A stretch of 64,000 nucleotides of DNA, taken from positions 2,400,001 through 2,464,000 of the forward strand of contig OZ246001.1 in NCBI GenBank assembly GCA_965230295.1, in the 5' to 3' direction. The notes beneath the pieces are model-generated. The model was not told the DNA's origin. It searched no databases and saw nothing but the letters and a program-made list of their open reading frames with translations. Both the position numbers and the translations under genes were made by a program. Source of the DNA: Marinicella sp. (lineage in GTDB: Bacteria; Pseudomonadota; Gammaproteobacteria; Xanthomonadales; Marinicellaceae). Of this stretch, positions 1 to 64,000 are shown in pieces (position 1 is the first letter of the stretch; the number at the start of each line of letters is the position of its first letter).

Positions 1-465
1 AACTGCACTTTTAAGACTGAAAAAAAATTCAAAGCTGAAGTGGCTGTGGTCAATCACATGGGACAAAAGCTGTGGTTGGTTAAACCGCAAACATTCATGA
101 ATTGTTCTGGTCAAAGTGTTATCCCTTTTGTCAATTTTTACCGCATACCGGTCTCTGACATGTTGGTGGCCTATGATGAATTGGACATCCCGGCAGGCAC
201 GGCTAAATTAAAAAAAGGTGGTGGACATGGTGGCCATAATGGATTGAGAGACATCATCCCGGCATTGGGACCAGATTTTAAACGTTTGCGAATCGGCATC
301 GGTCATCCTGGTGACAAATCTAAAGTCACACCCTGGGTATTGGGTAAGCCTTCATTGGATGATTTGGTTGCTATCGAGCGATGTATAGATAAATGTGTGG
401 CAGAAACCGATCATTTAATCAAAGGTGATTGGGACCGTGCCATGAAAAACATACACACGGCGTAA
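1..465 (+). CDS. pth: Peptidyl-tRNA hydrolase, 5'-truncated by the window edge
   Basis: Motifs KPQTFMNCSG, YDELD, GGHGGHNGLRDI, RLRIGIGHP; frame is open back to base 1. Confidence 0.95.
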   Translation, partial: NCTFKTEKKFKAEVAVVNHMGQKLWLVKPQTFMNCSGQSVIPFVNFYRIPVSDMLVAYDELDIPAGTAKLKKGGGHGGHNGLRDIIPALGPDFKRLRIGIGHPGDKSKVTPWVLGKPSLDDLVAIERCIDKCVAETDHLIKGDWDRAMKNIHTA

Positions 466-475
466 TCAGTCGAAT

Positions 476-1576
476 CTATGACAGCTGTCTGTGAGACAAA
501 AAGTCACCCACCAGTTTTGTAAAAACCGGTTGATCCACCAAAAAGGCATCGTGTCCTTGTATGGAGTCAGTGATCAACAACTCGCTGTCGCAATCAATTG
601 CTAACAATAAGGCATGCAATTCTTGTTGCAACTCTATGGGAAACAGAAGATCTGTGTGCGCCCCTACCACCAGTGCCGACTCTAATGTAACACCTTCTAA
701 TGGGTTTTGGTTTTTAGAATGGGCATATTTGTATCCATCAAACCAATCCATCGCCCGAGATAAATACAGGTAACTGATGGGATCGAATTTATGAATGAAT
801 TGATTGGCGTGGTGCTCCAAATAACTTTCAACAGGAAATTCAATGCCAAAAGGATGTTCTGGAACTTGTTTCAAGGAACGAGGAAATCGATCTCGCCATT
901 CCAGGGCCGAACGGTAACTGAGCATACCAATCTTACGCGCGAATTTCATCCCTTCTTCAGGCCAATTGGCAGCCGAATAATGCCCTTGGTTGAAGTTTTC
1001 GTCTTTCAGTATGGCTTCCCTTTGTAAGGATCTGATGGCGGTACTGAATGGGGGGGAGGCCATGCCTGATGCCATGTGAATCAGGTGTTTACAGTAAGTT
1101 GGATGATTGAGAATCAATGCCAAAGCTGACATGCCGCCCATGGAAGGACCAATGACGGTATGAATTTGATTGATGCCCAGTGATTGACACAACAACACCG
1201 ATGAATTGGCGATGTCTTCTAAGGTCAAATCCGGAAAATCAAAACGATAGGGGGCGCCTGTTTTTGGGTTGGGAGAGCAGGGTCCAGTAGAACCTTTACA
1301 GCTGCCTAATGAACTGGCACAAACCACATACCAATGGTTGGTGTCAATGGCTTTACCGGGTCCAATCATGAACTCCCACCATCCGGCCGTATCATGCTCG
1401 CTGTGTCTGGCGGCATGTGAATCAGCAGACAACCCGGTCAGGATTAAGATGGCATTGGACTGGGTTGGGTTCAGTTTGCCCCAGGTTTCATAAGCCAATA
1501 TACCACCTTCTATACCGCCACCACGGTGAAATCGAAAGGTATTTGGAATATCAAATAGTTTAAGGTAGTTGGCCAT
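476..1576 (-). CDS. metX: MetX-family alpha/beta-hydrolase acyltransferase, most like the Xanthomonas-type serine O-succinyltransferase
   Basis: YETWG, TGLSADSHAA, GWWEFMIGPGKAIDT, GPSMGGM nucleophile elbow, PFSTAIRSLQREAI, GHDAFL. Confidence 0.85.
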   Translation of the reverse strand: MANYLKLFDIPNTFRFHRGGGIEGGILAYETWGKLNPTQSNAILILTGLSADSHAARHSEHDTAGWWEFMIGPGKAIDTNHWYVVCASSLGSCKGSTGPCSPNPKTGAPYRFDFPDLTLEDIANSSVLLCQSLGINQIHTVIGPSMGGMSALALILNHPTYCKHLIHMASGMASPPFSTAIRSLQREAILKDENFNQGHYSAANWPEEGMKFARKIGMLSYRSALEWRDRFPRSLKQVPEHPFGIEFPVESYLEHHANQFIHKFDPISYLYLSRAMDWFDGYKYAHSKNQNPLEGVTLESALVVGAHTDLLFPIELQQELHALLLAIDCDSELLITDSIQGHDAFLVDQPVFTKLVGDFLSHRQLS

Positions 1577-1642
1577 ACTGTTCCCAAAAATAAACGGCCT
1601 ATGGTTAACATCAGGCCGTCATCTAAGGGACTTATTGTATCA

Positions 1643-1669
1643 AAGAGGGTGCTTGATAAGAACCCTCTT
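1643..1669. terminator. Hairpin downstream of the ABC permease (candidate terminator)
   Basis: AAGAGGGT...ACCCTCTT inverted repeat. Confidence 0.5.
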
Positions 1670-1689
1670 AGCGATTCAATTTAGTTCGA

Positions 1690-2640
1690 TTACGTGGCGT
1701 TTCTGAAACGCCTGACATAGATGGCCAATGCCACAGCCACTATAGCGAATGCCAGTCCATAATAAATCGATGGGTTGGTTAAACCATTGAGCATGGAGTG
1801 TATCAATTCGACACTGGTTTGTTCGGTCGGGTCAAAGTCAATTTCTTCGACCGTAAACCCCAGCCCCGAAGTGAATGGTTGAGTGCCCTTGGCCATCAAT
1901 ATCCCAATGGTTTTGAAGACCCCAATTCTGACCACATCCAAATTGACCAACGCGTTGTACCAGTACCAAATAAAGCCAGCTAACATAGGTGCAAATACAG
2001 CCAATAAAAAGGGTCTTCTTTTCGAATAAGATGATGAGAACAGCAGCCAGCCGTAAACGGGTAAGGCCCACAAGGCTTGTGCCAAACACCCAACCATGAA
2101 TGCCCCCCAATTATTGATGAAGTTGATGTTCGACCACAAGATGGTGAAAGGGTTGGCTCCATTAAGTAATAAGAATAAACTGGTTAAAATAAAAAACACC
2201 AAATGACTCACTATTAAACCGGCGGTAAAGATCAGCGGTGCAACCACTGTGGCAGTGACTAATTTGGATAACACAGTTTGGGTGTCAGACACTGGCAATG
2301 ATTTCCAAAATAAGATACTGCCATCTTTGCGGTCATCATACAGGCTACCAAGCAAGAAAAAGAAAATGATGACAAACAACACAAAGTGGTACAAGGATCC
2401 AGTCGATAACATGAAGACATCAATACCAGCCTGAATTTTGCTGGGATCCAGATTCTCTAGTGACTTGGCACCAAACTCAACAGCTTGGCCGCTGTTGATT
2501 TTTACATCCAGGCGATCAGTGGTGAAATACACCAGCATCAGAATGATCGACATCACGATACCCATGATGATAGGGGTCTTTAAGAAGGCGCCTCGGTGTT
2601 CCCAGTACTCTCGGGTTAATAATGCTTGAAAAGTTTTCAT
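1690..2640 (-). CDS. ABC-2-type exporter permease
   Basis: REYWEH N-terminal motif, LYDDRKDGSILFWKSLPVSD motif, about 6 hydrophobic segments; overlaps the ATPase stop. Confidence 0.85.
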   Translation of the reverse strand: MKTFQALLTREYWEHRGAFLKTPIIMGIVMSIILMLVYFTTDRLDVKINSGQAVEFGAKSLENLDPSKIQAGIDVFMLSTGSLYHFVLFVIIFFFLLGSLYDDRKDGSILFWKSLPVSDTQTVLSKLVTATVVAPLIFTAGLIVSHLVFFILTSLFLLLNGANPFTILWSNINFINNWGAFMVGCLAQALWALPVYGWLLFSSSYSKRRPFLLAVFAPMLAGFIWYWYNALVNLDVVRIGVFKTIGILMAKGTQPFTSGLGFTVEEIDFDPTEQTSVELIHSMLNGLTNPSIYYGLAFAIVAVALAIYVRRFRNAT

Positions 2641-3497
2641 ACTTGCTCCTCCTCTTGCATCAATGCCACAAATAAATCAGAGACCGAAGGTCTTTGTACT
2701 TCGCCCAGGGTTTCTATGACATCCCTTGAGTGTGAGTGAAACAGCATGATGTATTTTCCGAATACTTTACGAATGGTTAATGGGTTGTGAGACATGGCTT
2801 GCTCATAATGATCTTGGTTGACCATGACTTCGAAATAGGAGTTGGTCAGTTCGTCCATGTTGGCGTTTAAAACAATTTCACCTTCACGAATGAACACCAC
2901 GTCAGTCAGGATGTGCTCAATTTCTTCAACTTGATGGGTGGTGATGATGATGGTTCTTTCGTTGTCAAAATAATCATTGAGCAAGTTGTCGTAAAACTGT
3001 TTTCTGAACAAAATATCCAAACCCAAAGTGGGCTCATCCAGAACCAGCAACTTGGCATCTATAGACATGACCAAAGCCAGGTGCAACTGTGCGGTCATCC
3101 CTTTGGATAGCTCTTTGACTTTATGGTTCATTTTGATTTTGGTCTTGGTCAAAAAGTGTTTGGCTTGCTCGACAGAAAAGTTAGGGTGGGTGTGTTCGGT
3201 GAATTGCAACAATTGAGACACTTTAATCCATTTAGGTAAAACCGCAACATCAGCAATGAAACAAATTTCTTTCATCAGATCTGCCCGTTTTTTATAAGGA
3301 TCAATTCCCAATACTTTTAAATCACCTTCGCATGAATCTAAACCCAACACCGATTTAAGCAAGGTGGTTTTACCTGCCCCGTTTGGCCCAATTAAGCCCA
3401 CAATTTTACCTTTGCTGATGTCTATGTTGACGTTCTTTAAAGCCTGAAAACTGCCAAACTTCTTGTTGACATTTTGTGCCGTTAATATATGACTCAT
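2637..3497 (-). CDS. ABC transporter ATP-binding protein (YtrB-like)
   Basis: Walker A GPNGAGKT, signature LSKGM, Walker B LLVLDEPT, H-loop TTH. Confidence 0.95.
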   Translation of the reverse strand: MSHILTAQNVNKKFGSFQALKNVNIDISKGKIVGLIGPNGAGKTTLLKSVLGLDSCEGDLKVLGIDPYKKRADLMKEICFIADVAVLPKWIKVSQLLQFTEHTHPNFSVEQAKHFLTKTKIKMNHKVKELSKGMTAQLHLALVMSIDAKLLVLDEPTLGLDILFRKQFYDNLLNDYFDNERTIIITTHQVEEIEHILTDVVFIREGEIVLNANMDELTNSYFEVMVNQDHYEQAMSHNPLTIRKVFGKYIMLFHSHSRDVIETLGEVQRPSVSDLFVALMQEEEQV

Positions 3498-3865
3498 TGA
3501 TTACTCCCAATTGCTTTTAACGAGTTTATTAATTGTTGTGTATCTAAATTTAATGTTTGAATTTTGTTGAGTATTTTAGGCCAATCTTCTTTGATAAACT
3601 GCTCATTTTCATTCACTTGAAGTTTTCGTGCAGCACCTGATTGGACAAACATACCCAGTCCGCGTCTTTTTTCAACCAATTCTTCATCGACCAGAATCTG
3701 ATATGATTTGGAAACGGTAATGGGGTTAACTTTATAATCAATCGCCACTTGCCTAACTGAAGGTAAGGCATCACCTTCACTGATGTCTCCAGACAAAATC
3801 ATGTCTTTGATTTGATCTTTCAGTTGTAAATAAATGGGTTCCTTGTCATTCCACTGGAAGCTCAT
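3494..3865 (-). CDS. GntR-family regulator, YtrA subfamily
   Basis: PIYLQL, GDALPSVRQVA, VNPITVSKSY, RRGLGMFV; short C-terminal domain; sits upstream of an ABC ATPase. Confidence 0.92.
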   Translation of the reverse strand: MSFQWNDKEPIYLQLKDQIKDMILSGDISEGDALPSVRQVAIDYKVNPITVSKSYQILVDEELVEKRRGLGMFVQSGAARKLQVNENEQFIKEDWPKILNKIQTLNLDTQQLINSLKAIGSNQ

Positions 3866-3866
3866 G

Positions 3867-4070
3867 TCATTTCACCAACCTAGGTAACAATATCGTTATA
3901 GATTTATTTATTTTTAAGGCGTTACCTTCTGCTTTGATTGTTTTGCTGATGGGTTGTTGTGGCACTTTACTGGTGGCTGTTGGCGTGATCGCATAGCTTA
4001 AGGCCACAGAAGTTAATAAAGATAAAAATAATATGGATACAACCATTATGTTTTGTTTTAATTGGTTCAT
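3867..4070 (-). CDS. Small hypothetical protein with a signal or TM segment, first gene of the GntR-ABC operon
   Basis: Hydrophobic N-terminus, AGGCAGGTG-like RBS upstream, 1 bp gap before gntR. Confidence 0.6.
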   Translation of the reverse strand: MNQLKQNIMVVSILFLSLLTSVALSYAITPTATSKVPQQPISKTIKAEGNALKINKSITILLPRLVK

Positions 4071-4091
4071 GATACACCTGCCTTTTATTTA

Positions 4092-4129
4092 AGTGTTATA
4101 CTATACTACAACACTACTGAAATAGTCAA
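4092..4129 (-). promoter_or_regulatory. Sigma70 promoter overlapped by a YtrA-type operator palindrome
   Basis: Minus-strand TTGACT (4129-4124), 18 bp spacer, TATAGT (4105-4100); AGTGTT-N12-AACACT palindrome at 4092-4115 resembles B. subtilis YtrA boxes. Confidence 0.7.
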
Positions 4130-4185
4130 GTATGCCAAAAGTCACAGGTCTTTTCTGAATTGAAAAAAAGTCAATGAAATCAATA

Positions 4186-4632
4186 TCATCGATACTCGTG
4201 TTTGGTGCCGGGAACTGGATATAGAATCGATTTCTTGATCACATGTTCTTTCCGAAAGTTCTCAGAAAACAAAAAACAATCTAATACATAAGGCAACTGC
4301 TTGTACTTTTCGCCGGCCTTTGGCAAGTTCTTGTTGATCAGAGAAATATCAATGGTTTCTACAGCATAGGTGGTTAAATCCGGGATGGGTATGCCATTGA
4401 ATTCGATGGCTTGGCGTTCTTTGATGGCTAACTGGCAACTCAGTTGGTTGTTTTCTCGGGTCAGCCGATTGCGATGAGACAGCCTGACTTTTAATTGTTC
4501 AGACGATAAATCAAGCATCACGATTTCAATCAATGAGGGCAGATTGTGAAGCTCCGTTTTGGGTACAGGTGTGCAGTTGGATAAAGCCAAACTGAGGAGT
4601 ATTAACAGTGCAGTGTTTGTATTAGTTTTCAT
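4186..4632 (-). CDS. Hypothetical lipoprotein, last gene of the peptide ABC operon
   Basis: Lipobox-like LALSNC; overlaps the permease stop by 11 bp. Confidence 0.65.
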   Translation of the reverse strand: MKTNTNTALLILLSLALSNCTPVPKTELHNLPSLIEIVMLDLSSEQLKVRLSHRNRLTRENNQLSCQLAIKERQAIEFNGIPIPDLTTYAVETIDISLINKNLPKAGEKYKQLPYVLDCFLFSENFRKEHVIKKSILYPVPGTKHEYR

Positions 4633-5536
4633 GATTTAAGTTAGTTTTTGGATCAAGGGCATCTTGTAAAGCATCAGAAAAAAAATTAAAACCAATGACC
4701 AGTATAAACAACAGTGATGATGCAACAATGAAATTATTGAAATAACCAGCTTGTATGTCATTGATTGATTCAGCAATCATCAATCCCCAGCTGATGCCAT
4801 TTTTTACACCCAACCCTAAAAAGCTGAGTATCACCTCGGTCTTGATGGCAGCCACGAAGACCAAGGTTGCTTGGATGATGATCAGATGGCTGGTGTTTGG
4901 GATGATGTGCTGAAAGAGGATTTTGGCTTGTCTTAAACCGAGGGCTTTTGCAGCTTCGACAAATTCAAGTTGCTTCAGCAGGATGACTTCACTTCTGATG
5001 ATGCGTGCAATGGTCGTCCAAAACACGGCTATCATGGCAATGTGCATGGAAAACATGGCCATTTGTTCAACATGAGCAAGGTTTTGCATGGCAAAAGCAA
5101 TGGCAGCCACAAACAGGTAAAACGGGATTGAGTCCAACACGCCCATGATCCACAATAAAATGGCATCTAACCAGGATCCTTGATAAAAACCAGCAATGGC
5201 ACCCAATACAACACCTAAAATGGTGGTGAAAATTGTGACCACTAACCCGACTTCGAAGGCCACTTTGGTGGCATAAATGCCGCGACTGGCGATGTCCTGA
5301 CCGATGGCATTGGTACCAAACCAGTGTTGCCATGTTGGGCCTTGATTCATTTCTGCTGATATTTCGCTCCAGCCTAACCCCCAAATACCAAGCCACACAC
5401 CAGTTGCCATAATCAAGTAAATCATGACAATAAACAATCCCAAAAGTCCAAAATTATCGGCTTTGAATTGTGTCCAGGATTTACTCCATAAGCTGCTGTA
5501 TTCTTGACCTGCAGCTGCAGTGTTTGTCGAACTCAT
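4622..5536 (-). CDS. Peptide ABC transporter permease (OppC/DppC-like)
   Basis: HWFGTNAIGQD and the EAA loop EFVEAAKALG. Confidence 0.9.
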   Translation of the reverse strand: MSSTNTAAAGQEYSSLWSKSWTQFKADNFGLLGLFIVMIYLIMATGVWLGIWGLGWSEISAEMNQGPTWQHWFGTNAIGQDIASRGIYATKVAFEVGLVVTIFTTILGVVLGAIAGFYQGSWLDAILLWIMGVLDSIPFYLFVAAIAFAMQNLAHVEQMAMFSMHIAMIAVFWTTIARIIRSEVILLKQLEFVEAAKALGLRQAKILFQHIIPNTSHLIIIQATLVFVAAIKTEVILSFLGLGVKNGISWGLMIAESINDIQAGYFNNFIVASSLLFILVIGFNFFSDALQDALDPKTNLNHEN

Positions 5537-5567
5537 GAAATCACCCCAGACAGCATAAAATCAACAT

Positions 5568-6539
5568 TCATCGCAACACCACCCTGGGATCAAACCAACG
5601 ATACAAAATCTCAGAAAGCAGCATAACCAATACGAATAATACGGCAGTGATACCCACTATGGCTTTAAGTACAGGTTGGTCGCCTGCCAGTATGGCATCA
5701 TAGGTAATCAAACCTACACCGGGAATGCCGAAATGACTTTCAATCAATAAAGAACCACTGATGACCACCAATGGTATTGAGAACATCACCCGTGTGATGA
5801 TGGGTATCATGGCATTTTTAAGCATGTACTTGTAATGAATTTGTTGGTTGTTGTGGCCAAAAGCTTTGGTGGTGGTGATGTAGTCTTTGTGCATTTCTTC
5901 AACCAAAACAGCCCGGTAGAAGCGTGTGTTGTAGCCCAATGAAACAAAAACCACTGCTAAAGTTGGGACAGTCACATACTTAAGATAAGCCAGCCAGCTG
6001 AACGACTGGTTTTCATCAAAAATATGCCAACCCCTCACAGGAAACCAATTTAAACCATAACTGGAGGAAAAGATCAGTTGAAATCCAATGATCACAATCA
6101 GAAAAGAAATACTCATTCCAATGACAGCAAAAGTCATGATGGTTTTGTCCTGCCACTGTCTGCGGTACTTGGCTGCTTTTAATGCCAGGTAAATGGCCAA
6201 TACATTGCCGATGATGAATCCAGGTAACATCAGCAGCAGTGAAATGGGGATGGCGCTGATTAACATCTCGGCAACAGGCTGGTCTTTGACCAGGGATAAG
6301 CCAAAATCAAAAGTTATTAATTCTTTGACATACAGCAGGTAACGCTGCCAAAAAGGCCGGTCATAACCCAGTAGTTGTCGCAGCTCATTGACGGCTTCTT
6401 CGCTGGCGTTTTTGCTGAGTAATGTATAGGTTAAATCTGGGCCAAAATAAACCATCAATATGAATGAGACCAATGTCACGCCAATGATCAAAGGAATACC
6501 TTCAAGCAACTTTTTGATGACAAAAACCCAAGTATTCAT
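5568..6539 (-). CDS. Peptide ABC transporter permease (OppB/DppB-like)
   Basis: LGYDRPFWQRY, DFGLSL, DYITTTKAFG, IESHFGIPGVG. Confidence 0.9.
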   Translation of the reverse strand: MNTWVFVIKKLLEGIPLIIGVTLVSFILMVYFGPDLTYTLLSKNASEEAVNELRQLLGYDRPFWQRYLLYVKELITFDFGLSLVKDQPVAEMLISAIPISLLLMLPGFIIGNVLAIYLALKAAKYRRQWQDKTIMTFAVIGMSISFLIVIIGFQLIFSSSYGLNWFPVRGWHIFDENQSFSWLAYLKYVTVPTLAVVFVSLGYNTRFYRAVLVEEMHKDYITTTKAFGHNNQQIHYKYMLKNAMIPIITRVMFSIPLVVISGSLLIESHFGIPGVGLITYDAILAGDQPVLKAIVGITAVLFVLVMLLSEILYRWFDPRVVLR

Positions 6540-8368
6540 TACTTGACGTCTACATAACGGAGGTGATAACCACCCACAATCTCACGGTCTGGGAAAGTGA
6601 TGACATTCTTATGCCACAGGTGAATTTTATTCCTGGATAAACCTGAGATCACCACACAATCATCAATCACCAATTGGTTCATTTTTTGATAAAGTGCAGT
6701 TCGCTCTGGTGAAGGCAACATCGTACTGGATTGTTCAAACAGGGCATCAAATTCAGGATTTCTGTAGTTAAAATTATTGGACCCTGGTGTTTCATTGGGG
6801 CCATAGAACAATTGCAGTGTATTTTCTGCATCAGGGTAATCTAAATTCCAGCCCAGAAAGAAGAAAGGAGTTTGGCGGTTCTTTATGGCTTTATTGAAGT
6901 TTCCAAAGCTGGGGTAGGGATGATACTGGATTCGGTTATTGGGGTAGCCAATCGAATTCATGAACCCCCGCATTTGCTCAAAAAACTGTTTTTGTAGCAC
7001 ACTGCCTGTAACGTGGTACTCAAAATTTGGCAGTTGTTCATCGTTCCATTGGTGGTCTTGAAGTAATTGTTTGGCACCTGCCACATCGGTAATGATGGAG
7101 TCTTGACTTATGTTTGGGTCATATTCAGGTACACTGGGTGGAATGATGCCTGGAAATACAGTGCCTAAACCAAAGTAAAAGGCTTGGTTTTTTTGCTGCC
7201 AATCATGAGATTTCCTGATGGCGCAGCGCAAGGCTTTACTTCGTGCATCATGTTCAGGGTCGCCATTGTTGCCAAACACCGGATCGGTCATGTTGAAACC
7301 ATGGTAGACAAAGCCGGCTTCCGTTCCATAGCTGTGGTGATAGTTTTGACTGATTTGTGGATGAATTTTTATGGGTTTTTTGCTCAGTAATACCGTATTC
7401 TGTTTGTCTTTAGGTACAGTGGTGTATTGAATTTCATTGCCTTTAGTGAAAGACTGCCAACGGGATGCTGACTCATTGATGAAGTGGATTTCCAGTTGAT
7501 CAATGAATGGGGGTGATTGGTTGTGTAATGATTTTACGCCGAAAGCCGCATGCAATTGTTCATTGTAACCTTCAGCATAGATGTCCAAGGGCTCTTGTCG
7601 AAATTTTGGATTGCGCAGTAAATAAGCCGTTTCGGTATTGAAATCGTCCAAGATAAAAGGGCCCGAGCCGATCGGTTTAGAGCCGAATTCAGCGCCTAAG
7701 GCTTCTACCACTTCTCTGGGTGTTACAGCAGAAAAACCCATGGCCAAAGAATAAAGCAGTTGCGGGTATGGTTTAATTAAATCAATCCTAAGTGTGTAGT
7801 CATTGAGGGCCTTTAAACCAGATACTTCGGCGTCATAATTGGCCCCATCCATTTTCCACTGATCCAAACCGTTGATTTTCCCTTGCCAAAGCCAAGTTCC
7901 CGCTGCAGCATTCTTTGGATCGAATGAACGCAGAATGGAGTAAACCACATCTTTGGCCTTAACCTCACGTCCTGATCCATTCTCAAAAGCCGGGTGGTCA
8001 TGGAAATGGACACCAGACTTGATGGTGATCTCATAACTCAGACCATCTTCACTTATTTTCGGCATTGAAGCTGCGAGATTGGGCTTGAGTTGATAAGGCC
8101 TGGCTAAATACTTATAACTGTATAGCGTATCGAAAATGTTGACAGCAAGCATATTGCTATAAATCGAGGACGCTTTGATGGGGTCCAGGCTGGTGGGCTT
8201 GCCGTCCAAAGAATGGCGGTATATTTTATTGCCATTGATGATTGAAGTTTCAGGTTGTCCATAAGCCGAATGGTCATCTTGCTGACAAGCAGAAAGTAGC
8301 AAGAGGGAACTGATGCAAAGAGCGGACTTTAATTTAATCAACATGGGAATAAATATTTTATTGGGCAA
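6539..8368 (-). CDS. Peptide ABC transporter substrate-binding lipoprotein (family 5); true start may be ATG near 8344
   Basis: Lipobox LLSAC, SLDP, PIGSGPF, GWNLDYPDAEN. Confidence 0.9.
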   Translation of the reverse strand: MPNKIFIPMLIKLKSALCISSLLLLSACQQDDHSAYGQPETSIINGNKIYRHSLDGKPTSLDPIKASSIYSNMLAVNIFDTLYSYKYLARPYQLKPNLAASMPKISEDGLSYEITIKSGVHFHDHPAFENGSGREVKAKDVVYSILRSFDPKNAAAGTWLWQGKINGLDQWKMDGANYDAEVSGLKALNDYTLRIDLIKPYPQLLYSLAMGFSAVTPREVVEALGAEFGSKPIGSGPFILDDFNTETAYLLRNPKFRQEPLDIYAEGYNEQLHAAFGVKSLHNQSPPFIDQLEIHFINESASRWQSFTKGNEIQYTTVPKDKQNTVLLSKKPIKIHPQISQNYHHSYGTEAGFVYHGFNMTDPVFGNNGDPEHDARSKALRCAIRKSHDWQQKNQAFYFGLGTVFPGIIPPSVPEYDPNISQDSIITDVAGAKQLLQDHQWNDEQLPNFEYHVTGSVLQKQFFEQMRGFMNSIGYPNNRIQYHPYPSFGNFNKAIKNRQTPFFFLGWNLDYPDAENTLQLFYGPNETPGSNNFNYRNPEFDALFEQSSTMLPSPERTALYQKMNQLVIDDCVVISGLSRNKIHLWHKNVITFPDREIVGGYHLRYVDVK

Positions 8369-8509
8369 TCATTATAACGGCATATGAGTTCACTGGCAAA
8401 GAACGAATGGCTATGATCAATTTGGCTAAGGAATCATGGTATATATTAAAACAGAATGTACTTTTACCTAACGGGTGGTTACCTGTCATGGCTGTGTTAA
8501 AATCAAAGA

Positions 8510-8824
8510 ATGAGTAAAGAAATACAAAAGTACAGCAGTTTCAGTGAATTTTACCCTTATTATTTAGCAGAGCACAGTGATGTGACTTGTCGCCGTTTAC
8601 ATGTGATCGGTTCAGCCATTGTTTTAGTGGTTGCAGTGATGACCATTGTGACTCAAAACTGGATGTTGTTGTGGTTATTACCCGTCATTGGTTATGGATT
8701 TGCCTGGGTTGGGCATTTTTTCTTTGAACACAACAAACCGGCCACATTTAAGTACCCTTTGTACAGCTTGGCTGGAGATTGGGTGATGTTTTGGCAAGTG
8801 CTCACTGGCAAGATAAAATTTTAA
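8510..8824 (+). CDS. DUF962/Mpo1-like membrane protein
   Basis: FYPYYLAEHS, RRLHVIG, AWVGHFFFEHNKPATFKYP. Confidence 0.85.
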   Translation: MSKEIQKYSSFSEFYPYYLAEHSDVTCRRLHVIGSAIVLVVAVMTIVTQNWMLLWLLPVIGYGFAWVGHFFFEHNKPATFKYPLYSLAGDWVMFWQVLTGKIKF

Positions 8825-8840
8825 CTCGGTCAGTTCCAGC

Positions 8841-9677
8841 TCATTTCTTATAGCCATAAGTAACCCGATCAATGCCCGCAAGATCTTTGACAGAGTTAAC
8901 ATGCCTGAAACCGGCATCTGACATTATGGTTTGTACGGAATCTTTTTGTTGCCAACCATGTTCAAACATCAACAGCCCAAATTCTGTTAAATAATTGGGT
9001 GCTTGCTCAGTGATTCGAATGAAATCGCCCAAGCCTTCTTGGTCTGACACCAATGCCGCCGTTGGTTCATGTATTAAGTGATTCAAGTGTTCATCATCAT
9101 CCGCTATATAGGGCGGGTTGCTGACTATTAAATCAAAAGTTTTGTTATTCAAGTTAGTGAACCAGTCAGAAACCATGAATTGGACATTTTTGACTTGGTT
9201 TCGCAATGCATTTCGTTTGGCGATATTCAAAGCGCCTGAAGATTGATCTATACCAATTACTTGTGCATCCGGGAATACCCGGCCCAGTGCCAGCGCCAGC
9301 GCGCCTGAACCGGTGCCCAGATCTAATATGTGCTTGGGATGATTAGTAGCCAGTATATTCAAGGCAACTTCAACGATGGTTTCCGTATCTGGTCTGGGGA
9401 TCAAAGTGTTGCTGTCTACCAACAAATCCAAATCCCAGAACAGTTGTTGGCCGGTGATATAAGCCAAAGGAAATCCATCACCCAATTGCTTTAACCAATG
9501 ATCGAGTTGTTGAATGTGTTGTGGATTCAGCTCAAAATCCTGGTGGGCAAACAACCATGCGTTGTCTTGTTGCAATAAATGAGCGAGCAAACGCCTCAGG
9601 TCAGACTGGTTTATGCGAGGTTGGTTTTGATCAGATGGGTGTTTTTGAGCCCTGAGCCACGCTTGGATGGTGTGCAA
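8841..9677 (-). CDS. prmC: Release factor glutamine methyltransferase
   Basis: PLAYITG, LIPRPDTE, DLGTGSG, SNPPY, FEHGWQQ. Confidence 0.95.
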   Translation of the reverse strand: MHTIQAWLRAQKHPSDQNQPRINQSDLRRLLAHLLQQDNAWLFAHQDFELNPQHIQQLDHWLKQLGDGFPLAYITGQQLFWDLDLLVDSNTLIPRPDTETIVEVALNILATNHPKHILDLGTGSGALALALGRVFPDAQVIGIDQSSGALNIAKRNALRNQVKNVQFMVSDWFTNLNNKTFDLIVSNPPYIADDDEHLNHLIHEPTAALVSDQEGLGDFIRITEQAPNYLTEFGLLMFEHGWQQKDSVQTIMSDAGFRHVNSVKDLAGIDRVTYGYKK

Positions 9678-9699
9678 TGCAATGACCTTAAGGGGTTAT

Positions 9700-10248
9700 T
9701 CAGCCAAATGAACCACTGAATAAGCCATCACTTTTGATGCGATCATCCAATACATCAAAACCACCCTTACTTAAGCGGTCGGTATTGGTTTCAAACTCAA
9801 TGGCATTGATGACATCTCCATGCGCCATATTTTGTGGCATGGGAATGTTGGTTTGATTTTGTTGGTTAAGCTGACTGATTTCAGGGATGGCAACAACCAT
9901 GGCAAAGGCAAAGGCCAAGGTGGCTACCGAAGTTTTTAAAGGCGTTTCCATGCCCAAAAAACTGAACCACGAACGTCTTGAGTTTTCAATGGCATCAGCC
10001 ATAACATGACTCCAATCTTTCAGCGCCATTGCACCTTTCATGGCCTGGGCACTGTCGTGGTCACTGATCAAGTCCTCTACATGACTCAAACGAGTTGATG
10101 AAGCGGCAGTGGCAGCATAACAATCATGTGCATCACTACTGGCAGTGTGCTTTTTACTGTTGTTTTGAAACAGTTCAGCCAATTGTTTTTCGGTTAATTT
10201 TATGCCTTTGTCTTTCATCTTTATCACACTCGGTTCAATCAATTTCAT
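9700..10248 (-). CDS. Putative single-pass anti-sigma factor with a repeated acidic-aromatic C-terminal tail
   Basis: Overlaps the ECF sigma stop; one TM helix (SVATLAFAFAMVVAI); tail contains DVINAIEFE, DRLSKGGFD, DGLFSGSFG. Confidence 0.7.
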   Translation of the reverse strand: MKLIEPSVIKMKDKGIKLTEKQLAELFQNNSKKHTASSDAHDCYAATAASSTRLSHVEDLISDHDSAQAMKGAMALKDWSHVMADAIENSRRSWFSFLGMETPLKTSVATLAFAFAMVVAIPEISQLNQQNQTNIPMPQNMAHGDVINAIEFETNTDRLSKGGFDVLDDRIKSDGLFSGSFG

Positions 10249-10783
10249 AAGAAATATTCATTTTTTGCAGTTTATCTTTCAATGCCGCCATGGCTCTTTT
10301 AGATAAATTTTCTGCTTTGTAAAACGGCCATCCTGTTATTTCGGCCATTTCTTTAACTGAGTAGCCTTGTAGTCTCAGCTTGACCGCTACTCGACGACTT
10401 TCGGGTAATGTTTCTATGGCTTCAAGCACCTGTTGTTGGACTTCATGGTCTATAACGGTTTGATCTGGTTCAGCTTCTTGGCTGACCAAATCGGCTTGAT
10501 AACCTTGTTCATCACTGTCTTGTCCGGGTAAAGCGACATCTTGCGTATGTCTTTTGTGCTTTCTGGCCAGATCAATGATGACATTAGCCGCAGTTCTGTA
10601 TATATAAGACGAGAGGTTGTCTATTTCTCGGTCACTTTCTAGAATTTTTATTAATCGAATGGAAACTTCTTGATAAACATCATCGGCTGTAACCCCGATG
10701 ATTTGGATGTTTTTGCTGTAAACGGCCTGCTCAATCAAGTGTTGATGCTGGTGAAAAATTTTTTCAAGTTTGCGTTTGTTCAC
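10235..10783 (-). CDS. ECF sigma-70 factor
   Basis: Region 2 ADDVYQEV...SYIYRTAANVIIDLARK; region 4 LPESRRVAVKLRLQGYSVKEMAEITG. Confidence 0.9.
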   Translation of the reverse strand: MNKRKLEKIFHQHQHLIEQAVYSKNIQIIGVTADDVYQEVSIRLIKILESDREIDNLSSYIYRTAANVIIDLARKHKRHTQDVALPGQDSDEQGYQADLVSQEAEPDQTVIDHEVQQQVLEAIETLPESRRVAVKLRLQGYSVKEMAEITGWPFYKAENLSKRAMAALKDKLQKMNISYEID

Positions 10784-10788
10784 CGTAT

Positions 10789-12348
10789 TTACCAGGCATC
10801 AATAAAAGATAAAATAACACCCTTGGTATTCAATAAGGCATGTTTCTTGGCATATTGTATCGCAGTGAATCCTTGTTTGTTCACAGATTTTGGATTGGCA
10901 CCTAATTTCAACATTTCATGGACAATGTTGGCGATGTGGCTGTCATCGGCTTGATACTTCTTGCTTTTTGCCGCACCACACAAAATGTGTAAGGCCGTGT
11001 TGCCTTGCGGATTAACGGTATTGATGTCTAGCCCATTTTGGTGAATCAGGCGCAAGGTGGCTTTGGCTTTGGCGGTGTTGCCATAATATTCTGCAGCGAT
11101 GGCCACATTGTGATAAAGAGACATGCCAGCTTCATCTTGGGTATTGATGTCAGCACCGGCTTCTAGCAACATGTTGACACAAGCCTCACTCCATTGTGTT
11201 GCGGCCAGTGATAACAGTGGATAACCGCCTGGACCGGTCGCATTGCTTTGTGCGCCATGACTGAGTAACAAGCCAACCAAGGACCGGGAATTGCTGATGA
11301 TGGCACTGGAAAGTGGTGAGCTGCCATTATCCGAACGGTGATCAACATTGGCGTTGTTTTGAATCAAATAGGATGCCACGGCTCGGTGCCCCTTACCGGC
11401 GGCGTGAATCAGTCCGGTACAGCCTTTTGCATCAGTGATGTCTATGGATACGCCCTTGACTTTGAGTTTGTTGATGCGTCCCAGGTTCCCTTCTGTGATG
11501 GCAGCAAACCACTGTGTGCTGTGATCTTTGCTGACTGTTGGAGGAGGAGAACTGACTGTTTGGATTTCATTGTTGTCAGGCTTTGGTGTTTCCTGAATGT
11601 CATTGGTGATTTGATCGTCAGCGGTTAAAAATAAAGGCAATTCCATCTGTTTATCGGCTTCTATTTTGGTCACCAACAACTTGAATATGGCTGGGAATTT
11701 TTTCTCAGCAACGCTGTAAGCAGATTTTCCCCGGTGGTTTTTTGTCGTGCAGTCTACATTGTGCTCCAGCAGGGTTTTGATCAGTTTGGTGTTGGGGTTG
11801 GGCTGTTGCATGGCAATCAGCAAAGCATTGTCACCTTGCTGATTGCAGTGATGGACGTCTGTTTGTTGGGCTATCAGTAATTCAACAATTGGGTTTGATT
11901 GACTGATGACAGCATCTAAATAAGCATTCATGCCATGGTTGTCAGTGGCGGCCAAATCGTCATTGTTTTTAATCAAGTACCTGACTTTTTTCTCATGGCC
12001 CAATAAACAGGCTGTCATCAGTGCTGTGCGACCATTTTTATCAGTCGCTTCCAAGTCACCCGTGTGGGCAAACACCAACTCCAGGCCTTGGGTCATGTCT
12101 TTCTTGTATTGGGTGGCTGCTATCAGAGGCGGGCAGTGGCTTTCTTGCGGAACCATCTGATTGCTTAACAGGTGTTTGGCAATTTTCCATCGCCCATGTT
12201 TGAGTGCTACATTCAAGGGTGCAAAGTCCGGATGGTTCACTTCCTCAATGCCTAACCCTTGATCCATCAAATCAAGCAATTGACTCAATTGTCCTTGGCG
12301 ACAACAAGACAATATTTTCTTGGCGGCATCTGAGAGGGGTTGATTCAC
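10789..12348 (-). CDS. Ankyrin-repeat protein with two repeat blocks joined by a linker
   Basis: Repeats GRTALMTA, GDNALLIA, GCTGLIHAA, GSSPLSSA, GNTALHIL. Confidence 0.9.
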   Translation of the reverse strand: MNQPLSDAAKKILSCCRQGQLSQLLDLMDQGLGIEEVNHPDFAPLNVALKHGRWKIAKHLLSNQMVPQESHCPPLIAATQYKKDMTQGLELVFAHTGDLEATDKNGRTALMTACLLGHEKKVRYLIKNNDDLAATDNHGMNAYLDAVISQSNPIVELLIAQQTDVHHCNQQGDNALLIAMQQPNPNTKLIKTLLEHNVDCTTKNHRGKSAYSVAEKKFPAIFKLLVTKIEADKQMELPLFLTADDQITNDIQETPKPDNNEIQTVSSPPPTVSKDHSTQWFAAITEGNLGRINKLKVKGVSIDITDAKGCTGLIHAAGKGHRAVASYLIQNNANVDHRSDNGSSPLSSAIISNSRSLVGLLLSHGAQSNATGPGGYPLLSLAATQWSEACVNMLLEAGADINTQDEAGMSLYHNVAIAAEYYGNTAKAKATLRLIHQNGLDINTVNPQGNTALHILCGAAKSKKYQADDSHIANIVHEMLKLGANPKSVNKQGFTAIQYAKKHALLNTKGVILSFIDAW

Positions 12349-12404
12349 TTATTTATTCCGTTTCAAACTGTAGAACACAATTCATATTTATGTCAGGGTT
12401 CTGT

Positions 12405-13727
12405 TCAATTGAATGTCAGTGTCGCAGATAATCCCGTGGTGTTGTTGCGTTTTATTTCGATGTCCCAATTATACAGGTCACAAAGTCGTTTGACGATAGC
12501 TAATCCCAATCCCGATCCTTTGCTGTTGGGTTTTCCTGCCCGATAATGGCGGTCAAATAACTTGGGCAGCTCAGATTCAGTGACACCAATGCCTTCATCT
12601 TGTACTGTGACACTGTTTTTATTAAGGATGATATGAACGGTGCCTTCTGTGGTGTATTTGATGGCGTTGCCTATCAAGTTACTGAGCACCACTGACACAA
12701 CTGATTCAGGTGCTTTAACTTGTAACCAATCATTTTCAGTGATCCTGGTTTTTACAGGTTTGAGTTTCAAAGTGGGTTCAAATCCATCAATGATGTTTTT
12801 GATGATTTGGCCTGGCTGGGTCCTTTCATGCCCTGGATGTTCTTTGCGTTCTTCTCTGGCCAACAACAACAGTGTTTCAGTCAATTCTGTGGACTGTTTG
12901 GTGGCACGTTCAATCCGATCAATGCGGTCCAGCTCTTTGCTGGATATGTTGGGGTTTGATTTGATGAGTTCTACAGTGCTGCGTATCACAGTCAGCGGGG
13001 TTCTCAGTTCGTGACTGACATCGGCATTGAATTCTTTGTCTCTGATCACATAGTCAGTTAGTTTTTGTGCGTAGGCATCCAAGGCCTTGGCCACTTGACC
13101 GACTTCGTCATCGTGAAAGTTAGGAGCCAAAGGCTCTAAATGGGTGTCTGCATCCAAGTTCTCTAACATCGCAGCCAGTCTACTCAGTGGTTTGAGGGCT
13201 TTTTTCGATACATAGATGGCCAGTATATATGCCAGTAATAAAAACACCAAAAACATCGCAGTGAAAACCAGAAACAAGGGTTGGGAACTGCTGTCGATAT
13301 GACTGATGTCATTTTTTATGAAGCCCCAAACCGGTTGGTTATTGACCTGATGCCTTTTGTTGACCGCTACGATGAATGTCTTGTTGCCTTCTGTTAATAC
13401 ATGTGTGCCTTCTGTTAAATCGCCATAATGTAAGGGTAAATCCAAATGAAACTTGGACGGTGAAGTGATGAATGCTTCAATGTTGGTTGATACCTGTTCC
13501 TCAGTCAAGATGTTTGGGTTCATGCTGAACTTGAGCATGTAAGCATCCAAGTCTTCCTGAATGGTTTGAGCAATCAAATCATTTTGCAGGCGTTGACGAA
13601 TGCTCAATGAACTGATCGCAAAGAGGGAAGTTAGCAGGGTACTGAAAGCCAGAAATCCGATGATTATCCGGCTTTTTATACTACTCCGAAAGTTCATCCG
13701 GGTCCGAAACATGGTAACCAATGCCAT
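12405..13727 (-). CDS. Sensor histidine kinase (ColS-like); true start probably a few codons downstream
   Basis: Two TMs, HAMP, H-box DVSHELRTPL, N-box NLIGNAIKY, DEGIG, GSGLGLAIV. Confidence 0.93.
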   Translation of the reverse strand: MALVTMFRTRMNFRSSIKSRIIIGFLAFSTLLTSLFAISSLSIRQRLQNDLIAQTIQEDLDAYMLKFSMNPNILTEEQVSTNIEAFITSPSKFHLDLPLHYGDLTEGTHVLTEGNKTFIVAVNKRHQVNNQPVWGFIKNDISHIDSSSQPLFLVFTAMFLVFLLLAYILAIYVSKKALKPLSRLAAMLENLDADTHLEPLAPNFHDDEVGQVAKALDAYAQKLTDYVIRDKEFNADVSHELRTPLTVIRSTVELIKSNPNISSKELDRIDRIERATKQSTELTETLLLLAREERKEHPGHERTQPGQIIKNIIDGFEPTLKLKPVKTRITENDWLQVKAPESVVSVVLSNLIGNAIKYTTEGTVHIILNKNSVTVQDEGIGVTESELPKLFDRHYRAGKPNSKGSGLGLAIVKRLCDLYNWDIEIKRNNTTGLSATLTFN

Positions 13728-14367
13728 GCCTAGTGTGAATCAGGTTCTTCTCAAAAGGTTTATCAATACTGGTTCGAAGTCCATGAATATGGACACGCAA
13801 TGAATCTGAGTCTGGCATTTCTTCACCCCAAACTTTCACTTCAAGTTCTTCTCTTGGAACCACATATGGGCTTGATTCCATCAAGATTTGCAATAATTTC
13901 AAGCCAGTCGGGTTCATTTTAATGGCTTGACCGGCACGTTTTACCGTCAAACTGTCTAAGTTATACTCCAGATCAGCCACTGTGAGTTTACGGTTCAAAT
14001 TCTGTTTCTTGCGGTTGCCCAGCACCATAACCCTGGCTTCTAATTCTTGCAAGGCAAATGGTTTCACCATGTAGTCGTCGGCACCGTATTCGAAACCTTC
14101 CAGTTTCTGTTCTAACGTATCTCTGGCCGTTAACATAATCACAGGGGTGCTTTTTTTGGCATCTTTGCGTAACTTCTTACACAAATCCAGGCCATCCATC
14201 CCTGGCAGCATCAAGTCTAAAATGATGACATCAAAATCATTGGTCACAGCCAAATGTAATCCGGTCACACCATCACCAGCGTAATCGACAATATGATCTC
14301 GGTCTTCAAAATAATCGACAATGTTCGCAGCAATGTCGGTGTTGTCTTCAACTACTAATATTTTCAT
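13681..14367 (-). CDS. OmpR-family response regulator (ColR-like)
   Basis: LVVEDN, LDLMLPGMDG, GADDYMVKPF, winged helix SDSLRVHIHGLR...HTRHGIGY. Confidence 0.93.
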   Translation of the reverse strand: MKILVVEDNTDIAANIVDYFEDRDHIVDYAGDGVTGLHLAVTNDFDVIILDLMLPGMDGLDLCKKLRKDAKKSTPVIMLTARDTLEQKLEGFEYGADDYMVKPFALQELEARVMVLGNRKKQNLNRKLTVADLEYNLDSLTVKRAGQAIKMNPTGLKLLQILMESSPYVVPREELEVKVWGEEMPDSDSLRVHIHGLRTSIDKPFEKNLIHTRHGIGYHVSDPDELSE

Positions 14368-14468
14368 TTTAATCCTGTCTCAATGGGTTGTGTTTTCTTT
14401 TGTGTCCTTCCTGAATGCAACTCATATCTTCAAGCAAATGACAGCGTTTTGTCATAAGCTTTGCAGCT

Positions 14469-14556
14469 AAAAAAAATCCCAAGGAGCTGCAAAACGCCTT
14501 GGGAAATATATGATGCCCGGATAATAGTCAAATTCATTTGGAGAACTCTGACGTTG
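14469..14556 (-). ncRNA. Candidate ~85-90 nt sRNA or terminated leader upstream of the response regulator
   Basis: Minus-strand TATGAT -10 (14567-14562) preceded by TTAAC-N6-TTAAC; ends in TCCCAAGG-loop-CCTTGGGA hairpin plus 8 T; no long ORF. Confidence 0.45.
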
Positions 14557-14698
14557 AATCCATCATACTAACATTTCTGTTAAAACTTCGTTAAGCGTTA
14601 ATTAATTCATTGTAAATTAATCGGCTGTTTATTTGAAGTTTAAATTTCAGTCAATGGTCTTTGCTAAAATCATCACCTTGATGTTTTAAAATAGTCCC

Positions 14699-15238
14699 AT
14701 GCTGAGATTTTCTGTCATTTTCATTACCCTTATATTGTCCTTGTTGTTGTTGGAAATTTATGAACCTGTGCGGCAGGCCGTGATTTTGCCTTTTACCTCA
14801 GCATTGGCCAGTTTTTGTACCTGGTTGATTCATTTTTTTGACGGCAGCGTGGTGACTTACAAAGACATCATTGAAGACCCGGCGACAGGTCTTGCCATAC
14901 AAATAGCACCTGGCTGCAATGGTGTGGAAGCCATGATCATCTTACTGTCTGCGGTGTTGGCATTTCCATCACCTTGGTTTTATAAACTCAAAGGACTGTT
15001 CTGGGGATTTCTGGCCATTCAAGCCTTGAACACAGTCAGGATCATTTCGCTTTTTTACTTGCTGCAATGGGATAAAGATTGGTTCATGTTCTTTCACACG
15101 TATTTGTGGCAAGCGTTGATTGTGCTTGATGCTTTGGTGGTGTGGTTGATCTGGCTACGATACCTGCCAAAGAACCCTAAAAATACCGATGACATTGAGC
15201 CGGAAGATACGCCTGAACCCGTCACTCAAATCTCGTAA
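14699..15238 (+). CDS. xrtH: Exosortase H-type protein-sorting transpeptidase
   Basis: Short multi-TM protein with the Cys/Arg/His triad: IAPGCNGVEA, NTVRIISLFY, FHTYLWQALI. Confidence 0.85.
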   Translation: MLRFSVIFITLILSLLLLEIYEPVRQAVILPFTSALASFCTWLIHFFDGSVVTYKDIIEDPATGLAIQIAPGCNGVEAMIILLSAVLAFPSPWFYKLKGLFWGFLAIQALNTVRIISLFYLLQWDKDWFMFFHTYLWQALIVLDALVVWLIWLRYLPKNPKNTDDIEPEDTPEPVTQIS

Positions 15239-15249
15239 CTACAATTTGA

Positions 15250-15519
15250 CTAGCCGGTCTTGCATTGTTCAAGCAGCTTGATTAACTCATGGGATTTATT
15301 AACGAGTAGGGCACTCATATCTTCCTGTTCCTGTGCCAACATTTCAATTTCCGAGCACATGGCTGATATTTCAGCAAAACCATAGCTACCGCTGGACCCT
15401 GCCAACTGATGCACTTGAACGGTCAGCGCTTGAACATCTTGTCGTTCAAGCGCTGTTTCTAAGGTAGATATCTTTTCTTCAAAAGATGATAAAAATTTTT
15501 GTTTTAATTGCTCTAACAA
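15250..15519 (-). CDS. Stand-alone Hpt phosphotransfer protein
   Basis: HQLAGSSGSYGF motif in an 89-aa helical protein. Confidence 0.88.
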   Translation of the reverse strand: MLEQLKQKFLSSFEEKISTLETALERQDVQALTVQVHQLAGSSGSYGFAEISAMCSEIEMLAQEQEDMSALLVNKSHELIKLLEQCKTG

Positions 15520-15532
15520 GCTCGATAACCCA

Positions 15533-17836
15533 TCAATCTAACACCGTTATGGTGACTGTTGCAGTTGACTGTTGTGTGCCATCAGTGATCGTATAAGTGA
15601 ATGTGGTTTCACCACACCAACCCACAGGTGGCACGTAAGTCACTGTGCCATCGGCATTGATGTCTTCAATTGAGCCAATTAACCCATCAGTATCAACCGA
15701 AACCAGAGTAATGGTGTCACCATCTGGATCGCTGTCATTGGCCAGCAAGTTGATTGTCTTTGAACGGTTCATGGTGGTGAAGAACGAATCATCAACAGCC
15801 ACAGGTGCTGAATTGGGATCGAGTACAGTCACATTGACTGTGGCAGAAGCTGTACCACCATCGGCATCTGAGATGGTGTAATCAATGGTTGCTGTACCTA
15901 ACGAACCAGGTGTTGCCGTGATGCTCAAGGTGCCATCGCCATTGTCTACAACCATCAAATCACTGTTGCTGACAGTGAAATTCACAACACTCAAATTGGT
16001 TGCATCACCATCTGGATCAGAATCGTTGGACAAGACATCAACGACCAAAGTTTCTCCAATGGCCAATGAAGCGGTGTCATCATTGGCCACCGGTCCAATG
16101 TTCAGAACAGTAATCGTTACTGTTGCGGTATCGGTTCCACCTTCGCCATCTGATAAAACGTAGGTAAATGTATCGGTACCTATAAAACCACTGTTTGGCG
16201 TGTAAGTGATGACATCCCCATTATTAACCACAGTACCGTTACTGGCTGCAGAAGTTGATTCGATCACCAAAACATTACCTGTGTCTTCATCGGTGTCATT
16301 ACTTAACACATCAATCAAGATACCCGATGAATTGCGGTTGATGGTGATGCCGTCATCGTTCGCCACAGGTAAGGCATTCAAGAAAACGATTTCCCCCAAA
16401 GTGGTGTTGGTTTCAGTTTCTTGGTATTTATACACATCAACGGTGCGTTTGTGCTGTGCAGGGTTCCTCAATGCACGGCTGATCCAGGCTGCAGGCGCAT
16501 CGACCTTTCGTTTCACCCACTTCATAGGCAGATCTTCATCAGCGATGTCTACTTCTATAAAGTCTTCTTCAATGGTCAGGAATGATATTTCAACCCTGCG
16601 GTTTTTAGGTTTGTCTGGGCCGTCATTATCAAAAGCAGGTTGTGACTCACCCATGCCTTTGGTACGGATGATGTCGGTATCGATGCCATGTTCAACAAAA
16701 AATGCTTTGGCACTGCTGGCCCGTCTGGCAGATAAATCCAGGTTGTAATCATCTGATGCAATGTCACAAGTGTGGCCAACGATGTTGATGCTACTGGCCA
16801 GCTCGGAAGCTTTGATTTTTTCCACCAGAGTTTTTAACTCGGCAGCGGCATCATCACGGATGAAGTCTTTGTCTAAATCAAAGAACGCCATGGAAGACAG
16901 GTCGACTTGGTTTTGAACCACCTGACGATTTTCTAATTGCAGTTGTTTTAAACGATCTTCATCCAACACCTGAACCTCTTCATCGACCGTTGTGGGCAAG
17001 AATGATTGACCAAAGTCATAGCGATACATCAAATTTGCACGGGTATCATCTTTGTCGGTTTCAAAATCGCCGGTTTTTTTAATCTGCTCAACCGAGAGTG
17101 CCAGACTGTGTCCTGTGTTGTGAAAGTATTTTTCAAGATTGACACTTGCAGTGAATTGATCAGAATCAAAATCACCTTGCTCATAATCCAGGCCACCAGT
17201 TAAACGCACCAAGTTGTCCTCGAAGTATTTACCCATTCGGCCACCCACGCCCCAATCGTAGGGATGTTCGTAATTCCTGATGATGGTTTCTACAGTTTGT
17301 GTTTGCATGAAATCTCGACCATCCAATTGACCAAAAATATCGGTGGTCACTGAACTGGATGATTGGTTAACCAGCCGTGAACCTGAGACAGCAGAACTGA
17401 CGTTCACATTCCAAAACTTATCTCGGGCTTCTGATCCAAAACCAACGGTGACTTTGCGGTCATCAAACGTGTTTTGATCAATGGCAGCAAAGTATTTCCA
17501 AACACGTAAATCATCTTCATTGTTAATCAGATCTGCTTTTTCATTGGCTCCTGATAACCGGTGATAATCCAGTTTCAAGCCACCTGCACCATCGGACAAC
17601 CAAACCTCACCCATCCAGTTACTGTCCCAACTGGTGTTGAATGATTTAAGGAAGTCACCAATGATTTCTCCATCATTGTCTACACCGATACCTAAACGTG
17701 TGTCATCACCTGCATAAGCAAAGTTAATTTGATCTTCAGTGCCTGAAACTGCGGTTTGACCGGTTTGATTTTGAGCACCAGCACTCATGGCCGCCAGCAT
17801 GGCAGCAGCGAACAATTTGTTTTTGTGGTTTTCCAT
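15533..17836 (-). CDS. Outer-membrane protein: putative N-terminal beta-barrel, OmpA-like domain and three cadherin-like/Big_9 repeats
   Basis: Signal peptide after MENHKNK; amphipathic strands ending YRYDFG; OmpA motifs FFDLDKD, GHTCD, NLDLSARRA, NRRVEI; PVAxDD...DVLxNDxDxD repeats. Confidence 0.85.
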   Translation of the reverse strand: MENHKNKLFAAAMLAAMSAGAQNQTGQTAVSGTEDQINFAYAGDDTRLGIGVDNDGEIIGDFLKSFNTSWDSNWMGEVWLSDGAGGLKLDYHRLSGANEKADLINNEDDLRVWKYFAAIDQNTFDDRKVTVGFGSEARDKFWNVNVSSAVSGSRLVNQSSSSVTTDIFGQLDGRDFMQTQTVETIIRNYEHPYDWGVGGRMGKYFEDNLVRLTGGLDYEQGDFDSDQFTASVNLEKYFHNTGHSLALSVEQIKKTGDFETDKDDTRANLMYRYDFGQSFLPTTVDEEVQVLDEDRLKQLQLENRQVVQNQVDLSSMAFFDLDKDFIRDDAAAELKTLVEKIKASELASSINIVGHTCDIASDDYNLDLSARRASSAKAFFVEHGIDTDIIRTKGMGESQPAFDNDGPDKPKNRRVEISFLTIEEDFIEVDIADEDLPMKWVKRKVDAPAAWISRALRNPAQHKRTVDVYKYQETETNTTLGEIVFLNALPVANDDGITINRNSSGILIDVLSNDTDEDTGNVLVIESTSAASNGTVVNNGDVITYTPNSGFIGTDTFTYVLSDGEGGTDTATVTITVLNIGPVANDDTASLAIGETLVVDVLSNDSDPDGDATNLSVVNFTVSNSDLMVVDNGDGTLSITATPGSLGTATIDYTISDADGGTASATVNVTVLDPNSAPVAVDDSFFTTMNRSKTINLLANDSDPDGDTITLVSVDTDGLIGSIEDINADGTVTYVPPVGWCGETTFTYTITDGTQQSTATVTITVLD

Positions 17837-17942
17837 GGAATCGCCTTTTGTAAAAATGTACATTCACGGCATTTTAACAACAGGAAATTTTAAAGTCATG
17901 CTTATTTAGCGCATTTAACCATTTATCACATTGGAAAAGAGA

Positions 17943-17978
17943 ACCTTGACCTGGATGTACTGTCATCCAGACCAAGGT
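17943..17978 (-). terminator. Hairpin after the DUF3379 gene
   Basis: ACCTTG..CTGGATG-loop-CATCCAG..CAAGGT with a T-rich tail on the minus strand. Confidence 0.55.
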
Positions 17979-17990
17979 ATTTGGAGAGAA

Positions 17991-18686
17991 TTAATTGATT
18001 GGTTTCAATGCATTGACCAATGCGGTTTCTATTTGGGCGGTGCTTTCATGAGGACGGGCTATGATGGCGGCAGAGCCTTGTTCAAGCGCCACAATCTTGC
18101 CTTTGAAACCTTCCATTTGCATGTTGATGGCTTCATCCACCGGTGAGTTGGGCATATACAGGACGGTGATGGGTTGGTTTAAATCATTCATCACCACCAT
18201 GCGAGCCCCTTTGCCATTGAGGGTGGGACACAGTTTCATAAAGTGTACATCGCCCAACTCGCCATCAATGGCGGTGTTGATGCTGGCAAACAATGGTGCC
18301 AAGTCATCTTGAGGTATTTCTTCTTCTGACATATACACTGCTGGTTCCATCATCAAAGCTTCATTGATGAATTTTTCCAAGTCAGAGCTTTGGTTGTTTG
18401 ACAACATGAAGAAGCCCGCGCCAACAACCAGCACCATAGAAGCAGCCATGGCAAAGAACTGGTTTCTGAAGCGGTTTTGTTTGTTTTGTGCTTGATGGAA
18501 CTTGATGTGCTCAATGTGCATTTCAGGGACCGGAATGTTCAAGGCATCGATGATGACTTGTTCTTTTTCCATGGCATCCTGATAGGCTTTGCGACAGCGT
18601 TTATCATTGGCTTTGGCCTGTAAAAAATCAGGGTTTTTTGAGTATGGATCGGCATCCAGTATTTGTTTAAATTCAAAGTAATTCAT
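17991..18686 (-). CDS. DUF3379-like anti-sigma factor
   Basis: MNYFEFKQILDADP N-terminus, TM FAMAASMVLVVG; 4-bp overlap with the ECF sigma gene. Confidence 0.75.
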   Translation of the reverse strand: MNYFEFKQILDADPYSKNPDFLQAKANDKRCRKAYQDAMEKEQVIIDALNIPVPEMHIEHIKFHQAQNKQNRFRNQFFAMAASMVLVVGAGFFMLSNNQSSDLEKFINEALMMEPAVYMSEEEIPQDDLAPLFASINTAIDGELGDVHFMKLCPTLNGKGARMVVMNDLNQPITVLYMPNSPVDEAINMQMEGFKGKIVALEQGSAAIIARPHESTAQIETALVNALKPIN

Positions 18687-19198
18687 ATTTTGTTACCTAT
18701 TTTACTTTCCCTGTTTAAATGAGTTGTGAGTTGTTTTCTGGCACGAAACAATTGGGTCATGACTGCACTGGGACTGACATCAAGTTGTTCAGCTATTTCA
18801 TCACAGCTGAATCCACCTATCACTTGTAACATCAATGGCTCGGCATATTTGGCTTCGAGGTTCATCATGGCATTTCGGGTGATGTTGATATCCATCAGTT
18901 CATCAGGCGTTTTATGGCCTTTGTCTTCGACTTCAACCACCATGTCATCCAAACTGCTGATGATGGGTTTTTTCTTCTCGAATTGTCGGGCAAACTCTCT
19001 GCGTAAGATGGTAAATATCCAACTTTTGGCGGCTTTTTGATCTTTCAGAGAATCAATGGCACGCCAAGCACGCAGGTAAGTTTCTTGAACCAGATCCTTG
19101 GCCATGTGCTCGTCTTTTCCAAGCCAATAAGCAAAGCGATACAGGTCCTCGTAATAGATGCCCAACAAGGCGTCAAATTTTCTTTCTTTCATGCTCAT
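18683..19198 (-). CDS. ECF sigma-70 factor; start probably at 19198 or 19192 rather than 19276
   Basis: DLYRFAYWL, AKDLVQETYLRAW, WIFTILRRE, GGFSCDEIA, VMTQLFRARK. Confidence 0.92.
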   Translation of the reverse strand: MSMKERKFDALLGIYYEDLYRFAYWLGKDEHMAKDLVQETYLRAWRAIDSLKDQKAAKSWIFTILRREFARQFEKKKPIISSLDDMVVEVEDKGHKTPDELMDINITRNAMMNLEAKYAEPLMLQVIGGFSCDEIAEQLDVSPSAVMTQLFRARKQLTTHLNRESKIGNKI

Positions 19199-19323
19199 GT
19201 GACATAAGACCTCTGGCTTAAAATAATATGACAAAAAAATCATGACTTTAGGCATGTATTTTACGTGATTAAACAAAAATCTATATATTCATAGTAAGCT
19301 ACCCGTTTTTCAAAGACAGGTAT

Positions 19324-21510
19324 ATGATGAAAATTTTGACTAATCTCTTGCTGATTTTGGCTTTGACCGCATGTCAAGATCAAACCACAGAACCCGTTTC
19401 AGCCGCAGACAGTAACCCACAATCTAAGGCACCAATAGAGGAGGCAGCTATGCAAAATAAACAACCACCCATGGCAGAAAAAAGACCCCATGTATTTAAG
19501 GAACATGGTACTGAGCGCATTGACAATTACCATTGGCTCAGGGACGACACCAGGGAAGATGCCGATGTGTTGGCCTACTTGAACGCTGAAAATAAATACA
19601 CCAAACAAACCATGTCTGACAGTGAAGCATTCACTGATCGTATTTACAATGAAATCATTGAGCGAATAGTGCAGGATGACGAGTCAGTGCCTTATAAATT
19701 GGGCAATTATTGGTATTACAGCAAATATGCCAAAGGCAAAGAGTACCCAATCTATGTCCGCAAACTGGGTGATCTGGCAGCAACTGAAGAGGTGATCTTG
19801 GACGTCAACCAATTGGCTGAGGGACATGCCTATTATGCGTCAAACACACAGAGTGTCAGTCATGATCACAAGCTGTTGGGCTATTCTGAAGACACCGTCA
19901 GTCGCCGGCAGTATGACCTTAAATTCAAAGATTTAACCACCGGTGAGTTGTTACCTGATGTGATCACCAACACCACGGGTTCCATTGCTTGGGCCAAAGA
20001 CAACAAGACTGTATTCTATACCAGAAAACACCCGACAACCTTACTGCCTTATCAGGTATACCGTCATGTTTTGGGTACCCCAGTCAGTGAAGATGTGTTG
20101 GTGTATGAGGAGCAAGACAATACCTTTTATACGGCTTGTTATACTTCACGATCTCAGGACTACATCATGATTTACTCAGGTGCGACCACACTGACAGAAG
20201 TGTTTTACTTGGATGCCAATGACCCAACTGGTGAATTCCAGTCGGTGTTACCGCGTGAGGCCAAACATGAATACAGTGTGGAAGACTTCAATGGCGATTG
20301 GATCATCAAAACAAACTGGGATGCTTTGAATTCAAGGGTGATGAAAGCACCCATCGGTGACTCGCATGATAAATCCAAGTGGCAAGAAGTGGTGCCACAT
20401 GACTCGGAAACGCTGATTTACGATGTTGAAACATTCAAAGATTGGCTTGTAATTGAACAACGCAGCGAGGGGATTCGTCACCTCAAGGCTTTGAATTGGC
20501 AAACTGGTGAAAGCAAATTGATGCAGGCCGAAGAAGCCACCTACACCATGCGCATTGGTTACAATCCAGAACAAGACCAAAGCACCATGAGATATTCTTA
20601 TGATTCATTGACTCAACTAACCAGTGAGTTTGAGGTTGATTTAAACTCAGATGAAAAAACCTTGCTCAAGCAGAAAAAAATCAACGGTGATTATGATCCC
20701 AGTCATTATCAGTCAAAACGTTTGGAAATCGAAGCCCGGGATGGTGCCATGGTACCGATTTCAATGGTCTACAAAAAGGGCTTGGGAGACTTAAACACCA
20801 GACCCTTGTTGGTCTATGCTTATGGTTCGTATGGTTATTCGATTGACCCCAGTTTTTCACTCAGTCGATTGTCGCTGTTGGATCGAGGCTTTGTCTTTGC
20901 CATCCCGCACATCCGTGGTTCACAAGCCAGAGGACGTCAGTGGTATGAAGATGGCAAAATGTTCAATAAAATGAACACCTTCACAGATTTCATTGACGCC
21001 ACCCAAGCCATGCTGGCAGAAAACATTGGCGATGCCAAGCGAGTCTATGCCTGGGGAGGCAGTGCCGGCGGATTATTGATGGGTGTGGTGGCCAACCTCA
21101 ATGGCATGTTGTATGACGGTATGATTGCTGCGGTGCCTTTTGTGGATGTGGTGACCACCATGTTGGATGAAGGGATTCCATTGACGACAGGCGAATTTGA
21201 CGAATGGGGCAACCCCAAAAACAAAGACTCTTATGATTACATGTTGTCGTACTCACCTTATGATCAGGTCAAAGCACAAGATTACCCCAACATACTGATC
21301 ACCACCGGTTTGCATGATTCACAAGTCCAGTATTGGGAGCCTGCAAAATGGACTGCCAAGTTGCGTGAATTAAAAACCAATGATAATTTGGTGTTGTTGC
21401 GGACCAATATGGACACTGGGCATGGCGGCGCATCGGGTCGATTCTCTTATTACAAAGAGACGGCTGAAGATTACATGTTCCTGTTAAAGCTGGCAGGCAT
21501 CAAAGAGTAA
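19324..21510 (+). CDS. ptrB: Oligopeptidase B (S9A) with a lipoprotein signal
   Basis: Lipobox LALTAC, DNYHWLRD, YGSYG, GGSAGG catalytic Ser, HDSQV, GHGG. Confidence 0.93.
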   Translation: MMKILTNLLLILALTACQDQTTEPVSAADSNPQSKAPIEEAAMQNKQPPMAEKRPHVFKEHGTERIDNYHWLRDDTREDADVLAYLNAENKYTKQTMSDSEAFTDRIYNEIIERIVQDDESVPYKLGNYWYYSKYAKGKEYPIYVRKLGDLAATEEVILDVNQLAEGHAYYASNTQSVSHDHKLLGYSEDTVSRRQYDLKFKDLTTGELLPDVITNTTGSIAWAKDNKTVFYTRKHPTTLLPYQVYRHVLGTPVSEDVLVYEEQDNTFYTACYTSRSQDYIMIYSGATTLTEVFYLDANDPTGEFQSVLPREAKHEYSVEDFNGDWIIKTNWDALNSRVMKAPIGDSHDKSKWQEVVPHDSETLIYDVETFKDWLVIEQRSEGIRHLKALNWQTGESKLMQAEEATYTMRIGYNPEQDQSTMRYSYDSLTQLTSEFEVDLNSDEKTLLKQKKINGDYDPSHYQSKRLEIEARDGAMVPISMVYKKGLGDLNTRPLLVYAYGSYGYSIDPSFSLSRLSLLDRGFVFAIPHIRGSQARGRQWYEDGKMFNKMNTFTDFIDATQAMLAENIGDAKRVYAWGGSAGGLLMGVVANLNGMLYDGMIAAVPFVDVVTTMLDEGIPLTTGEFDEWGNPKNKDSYDYMLSYSPYDQVKAQDYPNILITTGLHDSQVQYWEPAKWTAKLRELKTNDNLVLLRTNMDTGHGGASGRFSYYKETAEDYMFLLKLAGIKE

Positions 21511-21527
21511 GAAACGGATCCTTTTGG

Positions 21528-21565
21528 CATCAAAAAACCCATTCAGTAGAATGGGTTTTTTGATG
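21528..21565. terminator. Bidirectional intrinsic terminator between convergent protease genes
   Basis: Perfect 17-bp inverted repeat CATCAAAAAACCCATTC-AGTA-GAATGGGTTTTTTGATG. Confidence 0.9.
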
Positions 21566-21582
21566 GAACTATTGAGGTCAAT

Positions 21583-24500
21583 TTAACGGGGTCTGGTCGG
21601 CTCACTGGAGATTCGGATCAACTCGGTTTGCTCTAAATTCCAATCACCCGGAATCGGATCTGCCCACAGCATGGCACTGCTCCAATCCGGATCACCTCCC
21701 AAATTCAAGGACATGGTGCCAGACAGTTCTGCACGGGTGCTGGCCGGTCCAGAACAGGTTGGGCACAAGGTGTCGCTGAAGACAGTGAATACATTAAAAT
21801 CAAATGGCTGCAAGCCATCCTGAACATCACTGATGACCCAACGAGGTTCACCGGCACCATCATAAATAAATGGGATGGTGATTGTTTTTTGACCATTGGT
21901 GATCACAGCCATGCCCCAACCAGGCGTGTCAGGGCGGCTCCACATGCCGGTGTAATCTTCAGCTTCAGGATCGACACTGAATGCCAGCCATTGAATGTCT
22001 TCGCCACCAGAATCAGAACCCAACTGCCAGGTCATACTGGCTTCCCGTTCATTATCAAAATCGATGGTGATACGCCCCAAGTTATCTGCACTGACAGTGC
22101 CGTCAGCCAATTGGGTGATTTTGAGTAAGTCGGTGTCGTAAGATGTGCCATTGAGAAAGTCAGCGGAATAATACCAAATGGGTAAACCTTGCTCATCATA
22201 GGTGTACCACAAAACCACAATGCGGTTGCCAAATATACCGATGTTAAAGCCGCGACCATCGTTGTTTGGGTTATACCAGTTACCTGCATTGGGCCTGAGA
22301 ACTTTATTTTCATCTTCGTTAAAACGATCGACCAATTGTGGCACCAAGACCATTTTATGCGGTTGGTCCAGACCAGAGCCACTGACCAATTCACCGAGAT
22401 ACTCTTGGGATTCCAAATTAAATTGCAAGATGGCGTTTTGGTCAGCCACTGCCACCAGTAATCGACCGTCCTGGGAGACATCAATACCAGTTGGGTTGGA
22501 ATAACCCAATTCAGTCAGGTCAGCAAAAATACCCTCAAAAGAACCGTCATTGCCATTGGTCATGACCAACATGTTACGACTTTGGTCGGAGTGAATCAAT
22601 GTGTTGTCGTCAGTAACCACAAATGCATAGGGATCTACCAACCAACTCGTGATGCCATTGCCAATGATTTGAAAATCTTCTGAAAATTGAAAGCTTGAGG
22701 TACTGGTACGGTATATCCTATTTTCTTGCCCCAAAGCATAAATGCTGTCAGAAGTACTGTAAAAGTCGATGATGTTCTCTGTTTCAGCACCCGCCAAGAA
22801 ACCTAAAAAGCTTTGGGTGGGGCTGGTGACGTTATTGTAAACATAAGCATCGACATGGGTTCTGTTCAGCTTGGCAACTGCCAGGGTTTGCGTCGAATCA
22901 TCTGTGGTTATTGCCGTTGGAAAACCGGTGCCTAGTTGGGCTTGCCCAGAAGCATAAGCAGGTATGAGTAAAGATGGATTGTCACCGCGGTTCATCAAAT
23001 CCAAAGTCTTTATGCTGCTGTTGGTGCTGTAGAATAAAACTTGAGTTCTTTGGTCTATTGCCAAGTCAGATTGAAAGGTTAATAGACCATCATCAGGCAA
23101 TACTTCGATGCCCTTTGATAATCCTGTTTGTGCATCGAATCGCAAGATCCGATTGTTGCCCAAACTGATCACCAACAAGTCTTGTTTTTCAGTTGACAAA
23201 TCTATGACGCCATCATTGTCATCATCGGTGTCAGCGTGGTTACCGATACCGTCATTGTCATAGTCCTTAGATTCACTGTTTTCGAACACCAGCTGATCAG
23301 CGTTGTCGCCGATGCCGTCTTTGTCACTGTCTGACACTTCAGTATTATCCAAGGGGAAAGCATCGTCAAAGTCTAAAATATTGTCATTGTCATCGTCAAA
23401 ATCTTCATTATCACCAATTCCATCGTTGTCAAAATCTGATTGTTCACTGGCATCATTGGGAAACGCATCTGCATTGTCTCCGACAGCGTCACCATCTGAA
23501 TCAGTGGTTTCGGTGCTGTCAAATGGAAACTCATCTACCCAATCAGACACACCGTCACCATCTTGATCGAGATCAATGCGGATAAAATCTGGCGGTAAGG
23601 GGGTACTTGAAATGCTGGCTTGATAGTTACTGATAGGACCCTTAAACTGATTAATCAGGTTGGCATTATTGGCTTGACCAGCAACCCCGCATGGCCCGCC
23701 ACCACATTGAACAGCCGGATTAGAAAACACATCCAGTTCAAAGAAACGGTCAGGTTGACCTGTACCAAATGACCCCATCACTGTTCCAAATTGGCCAATT
23801 TTGGCAAAACCTCGTGCATCAGCAGGATAGCCAAAGCCTGTAGGATCCCAGTTGTGATGACCTGCGCTTAAATTATGGCCTATCTCATGCACCATCAATT
23901 GATCGGTACAAATAGACCAACTGCTCATGCCATCAGCCATGATGTTGACACCATAGCTGGCATCAAAGCTGCCATCATTGTTTTGTACGGGGAAATAGGC
24001 GATACCGCAGTTGCCCCTGGTTTCGATGTTGTGGGTGCGCAGAAATATGACCAGGTCCGCTCCGGTATCGGCATAAAGCTGAGGCAAGCCCTCTAAGCCC
24101 AGCACACCTGTACCGACATTTAATATTTGTTGTATTAAATTTCTGAGGTTGATATTGGCATCATTGTTGTCATAGCCTACTTGCGCTAAACCCACCTGGC
24201 GGATGGCCAGGTCTATGGACGAATTGGCATAGGCTTGATTAGAAACATTGAAGTATTGATCAACTCGGGTTTGTAACAAACTGCCCGGGTAGCGATCAGC
24301 AATGGCCTGGTCATAAATCACCAATACATCGATGATGGTACCAGCGGCCTTGGTCGTTTTGTTTGATGATTCACCCAAATGGAGTGGTTGTTGTTTGGCA
24401 TGATCATGATCCATGCCACAATCGTTGTATGACAATCCAGATTGGGGTAATTCAACGGCCCAGATCCCAGCTTGGTTGGTGGTCAGGATGTAATGTTTGT

Positions 24501-24843
24501 TGTTCAAGTGCATCTGGCCAAACAGGCTGTTTTCACCTTTGGTGGCTGAAATGGAACCATTAGGTATGGTTTGGGTGAAACTCAGATTGGCTGAACCAGT
24601 AGATTTGGCCTGATTCAATTTTAGGGGTATGGTGATGCCACCTAACTCAAAACTCAATTGTGCCGATTTGCTGTTGTTCAAAACTATTTTGTGGTAACTA
24701 TTTGGGTTTAAGCCAGCATAGGCTTCAGGGTATTGTTTTGAAATTTTGTTGGCGTGGGTTTGGGGAAAAACGCAGGTTAGAAAACATGCAATGGCCAATG
24801 ATTTGATCAGTTTCATGGGTGACATTTGTGCTTTGTAAAGCAA
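21583..24843 (-). CDS. Secreted multidomain zinc metalloprotease (M12B/reprolysin-like) with TSP3-type Ca-binding repeats, a beta-propeller and a duplicated C-terminal beta domain; start probably 24816 or 24825
   Basis: Signal peptide; HEIGHNLSAGH zinc motif and Met-turn TVM; DxDxDGxGDxxDxF repeats; GNWYNP..GRG / GMWSRP..GWG and YDxxG.P.W duplicated. Confidence 0.88.
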   Translation of the reverse strand: MLYKAQMSPMKLIKSLAIACFLTCVFPQTHANKISKQYPEAYAGLNPNSYHKIVLNNSKSAQLSFELGGITIPLKLNQAKSTGSANLSFTQTIPNGSISATKGENSLFGQMHLNNKHYILTTNQAGIWAVELPQSGLSYNDCGMDHDHAKQQPLHLGESSNKTTKAAGTIIDVLVIYDQAIADRYPGSLLQTRVDQYFNVSNQAYANSSIDLAIRQVGLAQVGYDNNDANINLRNLIQQILNVGTGVLGLEGLPQLYADTGADLVIFLRTHNIETRGNCGIAYFPVQNNDGSFDASYGVNIMADGMSSWSICTDQLMVHEIGHNLSAGHHNWDPTGFGYPADARGFAKIGQFGTVMGSFGTGQPDRFFELDVFSNPAVQCGGGPCGVAGQANNANLINQFKGPISNYQASISSTPLPPDFIRIDLDQDGDGVSDWVDEFPFDSTETTDSDGDAVGDNADAFPNDASEQSDFDNDGIGDNEDFDDDNDNILDFDDAFPLDNTEVSDSDKDGIGDNADQLVFENSESKDYDNDGIGNHADTDDDNDGVIDLSTEKQDLLVISLGNNRILRFDAQTGLSKGIEVLPDDGLLTFQSDLAIDQRTQVLFYSTNSSIKTLDLMNRGDNPSLLIPAYASGQAQLGTGFPTAITTDDSTQTLAVAKLNRTHVDAYVYNNVTSPTQSFLGFLAGAETENIIDFYSTSDSIYALGQENRIYRTSTSSFQFSEDFQIIGNGITSWLVDPYAFVVTDDNTLIHSDQSRNMLVMTNGNDGSFEGIFADLTELGYSNPTGIDVSQDGRLLVAVADQNAILQFNLESQEYLGELVSGSGLDQPHKMVLVPQLVDRFNEDENKVLRPNAGNWYNPNNDGRGFNIGIFGNRIVVLWYTYDEQGLPIWYYSADFLNGTSYDTDLLKITQLADGTVSADNLGRITIDFDNEREASMTWQLGSDSGGEDIQWLAFSVDPEAEDYTGMWSRPDTPGWGMAVITNGQKTITIPFIYDGAGEPRWVISDVQDGLQPFDFNVFTVFSDTLCPTCSGPASTRAELSGTMSLNLGGDPDWSSAMLWADPIPGDWNLEQTELIRISSEPTRPR
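23190..23575 (-). repeat. Thrombospondin type-3-like DxDxDG Ca2+-binding repeats (approximate bounds)
   Basis: DQDGDGVSD, DSDGDAVGD, DFDNDGIGD, DDDNDNILD, DSDKDGIGD, DYDNDGIGN, DDDNDGVID. Confidence 0.85.
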
Positions 24844-24910
24844 TTATCTTACCCAATTTAAGCACCGGTGTTAAGTAAATCCTTCGTAGAAGTTTCTGAA
24901 AAAACATGAA

Positions 24911-24940
24911 GATCAGAGCCAGCATGTGCCAACTCTGATC
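24911..24940 (-). terminator. Hairpin after ettA
   Basis: GATCAGAG...CTCTGATC followed on the minus strand by TTCATGTTTTT. Confidence 0.55.
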
Positions 24941-24950
24941 CTAGTAAACT

Positions 24951-26621
24951 TTATTTTTTCAATGGTCGGTACTTGATCCGCTCCGGTTGTAAGGCTTTGC
25001 CATGGCGGTTTTTATAATCCTGTTCATATTCGGTGTAATTGCCCTCGAAGAACTCCACATGTGAGTTGTTTTCATAAGCCAAGATGTGGGTGGCGATGCG
25101 ATCCAGGAACCAGCGATCATGTGAAATCACCAACACACTGCCAGCGAAATTCAACAAGGCTTCTTCCAAGGCTCGCAAGGTTTCTACATCCAGGTCATTG
25201 GTCGGTTCGTCAAGCATCAATACATTGCCGCCGAGCTTCAGTACCTTGGCCAGTTGAAGTCGATTGCGCTCGCCGCCAGAGAGGTGCTTCACCAGTTTTT
25301 GTTGGTCTGCACCTTTGAAGTTAAAGCGGCTGAGCCAGGCTCTGGCAGGCAGGGTGTAATTGCCGACTTTGATGACTTCTTCGCCATCAGCGACTTCTTC
25401 GAACAAGGGGCGGTCATGGCCCAGGTCTTCACGACTTTGTGAAACGTATGCCAATTCAACGGTGGGGCCGATGCTGATGTGACCTTCATCTGGTTGCTCA
25501 GTCCCGGCGATCATGTTGAACAGGGTAGATTTACCCGCACCGTTGGGTCCAATGATGCCGACAATGGCGCCTTGAGGTACCTTGAATGACAAGTCATCAA
25601 TCAGGTATTTGTCACCGAATGCTTTTGAAACGTTGTTAAATTCAATCACCGCGTCACCCAACCTCGGTCCGGGTGGAATGTAAATTTGTGAAGTTTCGTT
25701 GCGTTTTTGAAACTCTTTGGATTGTAACTCCTCAAATTGTCTCAACCGCGCTTTGGATTTGGTGCGCTTGCCTTTGGCGTTTGATCGTACCCATTCTAAT
25801 TCTTGTTTGATGGTTTTCATGTGTGCCTGTTCCTGCTTTGATTCCTGTTCCAGGCGTTTTTCTTTTTGTTCCAACCAAGATGAGTAATTACCTTTCCAGG
25901 GTATGCCATGGCCGCGATCCAATTCAAGGATCCATTCAGCGGCATTGTCCAGGAAATAACGGTCATGAGTAACGGCCACTATGGTGCCAGTGAAGTCATG
26001 TAAATAGCGTTCCAACCAAGCCACCGTTTCGGCATCCAGGTGGTTGGTGGGTTCGTCCAGTAACAACATATCTGGAGCTGAGAGCAACAATTGACACAAG
26101 GCCACCCGACGCTTCTCTCCACCAGAGAGGTTTTTCACCTCGGCATCCCATGGAGGTAAACGCAAAGCTTCTGCTGCCATGTTCATGGTGCGGTCCAGGT
26201 CCCAACCATTGGCGGCATCTATTTGTTCCTGTAATTCAGCCTGTTTGGCCAGCAGATCATTCATTTCATCATCACTCATGGGCTCAGCGAATTTCATATT
26301 GATCTCATCAAAGGCCGTGAGCAGTTCTTTGACATCACCCATACCTGCTTCTACATTCTCTCGAACGGTTTTATCATCATCTAACTGTGGTTCTTGAGGT
26401 AGATAGCCTATCTTGATACCTGGCTGAGGCCGGGCTTCACCAGAATACTCAGTATCAATACCTGCCATGATCCGCAGTACCGTTGACTTTCCTGCGCCAT
26501 TCAGACCCAACACGCCAATTTTGGCACCAGGAAAGAAGGACAAAGAAATGTCTTTGATGATTTCTCGATTGGGCGGTACGGTTTTACCCACGCCCATCAT
26601 GGTGTAGATGTATTCAGCCAT
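24951..26621 (-). CDS. ettA: Energy-dependent translational throttle EttA (ABC-F)
   Basis: MAEYIYTM, ISLSFFPGAKIGVLGLNGAGKST, two ABC domains, ELEWVR linker. Confidence 0.96.
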   Translation of the reverse strand: MAEYIYTMMGVGKTVPPNREIIKDISLSFFPGAKIGVLGLNGAGKSTVLRIMAGIDTEYSGEARPQPGIKIGYLPQEPQLDDDKTVRENVEAGMGDVKELLTAFDEINMKFAEPMSDDEMNDLLAKQAELQEQIDAANGWDLDRTMNMAAEALRLPPWDAEVKNLSGGEKRRVALCQLLLSAPDMLLLDEPTNHLDAETVAWLERYLHDFTGTIVAVTHDRYFLDNAAEWILELDRGHGIPWKGNYSSWLEQKEKRLEQESKQEQAHMKTIKQELEWVRSNAKGKRTKSKARLRQFEELQSKEFQKRNETSQIYIPPGPRLGDAVIEFNNVSKAFGDKYLIDDLSFKVPQGAIVGIIGPNGAGKSTLFNMIAGTEQPDEGHISIGPTVELAYVSQSREDLGHDRPLFEEVADGEEVIKVGNYTLPARAWLSRFNFKGADQQKLVKHLSGGERNRLQLAKVLKLGGNVLMLDEPTNDLDVETLRALEEALLNFAGSVLVISHDRWFLDRIATHILAYENNSHVEFFEGNYTEYEQDYKNRHGKALQPERIKYRPLKK

Positions 26622-26712
26622 GGTATGTTGTCAGATTTTCAAAGCCGCTATGATACAGGATTGGGCGGTAAACTGTCCATTTGATGGTCACAAAAAACCT
26701 GTTCCCGAGGGG

Positions 26713-27327
26713 TTAATTTTTGATGCCTGTCTGTTGTGACACGCCAGCTGTCAGCGCAAATCGCATGGCTTCTTCAAAGGACCAATCCAAACGTTTAACT
26801 TTGTGTTCAGGTATGAACACAGTGTAACCACCGACCATGTAACTCATGGGCAAATAGACAGTCAACAAGGTTTCATGTTCGGCTTCATCCATCCCATCCA
26901 CCACTTTTTTAGGTAGATTGTCAGCTGTAATGATGCCTATCATCATGCCCATGCCTTGGGCTTGCATGTCGACCAAAGCCACTTGTTGGTTTTTGTTCTG
27001 GTTGTTGTCGAACATACCTGCCAAATCTTTGACTGCACCATACAGTGTTTTGATCAAGGGAAAACGCAACAAGATTTTTTCGATGCGGTGGTAAAACCAA
27101 TCAATGAAGCTGAATTTCAGTAACAACCCAACCAGTAGTAACAAGCCAGCCATGACAATCAGTCCGCTGCCGGGGAAGGTCAGAAAATCCAAATGCAACC
27201 ATTGTAGTGCAGTCAGACCCATGCCATTCAGCCACTTCAAGGCTGACCATGTGATCCAGGCAGTGATGACAATCGGTAAGACCACCAAAGATCCTTTGAG
27301 TATGGATTTTACAATTAAGTTTTTCAT
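26713..27327 (-). CDS. DUF502-family membrane protein
   Basis: GSLVVLPIVIT, RFPLIKTLYGAVKD, VYLPMSYMVGGYT. Confidence 0.85.
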   Translation of the reverse strand: MKNLIVKSILKGSLVVLPIVITAWITWSALKWLNGMGLTALQWLHLDFLTFPGSGLIVMAGLLLLVGLLLKFSFIDWFYHRIEKILLRFPLIKTLYGAVKDLAGMFDNNQNKNQQVALVDMQAQGMGMMIGIITADNLPKKVVDGMDEAEHETLLTVYLPMSYMVGGYTVFIPEHKVKRLDWSFEEAMRFALTAGVSQQTGIKN

Positions 27328-27477
27328 GTTTTTGTGGGGTTAAATAATAATTATGTTGACACAACTATTGATCAATTTCGAACCCCATTGGTCATGATTG
27401 AATCGAGGGCCCCCTGATTTGATTGACTTCTTTATGAACATGGTAGGATGTACTTCTTTATTTGAGGTATCTGGATC

Positions 27478-28404
27478 ATGAAGACAGTAGTGACGGGGTT
27501 GATGTTGTTATTGGGATTGCCTGCTTGTGCAGTGGACTCTTCTGGTGTTTCTTTGCATGTCTTGGGTGTGGCCCAGGATGCCGGTTATCCTCAACTGAAC
27601 TGTTATAAACCGCATTGCCAGGCTGGTTGGGACGATCCCAGCGCAAAGAAATATGCCACTGCATTGGGTGTGCTTGATCATGGAACCAAACACAAATTCT
27701 TGTTTGAGGCCACACCTGATATTCGTGAACAGATGCATCATCTACACCAACTGGCACCCGATGATACATTCAAATTACAGGGTATTTTCCTCACCCATGG
27801 ACACATGGGGCATTACACTGGCTTGATGCATCTGGGTCGCGAGGCTGCCGGAACCCAAGAAGTACCCGTATTTGTGATGCCAAGGTTCAAAACTTATCTG
27901 CAAAACAATGGGCCATGGAGCCAATTGGTGGCTTTGAAAAATATTGCATTGCAAGATTTGCAGGCCAATCAGCAGGTAACCTTGACCCCAAACCTTCAAG
28001 TGAAACCGGTGTTGGTGCCGCACCGGGATGAATTCACTGAAACAGTGGGTTTCCACATCAAAGGGCCCAACAAGACTGCTTTGTTTATTCCGGATATAGA
28101 TAAATGGCAAAAATGGGAGATGGACATCACTGAAGAGATTAGGCAGGTTGACTATGCTTTATTGGATGCCACATTTTATGCCAATGGAGAAATCCCCAAT
28201 CGAGACATGGCTGAAATTCCGCATCCATTTGTCACCGAGAGCATGTCTTTGTTCAAAGAATTACCCCAAGCCGATAAAAACAAAGTCATCTTCATCCATT
28301 TCAATCACAGCAACCCACTGATTGACCCGAACAGCAAGGCCAAACAGGAAGTTTTGGACAATGGTTTTCAAGTGGCCTATCGCGGGATGACTATCAACTT
28401 GTAA
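27478..28404 (+). CDS. Exported MBL-fold metallohydrolase (PqqB-like)
   Basis: LGVAQDAGYPQLNC, FLTHGHMGHYTGL, VPHRDE, LLDATFY, IHFNHSNP; signal peptide. Confidence 0.82.
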   Translation: MKTVVTGLMLLLGLPACAVDSSGVSLHVLGVAQDAGYPQLNCYKPHCQAGWDDPSAKKYATALGVLDHGTKHKFLFEATPDIREQMHHLHQLAPDDTFKLQGIFLTHGHMGHYTGLMHLGREAAGTQEVPVFVMPRFKTYLQNNGPWSQLVALKNIALQDLQANQQVTLTPNLQVKPVLVPHRDEFTETVGFHIKGPNKTALFIPDIDKWQKWEMDITEEIRQVDYALLDATFYANGEIPNRDMAEIPHPFVTESMSLFKELPQADKNKVIFIHFNHSNPLIDPNSKAKQEVLDNGFQVAYRGMTINL

Positions 28405-28461
28405 ACTACTTGAATTGGGTGCCGATTCACATGCTAAAATGCGCCACTTTTTAATCAATCA

Positions 28462-30789
28462 ATGAGTCAATCAGTGGTCAAAGTTAAACACGTCAACATC
28501 ATTGCGGCTGAAATCAAAGCCGACAACAAGCAAATTGAAAATGCCATCGAATTATTGGATGCCGGTGATACAGTTCCATTCATCGCACGCTACCGAAAAG
28601 AGGTTACCGGTGGACTGGATGACACCCAATTGCGACAATTGGAAGAACGGTTGGGCTATTTGCGCGAGTTGGATGAACGTCGTGAAACGATCATCAAGAC
28701 CATTGAAGAACAAGGCAAGCTCACAGATGCACTCAAGCGCTCTATTCTTGAAGCAGAAACCAAGACTCGGTTAGAAGATTTATATTTACCCTACAAGAAA
28801 AAACGCCAAACCAAAGCCCAAAAGGCGCGTTTGGCGGGTTTAGAACCCCTGTTGCAACAAATCATTGAACAACCCAATAAAGATGTTCATGTCCTGGCCG
28901 CTGAATTCATCAATAAAGAGCATGCCATCGATGATGCAGAAGCTGCTTTAGAAGGTGCCAGACAAATTGCCCTGGAAGACATGGGTGAAGATGCTGACTT
29001 GATCCAGTCTTTGCGGGATTGGTTGTGGATTGAAGGGGTGGTGATCGCCAAAGTCTTGAAAGGACAGGAAACCGAAGCCAAAGCCGCGCGCTTTAAAGAC
29101 TATTTTGATTTTTCTGAAGGCATCAATAAAATACCTTCACACCGCATGTTGGCATTGTTACGAGGTCGCAATGAAGGTGTACTGAGTTTAACCATTGACC
29201 ACCGTGACGTACTGGATGAAAACTTATTAACCCATCCTGCCATAGGTCTGTTGGTGCAACATACTGGCTGGGACATCGGTGCTTCAGACTGGTTGGCCCG
29301 AACCATCGAGTTGGGCTGGAAAGCCAAATTGCAATTAAAACTCAATCTACAACTCACCGCTCAATTGCGAGAACAATCAGATGATGCCGCGATTCAAATC
29401 TTCAACCGCAATTTAAAAGACCTGTTACTGGCAGCACCAGCCGGTGGACAAGTGACTTTGGGTTTGGACCCCGGGTTTCGGACTGGAGTTAAAACCGTGG
29501 TGGTCGATGGCAATGGTAAGTTACTGGATACAGCTGTGATTTATCCACACGCACCGCAAAAGCAGTGGGAAGGCGCCAAACAAACTTTGGTGAAACTGTG
29601 CCTACAACATGGCGTTAAATTGATCGCCATAGGTAATGGGACCGCATCGCGTGAAACGGATCAATTGGCAGCTGAGTTGATCAAACAAAACAAAGACATC
29701 ACCGCGCAGAAGATCATGGTTTCGGAAGCCGGTGCTTCGGTGTATTCGGCATCAGCTTTGGCAGCGGCAGAATTTCCTGATTTGGATGTTTCCTACCGGG
29801 GGGCGGTATCGATTGCCCGAAGATTGCAGGACCCTTTGGCCGAATTGGTAAAAATTGATCCCAAAGCAATCGGTGTTGGACAATATCAACATGATGTCAA
29901 CCAGGCCCAGTTATCCAAAGCTTTGGGTGATTGTGTGGAGGATTGTGTGAATAAAGTAGGTGTAGATGTGAACACGGCATCAGCGCCTTTGTTGAAATAT
30001 GTGGCGGGTGTGTCCGATTCTGTGGCCCAGGAGATTGTTAAATTCCGTGATGCCAATGGCAGCTTCAAGAACCGCAAGCAATTACTGAAAGTGAACCGTC
30101 TGGGAGAAAAAATGTTCGAACAATGTGCTGGATTTTTGCGGATTCGACAGGGCGATCAACCGTTGGACCAATCAGCGGTCCACCCTGAAGCCTATCCATT
30201 GGTGGAAAATCTATTGGCTCACATGAACACCCAGATTGAACAAGTGATTGGTCAGATGGGACCCTTGAGTCAATTGAACCCATCTGATTTTGCCAATGAT
30301 CAATATGGTGTGGCCACCATCAAAGACGTGATTGAAGAATTGAAAAAACCTGGGCGGGATCCTCGAGGTGAATTCAAAACAGCCACTTTTGACGAACAAG
30401 TGCATGAGATCAAAGACCTCAAGACAGGTATGCGTCTGGAAGGCGTGGTGACCAATGTGACTGCTTTTGGTGCTTTTGTTGATGTCGGTGTGCACCAAGA
30501 TGGTTTGGTTCACATCTCAGAATTGGCCGATCAATATGTCAAAGACCCGGCAGATGTGGTTAAGGCAGGACAGGTGATTAAAGTCCGGGTGCTGGATGTT
30601 GATGTCCAACGCAAAAGGATTTCACTGAGTGCCAAATCAGGAGAAGCCAGACCTGCTGGAAATAAAGAGGGTAAAGCCAAACAAGCGACCCATAAAGCCA
30701 AAAGACATCATAAAAAGGTTCAAAACAGGGCACCTCAAGGGGCCTTTGCTGGCGCTTTGGCTGATGCCTTTAAAAAAGCCAAAAAGTAA
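28462..30789 (+). CDS. tex: Tex transcriptional accessory protein
   Basis: TVPFIARYRKE, GLDPGFRTG, IGNGTASRET, HhH, S1 domain FGAFVDVGVHQDGLVHIS. Confidence 0.95.
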   Translation: MSQSVVKVKHVNIIAAEIKADNKQIENAIELLDAGDTVPFIARYRKEVTGGLDDTQLRQLEERLGYLRELDERRETIIKTIEEQGKLTDALKRSILEAETKTRLEDLYLPYKKKRQTKAQKARLAGLEPLLQQIIEQPNKDVHVLAAEFINKEHAIDDAEAALEGARQIALEDMGEDADLIQSLRDWLWIEGVVIAKVLKGQETEAKAARFKDYFDFSEGINKIPSHRMLALLRGRNEGVLSLTIDHRDVLDENLLTHPAIGLLVQHTGWDIGASDWLARTIELGWKAKLQLKLNLQLTAQLREQSDDAAIQIFNRNLKDLLLAAPAGGQVTLGLDPGFRTGVKTVVVDGNGKLLDTAVIYPHAPQKQWEGAKQTLVKLCLQHGVKLIAIGNGTASRETDQLAAELIKQNKDITAQKIMVSEAGASVYSASALAAAEFPDLDVSYRGAVSIARRLQDPLAELVKIDPKAIGVGQYQHDVNQAQLSKALGDCVEDCVNKVGVDVNTASAPLLKYVAGVSDSVAQEIVKFRDANGSFKNRKQLLKVNRLGEKMFEQCAGFLRIRQGDQPLDQSAVHPEAYPLVENLLAHMNTQIEQVIGQMGPLSQLNPSDFANDQYGVATIKDVIEELKKPGRDPRGEFKTATFDEQVHEIKDLKTGMRLEGVVTNVTAFGAFVDVGVHQDGLVHISELADQYVKDPADVVKAGQVIKVRVLDVDVQRKRISLSAKSGEARPAGNKEGKAKQATHKAKRHHKKVQNRAPQGAFAGALADAFKKAKK

Positions 30790-30832
30790 ATGAATCTCCA
30801 AGGACCTCCTTCCTTAGGAGGTTAAATGGGAA

Positions 30833-30851
30833 GGGGCTTTTATCAAGCCCC
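30833..30851. terminator. Hairpin between convergent genes
   Basis: GGGGCTT-TTATC-AAGCCCC; a second hairpin CCTCCT..AGGAGG at about 30806-30821. Confidence 0.5.
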
Positions 30852-30869
30852 AAACTTTTGTGAAAGTGC

Positions 30870-32474
30870 TTATTCTGACCAAATCAATTGTGCATCGAGC
30901 ATTGGCCATTGGTTGGTGATTTGCCCGGTTTTCATGTCATAAGTTTGAATCTGTTCTTCGGTTTTTATGATGAAATAATCCTGATCTTCATCAAAGCCCA
31001 CAATGTCCTCATATTCAATGGCTTGAGTCATGGCAAATGTCTGGTCATTGATTTGTGTGATTTGTTTGTTACTGAAAACCCAAACAGGAGCCGTCTTTTC
31101 ATCACCTTGATAAATCAGGAAGGTACCACGACCTGTGGCGATGGCTTTTCTGCCTGACAAATCACCGGCATTGAATTGCGTGACGTCATTGGTTTTCCAG
31201 TTGATTACATACAACTTGTTTTCAGTTCGGTTCAGAATCATACCGGTACTGGAGTATTTAAATCCAATATACATATATCCGGTTGCTCCGCCAGTGACGC
31301 CAGCTAAGGCCACAGTGGCCATGAATTGACCAAATTTCACCCCAGGCCGGCCCGTACCTGATCGTTCAATTAATTCTCCTGTTGGTACATCCACAACTGC
31401 CACTTCAGAACCCGTACCTTCTCTAAGGTATAACAGATTTCCTGAAGTGTTATAAAAGTAACTGGCCGTATCAAAGGGTAATTTTGTGACGGCATGTCGT
31501 TCTGATTGGCCCAAATCGAAGGTGGCAATACGATTTCTTTGTTTGACCAGGATTTGATCAAAATCATCGATCACATACATGTCGTCCGGGCTCAGGTTTT
31601 TGATGTCGTAGGCATGAAGTGTTGAGCTTTCTGTGCCTTTTAACTCGCTGAGGAAGACCCGTTTGCCTTTTTCATCGGTATTGATGCTGTATAACTTATT
31701 GGAAGTTTCGCTGCTGGCAAATACCGGTTGCGCTTTACTTTTACCTTCAATATTCACCTTGTTTTTAGACTTCAAATCAATCGCCTGGATCCAATATTGC
31801 TTTTTCTGTTTGGTCCCAGAGTATTTGGTCAGGTACAGGTGGTCATGGTGGATGGTTCCATATTGTCGGTACTCTCCAAGCTTACTGGTTAGGGCAACGT
31901 TGAAATCTGCTAAACGCAGTACAGTCAGTTCATCCTTACTGGTGTTGTTGATCAGGATGTAGTTTTTGTCAGAGGACAATGACACTTCATTTTTGAATTT
32001 GCTTAAAGGGATTTCTTTCAATACCGTGCCAGCCGCCACATCGATGACCAACAATTTTTGATTTTTCTTGGTCCCTGTATGTATCAGCAAATGCTTGTGA
32101 TCTTCGGTCAGGTGGTAAAATGTGTAAAACTGATTTTGGGCCACCAACCGATTGTGTATATGTGCCATTTCGATGTTTTTGATTTGACTGATATCAGTTT
32201 TATCGACAATTTGTAACAGGGCTTTTTTGTTATCGATCGTTCCATATAAGATCAGGTGTTTATTGACTGGTAATTTCAGCCGTTCCATGCTGAACTTCCA
32301 GGTGGGGCTCAAAGTTACCTGTTGAATGATGGCTCCATCCTCTTGTTTGAGTTCAGTCAATTGGTTGGTGTAATCTCTTCCTTTTTTTTCATATTTGAGA
32401 GAGAAAAATTGAGATGCATGTGTTTGGCTACCGCAAATGAATGCCAGTAGCATGAGGCTCATTTTTAATTTCAT
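30870..32474 (-). CDS. Secreted hypothetical protein, probable beta-propeller (YncE-like)
   Basis: Signal peptide ending THA; blade-like repeats (KLLVIDVAAGTVLKEI, EVAVVDVPTGELI, KLYVIN..TNDVT). Confidence 0.65.
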   Translation of the reverse strand: MKLKMSLMLLAFICGSQTHASQFFSLKYEKKGRDYTNQLTELKQEDGAIIQQVTLSPTWKFSMERLKLPVNKHLILYGTIDNKKALLQIVDKTDISQIKNIEMAHIHNRLVAQNQFYTFYHLTEDHKHLLIHTGTKKNQKLLVIDVAAGTVLKEIPLSKFKNEVSLSSDKNYILINNTSKDELTVLRLADFNVALTSKLGEYRQYGTIHHDHLYLTKYSGTKQKKQYWIQAIDLKSKNKVNIEGKSKAQPVFASSETSNKLYSINTDEKGKRVFLSELKGTESSTLHAYDIKNLSPDDMYVIDDFDQILVKQRNRIATFDLGQSERHAVTKLPFDTASYFYNTSGNLLYLREGTGSEVAVVDVPTGELIERSGTGRPGVKFGQFMATVALAGVTGGATGYMYIGFKYSSTGMILNRTENKLYVINWKTNDVTQFNAGDLSGRKAIATGRGTFLIYQGDEKTAPVWVFSNKQITQINDQTFAMTQAIEYEDIVGFDEDQDYFIIKTEEQIQTYDMKTGQITNQWPMLDAQLIWSE

Positions 32475-32774
32475 GAATATTTCCTTGTTAGTTAATTTAT
32501 GTTCCAGTAGATGGGTTTGTTTCCATTTGAATCCGTTGAATACAACCCGGCGGCTATTGTATCAGATCGACATCTGATAATTAAGTGTGCCAATGTGAAG
32601 AAATGCCGTGTGTTTAGCCACTGCAACCTTTTAATTAAGCAAGACCATAAACGGTATTTTGAAAGACTGCTTTGACAGTGTTTTGGGTGTTACATTTAGA
32701 AACAATTTGTTAATTACCTTTTAACATACTCGCTGCTATGATGCTGGCACGTATAGTTTTTTAAAGGAATAAAA

Positions 32775-34166
32775 ATGTCTTCATCCGTTAAACTCTTAAA
32801 AATTTTACTCTTGTGGGTTGTTTGTCAACCAGCTGATGCTGTGCAAATCAGTCAAGGACGTATTGGGGAAGTGCTGATCTTTCCATACTATACGGTCAAC
32901 AATGGATTAAATACCCTGTACTCAGTGGTGAACACATCAGATCAGCCGATCGCAGCAAAAATTCGTTTTTTAGAAGGCCAGAACGCTGCCGATGTGCTGA
33001 CGTTCAACATCTATTTATCAGCCCATGATGTTTGGACCGGTGCATTGGTTCCAGCACAGTCAACCATAGCGGGCCACCAAGGTGAAGACAGTGTGATGCA
33101 TTTTACCAGTGACCAGTCTTGTGCCCCCTTTTTGTTGAAGAACGGGCAAGAATTTTTGCCTTTCTTGATTGATTTAGATGGCAGTAACGATGATTTGGTG
33201 CGGGCCAGAGATGGGCACTTCGAAGTGTTGGAAATGGGTGTGGTTACTGGAGAAGCGGCCAATCACGTCACTCATGACAGTGATGGCATACCACAAGCCT
33301 GTGAAATGATCTTAGCAGCCTGGGGATTGTCGGGTGAATGGTTGTTGTCAGAGTTGGGTGACCCAGTGGGCGGCTTAACTGGATCTGCATCATTGGTCAA
33401 CGTTTCCGAGGGCCTGTCTTTCTCTTATGATCCATTGGTGTTGAGTGATTTCTGGCAACAGTCAGGCATACATACTGAACCTGGTTCAGAGCTGCCCAAT
33501 TTGAGTTCGGCAGCACCAGAATCCAGGGTCTTTCTCGATGATGGCGAGTGGGCGCTTTCTCAATGGACTCATGGTTATCAAGCGGTTTCTGCGGTGATGA
33601 TGCAGCAAACCATCATCAACGAATATGCCTTGGATTCACTGGTCAATGGCAAATCGGAATGGGTGGTGACCATGCCAACCAAACACCACCACACCAATCA
33701 AGTCCCACTCAGTCAAATACCGCCTTTTACATCACCATGGACAGGTAGAGTGGCTTGTGGTGATTTCGAGATAACAACCTTTGATCGAGAAGAGCAGCTT
33801 GAAATCCTCACCGTCGGTGGCGTTACCAGACCACCGCGTCCTCCAGCACCGCAATTTTGTTTTGCCAGTAACCTATTAGAGTTCATCTTGCCGGGCAATG
33901 ACGCTTCAATTCGTTCAGGCATCCTGGGTTCTACTAACCGCGTCATAGAAAAGACCCCATCTTCAGCCACAACTGAAAACGGTTGGGCGGTTATAGCTTT
34001 CAGTGATGCCAGAAATCAATTGGAGTCACAACAAGGGCCCAGCTATAAAGGGTTGCCAGTCACTGGTTTCGCGGTACAGCAATTTACCAACGGTGGAGCC
34101 GGGCCTGGATTATTGGCCCAATATGGCAGTTTGTTTGAACACAAAGGTACGGTTAAAACTTTTTAA
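32775..34166 (+). CDS. Secreted cell-surface / putative S-layer-type protein, paralogue 1
   Basis: Signal peptide; GEVLIFPYYTVN, LYSVVNT, KIRFLEG, FNIYLS.DVWTG, EWVVTMPTK, ENGW, GLPVTGFA, LAQYGSLF. Confidence 0.8.
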   Translation: MSSSVKLLKILLLWVVCQPADAVQISQGRIGEVLIFPYYTVNNGLNTLYSVVNTSDQPIAAKIRFLEGQNAADVLTFNIYLSAHDVWTGALVPAQSTIAGHQGEDSVMHFTSDQSCAPFLLKNGQEFLPFLIDLDGSNDDLVRARDGHFEVLEMGVVTGEAANHVTHDSDGIPQACEMILAAWGLSGEWLLSELGDPVGGLTGSASLVNVSEGLSFSYDPLVLSDFWQQSGIHTEPGSELPNLSSAAPESRVFLDDGEWALSQWTHGYQAVSAVMMQQTIINEYALDSLVNGKSEWVVTMPTKHHHTNQVPLSQIPPFTSPWTGRVACGDFEITTFDREEQLEILTVGGVTRPPRPPAPQFCFASNLLEFILPGNDASIRSGILGSTNRVIEKTPSSATTENGWAVIAFSDARNQLESQQGPSYKGLPVTGFAVQQFTNGGAGPGLLAQYGSLFEHKGTVKTF

Positions 34167-34168
34167 GG

Positions 34169-35590
34169 ATGAAAATGATGAACACTAAAATGATTTGTAT
34201 GATGGGCGTTTTGTTGGGTGGCTTGGTTTCACAAGTACAGGCCGTTCAAGTGAACCAGCGAGGTCATGGAGAGGTGTTGATTTACCCCTATTACACGGTG
34301 AACAATGACCTCAACACTTTGTATTCAGTGGTCAACACCACAGCAGATACCAAAGCCATCAAGGTGCGTTTTTTAGAAGGTGACATTGGTTTGGAGGTGC
34401 TGTCATTCAACGTATACTTGAGTGCTTTTGATGTCTGGACTGGTGCTCTTTTTTCGAGCACATCTACGATAGCTGATCACGCAGGTGAGGCCACTGCAGT
34501 ACATGTCAGCACAGACACATCCTGCGCGCCTTTTTTGAATAAAGGAGGTCAGGAGTTTTTGCCCTTTGCGATTGATACGGATTCAGATCATGACAATAGG
34601 GGCATGCGCCGGGCAACAGAAGGGCACCTGGAAATCATCGAGATGGGGGTGTTGACAGCTGCAGGTGTTGCCTGGGCTGATCATGGTGTATCTGGTGTAC
34701 CTGCAAATTGTGGCCGAATTCAAGATGATTGGGATGACAACGGCATGTGGAACACCAGTACACCTGATGAGCCCAGTGGCGGCTTGATGGGAGCGGCCAC
34801 ATTGGTGAATGTGGCAGAAGGCATGGCTTTTTCCTACGATGCCATCGCCTTACAAAATTTTTGGCAAGGGCCTGGCAATCACACCGAACCCGGTTCGCCA
34901 GAGCCAGACTTGAATGCAGCTTTTCCTGAATCTCGCGTGTTGTTGGATGATGGAGAAATGGTGGTGTCAGAATGGACCCATGGATTTGAGGCCGTCTCTG
35001 CGGTGTTAACTAAATCCGGCATCATCAATGAATACGCGATTGATCAAGGCGTCGGCGGTAAAACAGAATGGCTACTCAGTTACCCAACCAAAGGCTATCA
35101 CAGTGGGTCAGATGATGTTATAGCACCATTTACACAAACGTGGGATGGCGCAAACGCTTGTGAAACTTTTGCTGTTGAATTGTGGAACCGGGAAGCTTAT
35201 CTGAAGCCGCCCTTATCTTGTGGGTCTGTGACTTGCTCCCCCACTCAAATGTTGCCAAAAATGTGCAAGTCAGCCAATGTGATTTCATTCATTGCACCTG
35301 ATGGTGATGTGATGAGTGAATCAAGGATTTTGGGTTCGGACAATTTATTAACAATTTCAACCATTGATGGCAGTAACAGTGAAAATGGCTGGGCTAAACT
35401 GACATTTCCGGAATCTGCACAAACTGATCCACTTTCAGGTGAAGCTATTAAAGGCATGCCAGTGGCAGGGATTGCCGTTATGCAGTTCACCAATGCAGGC
35501 GCTGCTGAAGGCCTGTTGGCTCAGTATGGATCTTTATTTAGACATAAATTCGTGACCGAATCTATACCAGGAGAAGACAATGATATATAA
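34169..35590 (+). CDS. Secreted cell-surface / putative S-layer-type protein, paralogue 2
   Basis: Same motif series as 32775-34166, collinear over the full length. Confidence 0.8.
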   Translation: MKMMNTKMICMMGVLLGGLVSQVQAVQVNQRGHGEVLIYPYYTVNNDLNTLYSVVNTTADTKAIKVRFLEGDIGLEVLSFNVYLSAFDVWTGALFSSTSTIADHAGEATAVHVSTDTSCAPFLNKGGQEFLPFAIDTDSDHDNRGMRRATEGHLEIIEMGVLTAAGVAWADHGVSGVPANCGRIQDDWDDNGMWNTSTPDEPSGGLMGAATLVNVAEGMAFSYDAIALQNFWQGPGNHTEPGSPEPDLNAAFPESRVLLDDGEMVVSEWTHGFEAVSAVLTKSGIINEYAIDQGVGGKTEWLLSYPTKGYHSGSDDVIAPFTQTWDGANACETFAVELWNREAYLKPPLSCGSVTCSPTQMLPKMCKSANVISFIAPDGDVMSESRILGSDNLLTISTIDGSNSENGWAKLTFPESAQTDPLSGEAIKGMPVAGIAVMQFTNAGAAEGLLAQYGSLFRHKFVTESIPGEDNDI

Positions 35591-36986
35591 ACAATTGAAG
35601 TGGGTCATTTTTTTATTGGCGGTATTCCCCAATGCATGGTCAGTACAACAGAATGACAGTGGTCGGGGAGAGGTATTGATATATCCCTATTACACCACCA
35701 ACAATGGACTTAATACCTTGTATTCAGTGGTCAATACCACGCCAGATTCGAAAGCCATTAAGGTGCGATTTTTGGAAAGTGATATTGGTCTGGATGTGCT
35801 TACTTTCAATGTATATCTAAGCGGTTATGATGTATGGACAGGCGCATTGATTCCAACCACATCTACCATTGCAAATCATGCAGGTGAACCCAGTGTAGCG
35901 CATGTGTCAGCGGATACCTCATGTGCACCATTTTTAGTTAAGGCCGGTCAGGAGTTCCTCCCTTTCCTGATCGATGCGGATTTGGATTCAGATAACCGCA
36001 GTTTAAAACGAGCAACAGAGGGGCACTTGCAAATATTAGAGATGGGTGTTTTAACCGGAGAGGCCGTTGCATGGGTTGATCATGGTGGCATTGGTGTTCC
36101 TGCCAATTGTGGCGCACTTCAAGCAGAGTGGAGTGACAATAGCGAGTGGGATTTGGGTGCATTGGATGAGCCAAGTGGCGGTTTGATTGGTGCCGGTAGT
36201 ATCATCAATGTGGCAGAAGGGATTTCATTTTCGTTTGACGCCATCACCTTACAAGATTTTTGGCAAGGTTCAGGCCAACACACCCAGCCTGGTGATCTGG
36301 TTCCGGACCTGAATGCGGCTTTTCCAGAGTCTACGGTGTTATTGGATGATGGTGACTTGGTGGTTAACAGTTGGGAACATGGTTACCAAGCCGTGTCTGC
36401 CGTACTGACCCGCTCAAAGGTATTTAACGAATATGCTTTGGACCAGGTGGTTGCAGGGAAAACTGAATGGGTGGTTAATTTTCCAACCAAAATACATCAC
36501 AGTGCTGGTCCTGAAGTTGTGCCGCCATTCGTCAGTCCTTGGGACGGTAAACATGCCTGTGAAACGATCAAGTGGGAAATTTGGGACCGTGAGGCCACCT
36601 ATCAGCACCCGCCCATTTGCATCGGCAGCCCTTGTCCTCCCAGACCACTGTTGCCTAAAATGTGTCAAGCTGTGAATGTACTGGATTTTTACTTGGCATC
36701 AGGTGAGACCATGAATCCAACTGAAGTTCTGGGTTCTTACAATCAGCTATCGGTATTTATTGATGCACAGGGTTTCACAGAAAACGGTCAGATTCAGTTA
36801 GAGTTTCCTGAGACAGCTGCGACCACACCCGAAAGTGGTCAGGCTTTACTGGGCTTACCAGTCATCGGTTTTGCAGCACAGCAATTCACCAATGCCGGGG
36901 CTGCTCAAGGCTTGTTGGCGCAGTACGGTTCTTTGTTTAAGCACAAATACAAGATTGAAGTGGCGCCTGTTGATGCAACTAAATGA
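35580..36986 (+). CDS. Secreted cell-surface / putative S-layer-type protein, paralogue 3
   Basis: Same motif series; visibly closest to paralogue 2; overlaps its stop and the uvrD stop. Confidence 0.8.
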   Translation: MIYKQLKWVIFLLAVFPNAWSVQQNDSGRGEVLIYPYYTTNNGLNTLYSVVNTTPDSKAIKVRFLESDIGLDVLTFNVYLSGYDVWTGALIPTTSTIANHAGEPSVAHVSADTSCAPFLVKAGQEFLPFLIDADLDSDNRSLKRATEGHLQILEMGVLTGEAVAWVDHGGIGVPANCGALQAEWSDNSEWDLGALDEPSGGLIGAGSIINVAEGISFSFDAITLQDFWQGSGQHTQPGDLVPDLNAAFPESTVLLDDGDLVVNSWEHGYQAVSAVLTRSKVFNEYALDQVVAGKTEWVVNFPTKIHHSAGPEVVPPFVSPWDGKHACETIKWEIWDREATYQHPPICIGSPCPPRPLLPKMCQAVNVLDFYLASGETMNPTEVLGSYNQLSVFIDAQGFTENGQIQLEFPETAATTPESGQALLGLPVIGFAAQQFTNAGAAQGLLAQYGSLFKHKYKIEVAPVDATK

Positions 36987-39165
36987 TGTCTAGTTTGGCG
37001 AATTTGACGGCCAAAACTTTGGGGCCAATGTCATTGAATTGCACCAATACTTGTAGGTAGTCACCTTTGCCGCTCATGTCAGTAATCACGCCTTCGCCAA
37101 AACTCTTGTGCCGCACTGTCTGGCCAATTTGATAAGGTGAGTCTGGTGTGTTTTGTGTTTGTGACTGATACGGGGTATGGACCCCATGATTACTGGCATA
37201 GCTGGTGGGGTGGATGTTACCGCGCATTTGTTTGATCAAATCTTTGGGAATTTCACGCAAGAATTGTGAAGGCTGACAGGCGTTGATTTTGCCTCGTATG
37301 CGCCGGGAAGTGGCATAGCTTAAAAACAATTGCTTTTCTGCTCGAGTGATGCCGACATAGGCCAATCGGCGCTCTTCCTGTAATTTATTGAAATCTTCCA
37401 TTGAGTTTTGGTGTGGGAACAAACCCTGTTCCATCCCTACAATGAACACGATGGGGAACTCCAGTCCTTTGGCAGAATGTAAAGTCATCAGTTGAACATG
37501 GGGTTCATTAACCTGGGTGGTGTCACCGGCATCCAAACTGACTTGAGCCAAGAAGGCAGCCAATGGTGTTAAACCCAATGCCAGATCTTCATCACTGATC
37601 TCAAAAGTTTCCGCTGCATTGATCAACTCATCCAAGTTTTCCAGACGCGTTTGCGCTTTTTCTGGGGGCTCTTTCAGGTAGTGGTCTTTCAGTGCTGTTC
37701 GTTCAATGATGTCTGAAAACAATTGAGCCAAGCTTTGATCGGTGTTGTTGTGTTCTAAATCATCGATTAAGTTAACGAAAGCCGCCAATGAGGTGGCCGC
37801 ACGATTGCTGAGTTTGCCGTCTTTGACCAGTTTTTGGCCAGATTCCCACAGGCTGGTTTGTTCGATTTGTGCATAATTGCGGATCAAGTTAATGGTTTTT
37901 AGTCCCATACCTCGTGTTGGGGTGTTGATCACCCGTTCAAAACCAATGTCATCATGCCGGTTGTTGATCAACCGGGCATAGGCCAACACATCTTTGATTT
38001 CTAACCGTTCGAAAAAGCGCAAACCACCATAGATTTGGTAAGGGATGCTGCGTTTCAACAAGGCTTCTTCAAGCAGTCTGGATTGGGCATTGGAGCGGTA
38101 TAAAATGGCTATTTCATCTGGGCTGGTGGTTTCGGCCAATAAGCCTTCAATGGACTCTCCGACAAAGAACGCTTCATCGAACTCAGAGTGTGAGCCGTAG
38201 ACTTTGACCAATTCGCCTTTTTCTTGGGCACTCCACAGATTTTTTCCCAGTCGTTTTTTGTTGTTGGTGATCACACCATTGGCTGCATCCAGGATGTTTT
38301 GGGTGGAACGGTAATTTTGTTCCAGCTTATACATGGCTGTGTTGGCGTACAGGTTTTGGAAGTCAAGGATGTGATCCACTTTGGCTCCTCGCCAGGCATA
38401 GATTGATTGGTCGTCATCACCCACCACCAAGACTTTATTGTCTTTACCCGCCAATAATTGAATGAAAGCCGATTGGATGGCATTGGTGTCTTGAAACTCA
38501 TCAACCAAGATGTGTGAAAATCTTTGGTGGTATTTATTCAATACAGTTTCGTCATTAAGCAACAACTCATGTGCGCGCAGCAGCATCTCTGAGAAATCCA
38601 CCAAACCTGCTCGCTGACAATGGTCGTCATAATGACCAAAAACCTTGATCAGGGTCTGGTTGTTGTAATCACCAAAATCTTCCACTTCATGGGCCCTGAG
38701 GCCGTCATTTTTCTTGTCATTGATGAAGGCTTGTACTGTTCTGGGTGGCCATTGTTTTTCATCCAATTCCAAGTCACTTAAACAGCGTCTGATCAGGCGG
38801 TATTGGTCGTCTGAATCCAGGATCTGGAAGTTTTTTGGTAAGCCAGCCGCTTCGGTGTTGATCTGGAGCAATTTCAAGGCAATGCCATGAAAGGTACCGA
38901 TCCACATGTCCCTGATTTCTCGTTTAAGCATGAAGGCAATGCGGTTGCGCATTTCAGCGGCTGCTTTGTTGGTGAAGGTGACTGCCAAAATGCTGTACGG
39001 CGATACAAATTCAGCTGAAATCAGCCAGGCGATGCGATGCACCAGGACTCGGGTTTTACCACTGCCGGCGCCGGCCAAAACCAAGGCATGTTGTGCTTCT
39101 GTGGTGACTGCCTCGGCTTGGTTTTCGTTGAGGTTTTTAAGGATGTCTTCTGTATTCAGCGTCAT
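36979..39165 (-). CDS. uvrD: DNA helicase II
   Basis: LAGAGSGKT, TFTNKAA, VDEFQDTN, VGDDDQSIY, TLHSAKGLEF, EERRLAYVGITRA, C-terminal GQTVRHKSFGEG domain. Confidence 0.95.
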   Translation of the reverse strand: MTLNTEDILKNLNENQAEAVTTEAQHALVLAGAGSGKTRVLVHRIAWLISAEFVSPYSILAVTFTNKAAAEMRNRIAFMLKREIRDMWIGTFHGIALKLLQINTEAAGLPKNFQILDSDDQYRLIRRCLSDLELDEKQWPPRTVQAFINDKKNDGLRAHEVEDFGDYNNQTLIKVFGHYDDHCQRAGLVDFSEMLLRAHELLLNDETVLNKYHQRFSHILVDEFQDTNAIQSAFIQLLAGKDNKVLVVGDDDQSIYAWRGAKVDHILDFQNLYANTAMYKLEQNYRSTQNILDAANGVITNNKKRLGKNLWSAQEKGELVKVYGSHSEFDEAFFVGESIEGLLAETTSPDEIAILYRSNAQSRLLEEALLKRSIPYQIYGGLRFFERLEIKDVLAYARLINNRHDDIGFERVINTPTRGMGLKTINLIRNYAQIEQTSLWESGQKLVKDGKLSNRAATSLAAFVNLIDDLEHNNTDQSLAQLFSDIIERTALKDHYLKEPPEKAQTRLENLDELINAAETFEISDEDLALGLTPLAAFLAQVSLDAGDTTQVNEPHVQLMTLHSAKGLEFPIVFIVGMEQGLFPHQNSMEDFNKLQEERRLAYVGITRAEKQLFLSYATSRRIRGKINACQPSQFLREIPKDLIKQMRGNIHPTSYASNHGVHTPYQSQTQNTPDSPYQIGQTVRHKSFGEGVITDMSGKGDYLQVLVQFNDIGPKVLAVKFAKLDII

Positions 39166-40310
39166 AATAACCAGTTGAGGTTGTCGGCGAATGCCTGTGT
39201 GGTTTTTGTCATGTCATCACCCATGGATTGTAGAATGTGTTCTTCAATCATGGCAACGCCTTGTGGAGTTACGGGGTAATGTATTTCAATGTTTTGATCA
39301 AACGGGTTTGGTGCACTGATGGCAACCACCCCGGCATGCTCATCTTGATGGATGACCATCATATCAGGATGATCGTCACTGTGAACAGCTGTCTCAGACC
39401 AATATGAGCTTTTAATCCTTTGCTGTTCAAATTGGCCCAGACAGACCTTGTCTTGGCTGATCGGCCATTGGCTGGCTTTGAATGCTTTGATCTCCAGGCC
39501 ATGGGCGGTGAACGCCCCCAACGACAAGCGTTGTGCCATCAGCCAGTTGATGTAATCCTGGCTGTCATTGGTTTGAAAAAACTGACTGTATTGAGACCAT
39601 GAGAAATAAGGCGTGAACAACAAATGGTCAACCAGATAAAAGTGGTTGTTGGTTGAGGTTTGTACGGCTGTTTTTGGATCCTTGCCAACCAGAGCTGTTT
39701 CAATAACTTGCCACAAATGGCTTAAACCCATCTGTTCATAATGGTTGTGCATCATGGCCACCAGATCCAAATACGTCATGTAATTGGCGTGGTTTATGGT
39801 ATTGATACCCGTTGGGTTAAGCAGTCGATTCAAGCACTCATAAGTGGGGGGTGAAACCATGCCTTTGTGCATCAATGATGATTCGAACAGTTCAGCCAAT
39901 TGATCGTCATTGGTATACAAACAAAAAGGCAGGTGTAGCAGGTTTTGTTGGCTGGCATGCGGTTCTAAACCAGCAGGCATAGAGCCATTTTTGGCGCCAA
40001 TTGACAGTACTTGACCGGCATTCATTTCACCCTGAAAAGCCGCTGAGGCGTATTGGCTTATGTGGGTTTGAATGGGAAATTTGGGTTGTAACAACTGTTC
40101 TGTCGGGAAAGCAGCGCCACAAACCACCATGGCTGCCTGATCAGTTATTTTCAATAAAGCATGTAGATCTTTCGATACCAAGGCGGTCAATTCGCTGGCT
40201 TGGTCTTTATTCAATTTAGGAAGATTCGGTGTCTGACACTCCAAAGTCAACATGCCATCACATTGGAACAGATAATTCATTGTGATGCCATCATCCTGGA
40301 TGACCTTCAT
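39162..40310 (-). CDS. Hypothetical cytoplasmic protein between engB and uvrD; start may be 40280
   Basis: 382-codon ORF translationally coupled to uvrD (4-bp overlap); no motif recognised. Confidence 0.7.
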   Translation of the reverse strand: MKVIQDDGITMNYLFQCDGMLTLECQTPNLPKLNKDQASELTALVSKDLHALLKITDQAAMVVCGAAFPTEQLLQPKFPIQTHISQYASAAFQGEMNAGQVLSIGAKNGSMPAGLEPHASQQNLLHLPFCLYTNDDQLAELFESSLMHKGMVSPPTYECLNRLLNPTGINTINHANYMTYLDLVAMMHNHYEQMGLSHLWQVIETALVGKDPKTAVQTSTNNHFYLVDHLLFTPYFSWSQYSQFFQTNDSQDYINWLMAQRLSLGAFTAHGLEIKAFKASQWPISQDKVCLGQFEQQRIKSSYWSETAVHSDDHPDMMVIHQDEHAGVVAISAPNPFDQNIEIHYPVTPQGVAMIEEHILQSMGDDMTKTTQAFADNLNWLL

Positions 40311-40899
40311 TAAACCAAGGGGTCAAAACTTGTGACAATTCGACGGTACCTCTGTGGCGTAAAGCGGAAAATACCTGACAGGTTGTCGATTGGCTGTACT
40401 GGGTAATTGCTCGCTCTACCTTCATCAAGGTTTTTTTAATTTCATTGTTATTGAGTTTGTCAGCTTTGTTCAGTAGCACATGAGAGTGCAAACCAGATTC
40501 ATGTGCCCAGGTTAACATTTGTTCATCAAATTTTTTCATGGGATGCCTGATGTCCATGATGATAACCACACCGATTAAACTTTGTCGATTCATTAAATAG
40601 GAGTCAATTTCTTTGTCCCAATGCTTTTTCATTTTCATTGGCACTTTGGCATAACCATAGCCGGGTAAATCCACCAGCCGCATATTGGGTTTGAATTCAA
40701 AGCAATTGAATAGCTGTGTACGCCCAGGCGTTTTGGATACTTTGGCCAGGCCTTTGTGGTTGGTCAAAGCGTTGATGGTGGTTGATTTACCCGCATTGGA
40801 ACGACCGGCAAATGCAATTTCCATGCCATCATCTTCAGGTAATTGGCTGGTTTTATAGGCGCTGATCAAAAATTCACAGTGACTGAACAGGTTTGACAT
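40291..40899 (-). CDS. engB: Ribosome biogenesis GTPase EngB/YihA
   Basis: GRSNAGKS, SKTPGRT, DLPGYG, NKAD. Confidence 0.96.
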   Translation of the reverse strand: MSNLFSHCEFLISAYKTSQLPEDDGMEIAFAGRSNAGKSTTINALTNHKGLAKVSKTPGRTQLFNCFEFKPNMRLVDLPGYGYAKVPMKMKKHWDKEIDSYLMNRQSLIGVVIIMDIRHPMKKFDEQMLTWAHESGLHSHVLLNKADKLNNNEIKKTLMKVERAITQYSQSTTCQVFSALRHRGTVELSQVLTPWFNEGHPG

Positions 40900-41076
40900 G
40901 GGTGTTGGTTGGATACAAAAGGGCTATTTTAAATGAGATGAAGAAATTTTGATATGGTTGGAGCCTGTGAATGTACCATCGAGATGACAAAATATTTGGC
41001 AGCAGCTATGTTATGTTGTTGAGTTAATAAGCTATAATACTGCGTTTTTGAAGAAAGCAAACCATCAGGGGTTTTT

Positions 41077-41703
41077 ATGCAAAGAAACATGATTAAATTT
41101 TTCGTGCCAGTATTGTTGCTGTTATCTGTCAATTTAATGGCTGCTGATGCCGATAAAGGCAAAGCGTTGTCAGCCACTTGTGCAGCTTGTCATGGTGGTG
41201 ATGGCAACAGCATCAATCCAATCTGGCCCAGTTTAGCAGGTCAGCATGAGGGCTTCTTGGTCAGACAAATAACAATGTTCAAAAACGGCCAACGTGAAAA
41301 CGCCATGATGGCGCCCATGGTGTCTGGACTGTCTGATCAAGACATTGCTGATTTGGCTGCTTATTTTGCCAGTCAGGAAATGACTTTAAAAGCAGCCGAC
41401 CCCGGCTCGGTTGAGTTAGGTAAGAAAATTTACCAAGCTGGTGATGCCGACAGAAACATCCCTGCCTGTATGTCATGTCATGGACCAACGGGTCAAGGCA
41501 ATCCATTGTCAGGATACCCGGTATTGGCCAATCAACATGCTGCCTATACAGTGCTACAATTAAAAGCCTATAAAGCGGGTAGGAAATCGGCCGACCAAGA
41601 TGACGTGAATGGCCAAGTTATGGCCGGCGTTGCTCAATACATGACTGATGAAGAAATTGAAGCCGTTTCAAGTTACTTACAAGGTCTTAAGGCTGCGCAA
41701 TAA
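41077..41703 (+). CDS. Dihaem cytochrome c4
   Basis: Signal peptide, CAACH and CMSCH, PSLAGQ and PVLANQ; conserved engB-c4-dsbA synteny. Confidence 0.93.
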   Translation: MQRNMIKFFVPVLLLLSVNLMAADADKGKALSATCAACHGGDGNSINPIWPSLAGQHEGFLVRQITMFKNGQRENAMMAPMVSGLSDQDIADLAAYFASQEMTLKAADPGSVELGKKIYQAGDADRNIPACMSCHGPTGQGNPLSGYPVLANQHAAYTVLQLKAYKAGRKSADQDDVNGQVMAGVAQYMTDEEIEAVSSYLQGLKAAQ

Positions 41704-41769
41704 AGCGAAAGAAACTGAAACTAATTCCAATAAATAAAGTCAAAATGCCAAATTTTACGAGGATCTAAT

Positions 41770-42519
41770 ATGAAATCATTTACCCTGTTTATTTCTGTGA
41801 TGTTGTTTTGGGGTTGTTCTCAAGCAGAAAATCAAGAAGAAGTGAAAGCCGCTGTTAAGGCAGAAGCCAAAGAAGTTGTGGCTGAACAAGTGGCAGAAAT
41901 TAAAGAAGCTGTCAGTGATAAAATCACTGAAAAAGCCACCGCCAAATACCAACCAGGCATTCACTATCAAGTGCTCAACCCAGCTTGGGACACCAAAAGT
42001 GAAGATGCTGTGATCGTTTATGAATTCTTCAGTTACATGTGTCAACACTGCGCTACATTTGAGCCTTATATGCATAAGCTGGATTCGCAATTACCCAAAA
42101 ATGCCAGAATAGTCCGTGTTCCAGTGGTTTTTTATCCTCAATGGAAACCCTACGCACAAGCCTACTACACTTTCGAAGCCATGGGTTTGGTAGGGTCGGC
42201 TCATGAGGGCATGTTCAAGGCAATCCACCAGCACAAAAAACAGTTCAGAACGATCGATGAGATTGCTGAATGGGTGGCTAAGTCTTACGGTGTAAACAAA
42301 GACGAGTTTTTATCAACAGCCAAATCATTCATGGTTGACGGGCAAATCCGCAAAGGCATGCAAATGATGCAAGCCATGGGTGTTTCATCAACCCCTACTT
42401 TGATCACCAATGGCAAATACACACCAAATACCAAGGCACTAAAAAGCAGACAAGACCTGATTGATGTGACCGACTATCTGGTTGATGTTGAGCTTGAGGG
42501 TATGGGCTTGGCTGAATAA
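41770..42519 (+). CDS. dsbA: Thiol:disulfide oxidoreductase DsbA-family lipoprotein (CQHC)
   Basis: Lipobox FWGC, EFFSYMCQHC, GVSSTPT, NGKY. Confidence 0.88.
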   Translation: MKSFTLFISVMLFWGCSQAENQEEVKAAVKAEAKEVVAEQVAEIKEAVSDKITEKATAKYQPGIHYQVLNPAWDTKSEDAVIVYEFFSYMCQHCATFEPYMHKLDSQLPKNARIVRVPVVFYPQWKPYAQAYYTFEAMGLVGSAHEGMFKAIHQHKKQFRTIDEIAEWVAKSYGVNKDEFLSTAKSFMVDGQIRKGMQMMQAMGVSSTPTLITNGKYTPNTKALKSRQDLIDVTDYLVDVELEGMGLAE

Positions 42520-42538
42520 ACCTTTGGCCAATTGATTT

Positions 42539-42567
42539 AAAAAAACCGACTTCTGGTCGGTTTTTTT
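42539..42567 (+). terminator. Intrinsic terminator between the two dsbA genes
   Basis: AAAAAAACCGAC-TTCTG-GTCGGTTTTTTT. Confidence 0.85.
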
Positions 42568-42647
42568 GTACCTGAAGATTATTTCTATTTCGATGAAACT
42601 TTACGCATCAAAGACCGTCTATTTATTTTTTATTACCGAGAAAAATT

Positions 42648-43301
42648 ATGAGGGTTTTGATTGCAGGGATTTTAATTTCCATGGCCGGCACTGTTCTTTA
42701 CGCACAAAGTAAACCAGAGTCTGAATTGGCTTCACAGGAGGTACCGGAACAGAAATTTCAAGCCGGTGTGCACTATGAACTGCTCAGTCCAGCATGGGAA
42801 AGTGCTGAAAAAGAGGCTGTGGTTTATGAGTTCTTCAGCTACATGTGCCCAGGTTGTAATGCTTTTGAACCTTATATGGAACAACTGCAAGGCAGAATGA
42901 ATGAGTCACAAAAGATCATCAGGGTACCTGTGGCTTTTTATCCGCAATGGGAACCACACGCCAAGGCTTTTCATGCATTAAAAATGATGGATGAGCTTGA
43001 TCGCGTTCATAAAGCTTTGTTTGCTGCGATTCATCAATACAAAAAACCGTTGCGAACTTTAGAGGATTTGGCTGCTTGGCTGTCTGACTCGTTTGGGATT
43101 GATGAGCAGAAGTTTTTAGCAACAGCCAAATCATTTGCGGTTGACAGTCAAATGCGCAGAAGCAAAAAAATGGCACAAGCCATGGGCGTTGGCAGGGTGC
43201 CAACACTGGTGGTCAACGGCCAATATAAACCCAGCTTTGATACATTAAAAACACCTGACAATATTCTGGCGGCGACTGTCAATCTGCTCGAACAAAAGTA
43301 A
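42648..43301 (+). CDS. dsbA: Second DsbA-family protein (CPGC)
   Basis: Signal peptide, EFFSYMCPGC, GVGRVPT, NGQY; collinear with 41770-42519. Confidence 0.88.
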   Translation: MRVLIAGILISMAGTVLYAQSKPESELASQEVPEQKFQAGVHYELLSPAWESAEKEAVVYEFFSYMCPGCNAFEPYMEQLQGRMNESQKIIRVPVAFYPQWEPHAKAFHALKMMDELDRVHKALFAAIHQYKKPLRTLEDLAAWLSDSFGIDEQKFLATAKSFAVDSQMRRSKKMAQAMGVGRVPTLVVNGQYKPSFDTLKTPDNILAATVNLLEQK

Positions 43302-43367
43302 CGGCCCTCATCATCAGTTCAGTTACAATACAGAATCAAGGGTGACTGAAAAATACGGAGATGATGA

Positions 43368-43958
43368 ATGAAAAAATTAACTGTTTGGATAGCAGGCTTG
43401 CTGTTAATAAGCAGCCAATGTCTGGCATCGGGTTTGGTGTCACCTGACAGCGTGGTCAAAGGTGATGATGTTACCGATGCCCAATATGTCGATATGGATG
43501 AATTCTGTCAAGCCAATCCCTGCCGCAAAAATGTTCACTTTTTATTAAGGACTGAACAGGGCAAGATTGATCAGAAAGCAGCTGTTTACTGGCCAGTGGT
43601 GCAGGGTGACAAGATTTCATTGTTGGCCGGAGAAAAAATATTCATAGAAGCCAAGGTGGTGAACAAGCAGTTAACAGATTACGTTGCAGTGGCCAACTCA
43701 CAACAAGCCATTTCATTTGATTTGTCACAAAATGAAGACAACTTAGGCATGATGCTGGTGGTTAAGAACCCATTTGAATTTCCGATCAAGGTCAGTATCG
43801 ATATGATCGATTTTGAGGGCAACTTACATGAAACTTCAAGCTGTCCTGTCATTGCTGGCGGGTCGGTATTTGAAATGTGGCCACACCCCATTCCAGAAAT
43901 ACTGATTTCTGATGTCAGAAGGCTGGGTGAAGATGAAGGTATGAGCTGTGTGTACTGA
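43368..43958 (+). CDS. Secreted hypothetical protein
   Basis: GGAG RBS, signal peptide, FCQANPCR and ETSSCPV...FEMWPHPI motifs. Confidence 0.7.
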   Translation: MKKLTVWIAGLLLISSQCLASGLVSPDSVVKGDDVTDAQYVDMDEFCQANPCRKNVHFLLRTEQGKIDQKAAVYWPVVQGDKISLLAGEKIFIEAKVVNKQLTDYVAVANSQQAISFDLSQNEDNLGMMLVVKNPFEFPIKVSIDMIDFEGNLHETSSCPVIAGGSVFEMWPHPIPEILISDVRRLGEDEGMSCVY

Positions 43959-43963
43959 TAGAA

Positions 43964-44003
43964 ACCAACCCTTGATACTGGTCAAATAACAGCAAGGGTT
44001 GGT
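43964..44003. terminator. Bidirectional terminator-like hairpin
   Basis: ACCAACCCTTG...CAAGGGTTGGT between convergent genes. Confidence 0.7.
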
Positions 44004-44021
44004 GTTTTCAATGGATCGTGC

Positions 44022-45026
44022 TTAAAATGCCTTTTGCCACCCGATTGTGAAACTGTTTGTTGACTTCATTTGGGTGCCTGCCAAATCTTGTATGATCGGG
44101 CGGCTGAACTCAATTGCCAGCCGGTGACCATTGGTCCAATTGTTGGCGTTTGACACGTAATTCAAACCCAGATTTAAGGTGAGCCAATCACCGCCACTGT
44201 TATTGGCATCGGCGGTGGGTGTCATGTTGGTCATCATCATCAAGCGTGCGTCACTGCCTTTGATGCTTTGTCGGTTTTTCGCCTCGAGTCTACCGGATAG
44301 GCTCCAGGATTGTGTCATGGGCTTGGCCACCCAAAAGTTGATTTTATTTTCATGGCCCAGCCGGTAATCTTGGGAATTCTCGCCAGTTCTAATGGTGCTC
44401 AGCCATTGGGCACCCATGCTGATTTCATCACTGTATTGGTTCCATGTCAGGCCAACATTCATGTCATAAGTTCCTGAACCTAAACGCATGGGGTAGGGCA
44501 GCAGTGAGTCGGGCCCCATGGGTGTGTTGTCTCTTGGGTTGATGCTGCCTGTTGGTATGCTGATACCTATGTTGAGGTGCAGGTGATTGTTTTTCCAATT
44601 GTTCAATCCAACCAATGCACTGATGTGGCTGTCACCCACACCATCCGATTGTGTTCGGAAGCGATTGCCCATGCGATTTTGTATCAACATGTCTTGGCGG
44701 TGATAATTCAACATGGCCATTAAAGTGATTTTATCGGTGGGTGCATACATGGCACCAAGCATGTGCATTTCCATGTCCATGTTCACAGGTACCAACATAA
44801 AATCCTGTAAGGCTGATGTGGTTGTGAGGTCTTTGGTTCCCTGCCTTAAACCTAACATTGACATGTTCATGTAACGGTAGGAGAACATCCAGTCATCTTG
44901 CTGGTGGGTATGGTCACCCATGACACCTATGGGTGCATGTGAAATGGCCCAATGTGTTTGCTGTTGATCTGCCAAAGTGAGTTGCGCAACAGACAGCGCC
45001 AATCCTATAGAGAAAAGTTTTTTCAT
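44022..45026 (-). CDS. His/Met-rich outer-membrane beta-barrel 'transporter' (MetA-pathway/SphA-like), possibly metal uptake
   Basis: SHAPIGVMGDHTH, WMFSYRYMNMSM, MDMEMHMLGAMY, GVGD, PTGS, LGSGTYD, C-terminal GWQKAF beta-signal. Confidence 0.78.
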   Translation of the reverse strand: MKKLFSIGLALSVAQLTLADQQQTHWAISHAPIGVMGDHTHQQDDWMFSYRYMNMSMLGLRQGTKDLTTTSALQDFMLVPVNMDMEMHMLGAMYAPTDKITLMAMLNYHRQDMLIQNRMGNRFRTQSDGVGDSHISALVGLNNWKNNHLHLNIGISIPTGSINPRDNTPMGPDSLLPYPMRLGSGTYDMNVGLTWNQYSDEISMGAQWLSTIRTGENSQDYRLGHENKINFWVAKPMTQSWSLSGRLEAKNRQSIKGSDARLMMMTNMTPTADANNSGGDWLTLNLGLNYVSNANNWTNGHRLAIEFSRPIIQDLAGTQMKSTNSFTIGWQKAF

Positions 45027-45087
45027 GGTTTGTCGATATCATCGGTATTGATTGGCCCGCATTGTAGGTTTTTTTATTGGTTTTGTA

Positions 45088-45108
45088 CCTGTGACAAATT
45101 GTCGCAGG
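45088..45108. promoter_or_regulatory. RegA/PrrA/RegR-type binding site
   Basis: CCTGTGACAA-A-TTGTCGCAGG near-perfect palindrome resembling the GCGRC..GNCGC RegA-family box, between the barrel gene and regB. Confidence 0.65.
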
Positions 45109-45199
45109 CGTGGTATTTGCTGAATTTATCTGTATACTTAGCACCTAAGTGCACCCTTAACAAAATTTCCACTGGATTCACAGCCTCAGACCACTTGTC

Positions 45200-46372
45200 A
45201 TGAATAACTTATTCTTCTACAGACTCGCCATCATAACCGGGCAAGTGGCGTTGATGATTGTCAATGTCTTTTGGCCTTTGTGGTCACCGGTAAATGTGAT
45301 TTTGTGGTTGGCTTGTGTGGGCTACTTCAGTACCCTCATATTTGTTCAAATAGGCCTGAAGAATCAATCTGATGAGGTGCATCAGAAATCAAGCTTTCTG
45401 TTGTTGGATCTGTTGATGTGGGGGCTGTTTTTTTATTTTTTGAATGGTGTCAGCAATCCGCTGATTTGGTGTTTGTTGATTCCATCGGTGCTCAGTGCAT
45501 TAAGTCAACAGGTTTCATTCACATGGTTGCTAACATTGTTAGCCAACGTCACCTATTTGTTGTTGTGGTGGCTGACGCCTGCTGAATCAATACATGCCGG
45601 TCATGGCGATTCAATGCAGCAACACATCACCGGCATGTGGCTGGGATTCATCGCGGTGTCTTTTTTACTGACATGGGCAACCACCACCTTGATGCAACGC
45701 CTGGATGCCAAGAATGAATCCATAATAAATTTTGAAAAGCAGCAGCAAGCCGATCAGAACATAATGAAGATGGCAACCTTAGCGACCAGTCTGGCACATG
45801 AGTTGGGTACACCATTGGCCAGCATTAAACTGTTGGTAGAAGAGCTGAAACATGGATTGAGTTCACCGCAACAAATCCAAGATCTAGAGGTTTTGGACTC
45901 ACAAGTGATGCGTTGTAAAGCGGTGTTGGCCGAATTAACAGCTGTCACTGAAAAGAGTCATTTGGATGATGCCAAATTACAACCTGTCATTGAATTCATC
46001 AATGAAATCGTCCAAGCATCGACCAGTGTGCATGGCGTTCTGAAGGTGATAGAAAACCAGGCTGGAAAAGTTTTGATCAGGGTGGATTCATTGTTGCATT
46101 TAGCCTGTCTTAATGTGTTGAATAATGCAGTGTCTGCCGGCGCTGAAAAAATCACCATCATACTGTCTGATGAAACAACACATGTCCGAATCAGTATCAC
46201 TGATGATGGCGCAGGGAAGGCCCACCGCAATGCTGACGGGCTGGGGATAGGTCTGGAGCTGACCACCAGAATCGTTAAATCTATCGGTGGCAGCCTGTCA
46301 TTTAACCGGGGTGAATCCGGAGCCCGGTGTTTACTTGATATTCCATCAGTAAAGGGTGGTGGACATGCCTAA
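45200..46372 (+). CDS. regB: RegB/PrrB/ActS-like sensor kinase
   Basis: About 5-6 TMs, NGVSNPL, QHITGMW, H-box LAHELGTPL, VMRCK Cys, GLGIGL. Confidence 0.82.
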   Translation: MNNLFFYRLAIITGQVALMIVNVFWPLWSPVNVILWLACVGYFSTLIFVQIGLKNQSDEVHQKSSFLLLDLLMWGLFFYFLNGVSNPLIWCLLIPSVLSALSQQVSFTWLLTLLANVTYLLLWWLTPAESIHAGHGDSMQQHITGMWLGFIAVSFLLTWATTTLMQRLDAKNESIINFEKQQQADQNIMKMATLATSLAHELGTPLASIKLLVEELKHGLSSPQQIQDLEVLDSQVMRCKAVLAELTAVTEKSHLDDAKLQPVIEFINEIVQASTSVHGVLKVIENQAGKVLIRVDSLLHLACLNVLNNAVSAGAEKITIILSDETTHVRISITDDGAGKAHRNADGLGIGLELTTRIVKSIGGSLSFNRGESGARCLLDIPSVKGGGHA

Positions 46373-46895
46373 ACGACTCTTGATTGTGGATGATGATGCG
46401 ATCTTGCGTTACAGTTTGGTGCGCGCCTTTTCACGATACGGGTTTGAAATGTTTGAAGCTGGGTCCATGAGTGAAGCACAACAAAACATCAAAAAGCATG
46501 ACATTCAATGGGTGGTTTTAGACCTCAAGCTGGGTAGTGAATCAGGCTTGGCAGTGGCCCAATGGATGCTTCAGGAAAAGCAGGACATACAAATTGTCAT
46601 CATTACTGGTTATGCCTCAGTCAGCACTGCGGTTGAAGCCATCAAGATTGGTGTGAAGAACTACTTAATCAAGCCCACCAGCGTAGAGGACATCATCCAG
46701 GCTTTTGAAAGTCATGAACTCAATGCCCATCAATCGATCAAGCAACAACCGATGTCACCCAAACGTTTAGAGTGGGAACACATTCAAAAAGTACTGCTTG
46801 AATACAATGGCAATGTTTCGCAAGCTGCACGCGCATTGAATATGCACCGTCGGACCTTGCAACGAAAACTGCAAAAAAAACCGGTAAAGGATTGA
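46365..46895 (+). CDS. regA: RegA/PrrA/ActR-family response regulator
   Basis: IVDDD, LDLKL, TGYASVSTAVEAIK, MSPKRLEWEHIQKVL, NVSQAARALNMHRRTLQRKL. Confidence 0.92.
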   Translation: MPKRLLIVDDDAILRYSLVRAFSRYGFEMFEAGSMSEAQQNIKKHDIQWVVLDLKLGSESGLAVAQWMLQEKQDIQIVIITGYASVSTAVEAIKIGVKNYLIKPTSVEDIIQAFESHELNAHQSIKQQPMSPKRLEWEHIQKVLLEYNGNVSQAARALNMHRRTLQRKLQKKPVKD

Positions 46896-47228
46896 ATAAA
46901 GAGCCCCGCGAATTTCACTGATAAAAGGAGCCAAATACCATGCGAAAGCGTACCTGGCTCTGAGGTGAAAAGTTGCTGATCAGTGACTGAAAGGGAATGG
47001 GGTGCCAATACAGACACAGGTGTAATACCAAACGATGTCAGGTTGGTTTCTACCACCTTGGTCGTTCCAAGGGCCGATCCAGTCTGTGTATGGATGACAT
47101 ACTTGCTCTTGACAATGTCCAGTGCCCAACGAACACCAGCCATTGAACGAACAAGTTTTTTAAGGACAGGGTGCAGGTTGTCCATTGGTGAAGGCAATGA
47201 CAACAGGCCTCAAACGATGAAAAATAAA

Positions 47229-49289
47229 CTAACCCAAATTGCGTTGAATGGAATTGATGTGTTGCAGACTGGATAAGCGACTCATGACCTCGCTTAAATG
47301 GTCGAAATCTTTGATTTGAATTGAGATGTTGATGTTGACCAAGCCCGCTTCTAAATCAGGTTCGGCGTTGAGGGCCATGATATCGACTTTTAAATGGGCC
47401 AGTAACGCACTGATGTCTTTGATCACGTGCTTGCGGTTATTGGCGATTATCAACAAAGCAGTGACCGTATCTTCACTGACATCATCACCCCACTTGACAT
47501 TAACCAGGCGATTTGGTTGTTCAGAAATCATATGTAGGTAATTGTCACAACTGGCCTGGTGAACGCTGATGCCCCGGGTTCGGGTAATGAATCCGCCAAT
47601 GACATCACCATGTACCGGGTTGCAACAACTGGCCAGTGTGGTTTTCAGAGAATCAACGCCTTCCACAATCAAACCGCCTGAGTATTGAGTTGATTTGGCT
47701 TTCTTGGGTACTGCTTTTTGCGCGAATTTTTTGACCGGATGCAGTTGTAAATCGGCCCGTCTGAGCACCTGATTAACCGTGATGTCACCGGTGGCAATCA
47801 TCGCATAGAGTTTGTCTGTGTGCTGTAAGTTGAATGACTCCAATAGTTTTTGCATGTCGGCATTTTGTAAAGCAAACTTGTTCAGCTCTGCTTCCAGCAA
47901 TTCTTTACCTATCTGTAAGTTTTTATCAAAATCGTTTTCACGGAACCAATGTCTGACTTTGGCTCTGGCCCTGGCACTTTGCAAATAACCTGATTGCTCA
48001 TGTAGCCAGTCTCTGGATGGTTTGGCCAGTTTGGCTGTCAATACTTCGATTTGATCGCCGGTATTCAAAGCCCGGGTCAGCGGAACGATAGAACCATTCA
48101 CTTTGGCGCCGCGACAACGGTGACCTACCTCTGTGTGCACTTGATAGGCGAAATCCACTGGGGTTGAGCCAAAGGGTAAATCGATCACATCACCGGTGGG
48201 AGTGAATACATAAATGCGTTCTTCTTGTGTATCGGACTGAAAAGCATCCAGTAAGTCATCTGCAGCCGCATGTTCGGTCAGTAGCTGGCGCATCCAATTC
48301 ACTTTGTTGTCATAGCTTTGGTCTTGTTTTGAGCCGTCTTTATAACGCCAATGCGCGGCCACACCCAATTCAGCATGTTCATGCATTTCATGCGTTCTAA
48401 TTTGGACTTCCAGGGTTTTGCCATCAACCACCACAACGGTATGTAAGGATTGATAATTGTTGCCTTTAGGTTGGGCGATGTAGTCGTCAAACTCTTTGGG
48501 TATATGTGACCAGGTGCCATGTACGATGCCCAAAGTGGCATAACAATCTGCCACCGTATCCACCAATACGCGAATGGCACGGATGTCAAACAAACCTTCA
48601 AACTCCAGGTTTTTCTTCTGCATTTTCTTGAATATGCTGTAGATGTGTTTGGGGCGGCCAGCAATGTCTGCCACGATGTTGTTGTTTTTCAGTTCTTCAG
48701 TCAGTTTGATTGAACAGGCTTGGATAAACTGCTCACGGTCATTGCGCTTTTCTGCCAATTTCTTGGCAATTTTTTTGTATTTTTCTCCTTGTAAGAACCG
48801 GAACGACAAATCTTCAAGTTCCCATTTGATTTGCCACACGCCCAGTCGGTTAGCTAAAGCTGCATGATATGTCATCGTTGAAGTGGCCAACTGTTTCTGT
48901 AATTCTTCGCCATAGTCAACAGCAGCACGCATCAACACCAATTGCTCTGCCAATAATATCAACACCAATCTGACGTCGTTGATCATGGCAAACAACAACC
49001 GCCTCAGCCCTTCTGCATTATTGGATTTGGGTTTTAACAACCAATCTGCTTGATGAATCTTGATCAGGTCTTGCAGGGTTGACAGTTGTTTTTCAGTTGA
49101 TTCATCCTGAAATTGTTCCAGTTGTTTTTGCCCAGTTCTGATGGCATGGAACCAGGTGAACACCTGAATGATCTCTTCATCGGCTTGGAGGGCTTTAAGG
49201 ACTTCTGTGGTTTTTGTCAGGTGCGCATAAGAACAGTGGTCATCATCTAACCACAATGAATCGTTTGATTGTTGCACTGGTTCATTCAT
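47229..49289 (-). CDS. relA: (p)ppGpp synthetase RelA (long RSH with a degenerate hydrolase domain)
   Basis: LANRLG, WELEDLSF, GRPKHIYSI, EFDDYI, NNYQSLHT, EVQIRT, TGS and ACT domains; no HD motif. Confidence 0.93.
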   Translation of the reverse strand: MNEPVQQSNDSLWLDDDHCSYAHLTKTTEVLKALQADEEIIQVFTWFHAIRTGQKQLEQFQDESTEKQLSTLQDLIKIHQADWLLKPKSNNAEGLRRLLFAMINDVRLVLILLAEQLVLMRAAVDYGEELQKQLATSTMTYHAALANRLGVWQIKWELEDLSFRFLQGEKYKKIAKKLAEKRNDREQFIQACSIKLTEELKNNNIVADIAGRPKHIYSIFKKMQKKNLEFEGLFDIRAIRVLVDTVADCYATLGIVHGTWSHIPKEFDDYIAQPKGNNYQSLHTVVVVDGKTLEVQIRTHEMHEHAELGVAAHWRYKDGSKQDQSYDNKVNWMRQLLTEHAAADDLLDAFQSDTQEERIYVFTPTGDVIDLPFGSTPVDFAYQVHTEVGHRCRGAKVNGSIVPLTRALNTGDQIEVLTAKLAKPSRDWLHEQSGYLQSARARAKVRHWFRENDFDKNLQIGKELLEAELNKFALQNADMQKLLESFNLQHTDKLYAMIATGDITVNQVLRRADLQLHPVKKFAQKAVPKKAKSTQYSGGLIVEGVDSLKTTLASCCNPVHGDVIGGFITRTRGISVHQASCDNYLHMISEQPNRLVNVKWGDDVSEDTVTALLIIANNRKHVIKDISALLAHLKVDIMALNAEPDLEAGLVNINISIQIKDFDHLSEVMSRLSSLQHINSIQRNLG

Positions 49290-49313
49290 TGTATTGGTGA
49301 CCTGATATAAAAA

Positions 49314-49664
49314 TGTTGAGTTGGTCTATAAGCCGGGTTCTGTTCGTTTTCACGTGGCAATCATTCATCTGGGTCTGACATTGCTGCCAGCCTCAAGCAA
49401 TCTACCCGGAAACAGTGCGGGCACACACCTATAGTTTCCCTATTTGATCTTGCTCCAGGTGGGGTTTACCATGCCGCCTTTGTTACCAAAGTCGCGGTGC
49501 GCTCTTACCGCACCATTTCACCCTTACCTTAAAATATTAAGGCGGTATATTTTCTGCTGCACTGGCCGTAGGCTTGCGCCTCCCGGACGTTATCCGGCAC
49601 CTTGCCCTGTGGAGCCCGGACTTTCCTCGGTGTGATATCACAACGCGATTGCCCGACCAACTCA
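49314..49664 (-). ncRNA. rnpB: RNase P RNA, type A
   Basis: Minus strand GAGGAAAGTCCGGGCTCC ... ACAGAACCCGGCTTAT; P1 helix TGAGTTGGTC/GACCAACTCA; upstream TTGTAA-17-AATAAT promoter. Confidence 0.97.
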
Positions 49665-49688
49665 GTTGGGTATTATTGGGTCAAATGC

Positions 49689-49713
49689 GTTTAATTACAA
49701 CTTGTAATTAAAC
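49689..49713. promoter_or_regulatory. Perfect palindrome between divergent rnpB and S8 peptidase
   Basis: GTTTAATTACAA-C-TTGTAATTAAAC, 12-bp arms, containing the predicted rnpB -35. Confidence 0.55.
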
Positions 49714-49745
49714 ATTAAATGAGCGGTGATTTCAGTTAGAATGTT

Positions 49746-52025
49746 ATGACTTTAAAACGGTCTTACCACACCGCCATGAAATACCATGTCCACTTCCCAC
49801 TCTTTGTTTGGTTTCTGTTGGCCAGTTTTCAACTACAGGGAGCTGAGGAACAATGGGTGAAAATCAATCACCCCAGTCTTGCCACCCAGGCAGCTTTATC
49901 TGACCAAGGTATACACTATGAAAATTTCATTTGGATCAACAAAGCTACACTCAGTGCAACCAATCTAGCCATCGAATCACAGGTGATCAATCAACCCTTC
50001 AGTTACAGGATAGATGACCAATGGCTGGATTTAAGCTTTACCAGACTGCCTCCCACACCTTGGTATTTGGGGGCACAGACCGTCGGAGAAGATTTTTATT
50101 TGGTACAGTTTGCCGGGCCTATCAAGTCAAGCTGGCTACGAAATGTCAAGGCACACCAAGTCAAGCTGATCAGTCCTTTGGCACCATTCTCATGGATTGT
50201 GTGGGGCAATCCTGGCCAATTGGAACATCTGGAACGTGAGAAGCAAGTCAGAAAGGTATATCCTTTTTTTCCTGCCTTTCGTGTTCAACGCGAAAACAGG
50301 TCATTACCTGATCAGGCCATACCGACCATGGCTCTGGTTTACCAGGGAATTCAGGCACAAATCATGATTCAACTACAAAAACTGGGTGTAGTGATTGAAC
50401 AGGTGAACCCCATCAACGACCAATTATCTGCCATCACTTTCACCGTCAAAGGTAATCAATACTTGAAATTGGCTCAAACCCCAGGGATATTAACTGTACA
50501 ACAAATTCATCAGGATGGAGGCGCTCGAGGAGAAATGAGTCAGCAGTCCATTGTAGGGAATTATGATGACAGCAACCAGGTTCAAACTGGATATGCCACT
50601 TGGCTTAGTGACACAGGATTGGATGGTTCTGGTGTCACAGTTGCAGTGGTAGATGGCGGTATTTATCAAAATCACCCTGATCTCAGTAATGTCATTCAAT
50701 GTGTGGGTGATGGTGACAGTTGTGCTGACAGCAATGATTCGCATGGCACCCATGTGGCAGGGGCCATCGGGGGTACTGGTGTGGCCAATTCACTGAATGC
50801 GGCAGGTTTTAACCGCGGTTTGGGTGTGGCCCCTGGTGTGCAAATCGTTGAACAGCTGTATGGTCCTTTGTTAGGCGGTGGCCCTGGTGGCATGGTTGCA
50901 GGAGGGATGCTGTCTATATATAAAGATTCAGCCACCAGTGGTGCTTTATTGAGTAACAATTCCTGGGGGCCAACTGGTACGCCACAAGGTTATGACATCC
51001 CCACCATGGAAGTGGATATGATCAGTCGGGATGCCAATCCTGATGAGCCAGGTAATCAACCTGTTTTGGCTGTTTGGTCCATCATGAATGGCAATGGTGA
51101 TCGCAATTCCGGATCATGTGCGCCTTCTTCATTGGGTTCACCTGATGAAGCCAAGAACTTGTTCGCGGTGGGTTCGACCAAATTACAAAATTCCAATGCA
51201 ACCCAGATCTCGGCAATCTTTGATGTGTCATCCAACAGTGCCCATGGCCCTGCTTGTGATGGGCGCCTGGTCCCGCATATTGTGGCCCCGGGTTGCCGCA
51301 CTGAGGCACCTGATAGCAGCACTGGATATGGTATGAAATGCGGAACATCTATGGCATCGCCTGTGATGTCAGGGTCGATTGCCTTGTTCTGGGAAAAATA
51401 CCGCTCCCGATATACAGTTGATCCAAGTCCTGCTTTAATCAAGGCTGTGTTCACCGCAGTGGCAGATAATTTAAATGGCCAGGATAATGCCGATGGTAAC
51501 CCCATTGGGCATGCACCAGATCGACAACAAGGTTGGGGTCGGGTAAACCTGGATGTGGTCATCAATTCATTTGCTGAATTTTGGTTCCATGACCAAGTCA
51601 CTGTATTCACCGATTCAGGACAGAACTGGCAACAAAGCGTTGCCCCCATCAATCCTGAACTACCCATCAGGGTGATGTTGGTTTGGACTGATGCACCTGG
51701 TGCTGGTTTAGGTGGCACCAACCCTGCATGGGTCAATGATCTGGATTTAACAGTTACCACAAATGTGGACTATTTGGGCAATCAATTTGGTTCAGACAGC
51801 TATTCAACCACCGGAGGATTGGCAGATGACAAGAACAATATGGAAGCGGTCTTTCTAACCGCTGATCAACACATGGGGCAGAAAATCGGCATTGAAGTGA
51901 TGGCCAGTAACATTGCTGCCGATGCATTGAACCCTTTCAATCCCGATGCACCACAACAGGATTTTGCTTTGGTCTGTTTTAACTGTTTTGATAACGACCT
52001 CATCTTTATGGATGGGTACGATTAA
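49746..52025 (+). CDS. Secreted subtilisin-like S8 peptidase (Kp43-like) with C-terminal DLIFMDGYD tag; start may be 49776
   Basis: Triad VAVVDGG, SHGTHVAG, GTSMASP; SNNSWG; LVWTDAPG and VNDLDL C-domain; QDFALV. Confidence 0.93.
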   Translation: MTLKRSYHTAMKYHVHFPLFVWFLLASFQLQGAEEQWVKINHPSLATQAALSDQGIHYENFIWINKATLSATNLAIESQVINQPFSYRIDDQWLDLSFTRLPPTPWYLGAQTVGEDFYLVQFAGPIKSSWLRNVKAHQVKLISPLAPFSWIVWGNPGQLEHLEREKQVRKVYPFFPAFRVQRENRSLPDQAIPTMALVYQGIQAQIMIQLQKLGVVIEQVNPINDQLSAITFTVKGNQYLKLAQTPGILTVQQIHQDGGARGEMSQQSIVGNYDDSNQVQTGYATWLSDTGLDGSGVTVAVVDGGIYQNHPDLSNVIQCVGDGDSCADSNDSHGTHVAGAIGGTGVANSLNAAGFNRGLGVAPGVQIVEQLYGPLLGGGPGGMVAGGMLSIYKDSATSGALLSNNSWGPTGTPQGYDIPTMEVDMISRDANPDEPGNQPVLAVWSIMNGNGDRNSGSCAPSSLGSPDEAKNLFAVGSTKLQNSNATQISAIFDVSSNSAHGPACDGRLVPHIVAPGCRTEAPDSSTGYGMKCGTSMASPVMSGSIALFWEKYRSRYTVDPSPALIKAVFTAVADNLNGQDNADGNPIGHAPDRQQGWGRVNLDVVINSFAEFWFHDQVTVFTDSGQNWQQSVAPINPELPIRVMLVWTDAPGAGLGGTNPAWVNDLDLTVTTNVDYLGNQFGSDSYSTTGGLADDKNNMEAVFLTADQHMGQKIGIEVMASNIAADALNPFNPDAPQQDFALVCFNCFDNDLIFMDGYD

Positions 52026-52056
52026 TGGTCACCATTGGCCTTTGAACTGGGTTTGA

Positions 52057-52941
52057 ATGAAAGTCCCGAAATTGGAAATACATAGGGTTGATAACCCGGT
52101 TGAATACCAGGCTTTGATGGCCAATAAAAAATCAGAGTTACTTGATTTGATGGCAGAAGAGGAATCTTTAACCCTTTTATTGAACGAGCAACACGGAGCC
52201 GTGTATACGGAAGCCATGTGCTGGCCGTTAAAGAAGACCTCCAGGTTCCTCATTGATTGGCAATACAGTGTGCCTGGAAAAGTTAACTGGCGGGAGCGGC
52301 TGGTATGTCAAAATACACGATTAAACAACCGCATCAGAGGCGCCATTCACGTGTTTGAGCAGCATTGTTTACCCGATCACCTGGATCAAATCTATCTGAC
52401 AGAACAACACACAGTGTTGTTTAAGTGGTTCAGAAAAAATTACCCCAATGCCTGTGGCAGTGAATATCTGGACGGTGCCAATGGTTTTAGCCGCCTCAAA
52501 TTCAAAATCAGGTTATTTCCCACCAAACTGGTCCATCAAGATTTAACCAGTTTGTCTTACCCGGAAGATGCTTTTGATTTTGCCTTGTCGTTTGACTGCT
52601 TTGAGCACATCCCGGAATATCAGCAGGCACTGTCCGAGTTGGCTCGAGTGATCAAGCCGAAAGGTCGGTTGTTGTTTTCAGTGCCTTTTGATCCGTCTGC
52701 AGCCAATACCTTGATCCGCGCCACAATGAATGCTGACCAGACGATCACCCACCACACCGAACCTGAGTACCACGGAAATCCGGTATCTAAACAAGGGAGC
52801 CTTAGTTACTATACGTTTGGTTGGGAATTATTGGATCAACTAAAAGATGTCGGCTTTTCAGACGCTTATGGGTTGGTTTACTGGTCCAGTTCTTATGCCT
52901 ATCTTGGAGGGCCGCAGTTGTTGTTGTGTGCGGAGAAATAA
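52057..52941 (+). CDS. Class I SAM-dependent methyltransferase-like protein
   Basis: HQDLTSLSYPEDAFD, FEHIP, ELARVIKPKGRLLFSVP, EPEYHGNP. Confidence 0.75.
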   Translation: MKVPKLEIHRVDNPVEYQALMANKKSELLDLMAEEESLTLLLNEQHGAVYTEAMCWPLKKTSRFLIDWQYSVPGKVNWRERLVCQNTRLNNRIRGAIHVFEQHCLPDHLDQIYLTEQHTVLFKWFRKNYPNACGSEYLDGANGFSRLKFKIRLFPTKLVHQDLTSLSYPEDAFDFALSFDCFEHIPEYQQALSELARVIKPKGRLLFSVPFDPSAANTLIRATMNADQTITHHTEPEYHGNPVSKQGSLSYYTFGWELLDQLKDVGFSDAYGLVYWSSSYAYLGGPQLLLCAEK

Positions 52942-53240
52942 GCCGCAACACAACAACTGTAACGCCCTCAATCAACCTTGTTTTTTACATATTTTTCTAG
53001 CCAAACGTGTCATTGGGTTGCTCATTTCCTTCACCAATAATTGCGAATGAAGCATCATCTAAAATGGCATGACCTTGCGTAATCCAATCAATCATTGAGC
53101 CATGAAAATAAGGGGTATATAGTCATGCAAATGAATGACAATTAAAGTGAATTCAGAATTATTCAGGACTTTTCAGAACTGGAGTGGAGAAGGCTCATTA
53201 TGATGAATGCCACTGTATTTTGAATCGAGGAGTCCGCCCA

Positions 53241-54491
53241 ATGAAAGCCAAGTATTTATTGTTACTGATGATGGTTAAACCTTTATCAGCTGCAGAGTTG
53301 ACCATACCCAACACATTCAGCCCCAACACACCGGCCAGGTCCAGTGAAGTGAATGATAACTTCAGCGCCATTGAAGCATCAGTTGATGACAACGACAGCC
53401 GTATAGACACACTGGAAGGCTTGGTGGCAACCATGCAGTCTCAGATTGCAGCTTTACAAGCTCAAAATACCCAGCAACAAGCCACCATCAACGCCCTCCA
53501 AAACAACTCAGTCCTGGCTTTAGATGGGTTATTGACGCTGGGAACATATGATGGGTATGACACAGCCATTTTTGATGGGGTTAATGTGCAAGTCCTCAAT
53601 GGAGCAGATGTGAGTCCTAATGACACAGTGATCAATGGTTTGGGAAATTTAATCATTGGTTATAACTGGGACAATGTGGTGCTACCTGGCGCTTTTTGTT
53701 CCAATGGCCAATATGACGACCAAACAGACTGCCAAAACAATGGCCATATCTGGGGCGCTCACCAGCATTCCGGTTCGCATAATCTGGTCATGGGGACCGG
53801 CAACTCCTACGTTTCAGGTGGTGCCATTGTGGCTGGGAAATTCAATATTTCAAACAGCAGTTATGGCAGTGTTTTGGGTGGCTCTACCAATCGAGTCAGG
53901 GATGTTGATTCAGTGATTGTGGGTGGGTCGCAAAATTTAATCTCCGAAGATGATGCGGTGATTCTGGGAGGTAAGGACAACACAGTTGATGGCAACCACG
54001 GCACCATCGTAGGGGGTGAAGACAATGTGGTCAGTGGCAGTTATGCCAGTATCACCAGCGGTTATCAAAATCAGGCAACGGCCAGTCGGTCCAGCGTCAC
54101 TGGTGGCCGGCAAAACCAAGCCATACAAGCCTACAGCAGCGTCCATGGTGGTTTTGCTAATACGGCAAGTGGCAATTACACTGCAGTTTCAGGTGGCAGA
54201 GACAATGTTGCCTTTGGCCAATACGCGGTGGTCAGTGGTGGTTGGGAGAATACGGCCCAAGGTGAGTACAGCGCCATTCTGGGTGGTGAAAACAACACGA
54301 CCAATGGCAGACAGTCGGTGATTACAGGCGGTTTCATTAACATTACAGGCGTGTCTGCTACCTGGTCTTCGGTCACTGGTGGCAGGTCTAACCAAACCAT
54401 TGGGACCGAATCAACCGTCAGTGGCGGGTTCAATCGCGATGCCTTTGGTAGTGCCGATTGGGTGGCAGGATCTTTGTTCGAAGATGACTGA
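53241..54491 (+). CDS. Secreted fibre-like protein: IPNTF...EVNDNF N-domain, coiled coil, 15-aa beta-helix repeats
   Basis: GAGGAG RBS before ATG 53241; signal peptide; heptad stretch RIDTLEGLVATMQSQIAALQAQNTQQQATINALQ; about 13 SVxGGxxNxAxG repeats. Confidence 0.8.
   Translation: MKAKYLLLLMMVKPLSAAELTIPNTFSPNTPARSSEVNDNFSAIEASVDDNDSRIDTLEGLVATMQSQIAALQAQNTQQQATINALQNNSVLALDGLLTLGTYDGYDTAIFDGVNVQVLNGADVSPNDTVINGLGNLIIGYNWDNVVLPGAFCSNGQYDDQTDCQNNGHIWGAHQHSGSHNLVMGTGNSYVSGGAIVAGKFNISNSSYGSVLGGSTNRVRDVDSVIVGGSQNLISEDDAVILGGKDNTVDGNHGTIVGGEDNVVSGSYASITSGYQNQATASRSSVTGGRQNQAIQAYSSVHGGFANTASGNYTAVSGGRDNVAFGQYAVVSGGWENTAQGEYSAILGGENNTTNGRQSVITGGFINITGVSATWSSVTGGRSNQTIGTESTVSGGFNRDAFGSADWVAGSLFEDD
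53860..54455 (+). repeat. Tandem 15-residue (45-bp) S/A-V/I-x-G-G-x-x-N repeats (approximate bounds)
   Basis: e.g. DAVILGGKDNTVDG, YSSVHGGFANTASG, YAVVSGGWENTAQG, YSAILGGENNTTNG. Confidence 0.85.
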
Positions 54492-54504
54492 TTCGGAGCT
54501 GATC

Positions 54505-54921
54505 ATGAACTTAAAGACTAAAATAATCATGGGTATGTGCTTGATGGTTTCCGTGGGTACCTCAATGGCCAATGACTTGATTTTTAAAACCGGGTTTGAA
54601 AACCAATACGCAATCGGTGGTCAGGTGAATGGTTTAACATCTTCACCTTTGGTGTTGGAATTGATCAGTGTTTCAGGGCCTGATGAGGTCACGATAACAA
54701 CAGATGGCACCTTCTACTTTGAGCTTTTGGTCAGTGCAGGCCATGCATGGCGGGTGGAATTGAAATCGTTGCCCAGCCAACCCGGGCAACAAAGCTGCCA
54801 ATTAAGTAACAATTCCGGTAGCGCTTTGCCTGTGGGCGGGGTGAATGATGTCAATATCAATTGCCAAAACCAGGCTTGGGACTGGGATGTGATGGATTGG
54901 GATCAGGGTGGTTGGAACTAG
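54505..54921 (+). CDS. Small secreted protein: N-terminal DLIFKTGFE tag, one beta-sandwich repeat, C-terminal WDWDVMDWDQGGWN
   Basis: GGAG RBS before ATG 54505; signal peptide ending SMA; YAIGGQVNGL...P.QQ.C.L.N.SG...V.I.C module. Confidence 0.78.
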   Translation: MNLKTKIIMGMCLMVSVGTSMANDLIFKTGFENQYAIGGQVNGLTSSPLVLELISVSGPDEVTITTDGTFYFELLVSAGHAWRVELKSLPSQPGQQSCQLSNNSGSALPVGGVNDVNINCQNQAWDWDVMDWDQGGWN

Positions 54922-54992
54922 ATTGTTTATTCACATATTAATTCATTAATTCAAAAAAAAGTGTTTAAATTATTGAAATATATGCTATATTT

Positions 54993-55014
54993 ATATTGAA
55001 TATTTATTCAATAT
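54993..55014. promoter_or_regulatory. Perfect inverted repeat upstream of the HipA-like kinase (candidate autoregulatory operator)
   Basis: ATATTGAATA-TT-TATTCAATAT; TTAATTCA direct repeats at about 54938-54953. Confidence 0.5.
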
Positions 55015-55028
55015 TGGTTGCAGAAAAG

Positions 55029-56357
55029 ATGAATTCACTTGAAAGAGTAATAAAAGTCTTACAATCAGGTTTTATTACGCAAAAAGAAATCAAATCAATT
55101 ACAAAGCTTTCACAAGCGACAATTTCTAGGTGTCTTAGGAAGTTAGGTAATAACTTATTGTTGTTGCCTAATTCAAGTCCAAAGAAATATGCTTTGCCTG
55201 ATGTTGTATTCGACACAGACGTTCCTTTTGGTCTTGTCGAAATGGATGAACATGGTAAAGAATCATTCCTTGGATATGTACATGCAATTAATGGAGGCAA
55301 GTTCTTTGTTAGACTGAATAGTACTGCTTCTAGATTGTACTTAGGAACAAAAAAAAATGGACTATTTGATGCTTTACCATATTTTTTGGATGATCTGAGG
55401 CCTCAGGGGTTTTTAGGCAATCAAATCGCAGAACAGCTTTCCAAAATATCTCAAGATTACCCCAAAAGACTTAGTTCTTGGTCCGCAAAGAATATCTTTC
55501 AATATTTAGTAGAATATGGAGATGATCTTCCTGGTAATCTAATATTTGGAGATGGAGTTTTTAAATCAATAAAACAACCAATTTCTCCAGTTAGCACAAA
55601 TAGTTACAATTTTATGTGCAATCAAATAAATGAAGGGATTATTGACCCTGGATCTTCAGCGGGTGGAGAACAACAGAAATTTACCGTATTCAATGAAGAA
55701 CTTAATTCTCATGTGTTGGTTAAATTTACTTCAAATGAAAACGATTCAGTTACTAGAAGATGGAAAGATATACTAATCACTGAATTTCATGCACTGCAAA
55801 CATTGATTGAAAAAAATATTCCAGCTGCAGAAGTTAGAATGATCGATAAAGATAACAGGTATTATTTAGAGACAAAACGATTTGACCGATTAGGCAACTT
55901 TGGGAGGTGTTCTATGTTTTCATTACAATCGATAGATATGGAATTCACTGGAATTGGGGATAACTGGAATGAAATATCGACAGAACTTTATAAGCTTGGA
56001 TTGATTTCTCCGAATGATGATTACTATATTTACTTTTTATGGTACTTTAGTAAGTTGATTGGTAATACAGATACCCATTTAGGCAATATTAGTTTCGGTA
56101 TAAAGGGAGATTCTTTTAGCTTGCTGCCAATTTACGATATGTGCTCGATGGCAATGGCTCCAAAACTAAATCAGCTAAAACCAATATCTTTCAATATACC
56201 TAGCATTAATGAATTTAATTTGAATGTGAATTATAAAGATTTAATTGCTGATGCAGCAATCTCATTTTGGAAAAGAGTCATTGATGATGATCGAATTTCT
56301 AGTGAATTTAAAAATTACTTAAAATATACAAATCCTATTAAGAAAATCAAGTCTTAA
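55029..56357 (+). CDS. yjjJ: HipA-family Ser/Thr kinase with N-terminal HTH (YjjJ/HipH-like), AT-rich, no antitoxin gene
   Basis: HTH LSQATISRCL, LPYFLDDLRPQGFLG, GSSAGGEQQKF, KRFDR, IGNTDTHLGN, LLPIYDM. Confidence 0.88.
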   Translation: MNSLERVIKVLQSGFITQKEIKSITKLSQATISRCLRKLGNNLLLLPNSSPKKYALPDVVFDTDVPFGLVEMDEHGKESFLGYVHAINGGKFFVRLNSTASRLYLGTKKNGLFDALPYFLDDLRPQGFLGNQIAEQLSKISQDYPKRLSSWSAKNIFQYLVEYGDDLPGNLIFGDGVFKSIKQPISPVSTNSYNFMCNQINEGIIDPGSSAGGEQQKFTVFNEELNSHVLVKFTSNENDSVTRRWKDILITEFHALQTLIEKNIPAAEVRMIDKDNRYYLETKRFDRLGNFGRCSMFSLQSIDMEFTGIGDNWNEISTELYKLGLISPNDDYYIYFLWYFSKLIGNTDTHLGNISFGIKGDSFSLLPIYDMCSMAMAPKLNQLKPISFNIPSINEFNLNVNYKDLIADAAISFWKRVIDDDRISSEFKNYLKYTNPIKKIKS

Positions 56358-56444
56358 ATTAATTGTCATTTTAAGTTCCCTCATGTTTATATTTTATACA
56401 GGTCAAGTATAATGCAGGGTTTTGCATTATCCTTGAATCAACCC

Positions 56445-57380
56445 ATGGAAAATAACAACAACGAATTCCTCACTTTTCAGGACTTGATACTCAAATTACA
56501 AGAGTTCTGGGCAGCGCATGGATGTGTGATCATTCAGCCATTGGATTTAGAGGTGGGTGCAGGTACTTTCCACCCGGCCACTTTTTTGCGTTCAATCGGA
56601 CCTGAGCCTTGGAACAGCGCTTATGTGCAGCCTTGTCGTCGGCCCACTGATGGTCGTTATGGCGAGAACCCCAATCGATTACAGCATTATTATCAGTTTC
56701 AAGTGGTGCTGAAACCGTCACCCAAAGACATTCAGGAATTGTATTTGAAGTCGTTGGCGGCCATTGGTGTCGATACATTGGAGCATGACATTCGGTTTTT
56801 AGAGGACAACTGGGAATCACCCACTTTGGGTGCCTGGGGCCTGGGCTGGGAAGTGTGGCTTAATGGCATGGAAGTGACCCAATTCACCTATTTCCAACAG
56901 GTCGGCGGCCTGGAATGCAAGCCAGTGATGGGAGAGATTACCTATGGGTTAGAGCGATTGGCCATGTACCTGCAAAACAAAGACGGCATCTTTGATCTGA
57001 TCTGGGCAGAAACACCGAACGGCACAGTGACTTATGGTGATGTCTATCATCAAAATGAAGTGGAACAATCTGCCTATAACTTTGAACAGGCTGATGTGCC
57101 TGAATTGTTCAATGCATTCAATGAAGCAGAAAGCGCGTGTTTGAACTTAATTGAAAAAGAGTTGCCTTTACCAGCTTATGAAAAAGCTTTGAAAGCTTCA
57201 CACCTGTTTAATTTACTGGATGCACGCAAAGCCATCAGTGTTACCGAGCGTCAGCAATTCATCTTAAAGGTTCGTAACATGTCTAAACAAGTGGCACAAA
57301 TGTATTACCAGTCTCGTGAAGCATTGGGTTTTCCAGGTTTAAAGAATCAAGCTAAAGAAATTCAGCAGGAGGCGAAATAA
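56445..57380 (+). CDS. glyQ: Glycine-tRNA ligase alpha subunit
   Basis: [43 protein letters not shown]; TATAAT at 56408-56413 argues for the ATG at 56445. Confidence 0.97.
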
Positions 57381-57382
57381 TC

Positions 57383-59485
57383 ATGGCTGATATTTTATTC
57401 GAACTGGGTTGTGAAGAACTGCCACCAAAAGCTTTGTATGGCTTGTCAGAATCACTGTTCAATGGTGTGGTCAAACAGTTAAAAACGGCTGGTTTCAGCT
57501 GGGATGAGAACCAATCACGGTGGTTTGCTTCACCCAGGCGCCTGGCCTTTCAATTGAGCAACATATCTGAACAACTGGCTGATCAGAGTATAGAGAAAAG
57601 AGGGCCGGCTGTGGCCGCAGCCTTTGATGACGCAGGTCATGCCAAACCAGCTGCCATGGGTTTCGCCCGTTCGGTGGGTGTTGAAGTATCCGATTTGACC
57701 AGGTTACAGACAGACAAAGGTGAATACCTGGCTTACACCGTTACCGAAAAAGGTTTGCAAATTGATCAAGTTTTGCCTGAATACATCAGTCAATCGATCA
57801 AACAATTGCCGATTCCAAAACCCATGCGGTGGGGGAGCAATGATTACAGTTTCATTCGCCCGGTCCATTGGATGGTCTTGTTAAAAGATGGCGATGTGAT
57901 TCCAATGGAATTGTTTGGTTTACAAACCAGCAACCAAAGTTTGGGGCACCGTTTTCATCACAATGAATATGTATCCATCCCACACGTCAATGATTACGTG
58001 CAAGTGTTACAAGACGCACACATCATGGTAGACCAAGATCAGCGGGAAAAGTTGATAGCCGAACAAGTCAAAGCCGCCGCTGCTTCCGTGGGCGGTGTGG
58101 CCAAAATCGGTGCCAACTTGCTGTCAGAAGTGGCCAGTATTGTTGAGAAGCCATCGGCGGTGCTGGGTCAATTCAGTGAAGACTTCTTGGCAGTACCCAA
58201 AGAAGCCTTGATTTCTTCAATGGAAAAACACCAAAAATATTTCCCGGTTGAAGACACCAATGGTCAACTCATGCCCTATTTCGTGGCTTTGGCCAACATC
58301 GATTCGACCAACCCAGCAGCTGTGAAAAAGGGCTTTGAAAAAGTCATCACACCGCGTTTGGCAGACGCCAGATTCTTCTGGGAGAAAGACCAAGCCAGAC
58401 CTTTGACCGATAACATCCCATTGTTGGAAAAAATGGTGTTTGAAAAGTCGTTGGGTTCCTATAAAGATAAATCAGATCGAGTTGCTACACTACTGCGGTG
58501 GATTGCGCCTAAACTAAAGTTCGACAATACAGAAAGTAATGAAGCTGCGACCTTGATGAAATGTGACTTGATGTCAGATATGGTCGATGAATTTCCTGAT
58601 TTACAGGGACTGATGGGAGGGTATTATGCAAAAGCTCAGAGTGATAACGGTACTCATCCTGTCAGCGACGATGTTTGGAAAGCGATTCGTGACCAATATC
58701 TTCCTAAATTTGTGGGTGATCAATTACCAGAAACAACTTTGGGGCAGGCATTGTCGATTGCCGATAAAATAGACACTTTATGTGGTATTTTCGCCGTGGG
58801 TAAAAAACCGAGTGGGTCTAAGGATCCTTTTGCTTTAAGAAGAGCTGCATTGGGTGTGATTAATATTCTGATAGATAAAGAATTAAATATCGATTATGAA
58901 GAATTGCTTTTTGAGGCAATTAAAATTGTTTCAGCACAAGTGACTGTTACGGATGAAACTAAAGAAGAAACTTTGATGTTTTTTAATGAAAGGTTAAGAA
59001 ATCAATTCGTAAACAATGGTTATTCACATGATGCCATTAGTGCAGCCAACCATGTCGGTACAACTACATTAACTAACCTTAAAGATCGATTGGATGCAAC
59101 AGAAGCATTCAAGCAGCAACCTTATGCTAAATCGTTGATTGAAGCAAATAAGCGATCAGTTAATATTATCGCAAAAGCCAATTTGGAAAAAAATCCTGCT
59201 GATCTAGCCCTCAATGTTGAGAAATTTGAATCTGAATTTGAGCAAAGACTACATGATGAAATAGCAAAAATTCAATCTGAATTCCAGACTTTGGTGAATG
59301 ATAAGGAGTATGGAAAAGGATATGAGTTGCTGTCATCTTTGGCAGAACCGTTGGATCAATATTTTGAACATGTGATGGTAAATGTGGAAGATGAAGAAAT
59401 TCGCCTGAACAGATTGGTTCAATTGGCACATTTCAGCAAATTAACCAGTTCAATTGCAGACCTGTCACAGTTAGTTAAAAGTTGA
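57383..59485 (+). CDS. glyS: Glycine-tRNA ligase beta subunit
   Basis: LFELGCEELPP, SPRRLA, MRWG, FIRPVHW, HQKYF, RLADARFF, EFPDLQG, GSKDPFALRR, NRL. Confidence 0.97.
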   Translation: MADILFELGCEELPPKALYGLSESLFNGVVKQLKTAGFSWDENQSRWFASPRRLAFQLSNISEQLADQSIEKRGPAVAAAFDDAGHAKPAAMGFARSVGVEVSDLTRLQTDKGEYLAYTVTEKGLQIDQVLPEYISQSIKQLPIPKPMRWGSNDYSFIRPVHWMVLLKDGDVIPMELFGLQTSNQSLGHRFHHNEYVSIPHVNDYVQVLQDAHIMVDQDQREKLIAEQVKAAAASVGGVAKIGANLLSEVASIVEKPSAVLGQFSEDFLAVPKEALISSMEKHQKYFPVEDTNGQLMPYFVALANIDSTNPAAVKKGFEKVITPRLADARFFWEKDQARPLTDNIPLLEKMVFEKSLGSYKDKSDRVATLLRWIAPKLKFDNTESNEAATLMKCDLMSDMVDEFPDLQGLMGGYYAKAQSDNGTHPVSDDVWKAIRDQYLPKFVGDQLPETTLGQALSIADKIDTLCGIFAVGKKPSGSKDPFALRRAALGVINILIDKELNIDYEELLFEAIKIVSAQVTVTDETKEETLMFFNERLRNQFVNNGYSHDAISAANHVGTTTLTNLKDRLDATEAFKQQPYAKSLIEANKRSVNIIAKANLEKNPADLALNVEKFESEFEQRLHDEIAKIQSEFQTLVNDKEYGKGYELLSSLAEPLDQYFEHVMVNVEDEEIRLNRLVQLAHFSKLTSSIADLSQLVKS

Positions 59486-59490
59486 TTAAG

Positions 59491-59515
59491 TGGAGAGGTG
59501 ACCTGCATCTCTCCA
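59491..59515 (+). terminator. Hairpin after glyS
   Basis: TGGAGAGGTG-ACCTG-CATCTCTCCA. Confidence 0.55.
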
Positions 59516-59645
59516 ATCATTTAAATAACAGATTAGGCTGTAAAAATCAGCCATAAATCCCCAAGAACATGCCTCCATTAGCTGGAATTGATCATGGTGT
59601 TATGTCATGATATGCCATCTATAATAATTATATAAAATAAAAGAG

Positions 59646-60596
59646 GTGAATATGGTGTTAAAGGTAGTCAATCAATCCAGAATGATTTGTCTGTTGGTGG
59701 TGTTTTTCAGTACAAATTCTGCGGCAAGGGGACAAGCAAACTGTGAGTATTTGCGAGACACTACCACACTGGGTGTAGAGCCTGATTATTGTATAGACAA
59801 CCCCTCCGAGTCAATCAAGTCACAGGCAACAGATTCAGTCCCTGATGTCGTTAAAAATGGAGTATCCGTACCTACCTCTTTTGGCTATGAATACAGAAGC
59901 ACAGATACCTTATTCACCCACCCTGTGAATGATTTTTCAACCCAAACAACCATAGGATCAATTCCTGATTCACTTCGAGCCATGGCTTTTAATGAATCAG
60001 CAAGTACTTTATATGCACTTGAAAATAATGCCAAAGAGTTAGTCATAGTTGACCAAATAAGTGGTGGCCTTACCACTGTTGGGTCATTGACCAATCTAGA
60101 TCCAGATGATGATTTAACCGGTATCGACATCGCTCCCGATGGGACCTGTTATGTAACAAGCAGTGATGAAATGACCAACACTTTGTATACTTGTGATTTA
60201 GCCACCGGAACACTAACAGTGGTGGGCTCCCAAACCATCACGCCATTTTTGGTTGGCATAGCCGCAGATTGTGAAGGTAATTTATACGGACATGACATCG
60301 CTGCTGACAGTATTTACAGCATTGACACTTCTGATGGGTCTGCCAGCCTCATTGGTGCTACAGGCATCAATGCCAATTTCACCCAAGATTTGACGTTTGA
60401 CCGCTATTCAGGCAACTTAATCGGGTACATTTATATTGAGCAAAGTATGAATGTATACGCGCAAATCGATGTTTGTACTGGCAACGCCACGCCAATCAAT
60501 ACAGATGATCCTTTGGGTGCTTATATTGGTGCTTCCAAAACAGACTGTGCATTGACTGAATTGATTTTCAATGATGGTTTTGACTCTGGTTGTTAA
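59646..60596 (+). CDS. Secreted Cys-containing beta-propeller-like protein with C-terminal ELIFNDGFD tag
   Basis: Signal peptide; blades LVIVDQISGGLTTVG, LYTCDLATGTLTVVG, IYSIDTSDGSASLIG, YAQIDVCTGNATPI. Confidence 0.78.
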   Translation: MNMVLKVVNQSRMICLLVVFFSTNSAARGQANCEYLRDTTTLGVEPDYCIDNPSESIKSQATDSVPDVVKNGVSVPTSFGYEYRSTDTLFTHPVNDFSTQTTIGSIPDSLRAMAFNESASTLYALENNAKELVIVDQISGGLTTVGSLTNLDPDDDLTGIDIAPDGTCYVTSSDEMTNTLYTCDLATGTLTVVGSQTITPFLVGIAADCEGNLYGHDIAADSIYSIDTSDGSASLIGATGINANFTQDLTFDRYSGNLIGYIYIEQSMNVYAQIDVCTGNATPINTDDPLGAYIGASKTDCALTELIFNDGFDSGC

Positions 60597-60837
60597 GGCT
60601 TCTTTAACATGAGAAAAAAACCGACACAAAGGCGTCGTTTTGGGGTCACAAATTATTAAAGTCAATTGGGTTTGGCTTGTGTGTTGGTCAACTTGAATTC
60701 AAATAGGTGTCGTGCGATTGGTATTTTGGTTGTGAACAAATACGATATTAACTGTCGTATTTTCAGAGCAATACAAAGCATGATAATGATTCTCAGTGAG
60801 ATTGATTCTTGATGAGTTATACGCATACAATGTGTTC

Positions 60838-63009
60838 ATGAGTTTTTTCAATGAATTAAAGCGTCGGAATGTGTTCCGTGTCACTGCAGCTTATGTGGTG
60901 ATTGGTTGGCTGTTATTACAAGTCGGCGATGTGGTATTTGAAGCCTTGGAAGTGGATGCCAGTGCCAATCGCATGCTGATGGCCTTTGTGTTGTTGGGAT
61001 TAATTCCAACCATTTTGTTTGCCTGGGCGTTTGAAATGACGCCAGAAGGTATCAAACGCGATAAAGATGTGGACCGGGATGAACAGAATGATCACCGAAC
61101 AGCAAAGAAATTAGACTATGTCACCATGGGTGTGTTGGTGGTGGTCGGTGGTATGAGTTTGTGGCAACACTGGAGTGATGAGCCAGCTGTCACTGAGGAG
61201 CCTGTAACAACCGCACAAAACACGGAATTGCCCGAATTGGTTATTGATGACAAATCTGTGGCAGTGTTGCCATTCACCAATGTGGCCAACACTGCAGACA
61301 ATGAACCATTCACTGTTGGAATCCATGATGATCTGATCACATCCTTGTCGAAAATTTCGGCTTTGAAAGTGATTTCCAGAACGTCGGTATTGAATTACCA
61401 GTCGGTAGACATGCCATTAGGAGAAATCGCAACCAAGTTGGGTGTTGCGCATGTGGTCGAAGGAGGCGTGCAGCGTGTAGGTAATCAAGTCAGGCTCAAT
61501 GTAAAGTTGGTTGACGCCATTACTGAAGAACCTCTGTGGGCAGAAACATTCAATCGGGAATTGACTGCAAGCAATATTTTTAACATCCAAACAGAGGTGT
61601 CTCAAGAGATTGCAAACGCCCTAAAAGCGCAACTGACTGATGCTGAAAAGCAGTCTCTGGAAAAACAACAGACAGATGATTTGGATGCCTACAATGCATA
61701 TCTGGCCGGCCGTCAGCGTTTACTGACCAGAAACACCCAGTCTTTGTATCAGGCACTGAGCCTATTCAACAAGGCCACTGAGTTGGATCCCAATTATGCC
61801 TTGGCCTATGTGGGCCAAGCCGACACCTGGAGTTTGTTGAATGAATACAGTGATGTGACCGAAGCAGAAATGATGGAAAACGGCCAACCGTTGTTAGAGA
61901 AAGCTTTACAACTGGACCCGAATTCAGCGGAAGCTCACACCAGTCAAGCCAATTATTATGCAGAAAAAGATGATCTGGAAGCCGCTAAAAATGCCTTTGA
62001 ACATGCCTTAAAGTTGAATCCGAATTATGCCACCACTTACCATTGGTATGGTAATTTGCTGGACAGAATGGGTGACAGAACCCAAGCCTTGGCCATGTAT
62101 CGGAAAGCCGCTGAATTGGACCCCATTTCACCCGTGATTCAATCTAACATTGGTTCGATATTGTCAGAGTCAGGCCGCCATCAAGAAGCGTTGGAGCAAT
62201 TTGATCGCATCATAGAGTTGGTTCCTGATTACCCTGGATCTGCCAGTGGTAAAGCTGGTGTATATTCCAACATGGGTGAATTGGATGAAGCCATCAAGTG
62301 GCAACAGATTGCCATCAAAAAAGACCCTGGTAATGTCTCAAGAAAAGCAGAATTGGCAGCCATGTATGTGGACCTGGGGTTGGTTGATTTGGCTGACAAA
62401 ACCATCCAGGAAATTAAACTCCAATCTCCAGGGTTTGAAAGACTGATTTATGTGCAAGCCTCATTAGAAATGTATCAAGGTCAGTATCAACAAGCTGCCG
62501 ATCGATTTTCAATGGCGTTTCAAAAAGACCCCACCAATTTCAGTTATCTTGGTAACCAAATATTTTACCAAATGCTGGTCGGTGAGCATCAAGCAGCCAT
62601 TGCAGGTTACTTGAAACTCTACCCAGGAAAAGAGGGCAAAGAGTTTGATCTGCGCATGGATAATTTTGACAGTACCATCAACTTGATTTGGTTGTGGCAA
62701 GTAACCGACGAACAGGACAAAGCATTAACTCTGTTGAATGATCTGGAGCAAATGTTGGCAGAATTCCCGGAACAAAACACCGATTTCAGACGTGCCATGA
62801 TTGCCGCGTTGAAGGGTGAATACGATGAATCCGCCCAATTGTTTTTCTCAGAATACAAAAGAGGTGCCAGCCGCGGCTTTTGGCGGGGAGATCATTTACC
62901 CATGCTCAAAGAAGTTTTGGCTTCAAAAGTCAGTCAAGATTTTGTTAACTTGTATGATTTCGAATTGAAACAACAAAGAAACCGGGTGTTGGCATTCAGT
63001 GACATATGA
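60838..63009 (+). CDS. Membrane-anchored TolB-like N-domain plus TPR-repeat protein
   Basis: MSFFNELKRRNVFRV, three TMs, WAFEMTPEG, KSVAVLPF, LKVISRTS, TPRs (ALxLDPN). Confidence 0.85.
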   Translation: MSFFNELKRRNVFRVTAAYVVIGWLLLQVGDVVFEALEVDASANRMLMAFVLLGLIPTILFAWAFEMTPEGIKRDKDVDRDEQNDHRTAKKLDYVTMGVLVVVGGMSLWQHWSDEPAVTEEPVTTAQNTELPELVIDDKSVAVLPFTNVANTADNEPFTVGIHDDLITSLSKISALKVISRTSVLNYQSVDMPLGEIATKLGVAHVVEGGVQRVGNQVRLNVKLVDAITEEPLWAETFNRELTASNIFNIQTEVSQEIANALKAQLTDAEKQSLEKQQTDDLDAYNAYLAGRQRLLTRNTQSLYQALSLFNKATELDPNYALAYVGQADTWSLLNEYSDVTEAEMMENGQPLLEKALQLDPNSAEAHTSQANYYAEKDDLEAAKNAFEHALKLNPNYATTYHWYGNLLDRMGDRTQALAMYRKAAELDPISPVIQSNIGSILSESGRHQEALEQFDRIIELVPDYPGSASGKAGVYSNMGELDEAIKWQQIAIKKDPGNVSRKAELAAMYVDLGLVDLADKTIQEIKLQSPGFERLIYVQASLEMYQGQYQQAADRFSMAFQKDPTNFSYLGNQIFYQMLVGEHQAAIAGYLKLYPGKEGKEFDLRMDNFDSTINLIWLWQVTDEQDKALTLLNDLEQMLAEFPEQNTDFRRAMIAALKGEYDESAQLFFSEYKRGASRGFWRGDHLPMLKEVLASKVSQDFVNLYDFELKQQRNRVLAFSDI

Positions 63010-63020
63010 CTTGATTGGCT

Positions 63021-63998
63021 TTAACAGAAGGAATTCAATGCTTTCAAATGAATTTCTTTGATACTTTCAGGCAAGAAACTGGCTTTGAATGAATTCTCTA
63101 TTAAAGTAAAGATCTCATCTTCTGATAAGCCCACAGCATCAGCCAATTGGTTGTAATTGTCGTTCACATACCCCCCAAAATAGGCGGGATCATCTGAATT
63201 GATGGTGGCCATCAATCCTTTTTTTAGCATTTTTTTGATCGGATGATGTTGCAGGTCATCAACCACTTTCAGTTTTAAGTTAGATAACGGGCAAACGGTC
63301 AATGCCAAGCCTTTGTGGGCAATTTGGGCGGTTAAGATGTCATCTTCCAGGCAGCGATTGCCATGGTCAATCCGATCAACTTTCAACAACTCGATGGCCT
63401 GTCTGACATAGTCAGCCGGACCTTCTTCTCCGGCATGTGCCACGACTTTAAAACCGTCATTTTTGGCTTGTTCAAACACCCTCTGGTACTTTTCAGGCGG
63501 GTGGCCCAATTCTGATGAGTCCAAACCAATGCCCAGTATTTTGTCACGATGAGCGTATATTTTTGGATACAGATCCAAGGCATCCTGTTCTGGTAAATGA
63601 CGCAAGAAACAAGCGATGATGTGGAAGCTGATGCCTAATTTATTCTGTCCATCATCAAAGGCGCGAAACAGGCCATTGATGACGGTGTCAAATTCAATGC
63701 CGCGATCCGTATGTGATTGTGGGTCAAAAAATATTTCAGTGTGAACCACATGATCTTGTTTGGCTTTTTCCAGATATGCCCAGGCCAAATCATAAAAATC
63801 TTGTTCGGTTTGTAGCACCGCACAACCCTGGTAATAAATATCCAGGAATTCTTGCAAGTTATTAAAATCGTACAAAGATTTAAGCGCTTCGATAGATTCA
63901 TAGGGTAAATCGATACCATTGCGTTCAGCGAGCTTGAACATCAACTCTGGTTCTAAACTGCCTTCAATGTGCATGTGCAGTTCAGCTTTGGGTAGCAT
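63021..63998 (-). CDS. Adenosine/adenine deaminase; may extend past the window end
   Basis: LPKAELHMHIEGSLEP, HAGE, RIDHG, CPLSN, NSDDPAYF. Confidence 0.93.
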   Translation of the reverse strand: MLPKAELHMHIEGSLEPELMFKLAERNGIDLPYESIEALKSLYDFNNLQEFLDIYYQGCAVLQTEQDFYDLAWAYLEKAKQDHVVHTEIFFDPQSHTDRGIEFDTVINGLFRAFDDGQNKLGISFHIIACFLRHLPEQDALDLYPKIYAHRDKILGIGLDSSELGHPPEKYQRVFEQAKNDGFKVVAHAGEEGPADYVRQAIELLKVDRIDHGNRCLEDDILTAQIAHKGLALTVCPLSNLKLKVVDDLQHHPIKKMLKKGLMATINSDDPAYFGGYVNDNYNQLADAVGLSEDEIFTLIENSFKASFLPESIKEIHLKALNSFC

Positions 63999-64000
63999 TT

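Follow-up and report, generated by a model that had tools for sequence, protein, structure and literature searches.

Why should unrelated exported proteins of one marine bacterium carry the same nine residues at a free terminus? The question is raised by three genes on the + strand of a 64,000-nucleotide stretch of a Marinicella sp. genome (the window), whose products we regard as cargo. A 759-aa S8 family peptidase (49746..52025, +; Pfam Peptidase_S8, E 2e-32), identified from its ORF and translation and beginning with a signal-peptide-like segment, ends in DLIFMDGYD (51996..52022, +), which fits the genome-wide logo and is followed at once by the stop codon. A DUF6923/DUF4394 beta-propeller protein of 316 aa with a signal peptide (59646..60596, +; Pfam E 1.5e-11 for DUF6923 and 1.1e-9 for DUF4394) is translated to the C-terminal tag ELIFNDGFD (60558..60584, +), then SGC and a stop. 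The third is a small secreted protein of 138 aa (54505..54921, +), for which Pfam and NCBIfam searches returned no family. It lies in the ORF 54379-54921, where the internal ATG at 54505 yields a typical signal peptide: the protein reads MNLKTKIIMGMCLMVSVGTSMA and then N-DLIFKTGFE, so that the tag DLIFKTGFE (54574..54600, +) sits at the mature N-terminus, one residue past the predicted cleavage site (…TSMA|N). All three tags of the original prediction are thus present, at exactly the positions it gave.

The genome-wide frequency of the tag was estimated on a crude protein set of 3340 non-overlapping ORFs from the 4.008 Mb genome. The consensus is D-[LV]-I-F-x-[DNS]-[GD]-F-[ED], position 6 tolerating D, N, S, T, H or G. 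In 104 proteins the pattern [ILVM]F..[GDSN][FYW][DE] occurs no more than 12 residues from the C-terminus, against 1.45 on average and 4 at most in 20 residue shuffles; elsewhere in the proteins it is seen 34 times for 33.7 expected. A broader pattern within 15 residues of the C-terminus retrieves 118 of about 3340 proteins (4.45 expected from shuffling, maximum 8), and only 3 proteins in an equal-sized window 100 residues upstream. The terminal enrichment that had been predicted is therefore real and far beyond chance, and by frequency GFE, DFE, GFD and NFD take the first four places among the C-terminal tripeptides of the proteome. In 64 of the 118 carriers the protein ends with the seven residues of the motif; the other 54 tags (about 46%) are not exactly terminal, and there are also some N-terminal or internal tags. 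Between 0 and 15 residues follow the C-terminal motif, whose last residue is E in 71 carriers and D in 47. Location at either end of a protein, also part of the original prediction, holds as well: besides the 118 C-terminal tags, a few genuine ones (about 5 in the genome, including that of the small protein at 54505) lie just past a signal peptide.

The carriers make up about 3% of the proteome and are largely unrelated: once the tag is stripped, the 118 proteins fall into 67 single-linkage BLASTP clusters, 53 of them singletons, and the tag copies differ in codons. By a crude and lax heuristic, a signal peptide is present in 90 of the 104 carriers and in 1256 of the 3236 other ORFs. Most of the 14 carriers missed by this heuristic show an N-terminal hydrophobic segment by eye, and one has a Tat-type RRxFL leader.

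How widespread is the tag? It was found in 39 of 41 relatives of the same order, representing 11 of the 12 sampled families; the two genomes sampled from the remaining family, f2, both lack it. It is absent from 300 other genomes of the class, none of which has more than 3 strict matches. Within the genomes sampled, the short tag is confined to this order. The original prediction had placed such termini on many hypothetical proteins of Xanthomonadales relatives, and this distribution is compatible with that statement, the closest named homologues being those of Marinicella. A longer form of 20 residues, …IFADGFESGDTSAWSxxVP-stop, is common in Acidobacteriota, and the Marinicella sp. genome itself has a single example. 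Scanning genome contigs for FxDGFE[ST]Gx4W gave 130 matches, of which 66 stop exactly 5 residues past the W, 58 of these with P as the last residue. Neither form is described in Pfam, NCBIfam or the literature searched. An existing family HMM would have removed the novelty of the motif; none was found in Pfam or NCBIfam over the tails of the 3 window proteins or of 9 long-form proteins, even with E up to 1-10.

The origin of the tag is suggested by the matches that continue beyond it. More than 30 in-frame residues follow the motif in 21 of the 130 matches, and a set of 22 stretches with more than 100 residues past the motif was taken as intact domains. These are ConA-like jelly-roll domains that open with a tag-like sequence (…IFxDGFE…). 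They occur in Chloroflexi, Armatimonadota and other MAGs, with tandem copies in giant proteins of one genome (G346), and in these other organisms the domain often stands at the ends of secreted proteins. In a predicted model of an intact domain, the opening arm is extended, with a single beta-bridge and no regular strand (pLDDT 56-80). Judging by sequence, then, the tag and the N-terminal arm of a concanavalin-like beta-jelly-roll domain are homologous. An HMM and motif scan found no intact domain of this family in the Marinicella sp. genome.

What the genome does contain is a truncated relative. The HMM of the 22 intact domains matched one folded protein, a single-copy secreted jelly-roll protein of 248 aa that we call JR248 (genome 1802183-1802929, - strand; E 8.1e-11), encoded about 598 kb outside the window; the only other match was to the tail of the single long-form tag in this genome. 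The alignment of JR248 to this HMM runs from the conserved W onward. After signal-peptide cleavage the mature chain starts at Q-C-D-N-x-N-x-A-W, and JR248 therefore lacks the hydrophobic I-F part of the arm. Comparison of the JR family with the intact domains by hhalign gave a probability of 99.35% (E 6e-21) and aligned the I-F of the arm with the last part of the JR signal peptide; Q-C-D-N of JR248 overlaps G-F-E-S of the arm, so that the complementarity in Marinicella is inexact. The JR family is thus a fold without a peripheral segment that its intact homologues possess, as an acceptor in arm complementation should be. Alignment A1 comprises 41 JR sequences, all of them built alike, with a signal peptide followed by (x)C-D-x-x-N-L-S-A-W and an invariant C-terminal …DE[FY]ESRRQTFI. 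In long-tag genomes, JR homologues start later (signal peptide, then A-[ST]-L-x-V…). As read from the alignments, these late-starting proteins lack roughly what the long tag supplies, and the split point co-varies with tag length.

JR248 itself matches no Pfam or NCBIfam family. Its AF2 model is a confident beta-sandwich (pLDDT 87.7, pTM 0.84), for which Foldseek returned 194 PDB matches at E<=0.001. PL7 alginate lyases are on top, and JR248 is nearest to these and other lectin-like jelly rolls (1vav_A, E 3.5e-7, TM 0.52/0.57). The modelled structure accordingly has a ConA-like beta-jelly-roll, or PL7-like, fold. In Marinicella the gene lies within a conserved polysaccharide-modification locus. 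JR proteins of three other genomes carry a Dockerin_1 match above the cut-off of 22.9 bits (G028, 24.2; G030, 24.6; G034, 35.5), that of G032 scoring 19.2, under the cut-off.

Presence of JR largely follows presence of the tag. JR was found in 30 of the 41 relatives, all 30 of them tag-bearing (30 of 39 tag-bearing genomes), in neither of the 2 genomes of tag-free family f2, and in 2 of 299 other class genomes; these two genomes with JR-like ORFs have one possible tag each. Nine of 10 long-tag genomes have JR, which profile A1 did not find in the tenth (G340). Nor was JR found in 9 tag-bearing relatives, namely six Marinicella MAGs (G005, G009, G011, G016 and G020, 66-89% complete, and G013, 97% complete in 110 contigs) together with G031, G040 and G039, the last being searched with a narrower profile only. 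In all 5 tested of these 6 Marinicella assemblies the neighbour gene of JR248 is likewise absent, and therefore the whole variable locus is either unassembled or truly absent. If it is truly absent from those genomes, JR is not required for the tag.

The reading that we favour, and to which we give an even chance, is that of a natural split-domain tag/catcher docking system in which the tag completes the JR fold. A ConA-like jelly-roll domain would be split into a 9- or 20-residue arm, borne by unrelated secreted proteins, and an armless secreted catcher. Cargo would be exported by Sec or Tat, and its free tail would then occupy the vacant site on JR248 and so complete the fold in trans, a single catcher serving more than 100 cargo types. 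Binding could take place in the periplasm or at the surface, and JR248 would then hold the cargo at the cell surface or in the matrix. The tether in Marinicella may be the surface polysaccharide whose biosynthesis genes share a locus with JR248; in the GC-rich sister families, it may be provided by the C-terminal type I dockerin module of JR. The split point would have shifted in step with the tag, giving the short tag in Gammaproteobacteria and the long tag in Acidobacteriota and others. Taken in its full extent, as a cross-phylum tag/catcher system with the arm on up to 100 or more unrelated secreted proteins, one catcher, a co-evolved split and a tether to the surface or to a dockerin scaffold, the proposal seems to us just as apt to be right as wrong. 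A point against docking is one of stoichiometry, with one catcher for about 118 cargo types.

The original prediction had likewise proposed a portable docking segment with a receptor. The evidence favours this part of it, physical binding having weak in-silico support; the receptors it named fared less well. The paralogues at 32775-36986 are a multi-copy secreted family of which one copy is tagged, and which is present in 9 of 300 tag-free class genomes, while Pfam found T2SS parts in 0 of the 10 window ORFs scanned, both T2SS clusters lying elsewhere. The truncated jelly-roll protein is a better receptor candidate than either. Complex prediction was performed between JR248 residues 23-248, with an alignment, and the last 40 aa of the propeller, including its tag. 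The score was 0.45 (runs of 0.50, 0.42 and 0.45), which is in a range more often wrong than right unless the guess is likely beforehand, and no interface is reported; the best of 3 controls reached 0.03. Contacts agreed by at least 85% between runs, and the pLDDT of the partner was 45-47. In the calibration, 58 of 80 solved complexes attained the mark, as did 2 of 110 mismatched pairs; scores up to 0.60 that passed it came from 7 of the 80 solved complexes and from both passing mismatches. The prediction thus lends weak support to binding of the tag by JR248.

Could the tag be read by another machinery? It may be an outer-membrane translocation signal, recognized by a T2SS or by a JR-like pilot, with surface docking secondary or absent; we consider this unlikely. 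Such a signal would suit the carriers, which are Sec- or Tat-exported or lipoproteins (90 of 104 by the heuristic, the rest mostly by eye), and the genome encodes two T2SSs: one with gspCDEF, including a PDZ-type GspC, at 654-660 kb and pseudopilins near 2.609 Mb, and a complete Xps-like set at 857-868 kb, whose GspN/C-like protein occurs in 38 of 41 genomes and in every sampled family but tag-free f2. JR could meet cargo in the periplasm, because it has a signal peptide. The co-variation of tag length, however, is with JR and with no T2SS component, the many tags that lie off the exact terminus, at the N-terminus or internally fit this role poorly, and the 470-aa family syntenic with the Xps-like cluster is present in 9 of 300 class genomes without tags, which suggests that this kind of T2SS is not tag-specific. 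Classical PDZ ligands have a free C-terminus and a hydrophobic last residue, unlike the tag, which ends in an acidic one. With E or D in last place, 54 of 118 tags non-terminal, and GspC-PDZ not found in tag-bearing G031 and G032, hence not tracking the tag, we rejected identity with a PDZ ligand. There is nevertheless a precedent on the side of T2SS recognition, in Vibrio, where one class of tagged T2SS cargo reportedly depends on a PDZ domain of GspC (PMC12369372).

It is also conceivable, if rather improbable, that the tag acts without JR, their resemblance reflecting common descent, and that it directly binds a surface component other than protein (polysaccharide, LPS or Ca2+), binds another receptor, or cross-links tagged proteins to intact domains through arm swapping. 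The 9 tag-bearing genomes without detectable JR and the weak complex prediction fit this possibility, as does the acidic and aromatic character of the tag, which short glycan- or cation-binding segments may share. Against it stand the joint occurrence of JR and tag (30/39, with 0/2 in tag-free relatives and 2/299 in the class sample) and the N-terminus of JR, which shifts with tag length in two phyla and is hard to explain without a functional link; as for arm swapping, the Marinicella sp. genome offers no intact family domain as a partner. Finally, the tails could be functionless remnants of C-terminal jelly-roll domains cut back during evolution, since the tag shares homology with the beginning of a real domain that elsewhere often stands at the ends of secreted proteins. 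This we hold to be very improbable indeed, and already close to refuted by the conservation data: the same 9 residues occur on 118 proteins of 67 unrelated clusters, with different codons and order-wide conservation, the ends are precise (64/118 at the motif, 58/66 long tags at P), some tags are N-terminal, after signal peptides, and it is implausible that so many genes were each cut back independently at one point.

Fold completion by a tag has relatives among known systems. SpyTag/SpyCatcher consists of a short peptide from a beta-sandwich edge and the rest of the domain; it is man-made and forms an isopeptide bond. The proposed pair resembles this and other engineered split pairs in joining an edge peptide to the remaining domain, but it is natural and conserves no reactive-residue pattern. 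The T9SS CTD is likewise a signal at the C-terminus, shared by up to hundreds of surface or secreted proteins that Sec exports; it is a folded domain of about 70-100 residues that HMMs can detect, whereas the tag has 9 residues and the window proteins have no Por_Secre_tail match, and it was discarded as an identity of the tag. So was a T1SS signal: T1SS cargo has no N-terminal Sec signal peptide, and 90 of 104 carriers are signal-peptide-positive by our crude heuristic, the rest mostly so by eye. In donor-strand complementation systems, such as chaperone-usher pili, TasA fibres and archaeal jelly-roll filaments like AbpX and the cannulae, a missing peripheral segment also comes from another polypeptide. 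They build a head-to-tail polymer from one family, whereas here more than 60 unrelated families of cargo would share one catcher family, with no polymer implied. Jelly-roll examples of donor-strand complementation exist (bioRxiv 10.64898/2026.01.04.697558). As in the cohesin-dockerin pairs of cellulosomes, many secreted enzymes and adhesins would each bear one small module for a common adaptor, and the JR catcher of several sister families bears a type I dockerin itself; unlike the folded dockerin of about 60 residues, the cargo tag has 9-20, and where cohesin and dockerin join two folded domains, tag binding is proposed to complete a fold.

The selection and retention of folded exoproteins after Sec or Tat export is an open question in Gram-negative bacteria, for which the tag and JR offer a testable handle. 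If true, docking would be a new principle by which bacteria sort and display proteins without relying on sortase-like enzymes. About 3% of the proteins of Marinicella and its relatives would then have one fate in common, as would many 'hypothetical' exported proteins of Acidobacteriota and other phyla, and there would be a simple annotation rule for surface or secreted proteins. The short- and long-form pairs, if orthogonal, might serve as non-covalent tag/catcher tools.

To our knowledge, every small sorting tag so far characterised in prokaryotes has a tripartite design and is recognized by a membrane protease; a non-membrane tag of 9-20 residues, recognized through completion of a fold, would, if true, form a new class. 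The tripartite signals (LPXTG/sortase, PEP-CTERM/exosortase, IPTL-CTERM, GlyGly-CTERM/rhombosortase, MYXO-CTERM/myxosortase) are similar in being short, lineage-restricted C-terminal signatures on dozens to more than 100 unrelated exported proteins, many carriers corresponding to a single partner gene. Their design is defined by a TM helix and an Arg/Lys cluster after the motif, as set out in bioRxiv 10.1101/2023.06.07.544157. Past the tag there is neither, only 0-15 residues following the motif, and the original prediction was right to set it apart from PEP-CTERM, IPTL-CTERM and GlyGly-CTERM. The tag also occurs at N-termini and shows no sign of cleavage, and its candidate partner is a soluble secreted jelly-roll protein instead of an intramembrane protease. 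Where the window's propeller has its tag, its homologues have tails resembling, by eye, IPTL-CTERM, PEP-CTERM or T9SS-type signals, and the tag therefore sits where sorting signals sit.

The tag, the nonapeptide D-[LV]-I-F-x-[DNS]-[GD]-F-[ED], lies in the window exactly where the original prediction had placed its three instances: the S8 peptidase (49746-52025) has the C-terminal end DLIFMDGYD-stop, the DUF6923/DUF4394 propeller (59646-60596) has ELIFNDGFD-SGC-stop, and the small protein (from the ATG at 54505) carries DLIFKTGFE one residue past a typical signal peptide. The peptidase and propeller domains are named in Pfam and NCBIfam, neither of which has a model covering the tails of the window proteins. 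In the genome containing the window (G000, a single contig of 4.008 Mb with 44% G+C, for which we used a crude set of 3340 ORFs), the pattern [ILVM]F..[GDSN][FYW][DE] is found at most 12 residues from the C-terminus in 104 proteins, against a mean of 1.45 and a maximum of 4 in 20 residue shuffles; elsewhere in the proteins it occurs 34 times, for 33.7 expected. The anticipated enrichment at termini across the proteome is also borne out by a broader pattern, with 118 carriers for 4.45 expected, and 3 in an equal-sized interval 100 residues upstream.

The logo of these 118 carriers reads D (89), L/V/P, I (97), F (107), any residue, D/N/S, G/D, F (111), and finally E (71) or D (47), and in 64 of them the motif is the end of the protein. 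Once the tag is removed, they fall into 67 BLASTP clusters, 53 of which are singletons. A lax signal-peptide heuristic is positive in 90 of the 104 carriers, versus 1256 of the other 3236 ORFs. Inspection by eye revealed a Tat leader in one carrier and a lipobox in at least one. The tag directly follows the signal peptide in about five proteins, is placed between domains in four, and is present as two tandem copies in one protein of G000.

The largest clusters among the carriers derive from tagged paralogues packed into two dense arrays (3786422-3861678 and 3045808-3060217 of G000). One has about 14 genes, with tails …GKSYV(V/I)FG… ahead of the tag that we take to be FG-GAP-like, and the other has seven tandem genes. 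Directly upstream of the small protein with the N-terminal tag, the window encodes a 435-aa secreted protein (53184-54491) with a coiled coil and LbR_Ice_bind-type beta-roll repeats, whose end, …GSLFEDD-stop, resembles a tag two residues short. A tag-like segment is also found just after the signal peptide of a 560-580-aa protein, present in G000 (3161283-3162965) and in a comparison genome from the same order (L002, G028:C1 1662000-1680000, ORF 11539-13278). The two proteins are 42% identical and read PIFASGFE in one genome and SIYQSNYE in the other, which suggests that N-terminal tags can be conserved across order-level distances. The partner gene encodes a Tat-type leader, and the two are presumably a DUF1800/DUF1501 pair.

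To follow the phyletic range, genomes were searched at the DNA level for a strict pattern, I-F-x-x-[G/D/E]-F-[D/E]-stop, whose last codon class, TRR, also lets TGG through. It has 46 matches in G000, 12 to 59 in each of 23 other genomes of the genus, 66 in a second genus of the family and 2 to 18 in other families of the order, with 0 to 2 for a reversed-pattern control. Among 300 genomes spread evenly over the class, none has more than three matches. The strict pattern demands I-F and a stop and misses a variant with x-F-[AS]-D-G-F-E directly at the stop or close to it, which a looser pattern and reading revealed in families f6 and f7: the motif is at most 4 residues from the stop in 14 of 20 stretches chosen from the listing for tag-like codons (8/10 in G029, 5/7 in G040 and 1/3 in G030). 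Family f2 (two genomes) is the only one with no sign of tags. The named homologues closest to the window proteins are from Marinicella.

The propeller allows the endings of one domain to be compared. In the best 150 of 3014 representative homologues (P0121-P0270), the domain end is common to all and the sequences diverge after it. A regex identifies 17 as tag-bearing, many with a longer form, …IFADGFESGDTSAWSxxxP; 19 have a hydrophobic tail by a hydropathy rule, which by eye resembles IPTL-CTERM or PEP-CTERM signals; and among the other 114, inspection by eye shows tails of T9SS type as well as two further short endings that recur. The tag thus occupies the position where sorting signals sit. 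The two recurrent endings, seen in other lineages, are …PVELQSFSVE-stop and …(Y/I)YLP(L/I)(V/I)xK…-stop; we could assign neither to a known sorting signal, and they may be further uncharacterised tags. For the long tail, covered by no NCBIfam or Pfam model, the sole hint was a match (E 0.04) to the first residues of the 'NTTRR-F1' domain.

The long form was followed with F-x-D-G-F-E-[ST]-G-x4-W in a species-genome collection, which returned at least 120 stretches with at least 130 matches, and the stretches listed are mostly from Acidobacteriota MAGs (Thermoanaerobaculia, Holophagae). Among the 130 matches listed, 98 are within 10 residues of the stop; 66 have exactly five residues past the W, and 58 of these 66 end in P. 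In 21, more than 30 residues follow. We assembled 22 stretches with more than 100 residues past the motif, in which it opens intact domains of about 200 residues, some of them weakly related in Pfam to Polysacc_lyase, CBM_4_9, Laminin_G_3 and PL14. The tag therefore corresponds to the arm with which a ConA-like jelly roll starts at its N-terminus. We prefer 'arm' to 'strand', because the segment is extended in the predicted model of an intact domain and is not a regular strand.

A 'Deltaproteobacteria' MAG, G346, encodes giant proteins, in open frames of at most 2168 aa, with tandem intact jelly-roll copies (L187/L192/L196, G346:C39 105554-110383, and other loci). A GFESG/DFESG-type arm starts each of the three copies shown, the first reading W-F-S-D-G-F-E-S-G-D-L-S-A-W, eight residues, then A-L-S-V. 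G346 further encodes a short homologue that lacks the arm, and long tags. As read from sequence, its intact copies would represent the sum of a tag and its catcher, and offer a useful natural point of comparison for the domain before splitting.

When an HMM of the 22 intact domains was run against G000, it found a single folded protein, JR248 (1802183-1802929, minus strand, a 248-residue ORF, E 8.1e-11), the only other match being the tail of the one long-form tag in this genome. The match to JR248 begins only at the conserved W; the protein has a signal peptide and its mature N-terminal end is Q-C-D-N-T-N-G-A-A-W. A family profile found no second copy in G000. Its fifty database homologues are all of about 240 to 270 residues and unnamed, and an alignment of 41 sequences of the family (JR) has an N-terminal build common to all and an invariant C-terminal …D-E-[FY]-E-S-R-R-Q-T-F-I. 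JR248 matches none of the Pfam or NCBIfam models. Its AF2 model is a confident beta-sandwich (pLDDT 87.7), for which the nearest PDB folds, at TM of about 0.5, are PL7 alginate lyases, glucuronan and ulvan lyases, GH131 and lectin-like domains. By hhalign, the JR family and the intact domains are related with 99.35% probability (E 6e-21). The alignment pairs the signal-peptide end of JR with I-F of the arm, and Q-C-D-N with G-F-E-S; in Marinicella, the complementarity between tag and JR is therefore approximate.

The point at which JR starts varies with the length of the tag. In other families of the order, JR homologues start with a signal peptide followed by (x)C-x3-7-W, which matches the short tags there. 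In long-tag genomes, JR homologues, present as short ORFs in 9 of 10 (4/5 with the A1 family profile, 5/5 with the broader A2), start later, the signal peptide being followed by A-[ST]-L-x-V-T…, and most end just past …D-x-Y-x-S-x-R. They thus lack roughly the segment that the 20-residue tag supplies. JR was found in 30 of 39 tag-bearing relatives, G000 included, in neither of the two tag-free relatives of family f2, and in 2 of the 299 other class genomes scored from a sample of 300 (at most nine candidates scored per genome), each of these two having one possible long tag. Over the 41 relatives, A1 gave JR in 25 and A2 added five.

The most economical explanation, to which we give about an even chance of being right, is docking by a split domain, in which every cargo protein would provide, through its tail, the arm that the catcher, JR, is missing, and the catcher would in turn be tied to a surface polysaccharide or, via a dockerin, to a scaffold. 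G000 shares homologous neighbours of the JR gene with at least nine further Marinicella genomes; judged by their sequences, these are probably sulfotransferase-like, acyltransferase and glycosyltransferase-like genes, and would form a surface-polysaccharide locus. In G028, G030 and G034 the C-terminus of JR is Pfam Dockerin_1 above the cut-off, and in G032 just below it. A complex of JR248 (residues 23-248, with alignment) and the 40 C-terminal residues of the window propeller was predicted with a score of 0.45 (runs 0.50, 0.42 and 0.45), for 0.03 in the best of three controls; contacts agree to at least 85% between runs, and the partner pLDDT is 45-47. Calibration of the predictor gave 58 passes among 80 solved complexes and 2 among 110 mismatched pairs; the passes at scores of 0.60 or less comprise 7 of the 80 solved complexes and both mismatches. 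Its verdict was 'weak support', and a pass in this range is wrong more often than not, except where the pairing was already likely; as the pair was picked on independent sequence grounds, we count it as modest support.

The main weakness of split-domain docking is the nine tag-bearing genomes without detectable JR (G005, G009, G011, G013, G016, G020, G031 and G040, and also G039, with A1 only). Five of the nine are less than 90% complete, and in 5 of 5 JR-less Marinicella assemblies tested the gene adjoining JR is missing too, which fits either a variable locus left unassembled or true absence. The approximate complementarity in Marinicella and the irregular arm in the intact-domain model also call for caution. 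One rival is that the tag binds or functions independently of JR. Another makes it a T2SS or outer-membrane export signal, in favour of which G000 has two T2SSs: a split one, with gspCDEF and a PDZ-type GspC at 654370-659829 and a cluster of prepilin-type ORFs around 2608600-2609500, taken to be its pseudopilins, and a complete Xps-like operon at 857482-867919. The genome has a third secretin, in a type IV pilus cluster (359966-364955). That the tags are functionless remnants is very unlikely in view of the conservation data.

The receptors initially put forward did not survive profiling. GspC-PDZ, the T2SS part considered, is encoded next to a secretin and was detected in 36 of 41 relatives; it was not found in G031 and G032, which bear tags, and was rejected as a specific reader. 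The 470-aa secreted paralogues were also rejected: the family is present in 9 of 300 tag-free class genomes, and one copy is itself tagged, ending DLIYLDGFEN. It has 11 copies in G000 (three tandem genes at 32775-36986 of the window, and genome positions 233751, 494636, 495996, 855496, 1418106, 2579249, 2682126 and 3720947) and was detected in 39 of the 41 relatives; the three window copies have no Pfam match, and the protein atlas gives only unnamed 'cell surface protein' clusters. Four of its loci directly adjoin tagged genes, and one copy is just downstream of the Xps-like secretin, an arrangement that, judged by the match of coordinates, recurs in the other families of the order in which both genes were found. 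The family may be a major T2SS cargo or a surface component. Comparison of gene neighbourhoods at short- and long-tag loci revealed no partner: the sole recurring neighbour was an alpha-2-macroglobulin-like lipoprotein at 2 of 7 loci in the low-count genomes G027 and G028, and, among those listed for at least 120 long-tag loci, one family at 12 loci, presumably an abundant kinase/TPR family. A SpyTag-like isopeptide mechanism was dropped, as position 6 of the tag is not conserved as D or N.

Known small sorting domains are described as having a common motif-helix-Arg design (10.1101/2023.06.07.544157), and the tag fails two of its three features. The nearest concepts to the tag and JR are donor-strand complementation, cohesin-dockerin display and engineered tag/catcher pairs. 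Neither the tag nor the JR family is described in the open literature searched or has a family model; in particular, no characterised HMM of Pfam or NCBIfam, which would have ended the novelty, covers the motif in the tails examined. Elsewhere in the window, at 9700-12348, the gene of an ECF-type sigma factor (10235-10783) precedes that of a 518-aa ankyrin-repeat protein (10789-12348) and a small ORF with no Pfam match; the pairing is unusual, and has no apparent relation to the tag.

Follow-up and report, generated by a model that had tools for sequence, protein, structure and literature searches.

The window, that is the whole stretch of DNA analysed here, comprises 64,000 nt of Marinicella sp. 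(GCA_965230295.1, contig OZ246001.1, positions 2,400,001-2,464,000 of the forward strand). It contains an ECF sigma factor gene that is followed on the reverse strand by the gene of a small membrane protein (Table 1). The sigma factor consists of region 2 (PF04542) and region 4 (PF08281) only and thus belongs to the ECF (group 4) sigma-70 factors. It matched TIGR02937 with 2.7e-21 and 75.9 bits at a cut-off of 42.9, and its closest solved structures are sigma-E (1or7), SigW, SigH and AlgU. Sigma-E, SigW and AlgU are all released through the regulated proteolysis of their anti-sigma factors.

The longest open reading frame of the downstream gene spans 9700..10248(-), and its start overlaps the stop of the sigma gene 10235..10783(-), lying 14 nt inside it. 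Since the N-termini of the orthologues are conserved (MKLTEQQL...), the ATG at 10218 is the likely true start. The two genes overlap or adjoin each other in all loci examined. An ankyrin-repeat protein gene is located 5 nt upstream of the sigma gene and is probably co-transcribed with it. This gene was kept in all 29 loci of family f1 that reach that far and was not seen beside sigma in 20 loci from other families. Downstream of the anti-sigma gene follows prmC, or prfC and others elsewhere. No ECF-type promoter was recognised by eye upstream of the ankyrin gene, the f1 sigma genes or the sigma gene in the 20 loci of other families. The DNA at the 3' end of the ankyrin gene is conserved, which reflects protein constraint because the variation sits at third codon positions.

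Table 1. Genes, protein segments and motifs in the window
Feature	Position	Strand	Basis
Ankyrin-repeat protein gene, 519 aa, no signal peptide	10789..12348	-	Pfam Ank_2 9.3e-40
ECF sigma factor gene, 182 aa	10235..10783	-	Pfam Sigma70_r2 1.2e-9, Sigma70_r4_2 8.7e-8
Anti-sigma factor gene, 172 aa + stop	9700..10218	-	likely true start ATG at 10218
Predicted cytoplasmic sigma-binding domain, residues 1-92 of the 172-aa form	9943..10218	-	four predicted helices (AF2, sigma complex model)
Single transmembrane helix, residues 94-118	9865..9939	-	AF2 helix
Q/N/P-rich linker	9817..9864	-	alignment A1 columns ~130-155; pLDDT < 50
Repeat 1, DVINAIEFE	9790..9816	-	PSSM 2.0 bits, top 0.022% of background; F142 invariant in 27 orthologues
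Repeat 2, DRLSKGGFD	9754..9780	-	PSSM 0.5 bits, top 0.035%; D147 and F154 conserved in at least 90%
Repeat 3, DGLFSGSFG, extreme C-terminus	9703..9729	-	PSSM -0.5 bits, top 0.049%; D164 and F171 invariant
DRIKSDGLF, not a real repeat	9718..9744	-	PSSM -5.5 bits; stretch not conserved
Tag DLIFMDGYD-stop	51996..52022	+	C-terminus of S8 subtilase 49746..52025
Tag ELIFNDGFD, then SGC-stop	60558..60584	+	DUF6923/DUF4394 protein 59646..60596
Tag DLIFKTGFE	54574..54600	+	directly after the signal peptide, N-terminus of a mature small protein

Architecture of the anti-sigma factor

The product of the downstream gene was modelled in a complex with the sigma factor. The median score of three runs was 0.76, compared to 0.00 for the best of three controls, and 58 of 80 solved complexes but only 2 of 110 mismatched pairs attain the mark that was applied; since ECF sigma/anti-sigma complexes have already been solved, likeness to them may account for part of the score. 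The runs agreed in at least 87% of the contacts with a partner pLDDT of at least 76, and the modelled contacts touch the sigma factor in region 2 (57-77) and region 4 (128-153). The model is supportive of the protein being the partner of the sigma factor and acting as its anti-sigma.

The AF2 monomer model has a low confidence (mean pLDDT 56.5) and was used only for the layout of helices and disorder. It places the helices of the N-terminal domain at residues 10-23, 30-38, 41-51 and 54-87. The single transmembrane helix and the Q/N-rich linker, both described in the first-pass annotation, were recovered, with proline as a further major residue of the linker. Arg/Lys residues flank the transmembrane helix on its N-side and Glu/Gln residues on its C-side, so that the positive-inside rule predicts an N-in, C-out topology. 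The linker varies among the orthologues in length and sequence, and only some 15-40 residues separate the membrane from the first repeat. The periplasmic tail of about 55 residues is predicted to be unstructured, with pLDDT < 50 for most of residues 120-163. Neither the tail nor the rest of the anti-sigma factor matched a Pfam or NCBIfam entry, and the whole protein had no relative in the PDB, in line with the annotated absence of a folded sensory domain from the tail.

Three known classes of anti-sigma factors were compared. A zf-HC2 zinc-binding domain was not matched in Pfam, and an HxxxCxxC motif is absent from the alignment, which has a single, partly conserved Asp-Cys. The RseA/MucA class was not indicated either, as there was no RseA_N or RseA_C match in Pfam or NCBIfam and no rseB downstream. 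For the FecR type, a FecR match in Pfam and an adjacent TonB-dependent transducer gene were both missing, and the tail is disordered. The two genes probably encode a genuine ECF sigma/single-pass anti-sigma pair, whose family is uncatalogued. Among 1.84 billion representative proteins, only 44 matched the anti-sigma factor at E<=1e-3, and tail repeats were seen by eye in 22/22 of those retrieved.

The tail repeats resemble the tags of exported proteins

About 100 Sec-exported proteins of the Marinicella genome end in D-[LV]-I-F-x-[DSN]-[GD]-F-[ED]-COOH, here termed the GFE tail. Genome-wide, 64 of 71 strict motif matches are at most 5 residues away from a C-terminus, and the DNA pattern of the tag gave 39 matches compared to 0 for its reversed control. 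The GFE tail is widespread in the order (301 genomes). In the known sorting tags, a motif is followed by a transmembrane helix and a basic end, and membrane sortases cleave these tripartite signals; the GFE tail has no transmembrane part. A tripartite signal of the PEP-CTERM, GlyGly-CTERM or LPXTG type was found neither in the tags nor in the anti-sigma tail; both stop at the motif, and there was no match to an NCBIfam sorting signal. An exosortase H-associated protein beside T2SS-A was discarded as a candidate, as it fits a few VPxP-TM-basic tails and not the GFE tag.

Three copies of D-x-[IL]-x-x-x-x-F-[DEG] are conserved in the anti-sigma tail, and the third one is at the C-terminus, directly followed by the stop codon at 9700-9702. 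The first-pass annotation had listed three to four tandem copies between 9703 and 9816, with correct coordinates and letters. To score them, 103 C-terminal tags of the Marinicella genome were combined into a tag matrix, with 1.11 million 9-mers as the background. Three of the copies ranked first to third among the 9-mers of the anti-sigma factor, each in the top 0.02-0.05% of the background. The fourth, DRIKSDGLF, had to be rejected because 0.2% of the background 9-mers score equally and the orthologues do not have it. Among 4845 open reading frames of at least 100 aa, the anti-sigma gene was the sole one with three matrix hits inside 45 residues.

When 27 orthologues were aligned, F142, D147, F154, D164 and F171 were among the columns that vary little or not at all; these correspond to the repeat positions 1 and 8, whereas the stretches between the repeats vary in length and sequence. 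In alignment A2, which has 41 sequences, F171 alone is invariant, and the tail phenylalanines are the best-conserved positions of the anti-sigma factor. All 97 members retrieved, from ten families, have a tail with the tag-like motif, which reads D-x-[ILM]-(F)-x-x-x-F-[DEG] and is present in two to four copies across the family. At least one matrix hit was present in 86 of the 97 tails compared to 4.9% of composition-preserving shuffles, and at least two hits in 43 of 97 compared to 0.06%. The expected conservation of the repeats in the orthologues is thus borne out.

The tails and the tags differ at their ends. Only 2/97 tails end with F-[DE]-COOH, as 62/103 tags do; the others end in FG, FS, FDS, FDG and similar. 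In the genus Marinicella, Phe4 is absent from repeats 1 and 2, whereas it is present in 97/103 tags. The anti-sigma factor also departs from GFE cargo in having a cytoplasmic N-terminal domain and a transmembrane anchor, no signal peptide and three copies of the motif, the last ending in F-G. It resembles GFE-tailed cargo but is itself not cargo. The annotated mimicry of a tagged substrate is imperfect; it is supported by the string of tag-like motifs across ten families and not by the C-terminal residues or by position 4 of the first two repeats.

Co-occurrence with tags and with type II secretion

An orthologue of the anti-sigma factor was found in 23/23 genomes of the genus, in 35/36 of the family and in 129/301 of the order. 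Among the 129 carriers, 121 have at least 3 hits of the tag pattern and 8 have fewer, whereas 55 of the non-carriers have at least 3 and 117 fewer than 3; these counts rest on few independent gains and losses, as relatives share features by descent. The eight carriers with fewer than 3 tags hold true members. The proposed restriction of the pair to tagged genomes is thus nearly complete, and neither of the two computational observations that had been named as evidence against the proposal, unconserved repeats and orthologues common in untagged genomes, was made.

Carriers track the tags also inside mixed groups. The nine carriers in family f12 coincide with its tag-bearing genomes, and the anti-sigma factor was found in 0/31 of the others. 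In genus g42, G121 has both the anti-sigma factor and tags and G107 has neither, and the sole carrier in family f2 (G157) is its sole genome with 5 tags. Conversely, tags occur without the anti-sigma factor. The tag-rich family f9 had 0 true members in 15 genomes, and none was found with a wider profile in the tag-rich genomes G078 (52 tags), G286 (17) and G296 (13). In five tag-rich genomes without a member, all that this profile (A4) retrieved were anti-sigma factors of other types, whose C-terminal parts are folded.

In families f12 and f4, tags and tails seemed by eye to covary at position 3 (Ile versus Leu/Met/Val). When counted, this failed: the Ile shares of tags and tails gave a Spearman correlation of 0.25 in 81 genomes, a value overstated by kinship, and of 0.11 (p 0.63) in 22 genera. 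The count covered only the 81 genomes with at least 8 tags; 10 tails without a regex repeat were dropped and G016 was outside the sample. The failed covariation, together with the shortness and degeneracy of the motifs and the tail ends that differ from those of the tags, could suggest that the tail is a low-complexity acidic/aromatic segment which resembles the tags by chance. Such a coincidence is already disfavoured and appears most improbable in view of the shuffled controls, the unique position among the open reading frames, the invariant phenylalanine columns and the tags in the carrier genomes.

[quoted passage not shown] GspC is rare in families f2, f8 and f12; there, at least 5 tags were found in 11/13 strong GspC carriers compared to 1/103 non-carriers. 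Family f7 has GspC with a PDZ domain, yet few tags, so that the link between GspC and the tags is at best necessary and not sufficient. The presence of the PDZ domain was rejected as a discriminator since it does not separate f7 from the tag-rich families. Taken together, tags and anti-sigma factor nest within genomes that have a T2SS of the GspC(PDZ) type, which provides a new lead.

A possible tethered pseudo-substrate

The first-pass annotation had compared the anti-sigma factor to FlgM. FlgM and the ExsE- and BtrA-type regulators are treated as cargo by a secretion machine, so that traffic sets gene expression. These proteins are soluble and leave the cell, whereas the protein described here is anchored in the inner membrane and would at most be engaged, not exported. 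The FlgM analogy is a poor fit for a membrane-anchored protein. The closer model is provided by RseA/RseB or FoxR/FoxA, where a partner protects the anti-sigma factor from proteolysis.

The RseA/RseB/DegS/RseP system of sigma-E and the MucA/AlgW/MucE system of AlgU likewise have a sigma factor of the same broad ECF group and a single-pass anti-sigma. In these systems, the periplasmic part decides on the proteolytic release and the input consists of short peptide motifs from envelope-bound proteins. In contrast, the anti-sigma factor found here itself carries copies of a proteome-wide motif, which ends with acidic or small and not with aromatic residues. For FoxR, it is reported that the signalling domain of FoxA binds the anti-sigma factor when no signal is present and protects it from proteolysis (PMC11637429). 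[quoted passage not shown] FoxR differs by its folded C-terminal domain and its dedicated TonB-dependent partner from the disordered tail of repeated short motifs.

We propose, with about an even chance of being right, that the tail is a tethered pseudo-substrate that competes with tagged cargo for the reader of the tag. The cytoplasmic four-helix domain would hold the sigma factor, and one and the same periplasmic reader would bind the disordered tail and the cargo tag. As long as it is bound to the reader, the tail would be shielded. An accumulation of tagged cargo that competes for the reader, or a loss of the reader, would expose the tail, which might then be cut by a site-1 protease, followed by RseP-type intramembrane proteolysis and the release of the sigma factor. 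This suggests that a decoy cargo lets the cell monitor its export traffic. We infer a shared reader, competition, proteolytic release and a regulon of the sigma factor. The regions upstream of 99 tagged genes were compared with those of 1990 long open reading frames, and no k-mer was enriched after correction for 1166 tests; the top k-mers were only AT-rich words (best p 4.8e-5 over 1166 tests). Nothing relevant on the GFE motif or on an anti-sigma factor mimicking a tag was found in the literature searched.

The pseudo-substrate reading shares its motif, conservation and co-occurrence data equally with another one, in which a periplasmic protease or tail-processing enzyme that acts on the tags as well would use the motif as its recognition site or as a degron. 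This would make the anti-sigma factor just one more substrate, and the sigma factor would report the free capacity of the enzyme and not the occupancy of a receptor. The last repeat lies 1-4 residues from the C-terminus in 89/97 tails, as expected of a C-terminal recognition site, and the nearest relatives of the sigma factor, sigma-E, SigW and AlgU, are controlled by regulated intramembrane proteolysis. However, tags also occur at mature N-termini and the tail has internal copies, so that a free carboxyl end cannot be required. We regard this explanation as unlikely.

A different role for proteolysis would fit the relatedness of the sigma factor to sigma-E and AlgU: free tags of unsecreted cargo could activate a DegS/AlgW-like PDZ protease that cuts the anti-sigma factor. 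The tail motifs would then only resemble the tags and serve another role, e.g. the binding of a protective RseB-like partner. C-terminal peptides are established activators of DegS and AlgW, and these end with an aromatic residue (Y-x-F, W-V-F). Such an end was absent here, with FG, FS and FDS in the tails and an acidic F-[ED] in the tags, unlike what DegS reads. RseA and MucA are not known to carry an activating motif themselves, and such a model would not explain why conservation in the anti-sigma factor is highest in the motif. That the loss of the T2SS causes extracytoplasmic stress in Vibrio, as reported in PMC12369372, would fit; nevertheless, we consider this explanation very unlikely.

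The reader of the pseudo-substrate was searched for among the neighbouring genes. No rseB- or rseC-like gene and no receptor gene was found adjacent to the anti-sigma gene in the loci examined. Conserved neighbours were rejected as candidates, as only the sigma gene (20/20), prfC, a CBS protein gene and a GT2 gene are shared outside f1. In G120, gspC is 5 kb away from the anti-sigma gene, with unrelated genes in between, and was likewise dismissed. From the nesting described above, the GspC(PDZ)-type T2SS is the lead candidate, though a weak one, for the machine of the reader. In sorting-tag and GspC systems, too, an envelope machine reads a C-terminal element that some of the secreted proteins have, and GspC selects part of the substrates through its PDZ domain. 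In the Vibrio T2SS, the PDZ-dependent information resides in an Ig fold and not in a linear end-tag such as the GFE tail. It is conceivable, if unlikely, that the GFE tail is a linear T2SS secretion signal and that the anti-sigma tail is a tethered pseudo-substrate which GspC, the periplasmic clamp of the system, holds in the idle state.

The tight nesting with one type of secretion system would be unexpected if the motif bound a constant component of the envelope, such as the inner leaflet of the outer membrane, LPS, peptidoglycan or Ca2+, and shared no protein reader. Cargo would then be held at the surface and the tail tethered to the envelope, and the pair would sense the integrity or spacing of the envelope and not traffic. 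This is suggested by the short, acidic-aromatic motif, which is found at either terminus or internally, and by the two to four copies, which would give avidity. Anti-sigma factors spanning both membranes are known, such as Dma (PMC10927553). The linker of the anti-sigma factor is short for reaching the outer membrane, and we judge such an anchoring to be quite unlikely.

The choice of cargo by the T2SS and other envelope sorters is a long-standing open question. With the anti-sigma tail as a tethered pseudo-substrate, a regulator made of tandem tag copies would be the first regulatory link to the GFE tail. The tail is a ready-made bait for the tag reader, as it is small, disordered, multivalent and conserved across ten families. 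Sigma-factor signalling would gain a new sensing design, in which a disordered pseudo-substrate tail replaces a folded sensor domain. A linear, transplantable T2SS signal and its feedback control would be directly testable if the T2SS lead proves right, and a dedicated ECF sigma factor would then read the free capacity of the T2SS directly.

Tag-like copies in the tail of the predicted anti-sigma factor

The window genome (4.0 Mb, one contig) uses a nine-residue tag at the ends of exported proteins. With a strict pattern, [DE][LIVM][IL]F...[FY][DE], 64 of the 71 genome matches were at most 5 residues from a C-terminus. A looser pattern turned up within the final 22 residues in 138 of 12,181 raw ORFs, not all of them genuine, versus 10 of 3092 in an internal control window. 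The tag DNA pattern gave 39 matches versus 0 with the reversed control. Signal peptides start most of the tag-bearing ORFs, and the consensus of 103 tags is D (97/103), L/V, I (90), F (97), x, D/S/N, G/D, F (100), E/D. A few tags directly follow the signal peptide, for example at window positions 54574-54600; since these stand at mature N-termini, tag reading should need no free carboxyl end. Another example of a tag at the mature N-terminus is a protein of 2340 aa encoded elsewhere in this genome. In a 427-aa exported protein (G000:C1:1123089-1124372, outside the window), the tandem tags PIIFKSGFE and DLIFATGFE are followed by 11 residues. About 5 ORFs end instead in VPxP, a TM helix and a basic tail, a separate, classical sorting signal.

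The tail of the predicted anti-sigma factor resembles this tag without copying it exactly. The first-pass annotation had described four tail peptides as 3-4 tandem copies, and each lies exactly where it was placed. Three of them are kept across 27 orthologues with the consensus D-[VI]-I-x-x-x-x-F-[DE], then D-x-L-S-x-G-x-F-D, then D-x-L-F-x-x-x-F-[GS]-stop, whereas the overlapping fourth, DRIKSDGLF, is not conserved. F142, D147, F154, D164 and F171, at repeat positions 1 and 8, belong to the small set of columns that are invariant or nearly so in the whole protein, and the Q/N-rich linker drifts freely. In an alignment of 41 sequences, the sole invariant column is the Phe of the last repeat. 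The tail was present in all 97 members fetched from ten families. In the window's genus, repeats 1 and 2 have Asn or Ser in place of Phe4 of the tag. An F-[DE]-COOH end occurs in only 2 of the 97 tails, versus 62 of the 103 tags; the last Phe is at most 4 residues from the C-terminus in 89 of the tails.

A tag matrix was derived from the 103 tags, with the anti-sigma factor excluded. Its top three 9-mers in the anti-sigma factor were the three conserved repeats, each scoring within the best 0.02-0.05% of the 1.11 million 9-mers used as background. Among 4845 ORFs of at least 100 aa, the anti-sigma factor alone had three matches within 45 residues. At least one match was found in 86/97 family tails versus 4.9% of shuffles, and at least two in 43/97 versus 0.06%. 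A covariation of tag and tail at position 3, tempting by eye, failed on counting (genus-level Spearman 0.11).

Gene layout and predicted sigma binding

The pair lies in a tightly packed minus-strand run of response regulator, histidine kinase, ankyrin protein, ECF sigma, anti-sigma ORF and prmC. The anti-sigma start was assigned from the orthologue N-termini, which read MKLTEQQL... The sigma gene was directly upstream of the anti-sigma gene in 20/20 loci from other families; an ankyrin gene beside the pair is confined to the window's family. The ankyrin protein is cytoplasmic. In one locus (L031 of genome G022), an insert of about 270 nt separates the ankyrin and sigma genes, which abut elsewhere. 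No ECF-type promoter was recognised upstream of the ankyrin gene or of sigma genes in the window's family and other families, and no enrichment was found upstream of tagged genes. In the TPR protein, about 365 residues at the N-terminal end and 155 at the C-terminal end are without annotation.

Features of the window and of the remaining window genome (G000:C1)
Feature	Position	Strand	Remarks
Anti-sigma ORF	9700..10248	-	likely start ATG at 10218, 172 aa
ECF sigma gene	10235..10783	-	Sigma70_r2 and r4_2 domains; TIGR02937 above its cut-off
Ankyrin-repeat protein gene, 519 aa	10789..12348	-	conserved immediately upstream of sigma, only in the window's family
OmpR-type regulator and kinase	12405-14367	-	precede ankyrin gene in 3/5 genera
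Small exported protein	54379-54921	+	tag at mature N-terminus, directly behind signal peptide
TPR protein, 737 aa	60796-63009	+	adjoins tagged gene; weak TPR_Slam match (8e-4)
gspC(PDZ)-D-E-F cluster	G000:C1:654370-659829 (outside window)		GspC with PDZ domain
xps-like cluster	G000:C1:857073-867919 (outside window)		E to M and 240-aa C/N-like protein (no Pfam match), then D
Exosortase H-associated membrane protein	G000:C1:868007-868615 (outside window)		NF041730, 4.5e-48; between purL-like ORF and gspE

The anti-sigma ORF had no match in Pfam or NCBIfam and nothing matching among PDB sequences (best E 0.033). An AF2 model with 27 orthologues was of low confidence (mean pLDDT 56.5) and showed four helices in the N-terminal part and another at 94-118; from residue 120 to the C-terminus it was unstructured, and pLDDT was below 50 for most of residues 120-163. 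This agrees with the earlier description of a tail without a folded sensory domain. The hydrophobic helix has basic residues on its N-terminal side and acidic or amide residues on its C-terminal side, a pattern by which the tail should face the periplasm.

When the sigma factor was modelled with anti-sigma residues 1-92, the complex scored 0.76 (median of three runs), versus 0.00 for the best of three controls. The runs agreed in at least 87% of contacts, with a partner pLDDT of at least 76, and the mark applied is reached by 58/80 solved complexes and 2/110 mismatched pairs. The modelled contacts reach sigma region 2 and region 4 alike. The model thus supports, short of proof, the assignment of ORF 9700..10248 as the anti-sigma factor; solved ECF pairs may have aided the score.

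Co-occurrence with tags

Searched with an orthologue profile, 1.84 billion representative proteins yielded only 44 matches at E<=1e-3. The 22 fetched, marginal ones included, all shared this architecture and had between two and four repeats in the tail, often nearer to the tag than in the window's genus (e.g. ...LF-x-G-D-F-E near the end). Genus g4 (L024, L028-L030, L052-L073) falls into two groups by the Ile share at tag position 3: tails have three repeats at about 90% Ile and two (xVFTANFE ... DIIYSGGFG) at about 40-55%. The wider profile of 41 sequences matched in 132 of the 301 genomes sampled from the order, or 129 after removal of three weak matches without a tail.

Tags were counted in the 301 genomes as [DE]-x-[LIVMF]-F-x-x-x-F-[DE]-stop, for which reversed-pattern controls gave mostly 0-2. 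At least 3 tags were present in 121 of the 129 carriers and in 55 non-carriers (fewer in 117), counts in which relatives are non-independent and few separate gains or losses stand behind the numbers. The mixed families are the informative cases. In f12, all nine genomes with tags and no others are carriers, the remaining 31 having neither feature; in genus g42 both features are present in one genome and absent from the other; in f2 the tags (5) and the pair are confined to G157. However, family f9 is tag-rich, yet had 0 true members in 15 genomes, and G078, G286 and G296 had no member even with a still wider profile. Conversely, eight genomes have true members but only 0-2 tags. Given exceptions in both directions, the pair looks like an accessory that lineages with tags may or may not have.

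A possible link to the type II secretion system

Two proteins of the window genome pass the family cut-off as GspD-type secretins. GspC (PF11356) was found in 146/154 genomes with at least 5 tags and in 124/129 carriers, the five exceptions being assemblies 81-90% complete. Within f12, exactly the nine genomes with tags and anti-sigma factor also have GspC. Across f2, f8 and f12, at least 5 tags were present in 11/13 strong GspC carriers versus 1/103 non-carriers. In family f7, GspC carries a PDZ domain, yet tags are few; the relation is therefore nested, the GspC-type T2SS containing the tags and these roughly containing the anti-sigma factor. It is not one-to-one, and much of it could come from shared descent. 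[quoted passage not shown] The GspC(PDZ)-type T2SS is a candidate lead to the tag reader, a hypothetical periplasmic binder.

A tail that may act as a tethered pseudo-substrate

The sigma/anti-sigma framework is already known. The anti-sigma family, its tail of proteome-wide end-tag copies and the association with tags and T2SS type appear undescribed in Pfam, NCBIfam, PDB and the literature searched, supplements aside. The likeness of tail and tag could also reflect a shared protease acting on both or an envelope chemistry common to the two; a third rival reading is DegS-like activation. A tethered pseudo-substrate would most simply account for a tail that is disordered, multivalent and tag-like, and we give this reading about an even chance. 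As such, the tail would be held and shielded by an idle tag reader. RseA is shielded from proteolysis by a partner, which resembles this proposed protection. The same resemblance holds for the FoxR anti-sigma factor, also described as shielded by its partner (PMC11637429). The capped or altered last residue of the tail would be in keeping with a ligand that has to be bound but not handed on. Tagged cargo would compete with the tail for the reader; once exposed, the tail would be degraded and the sigma factor set free.
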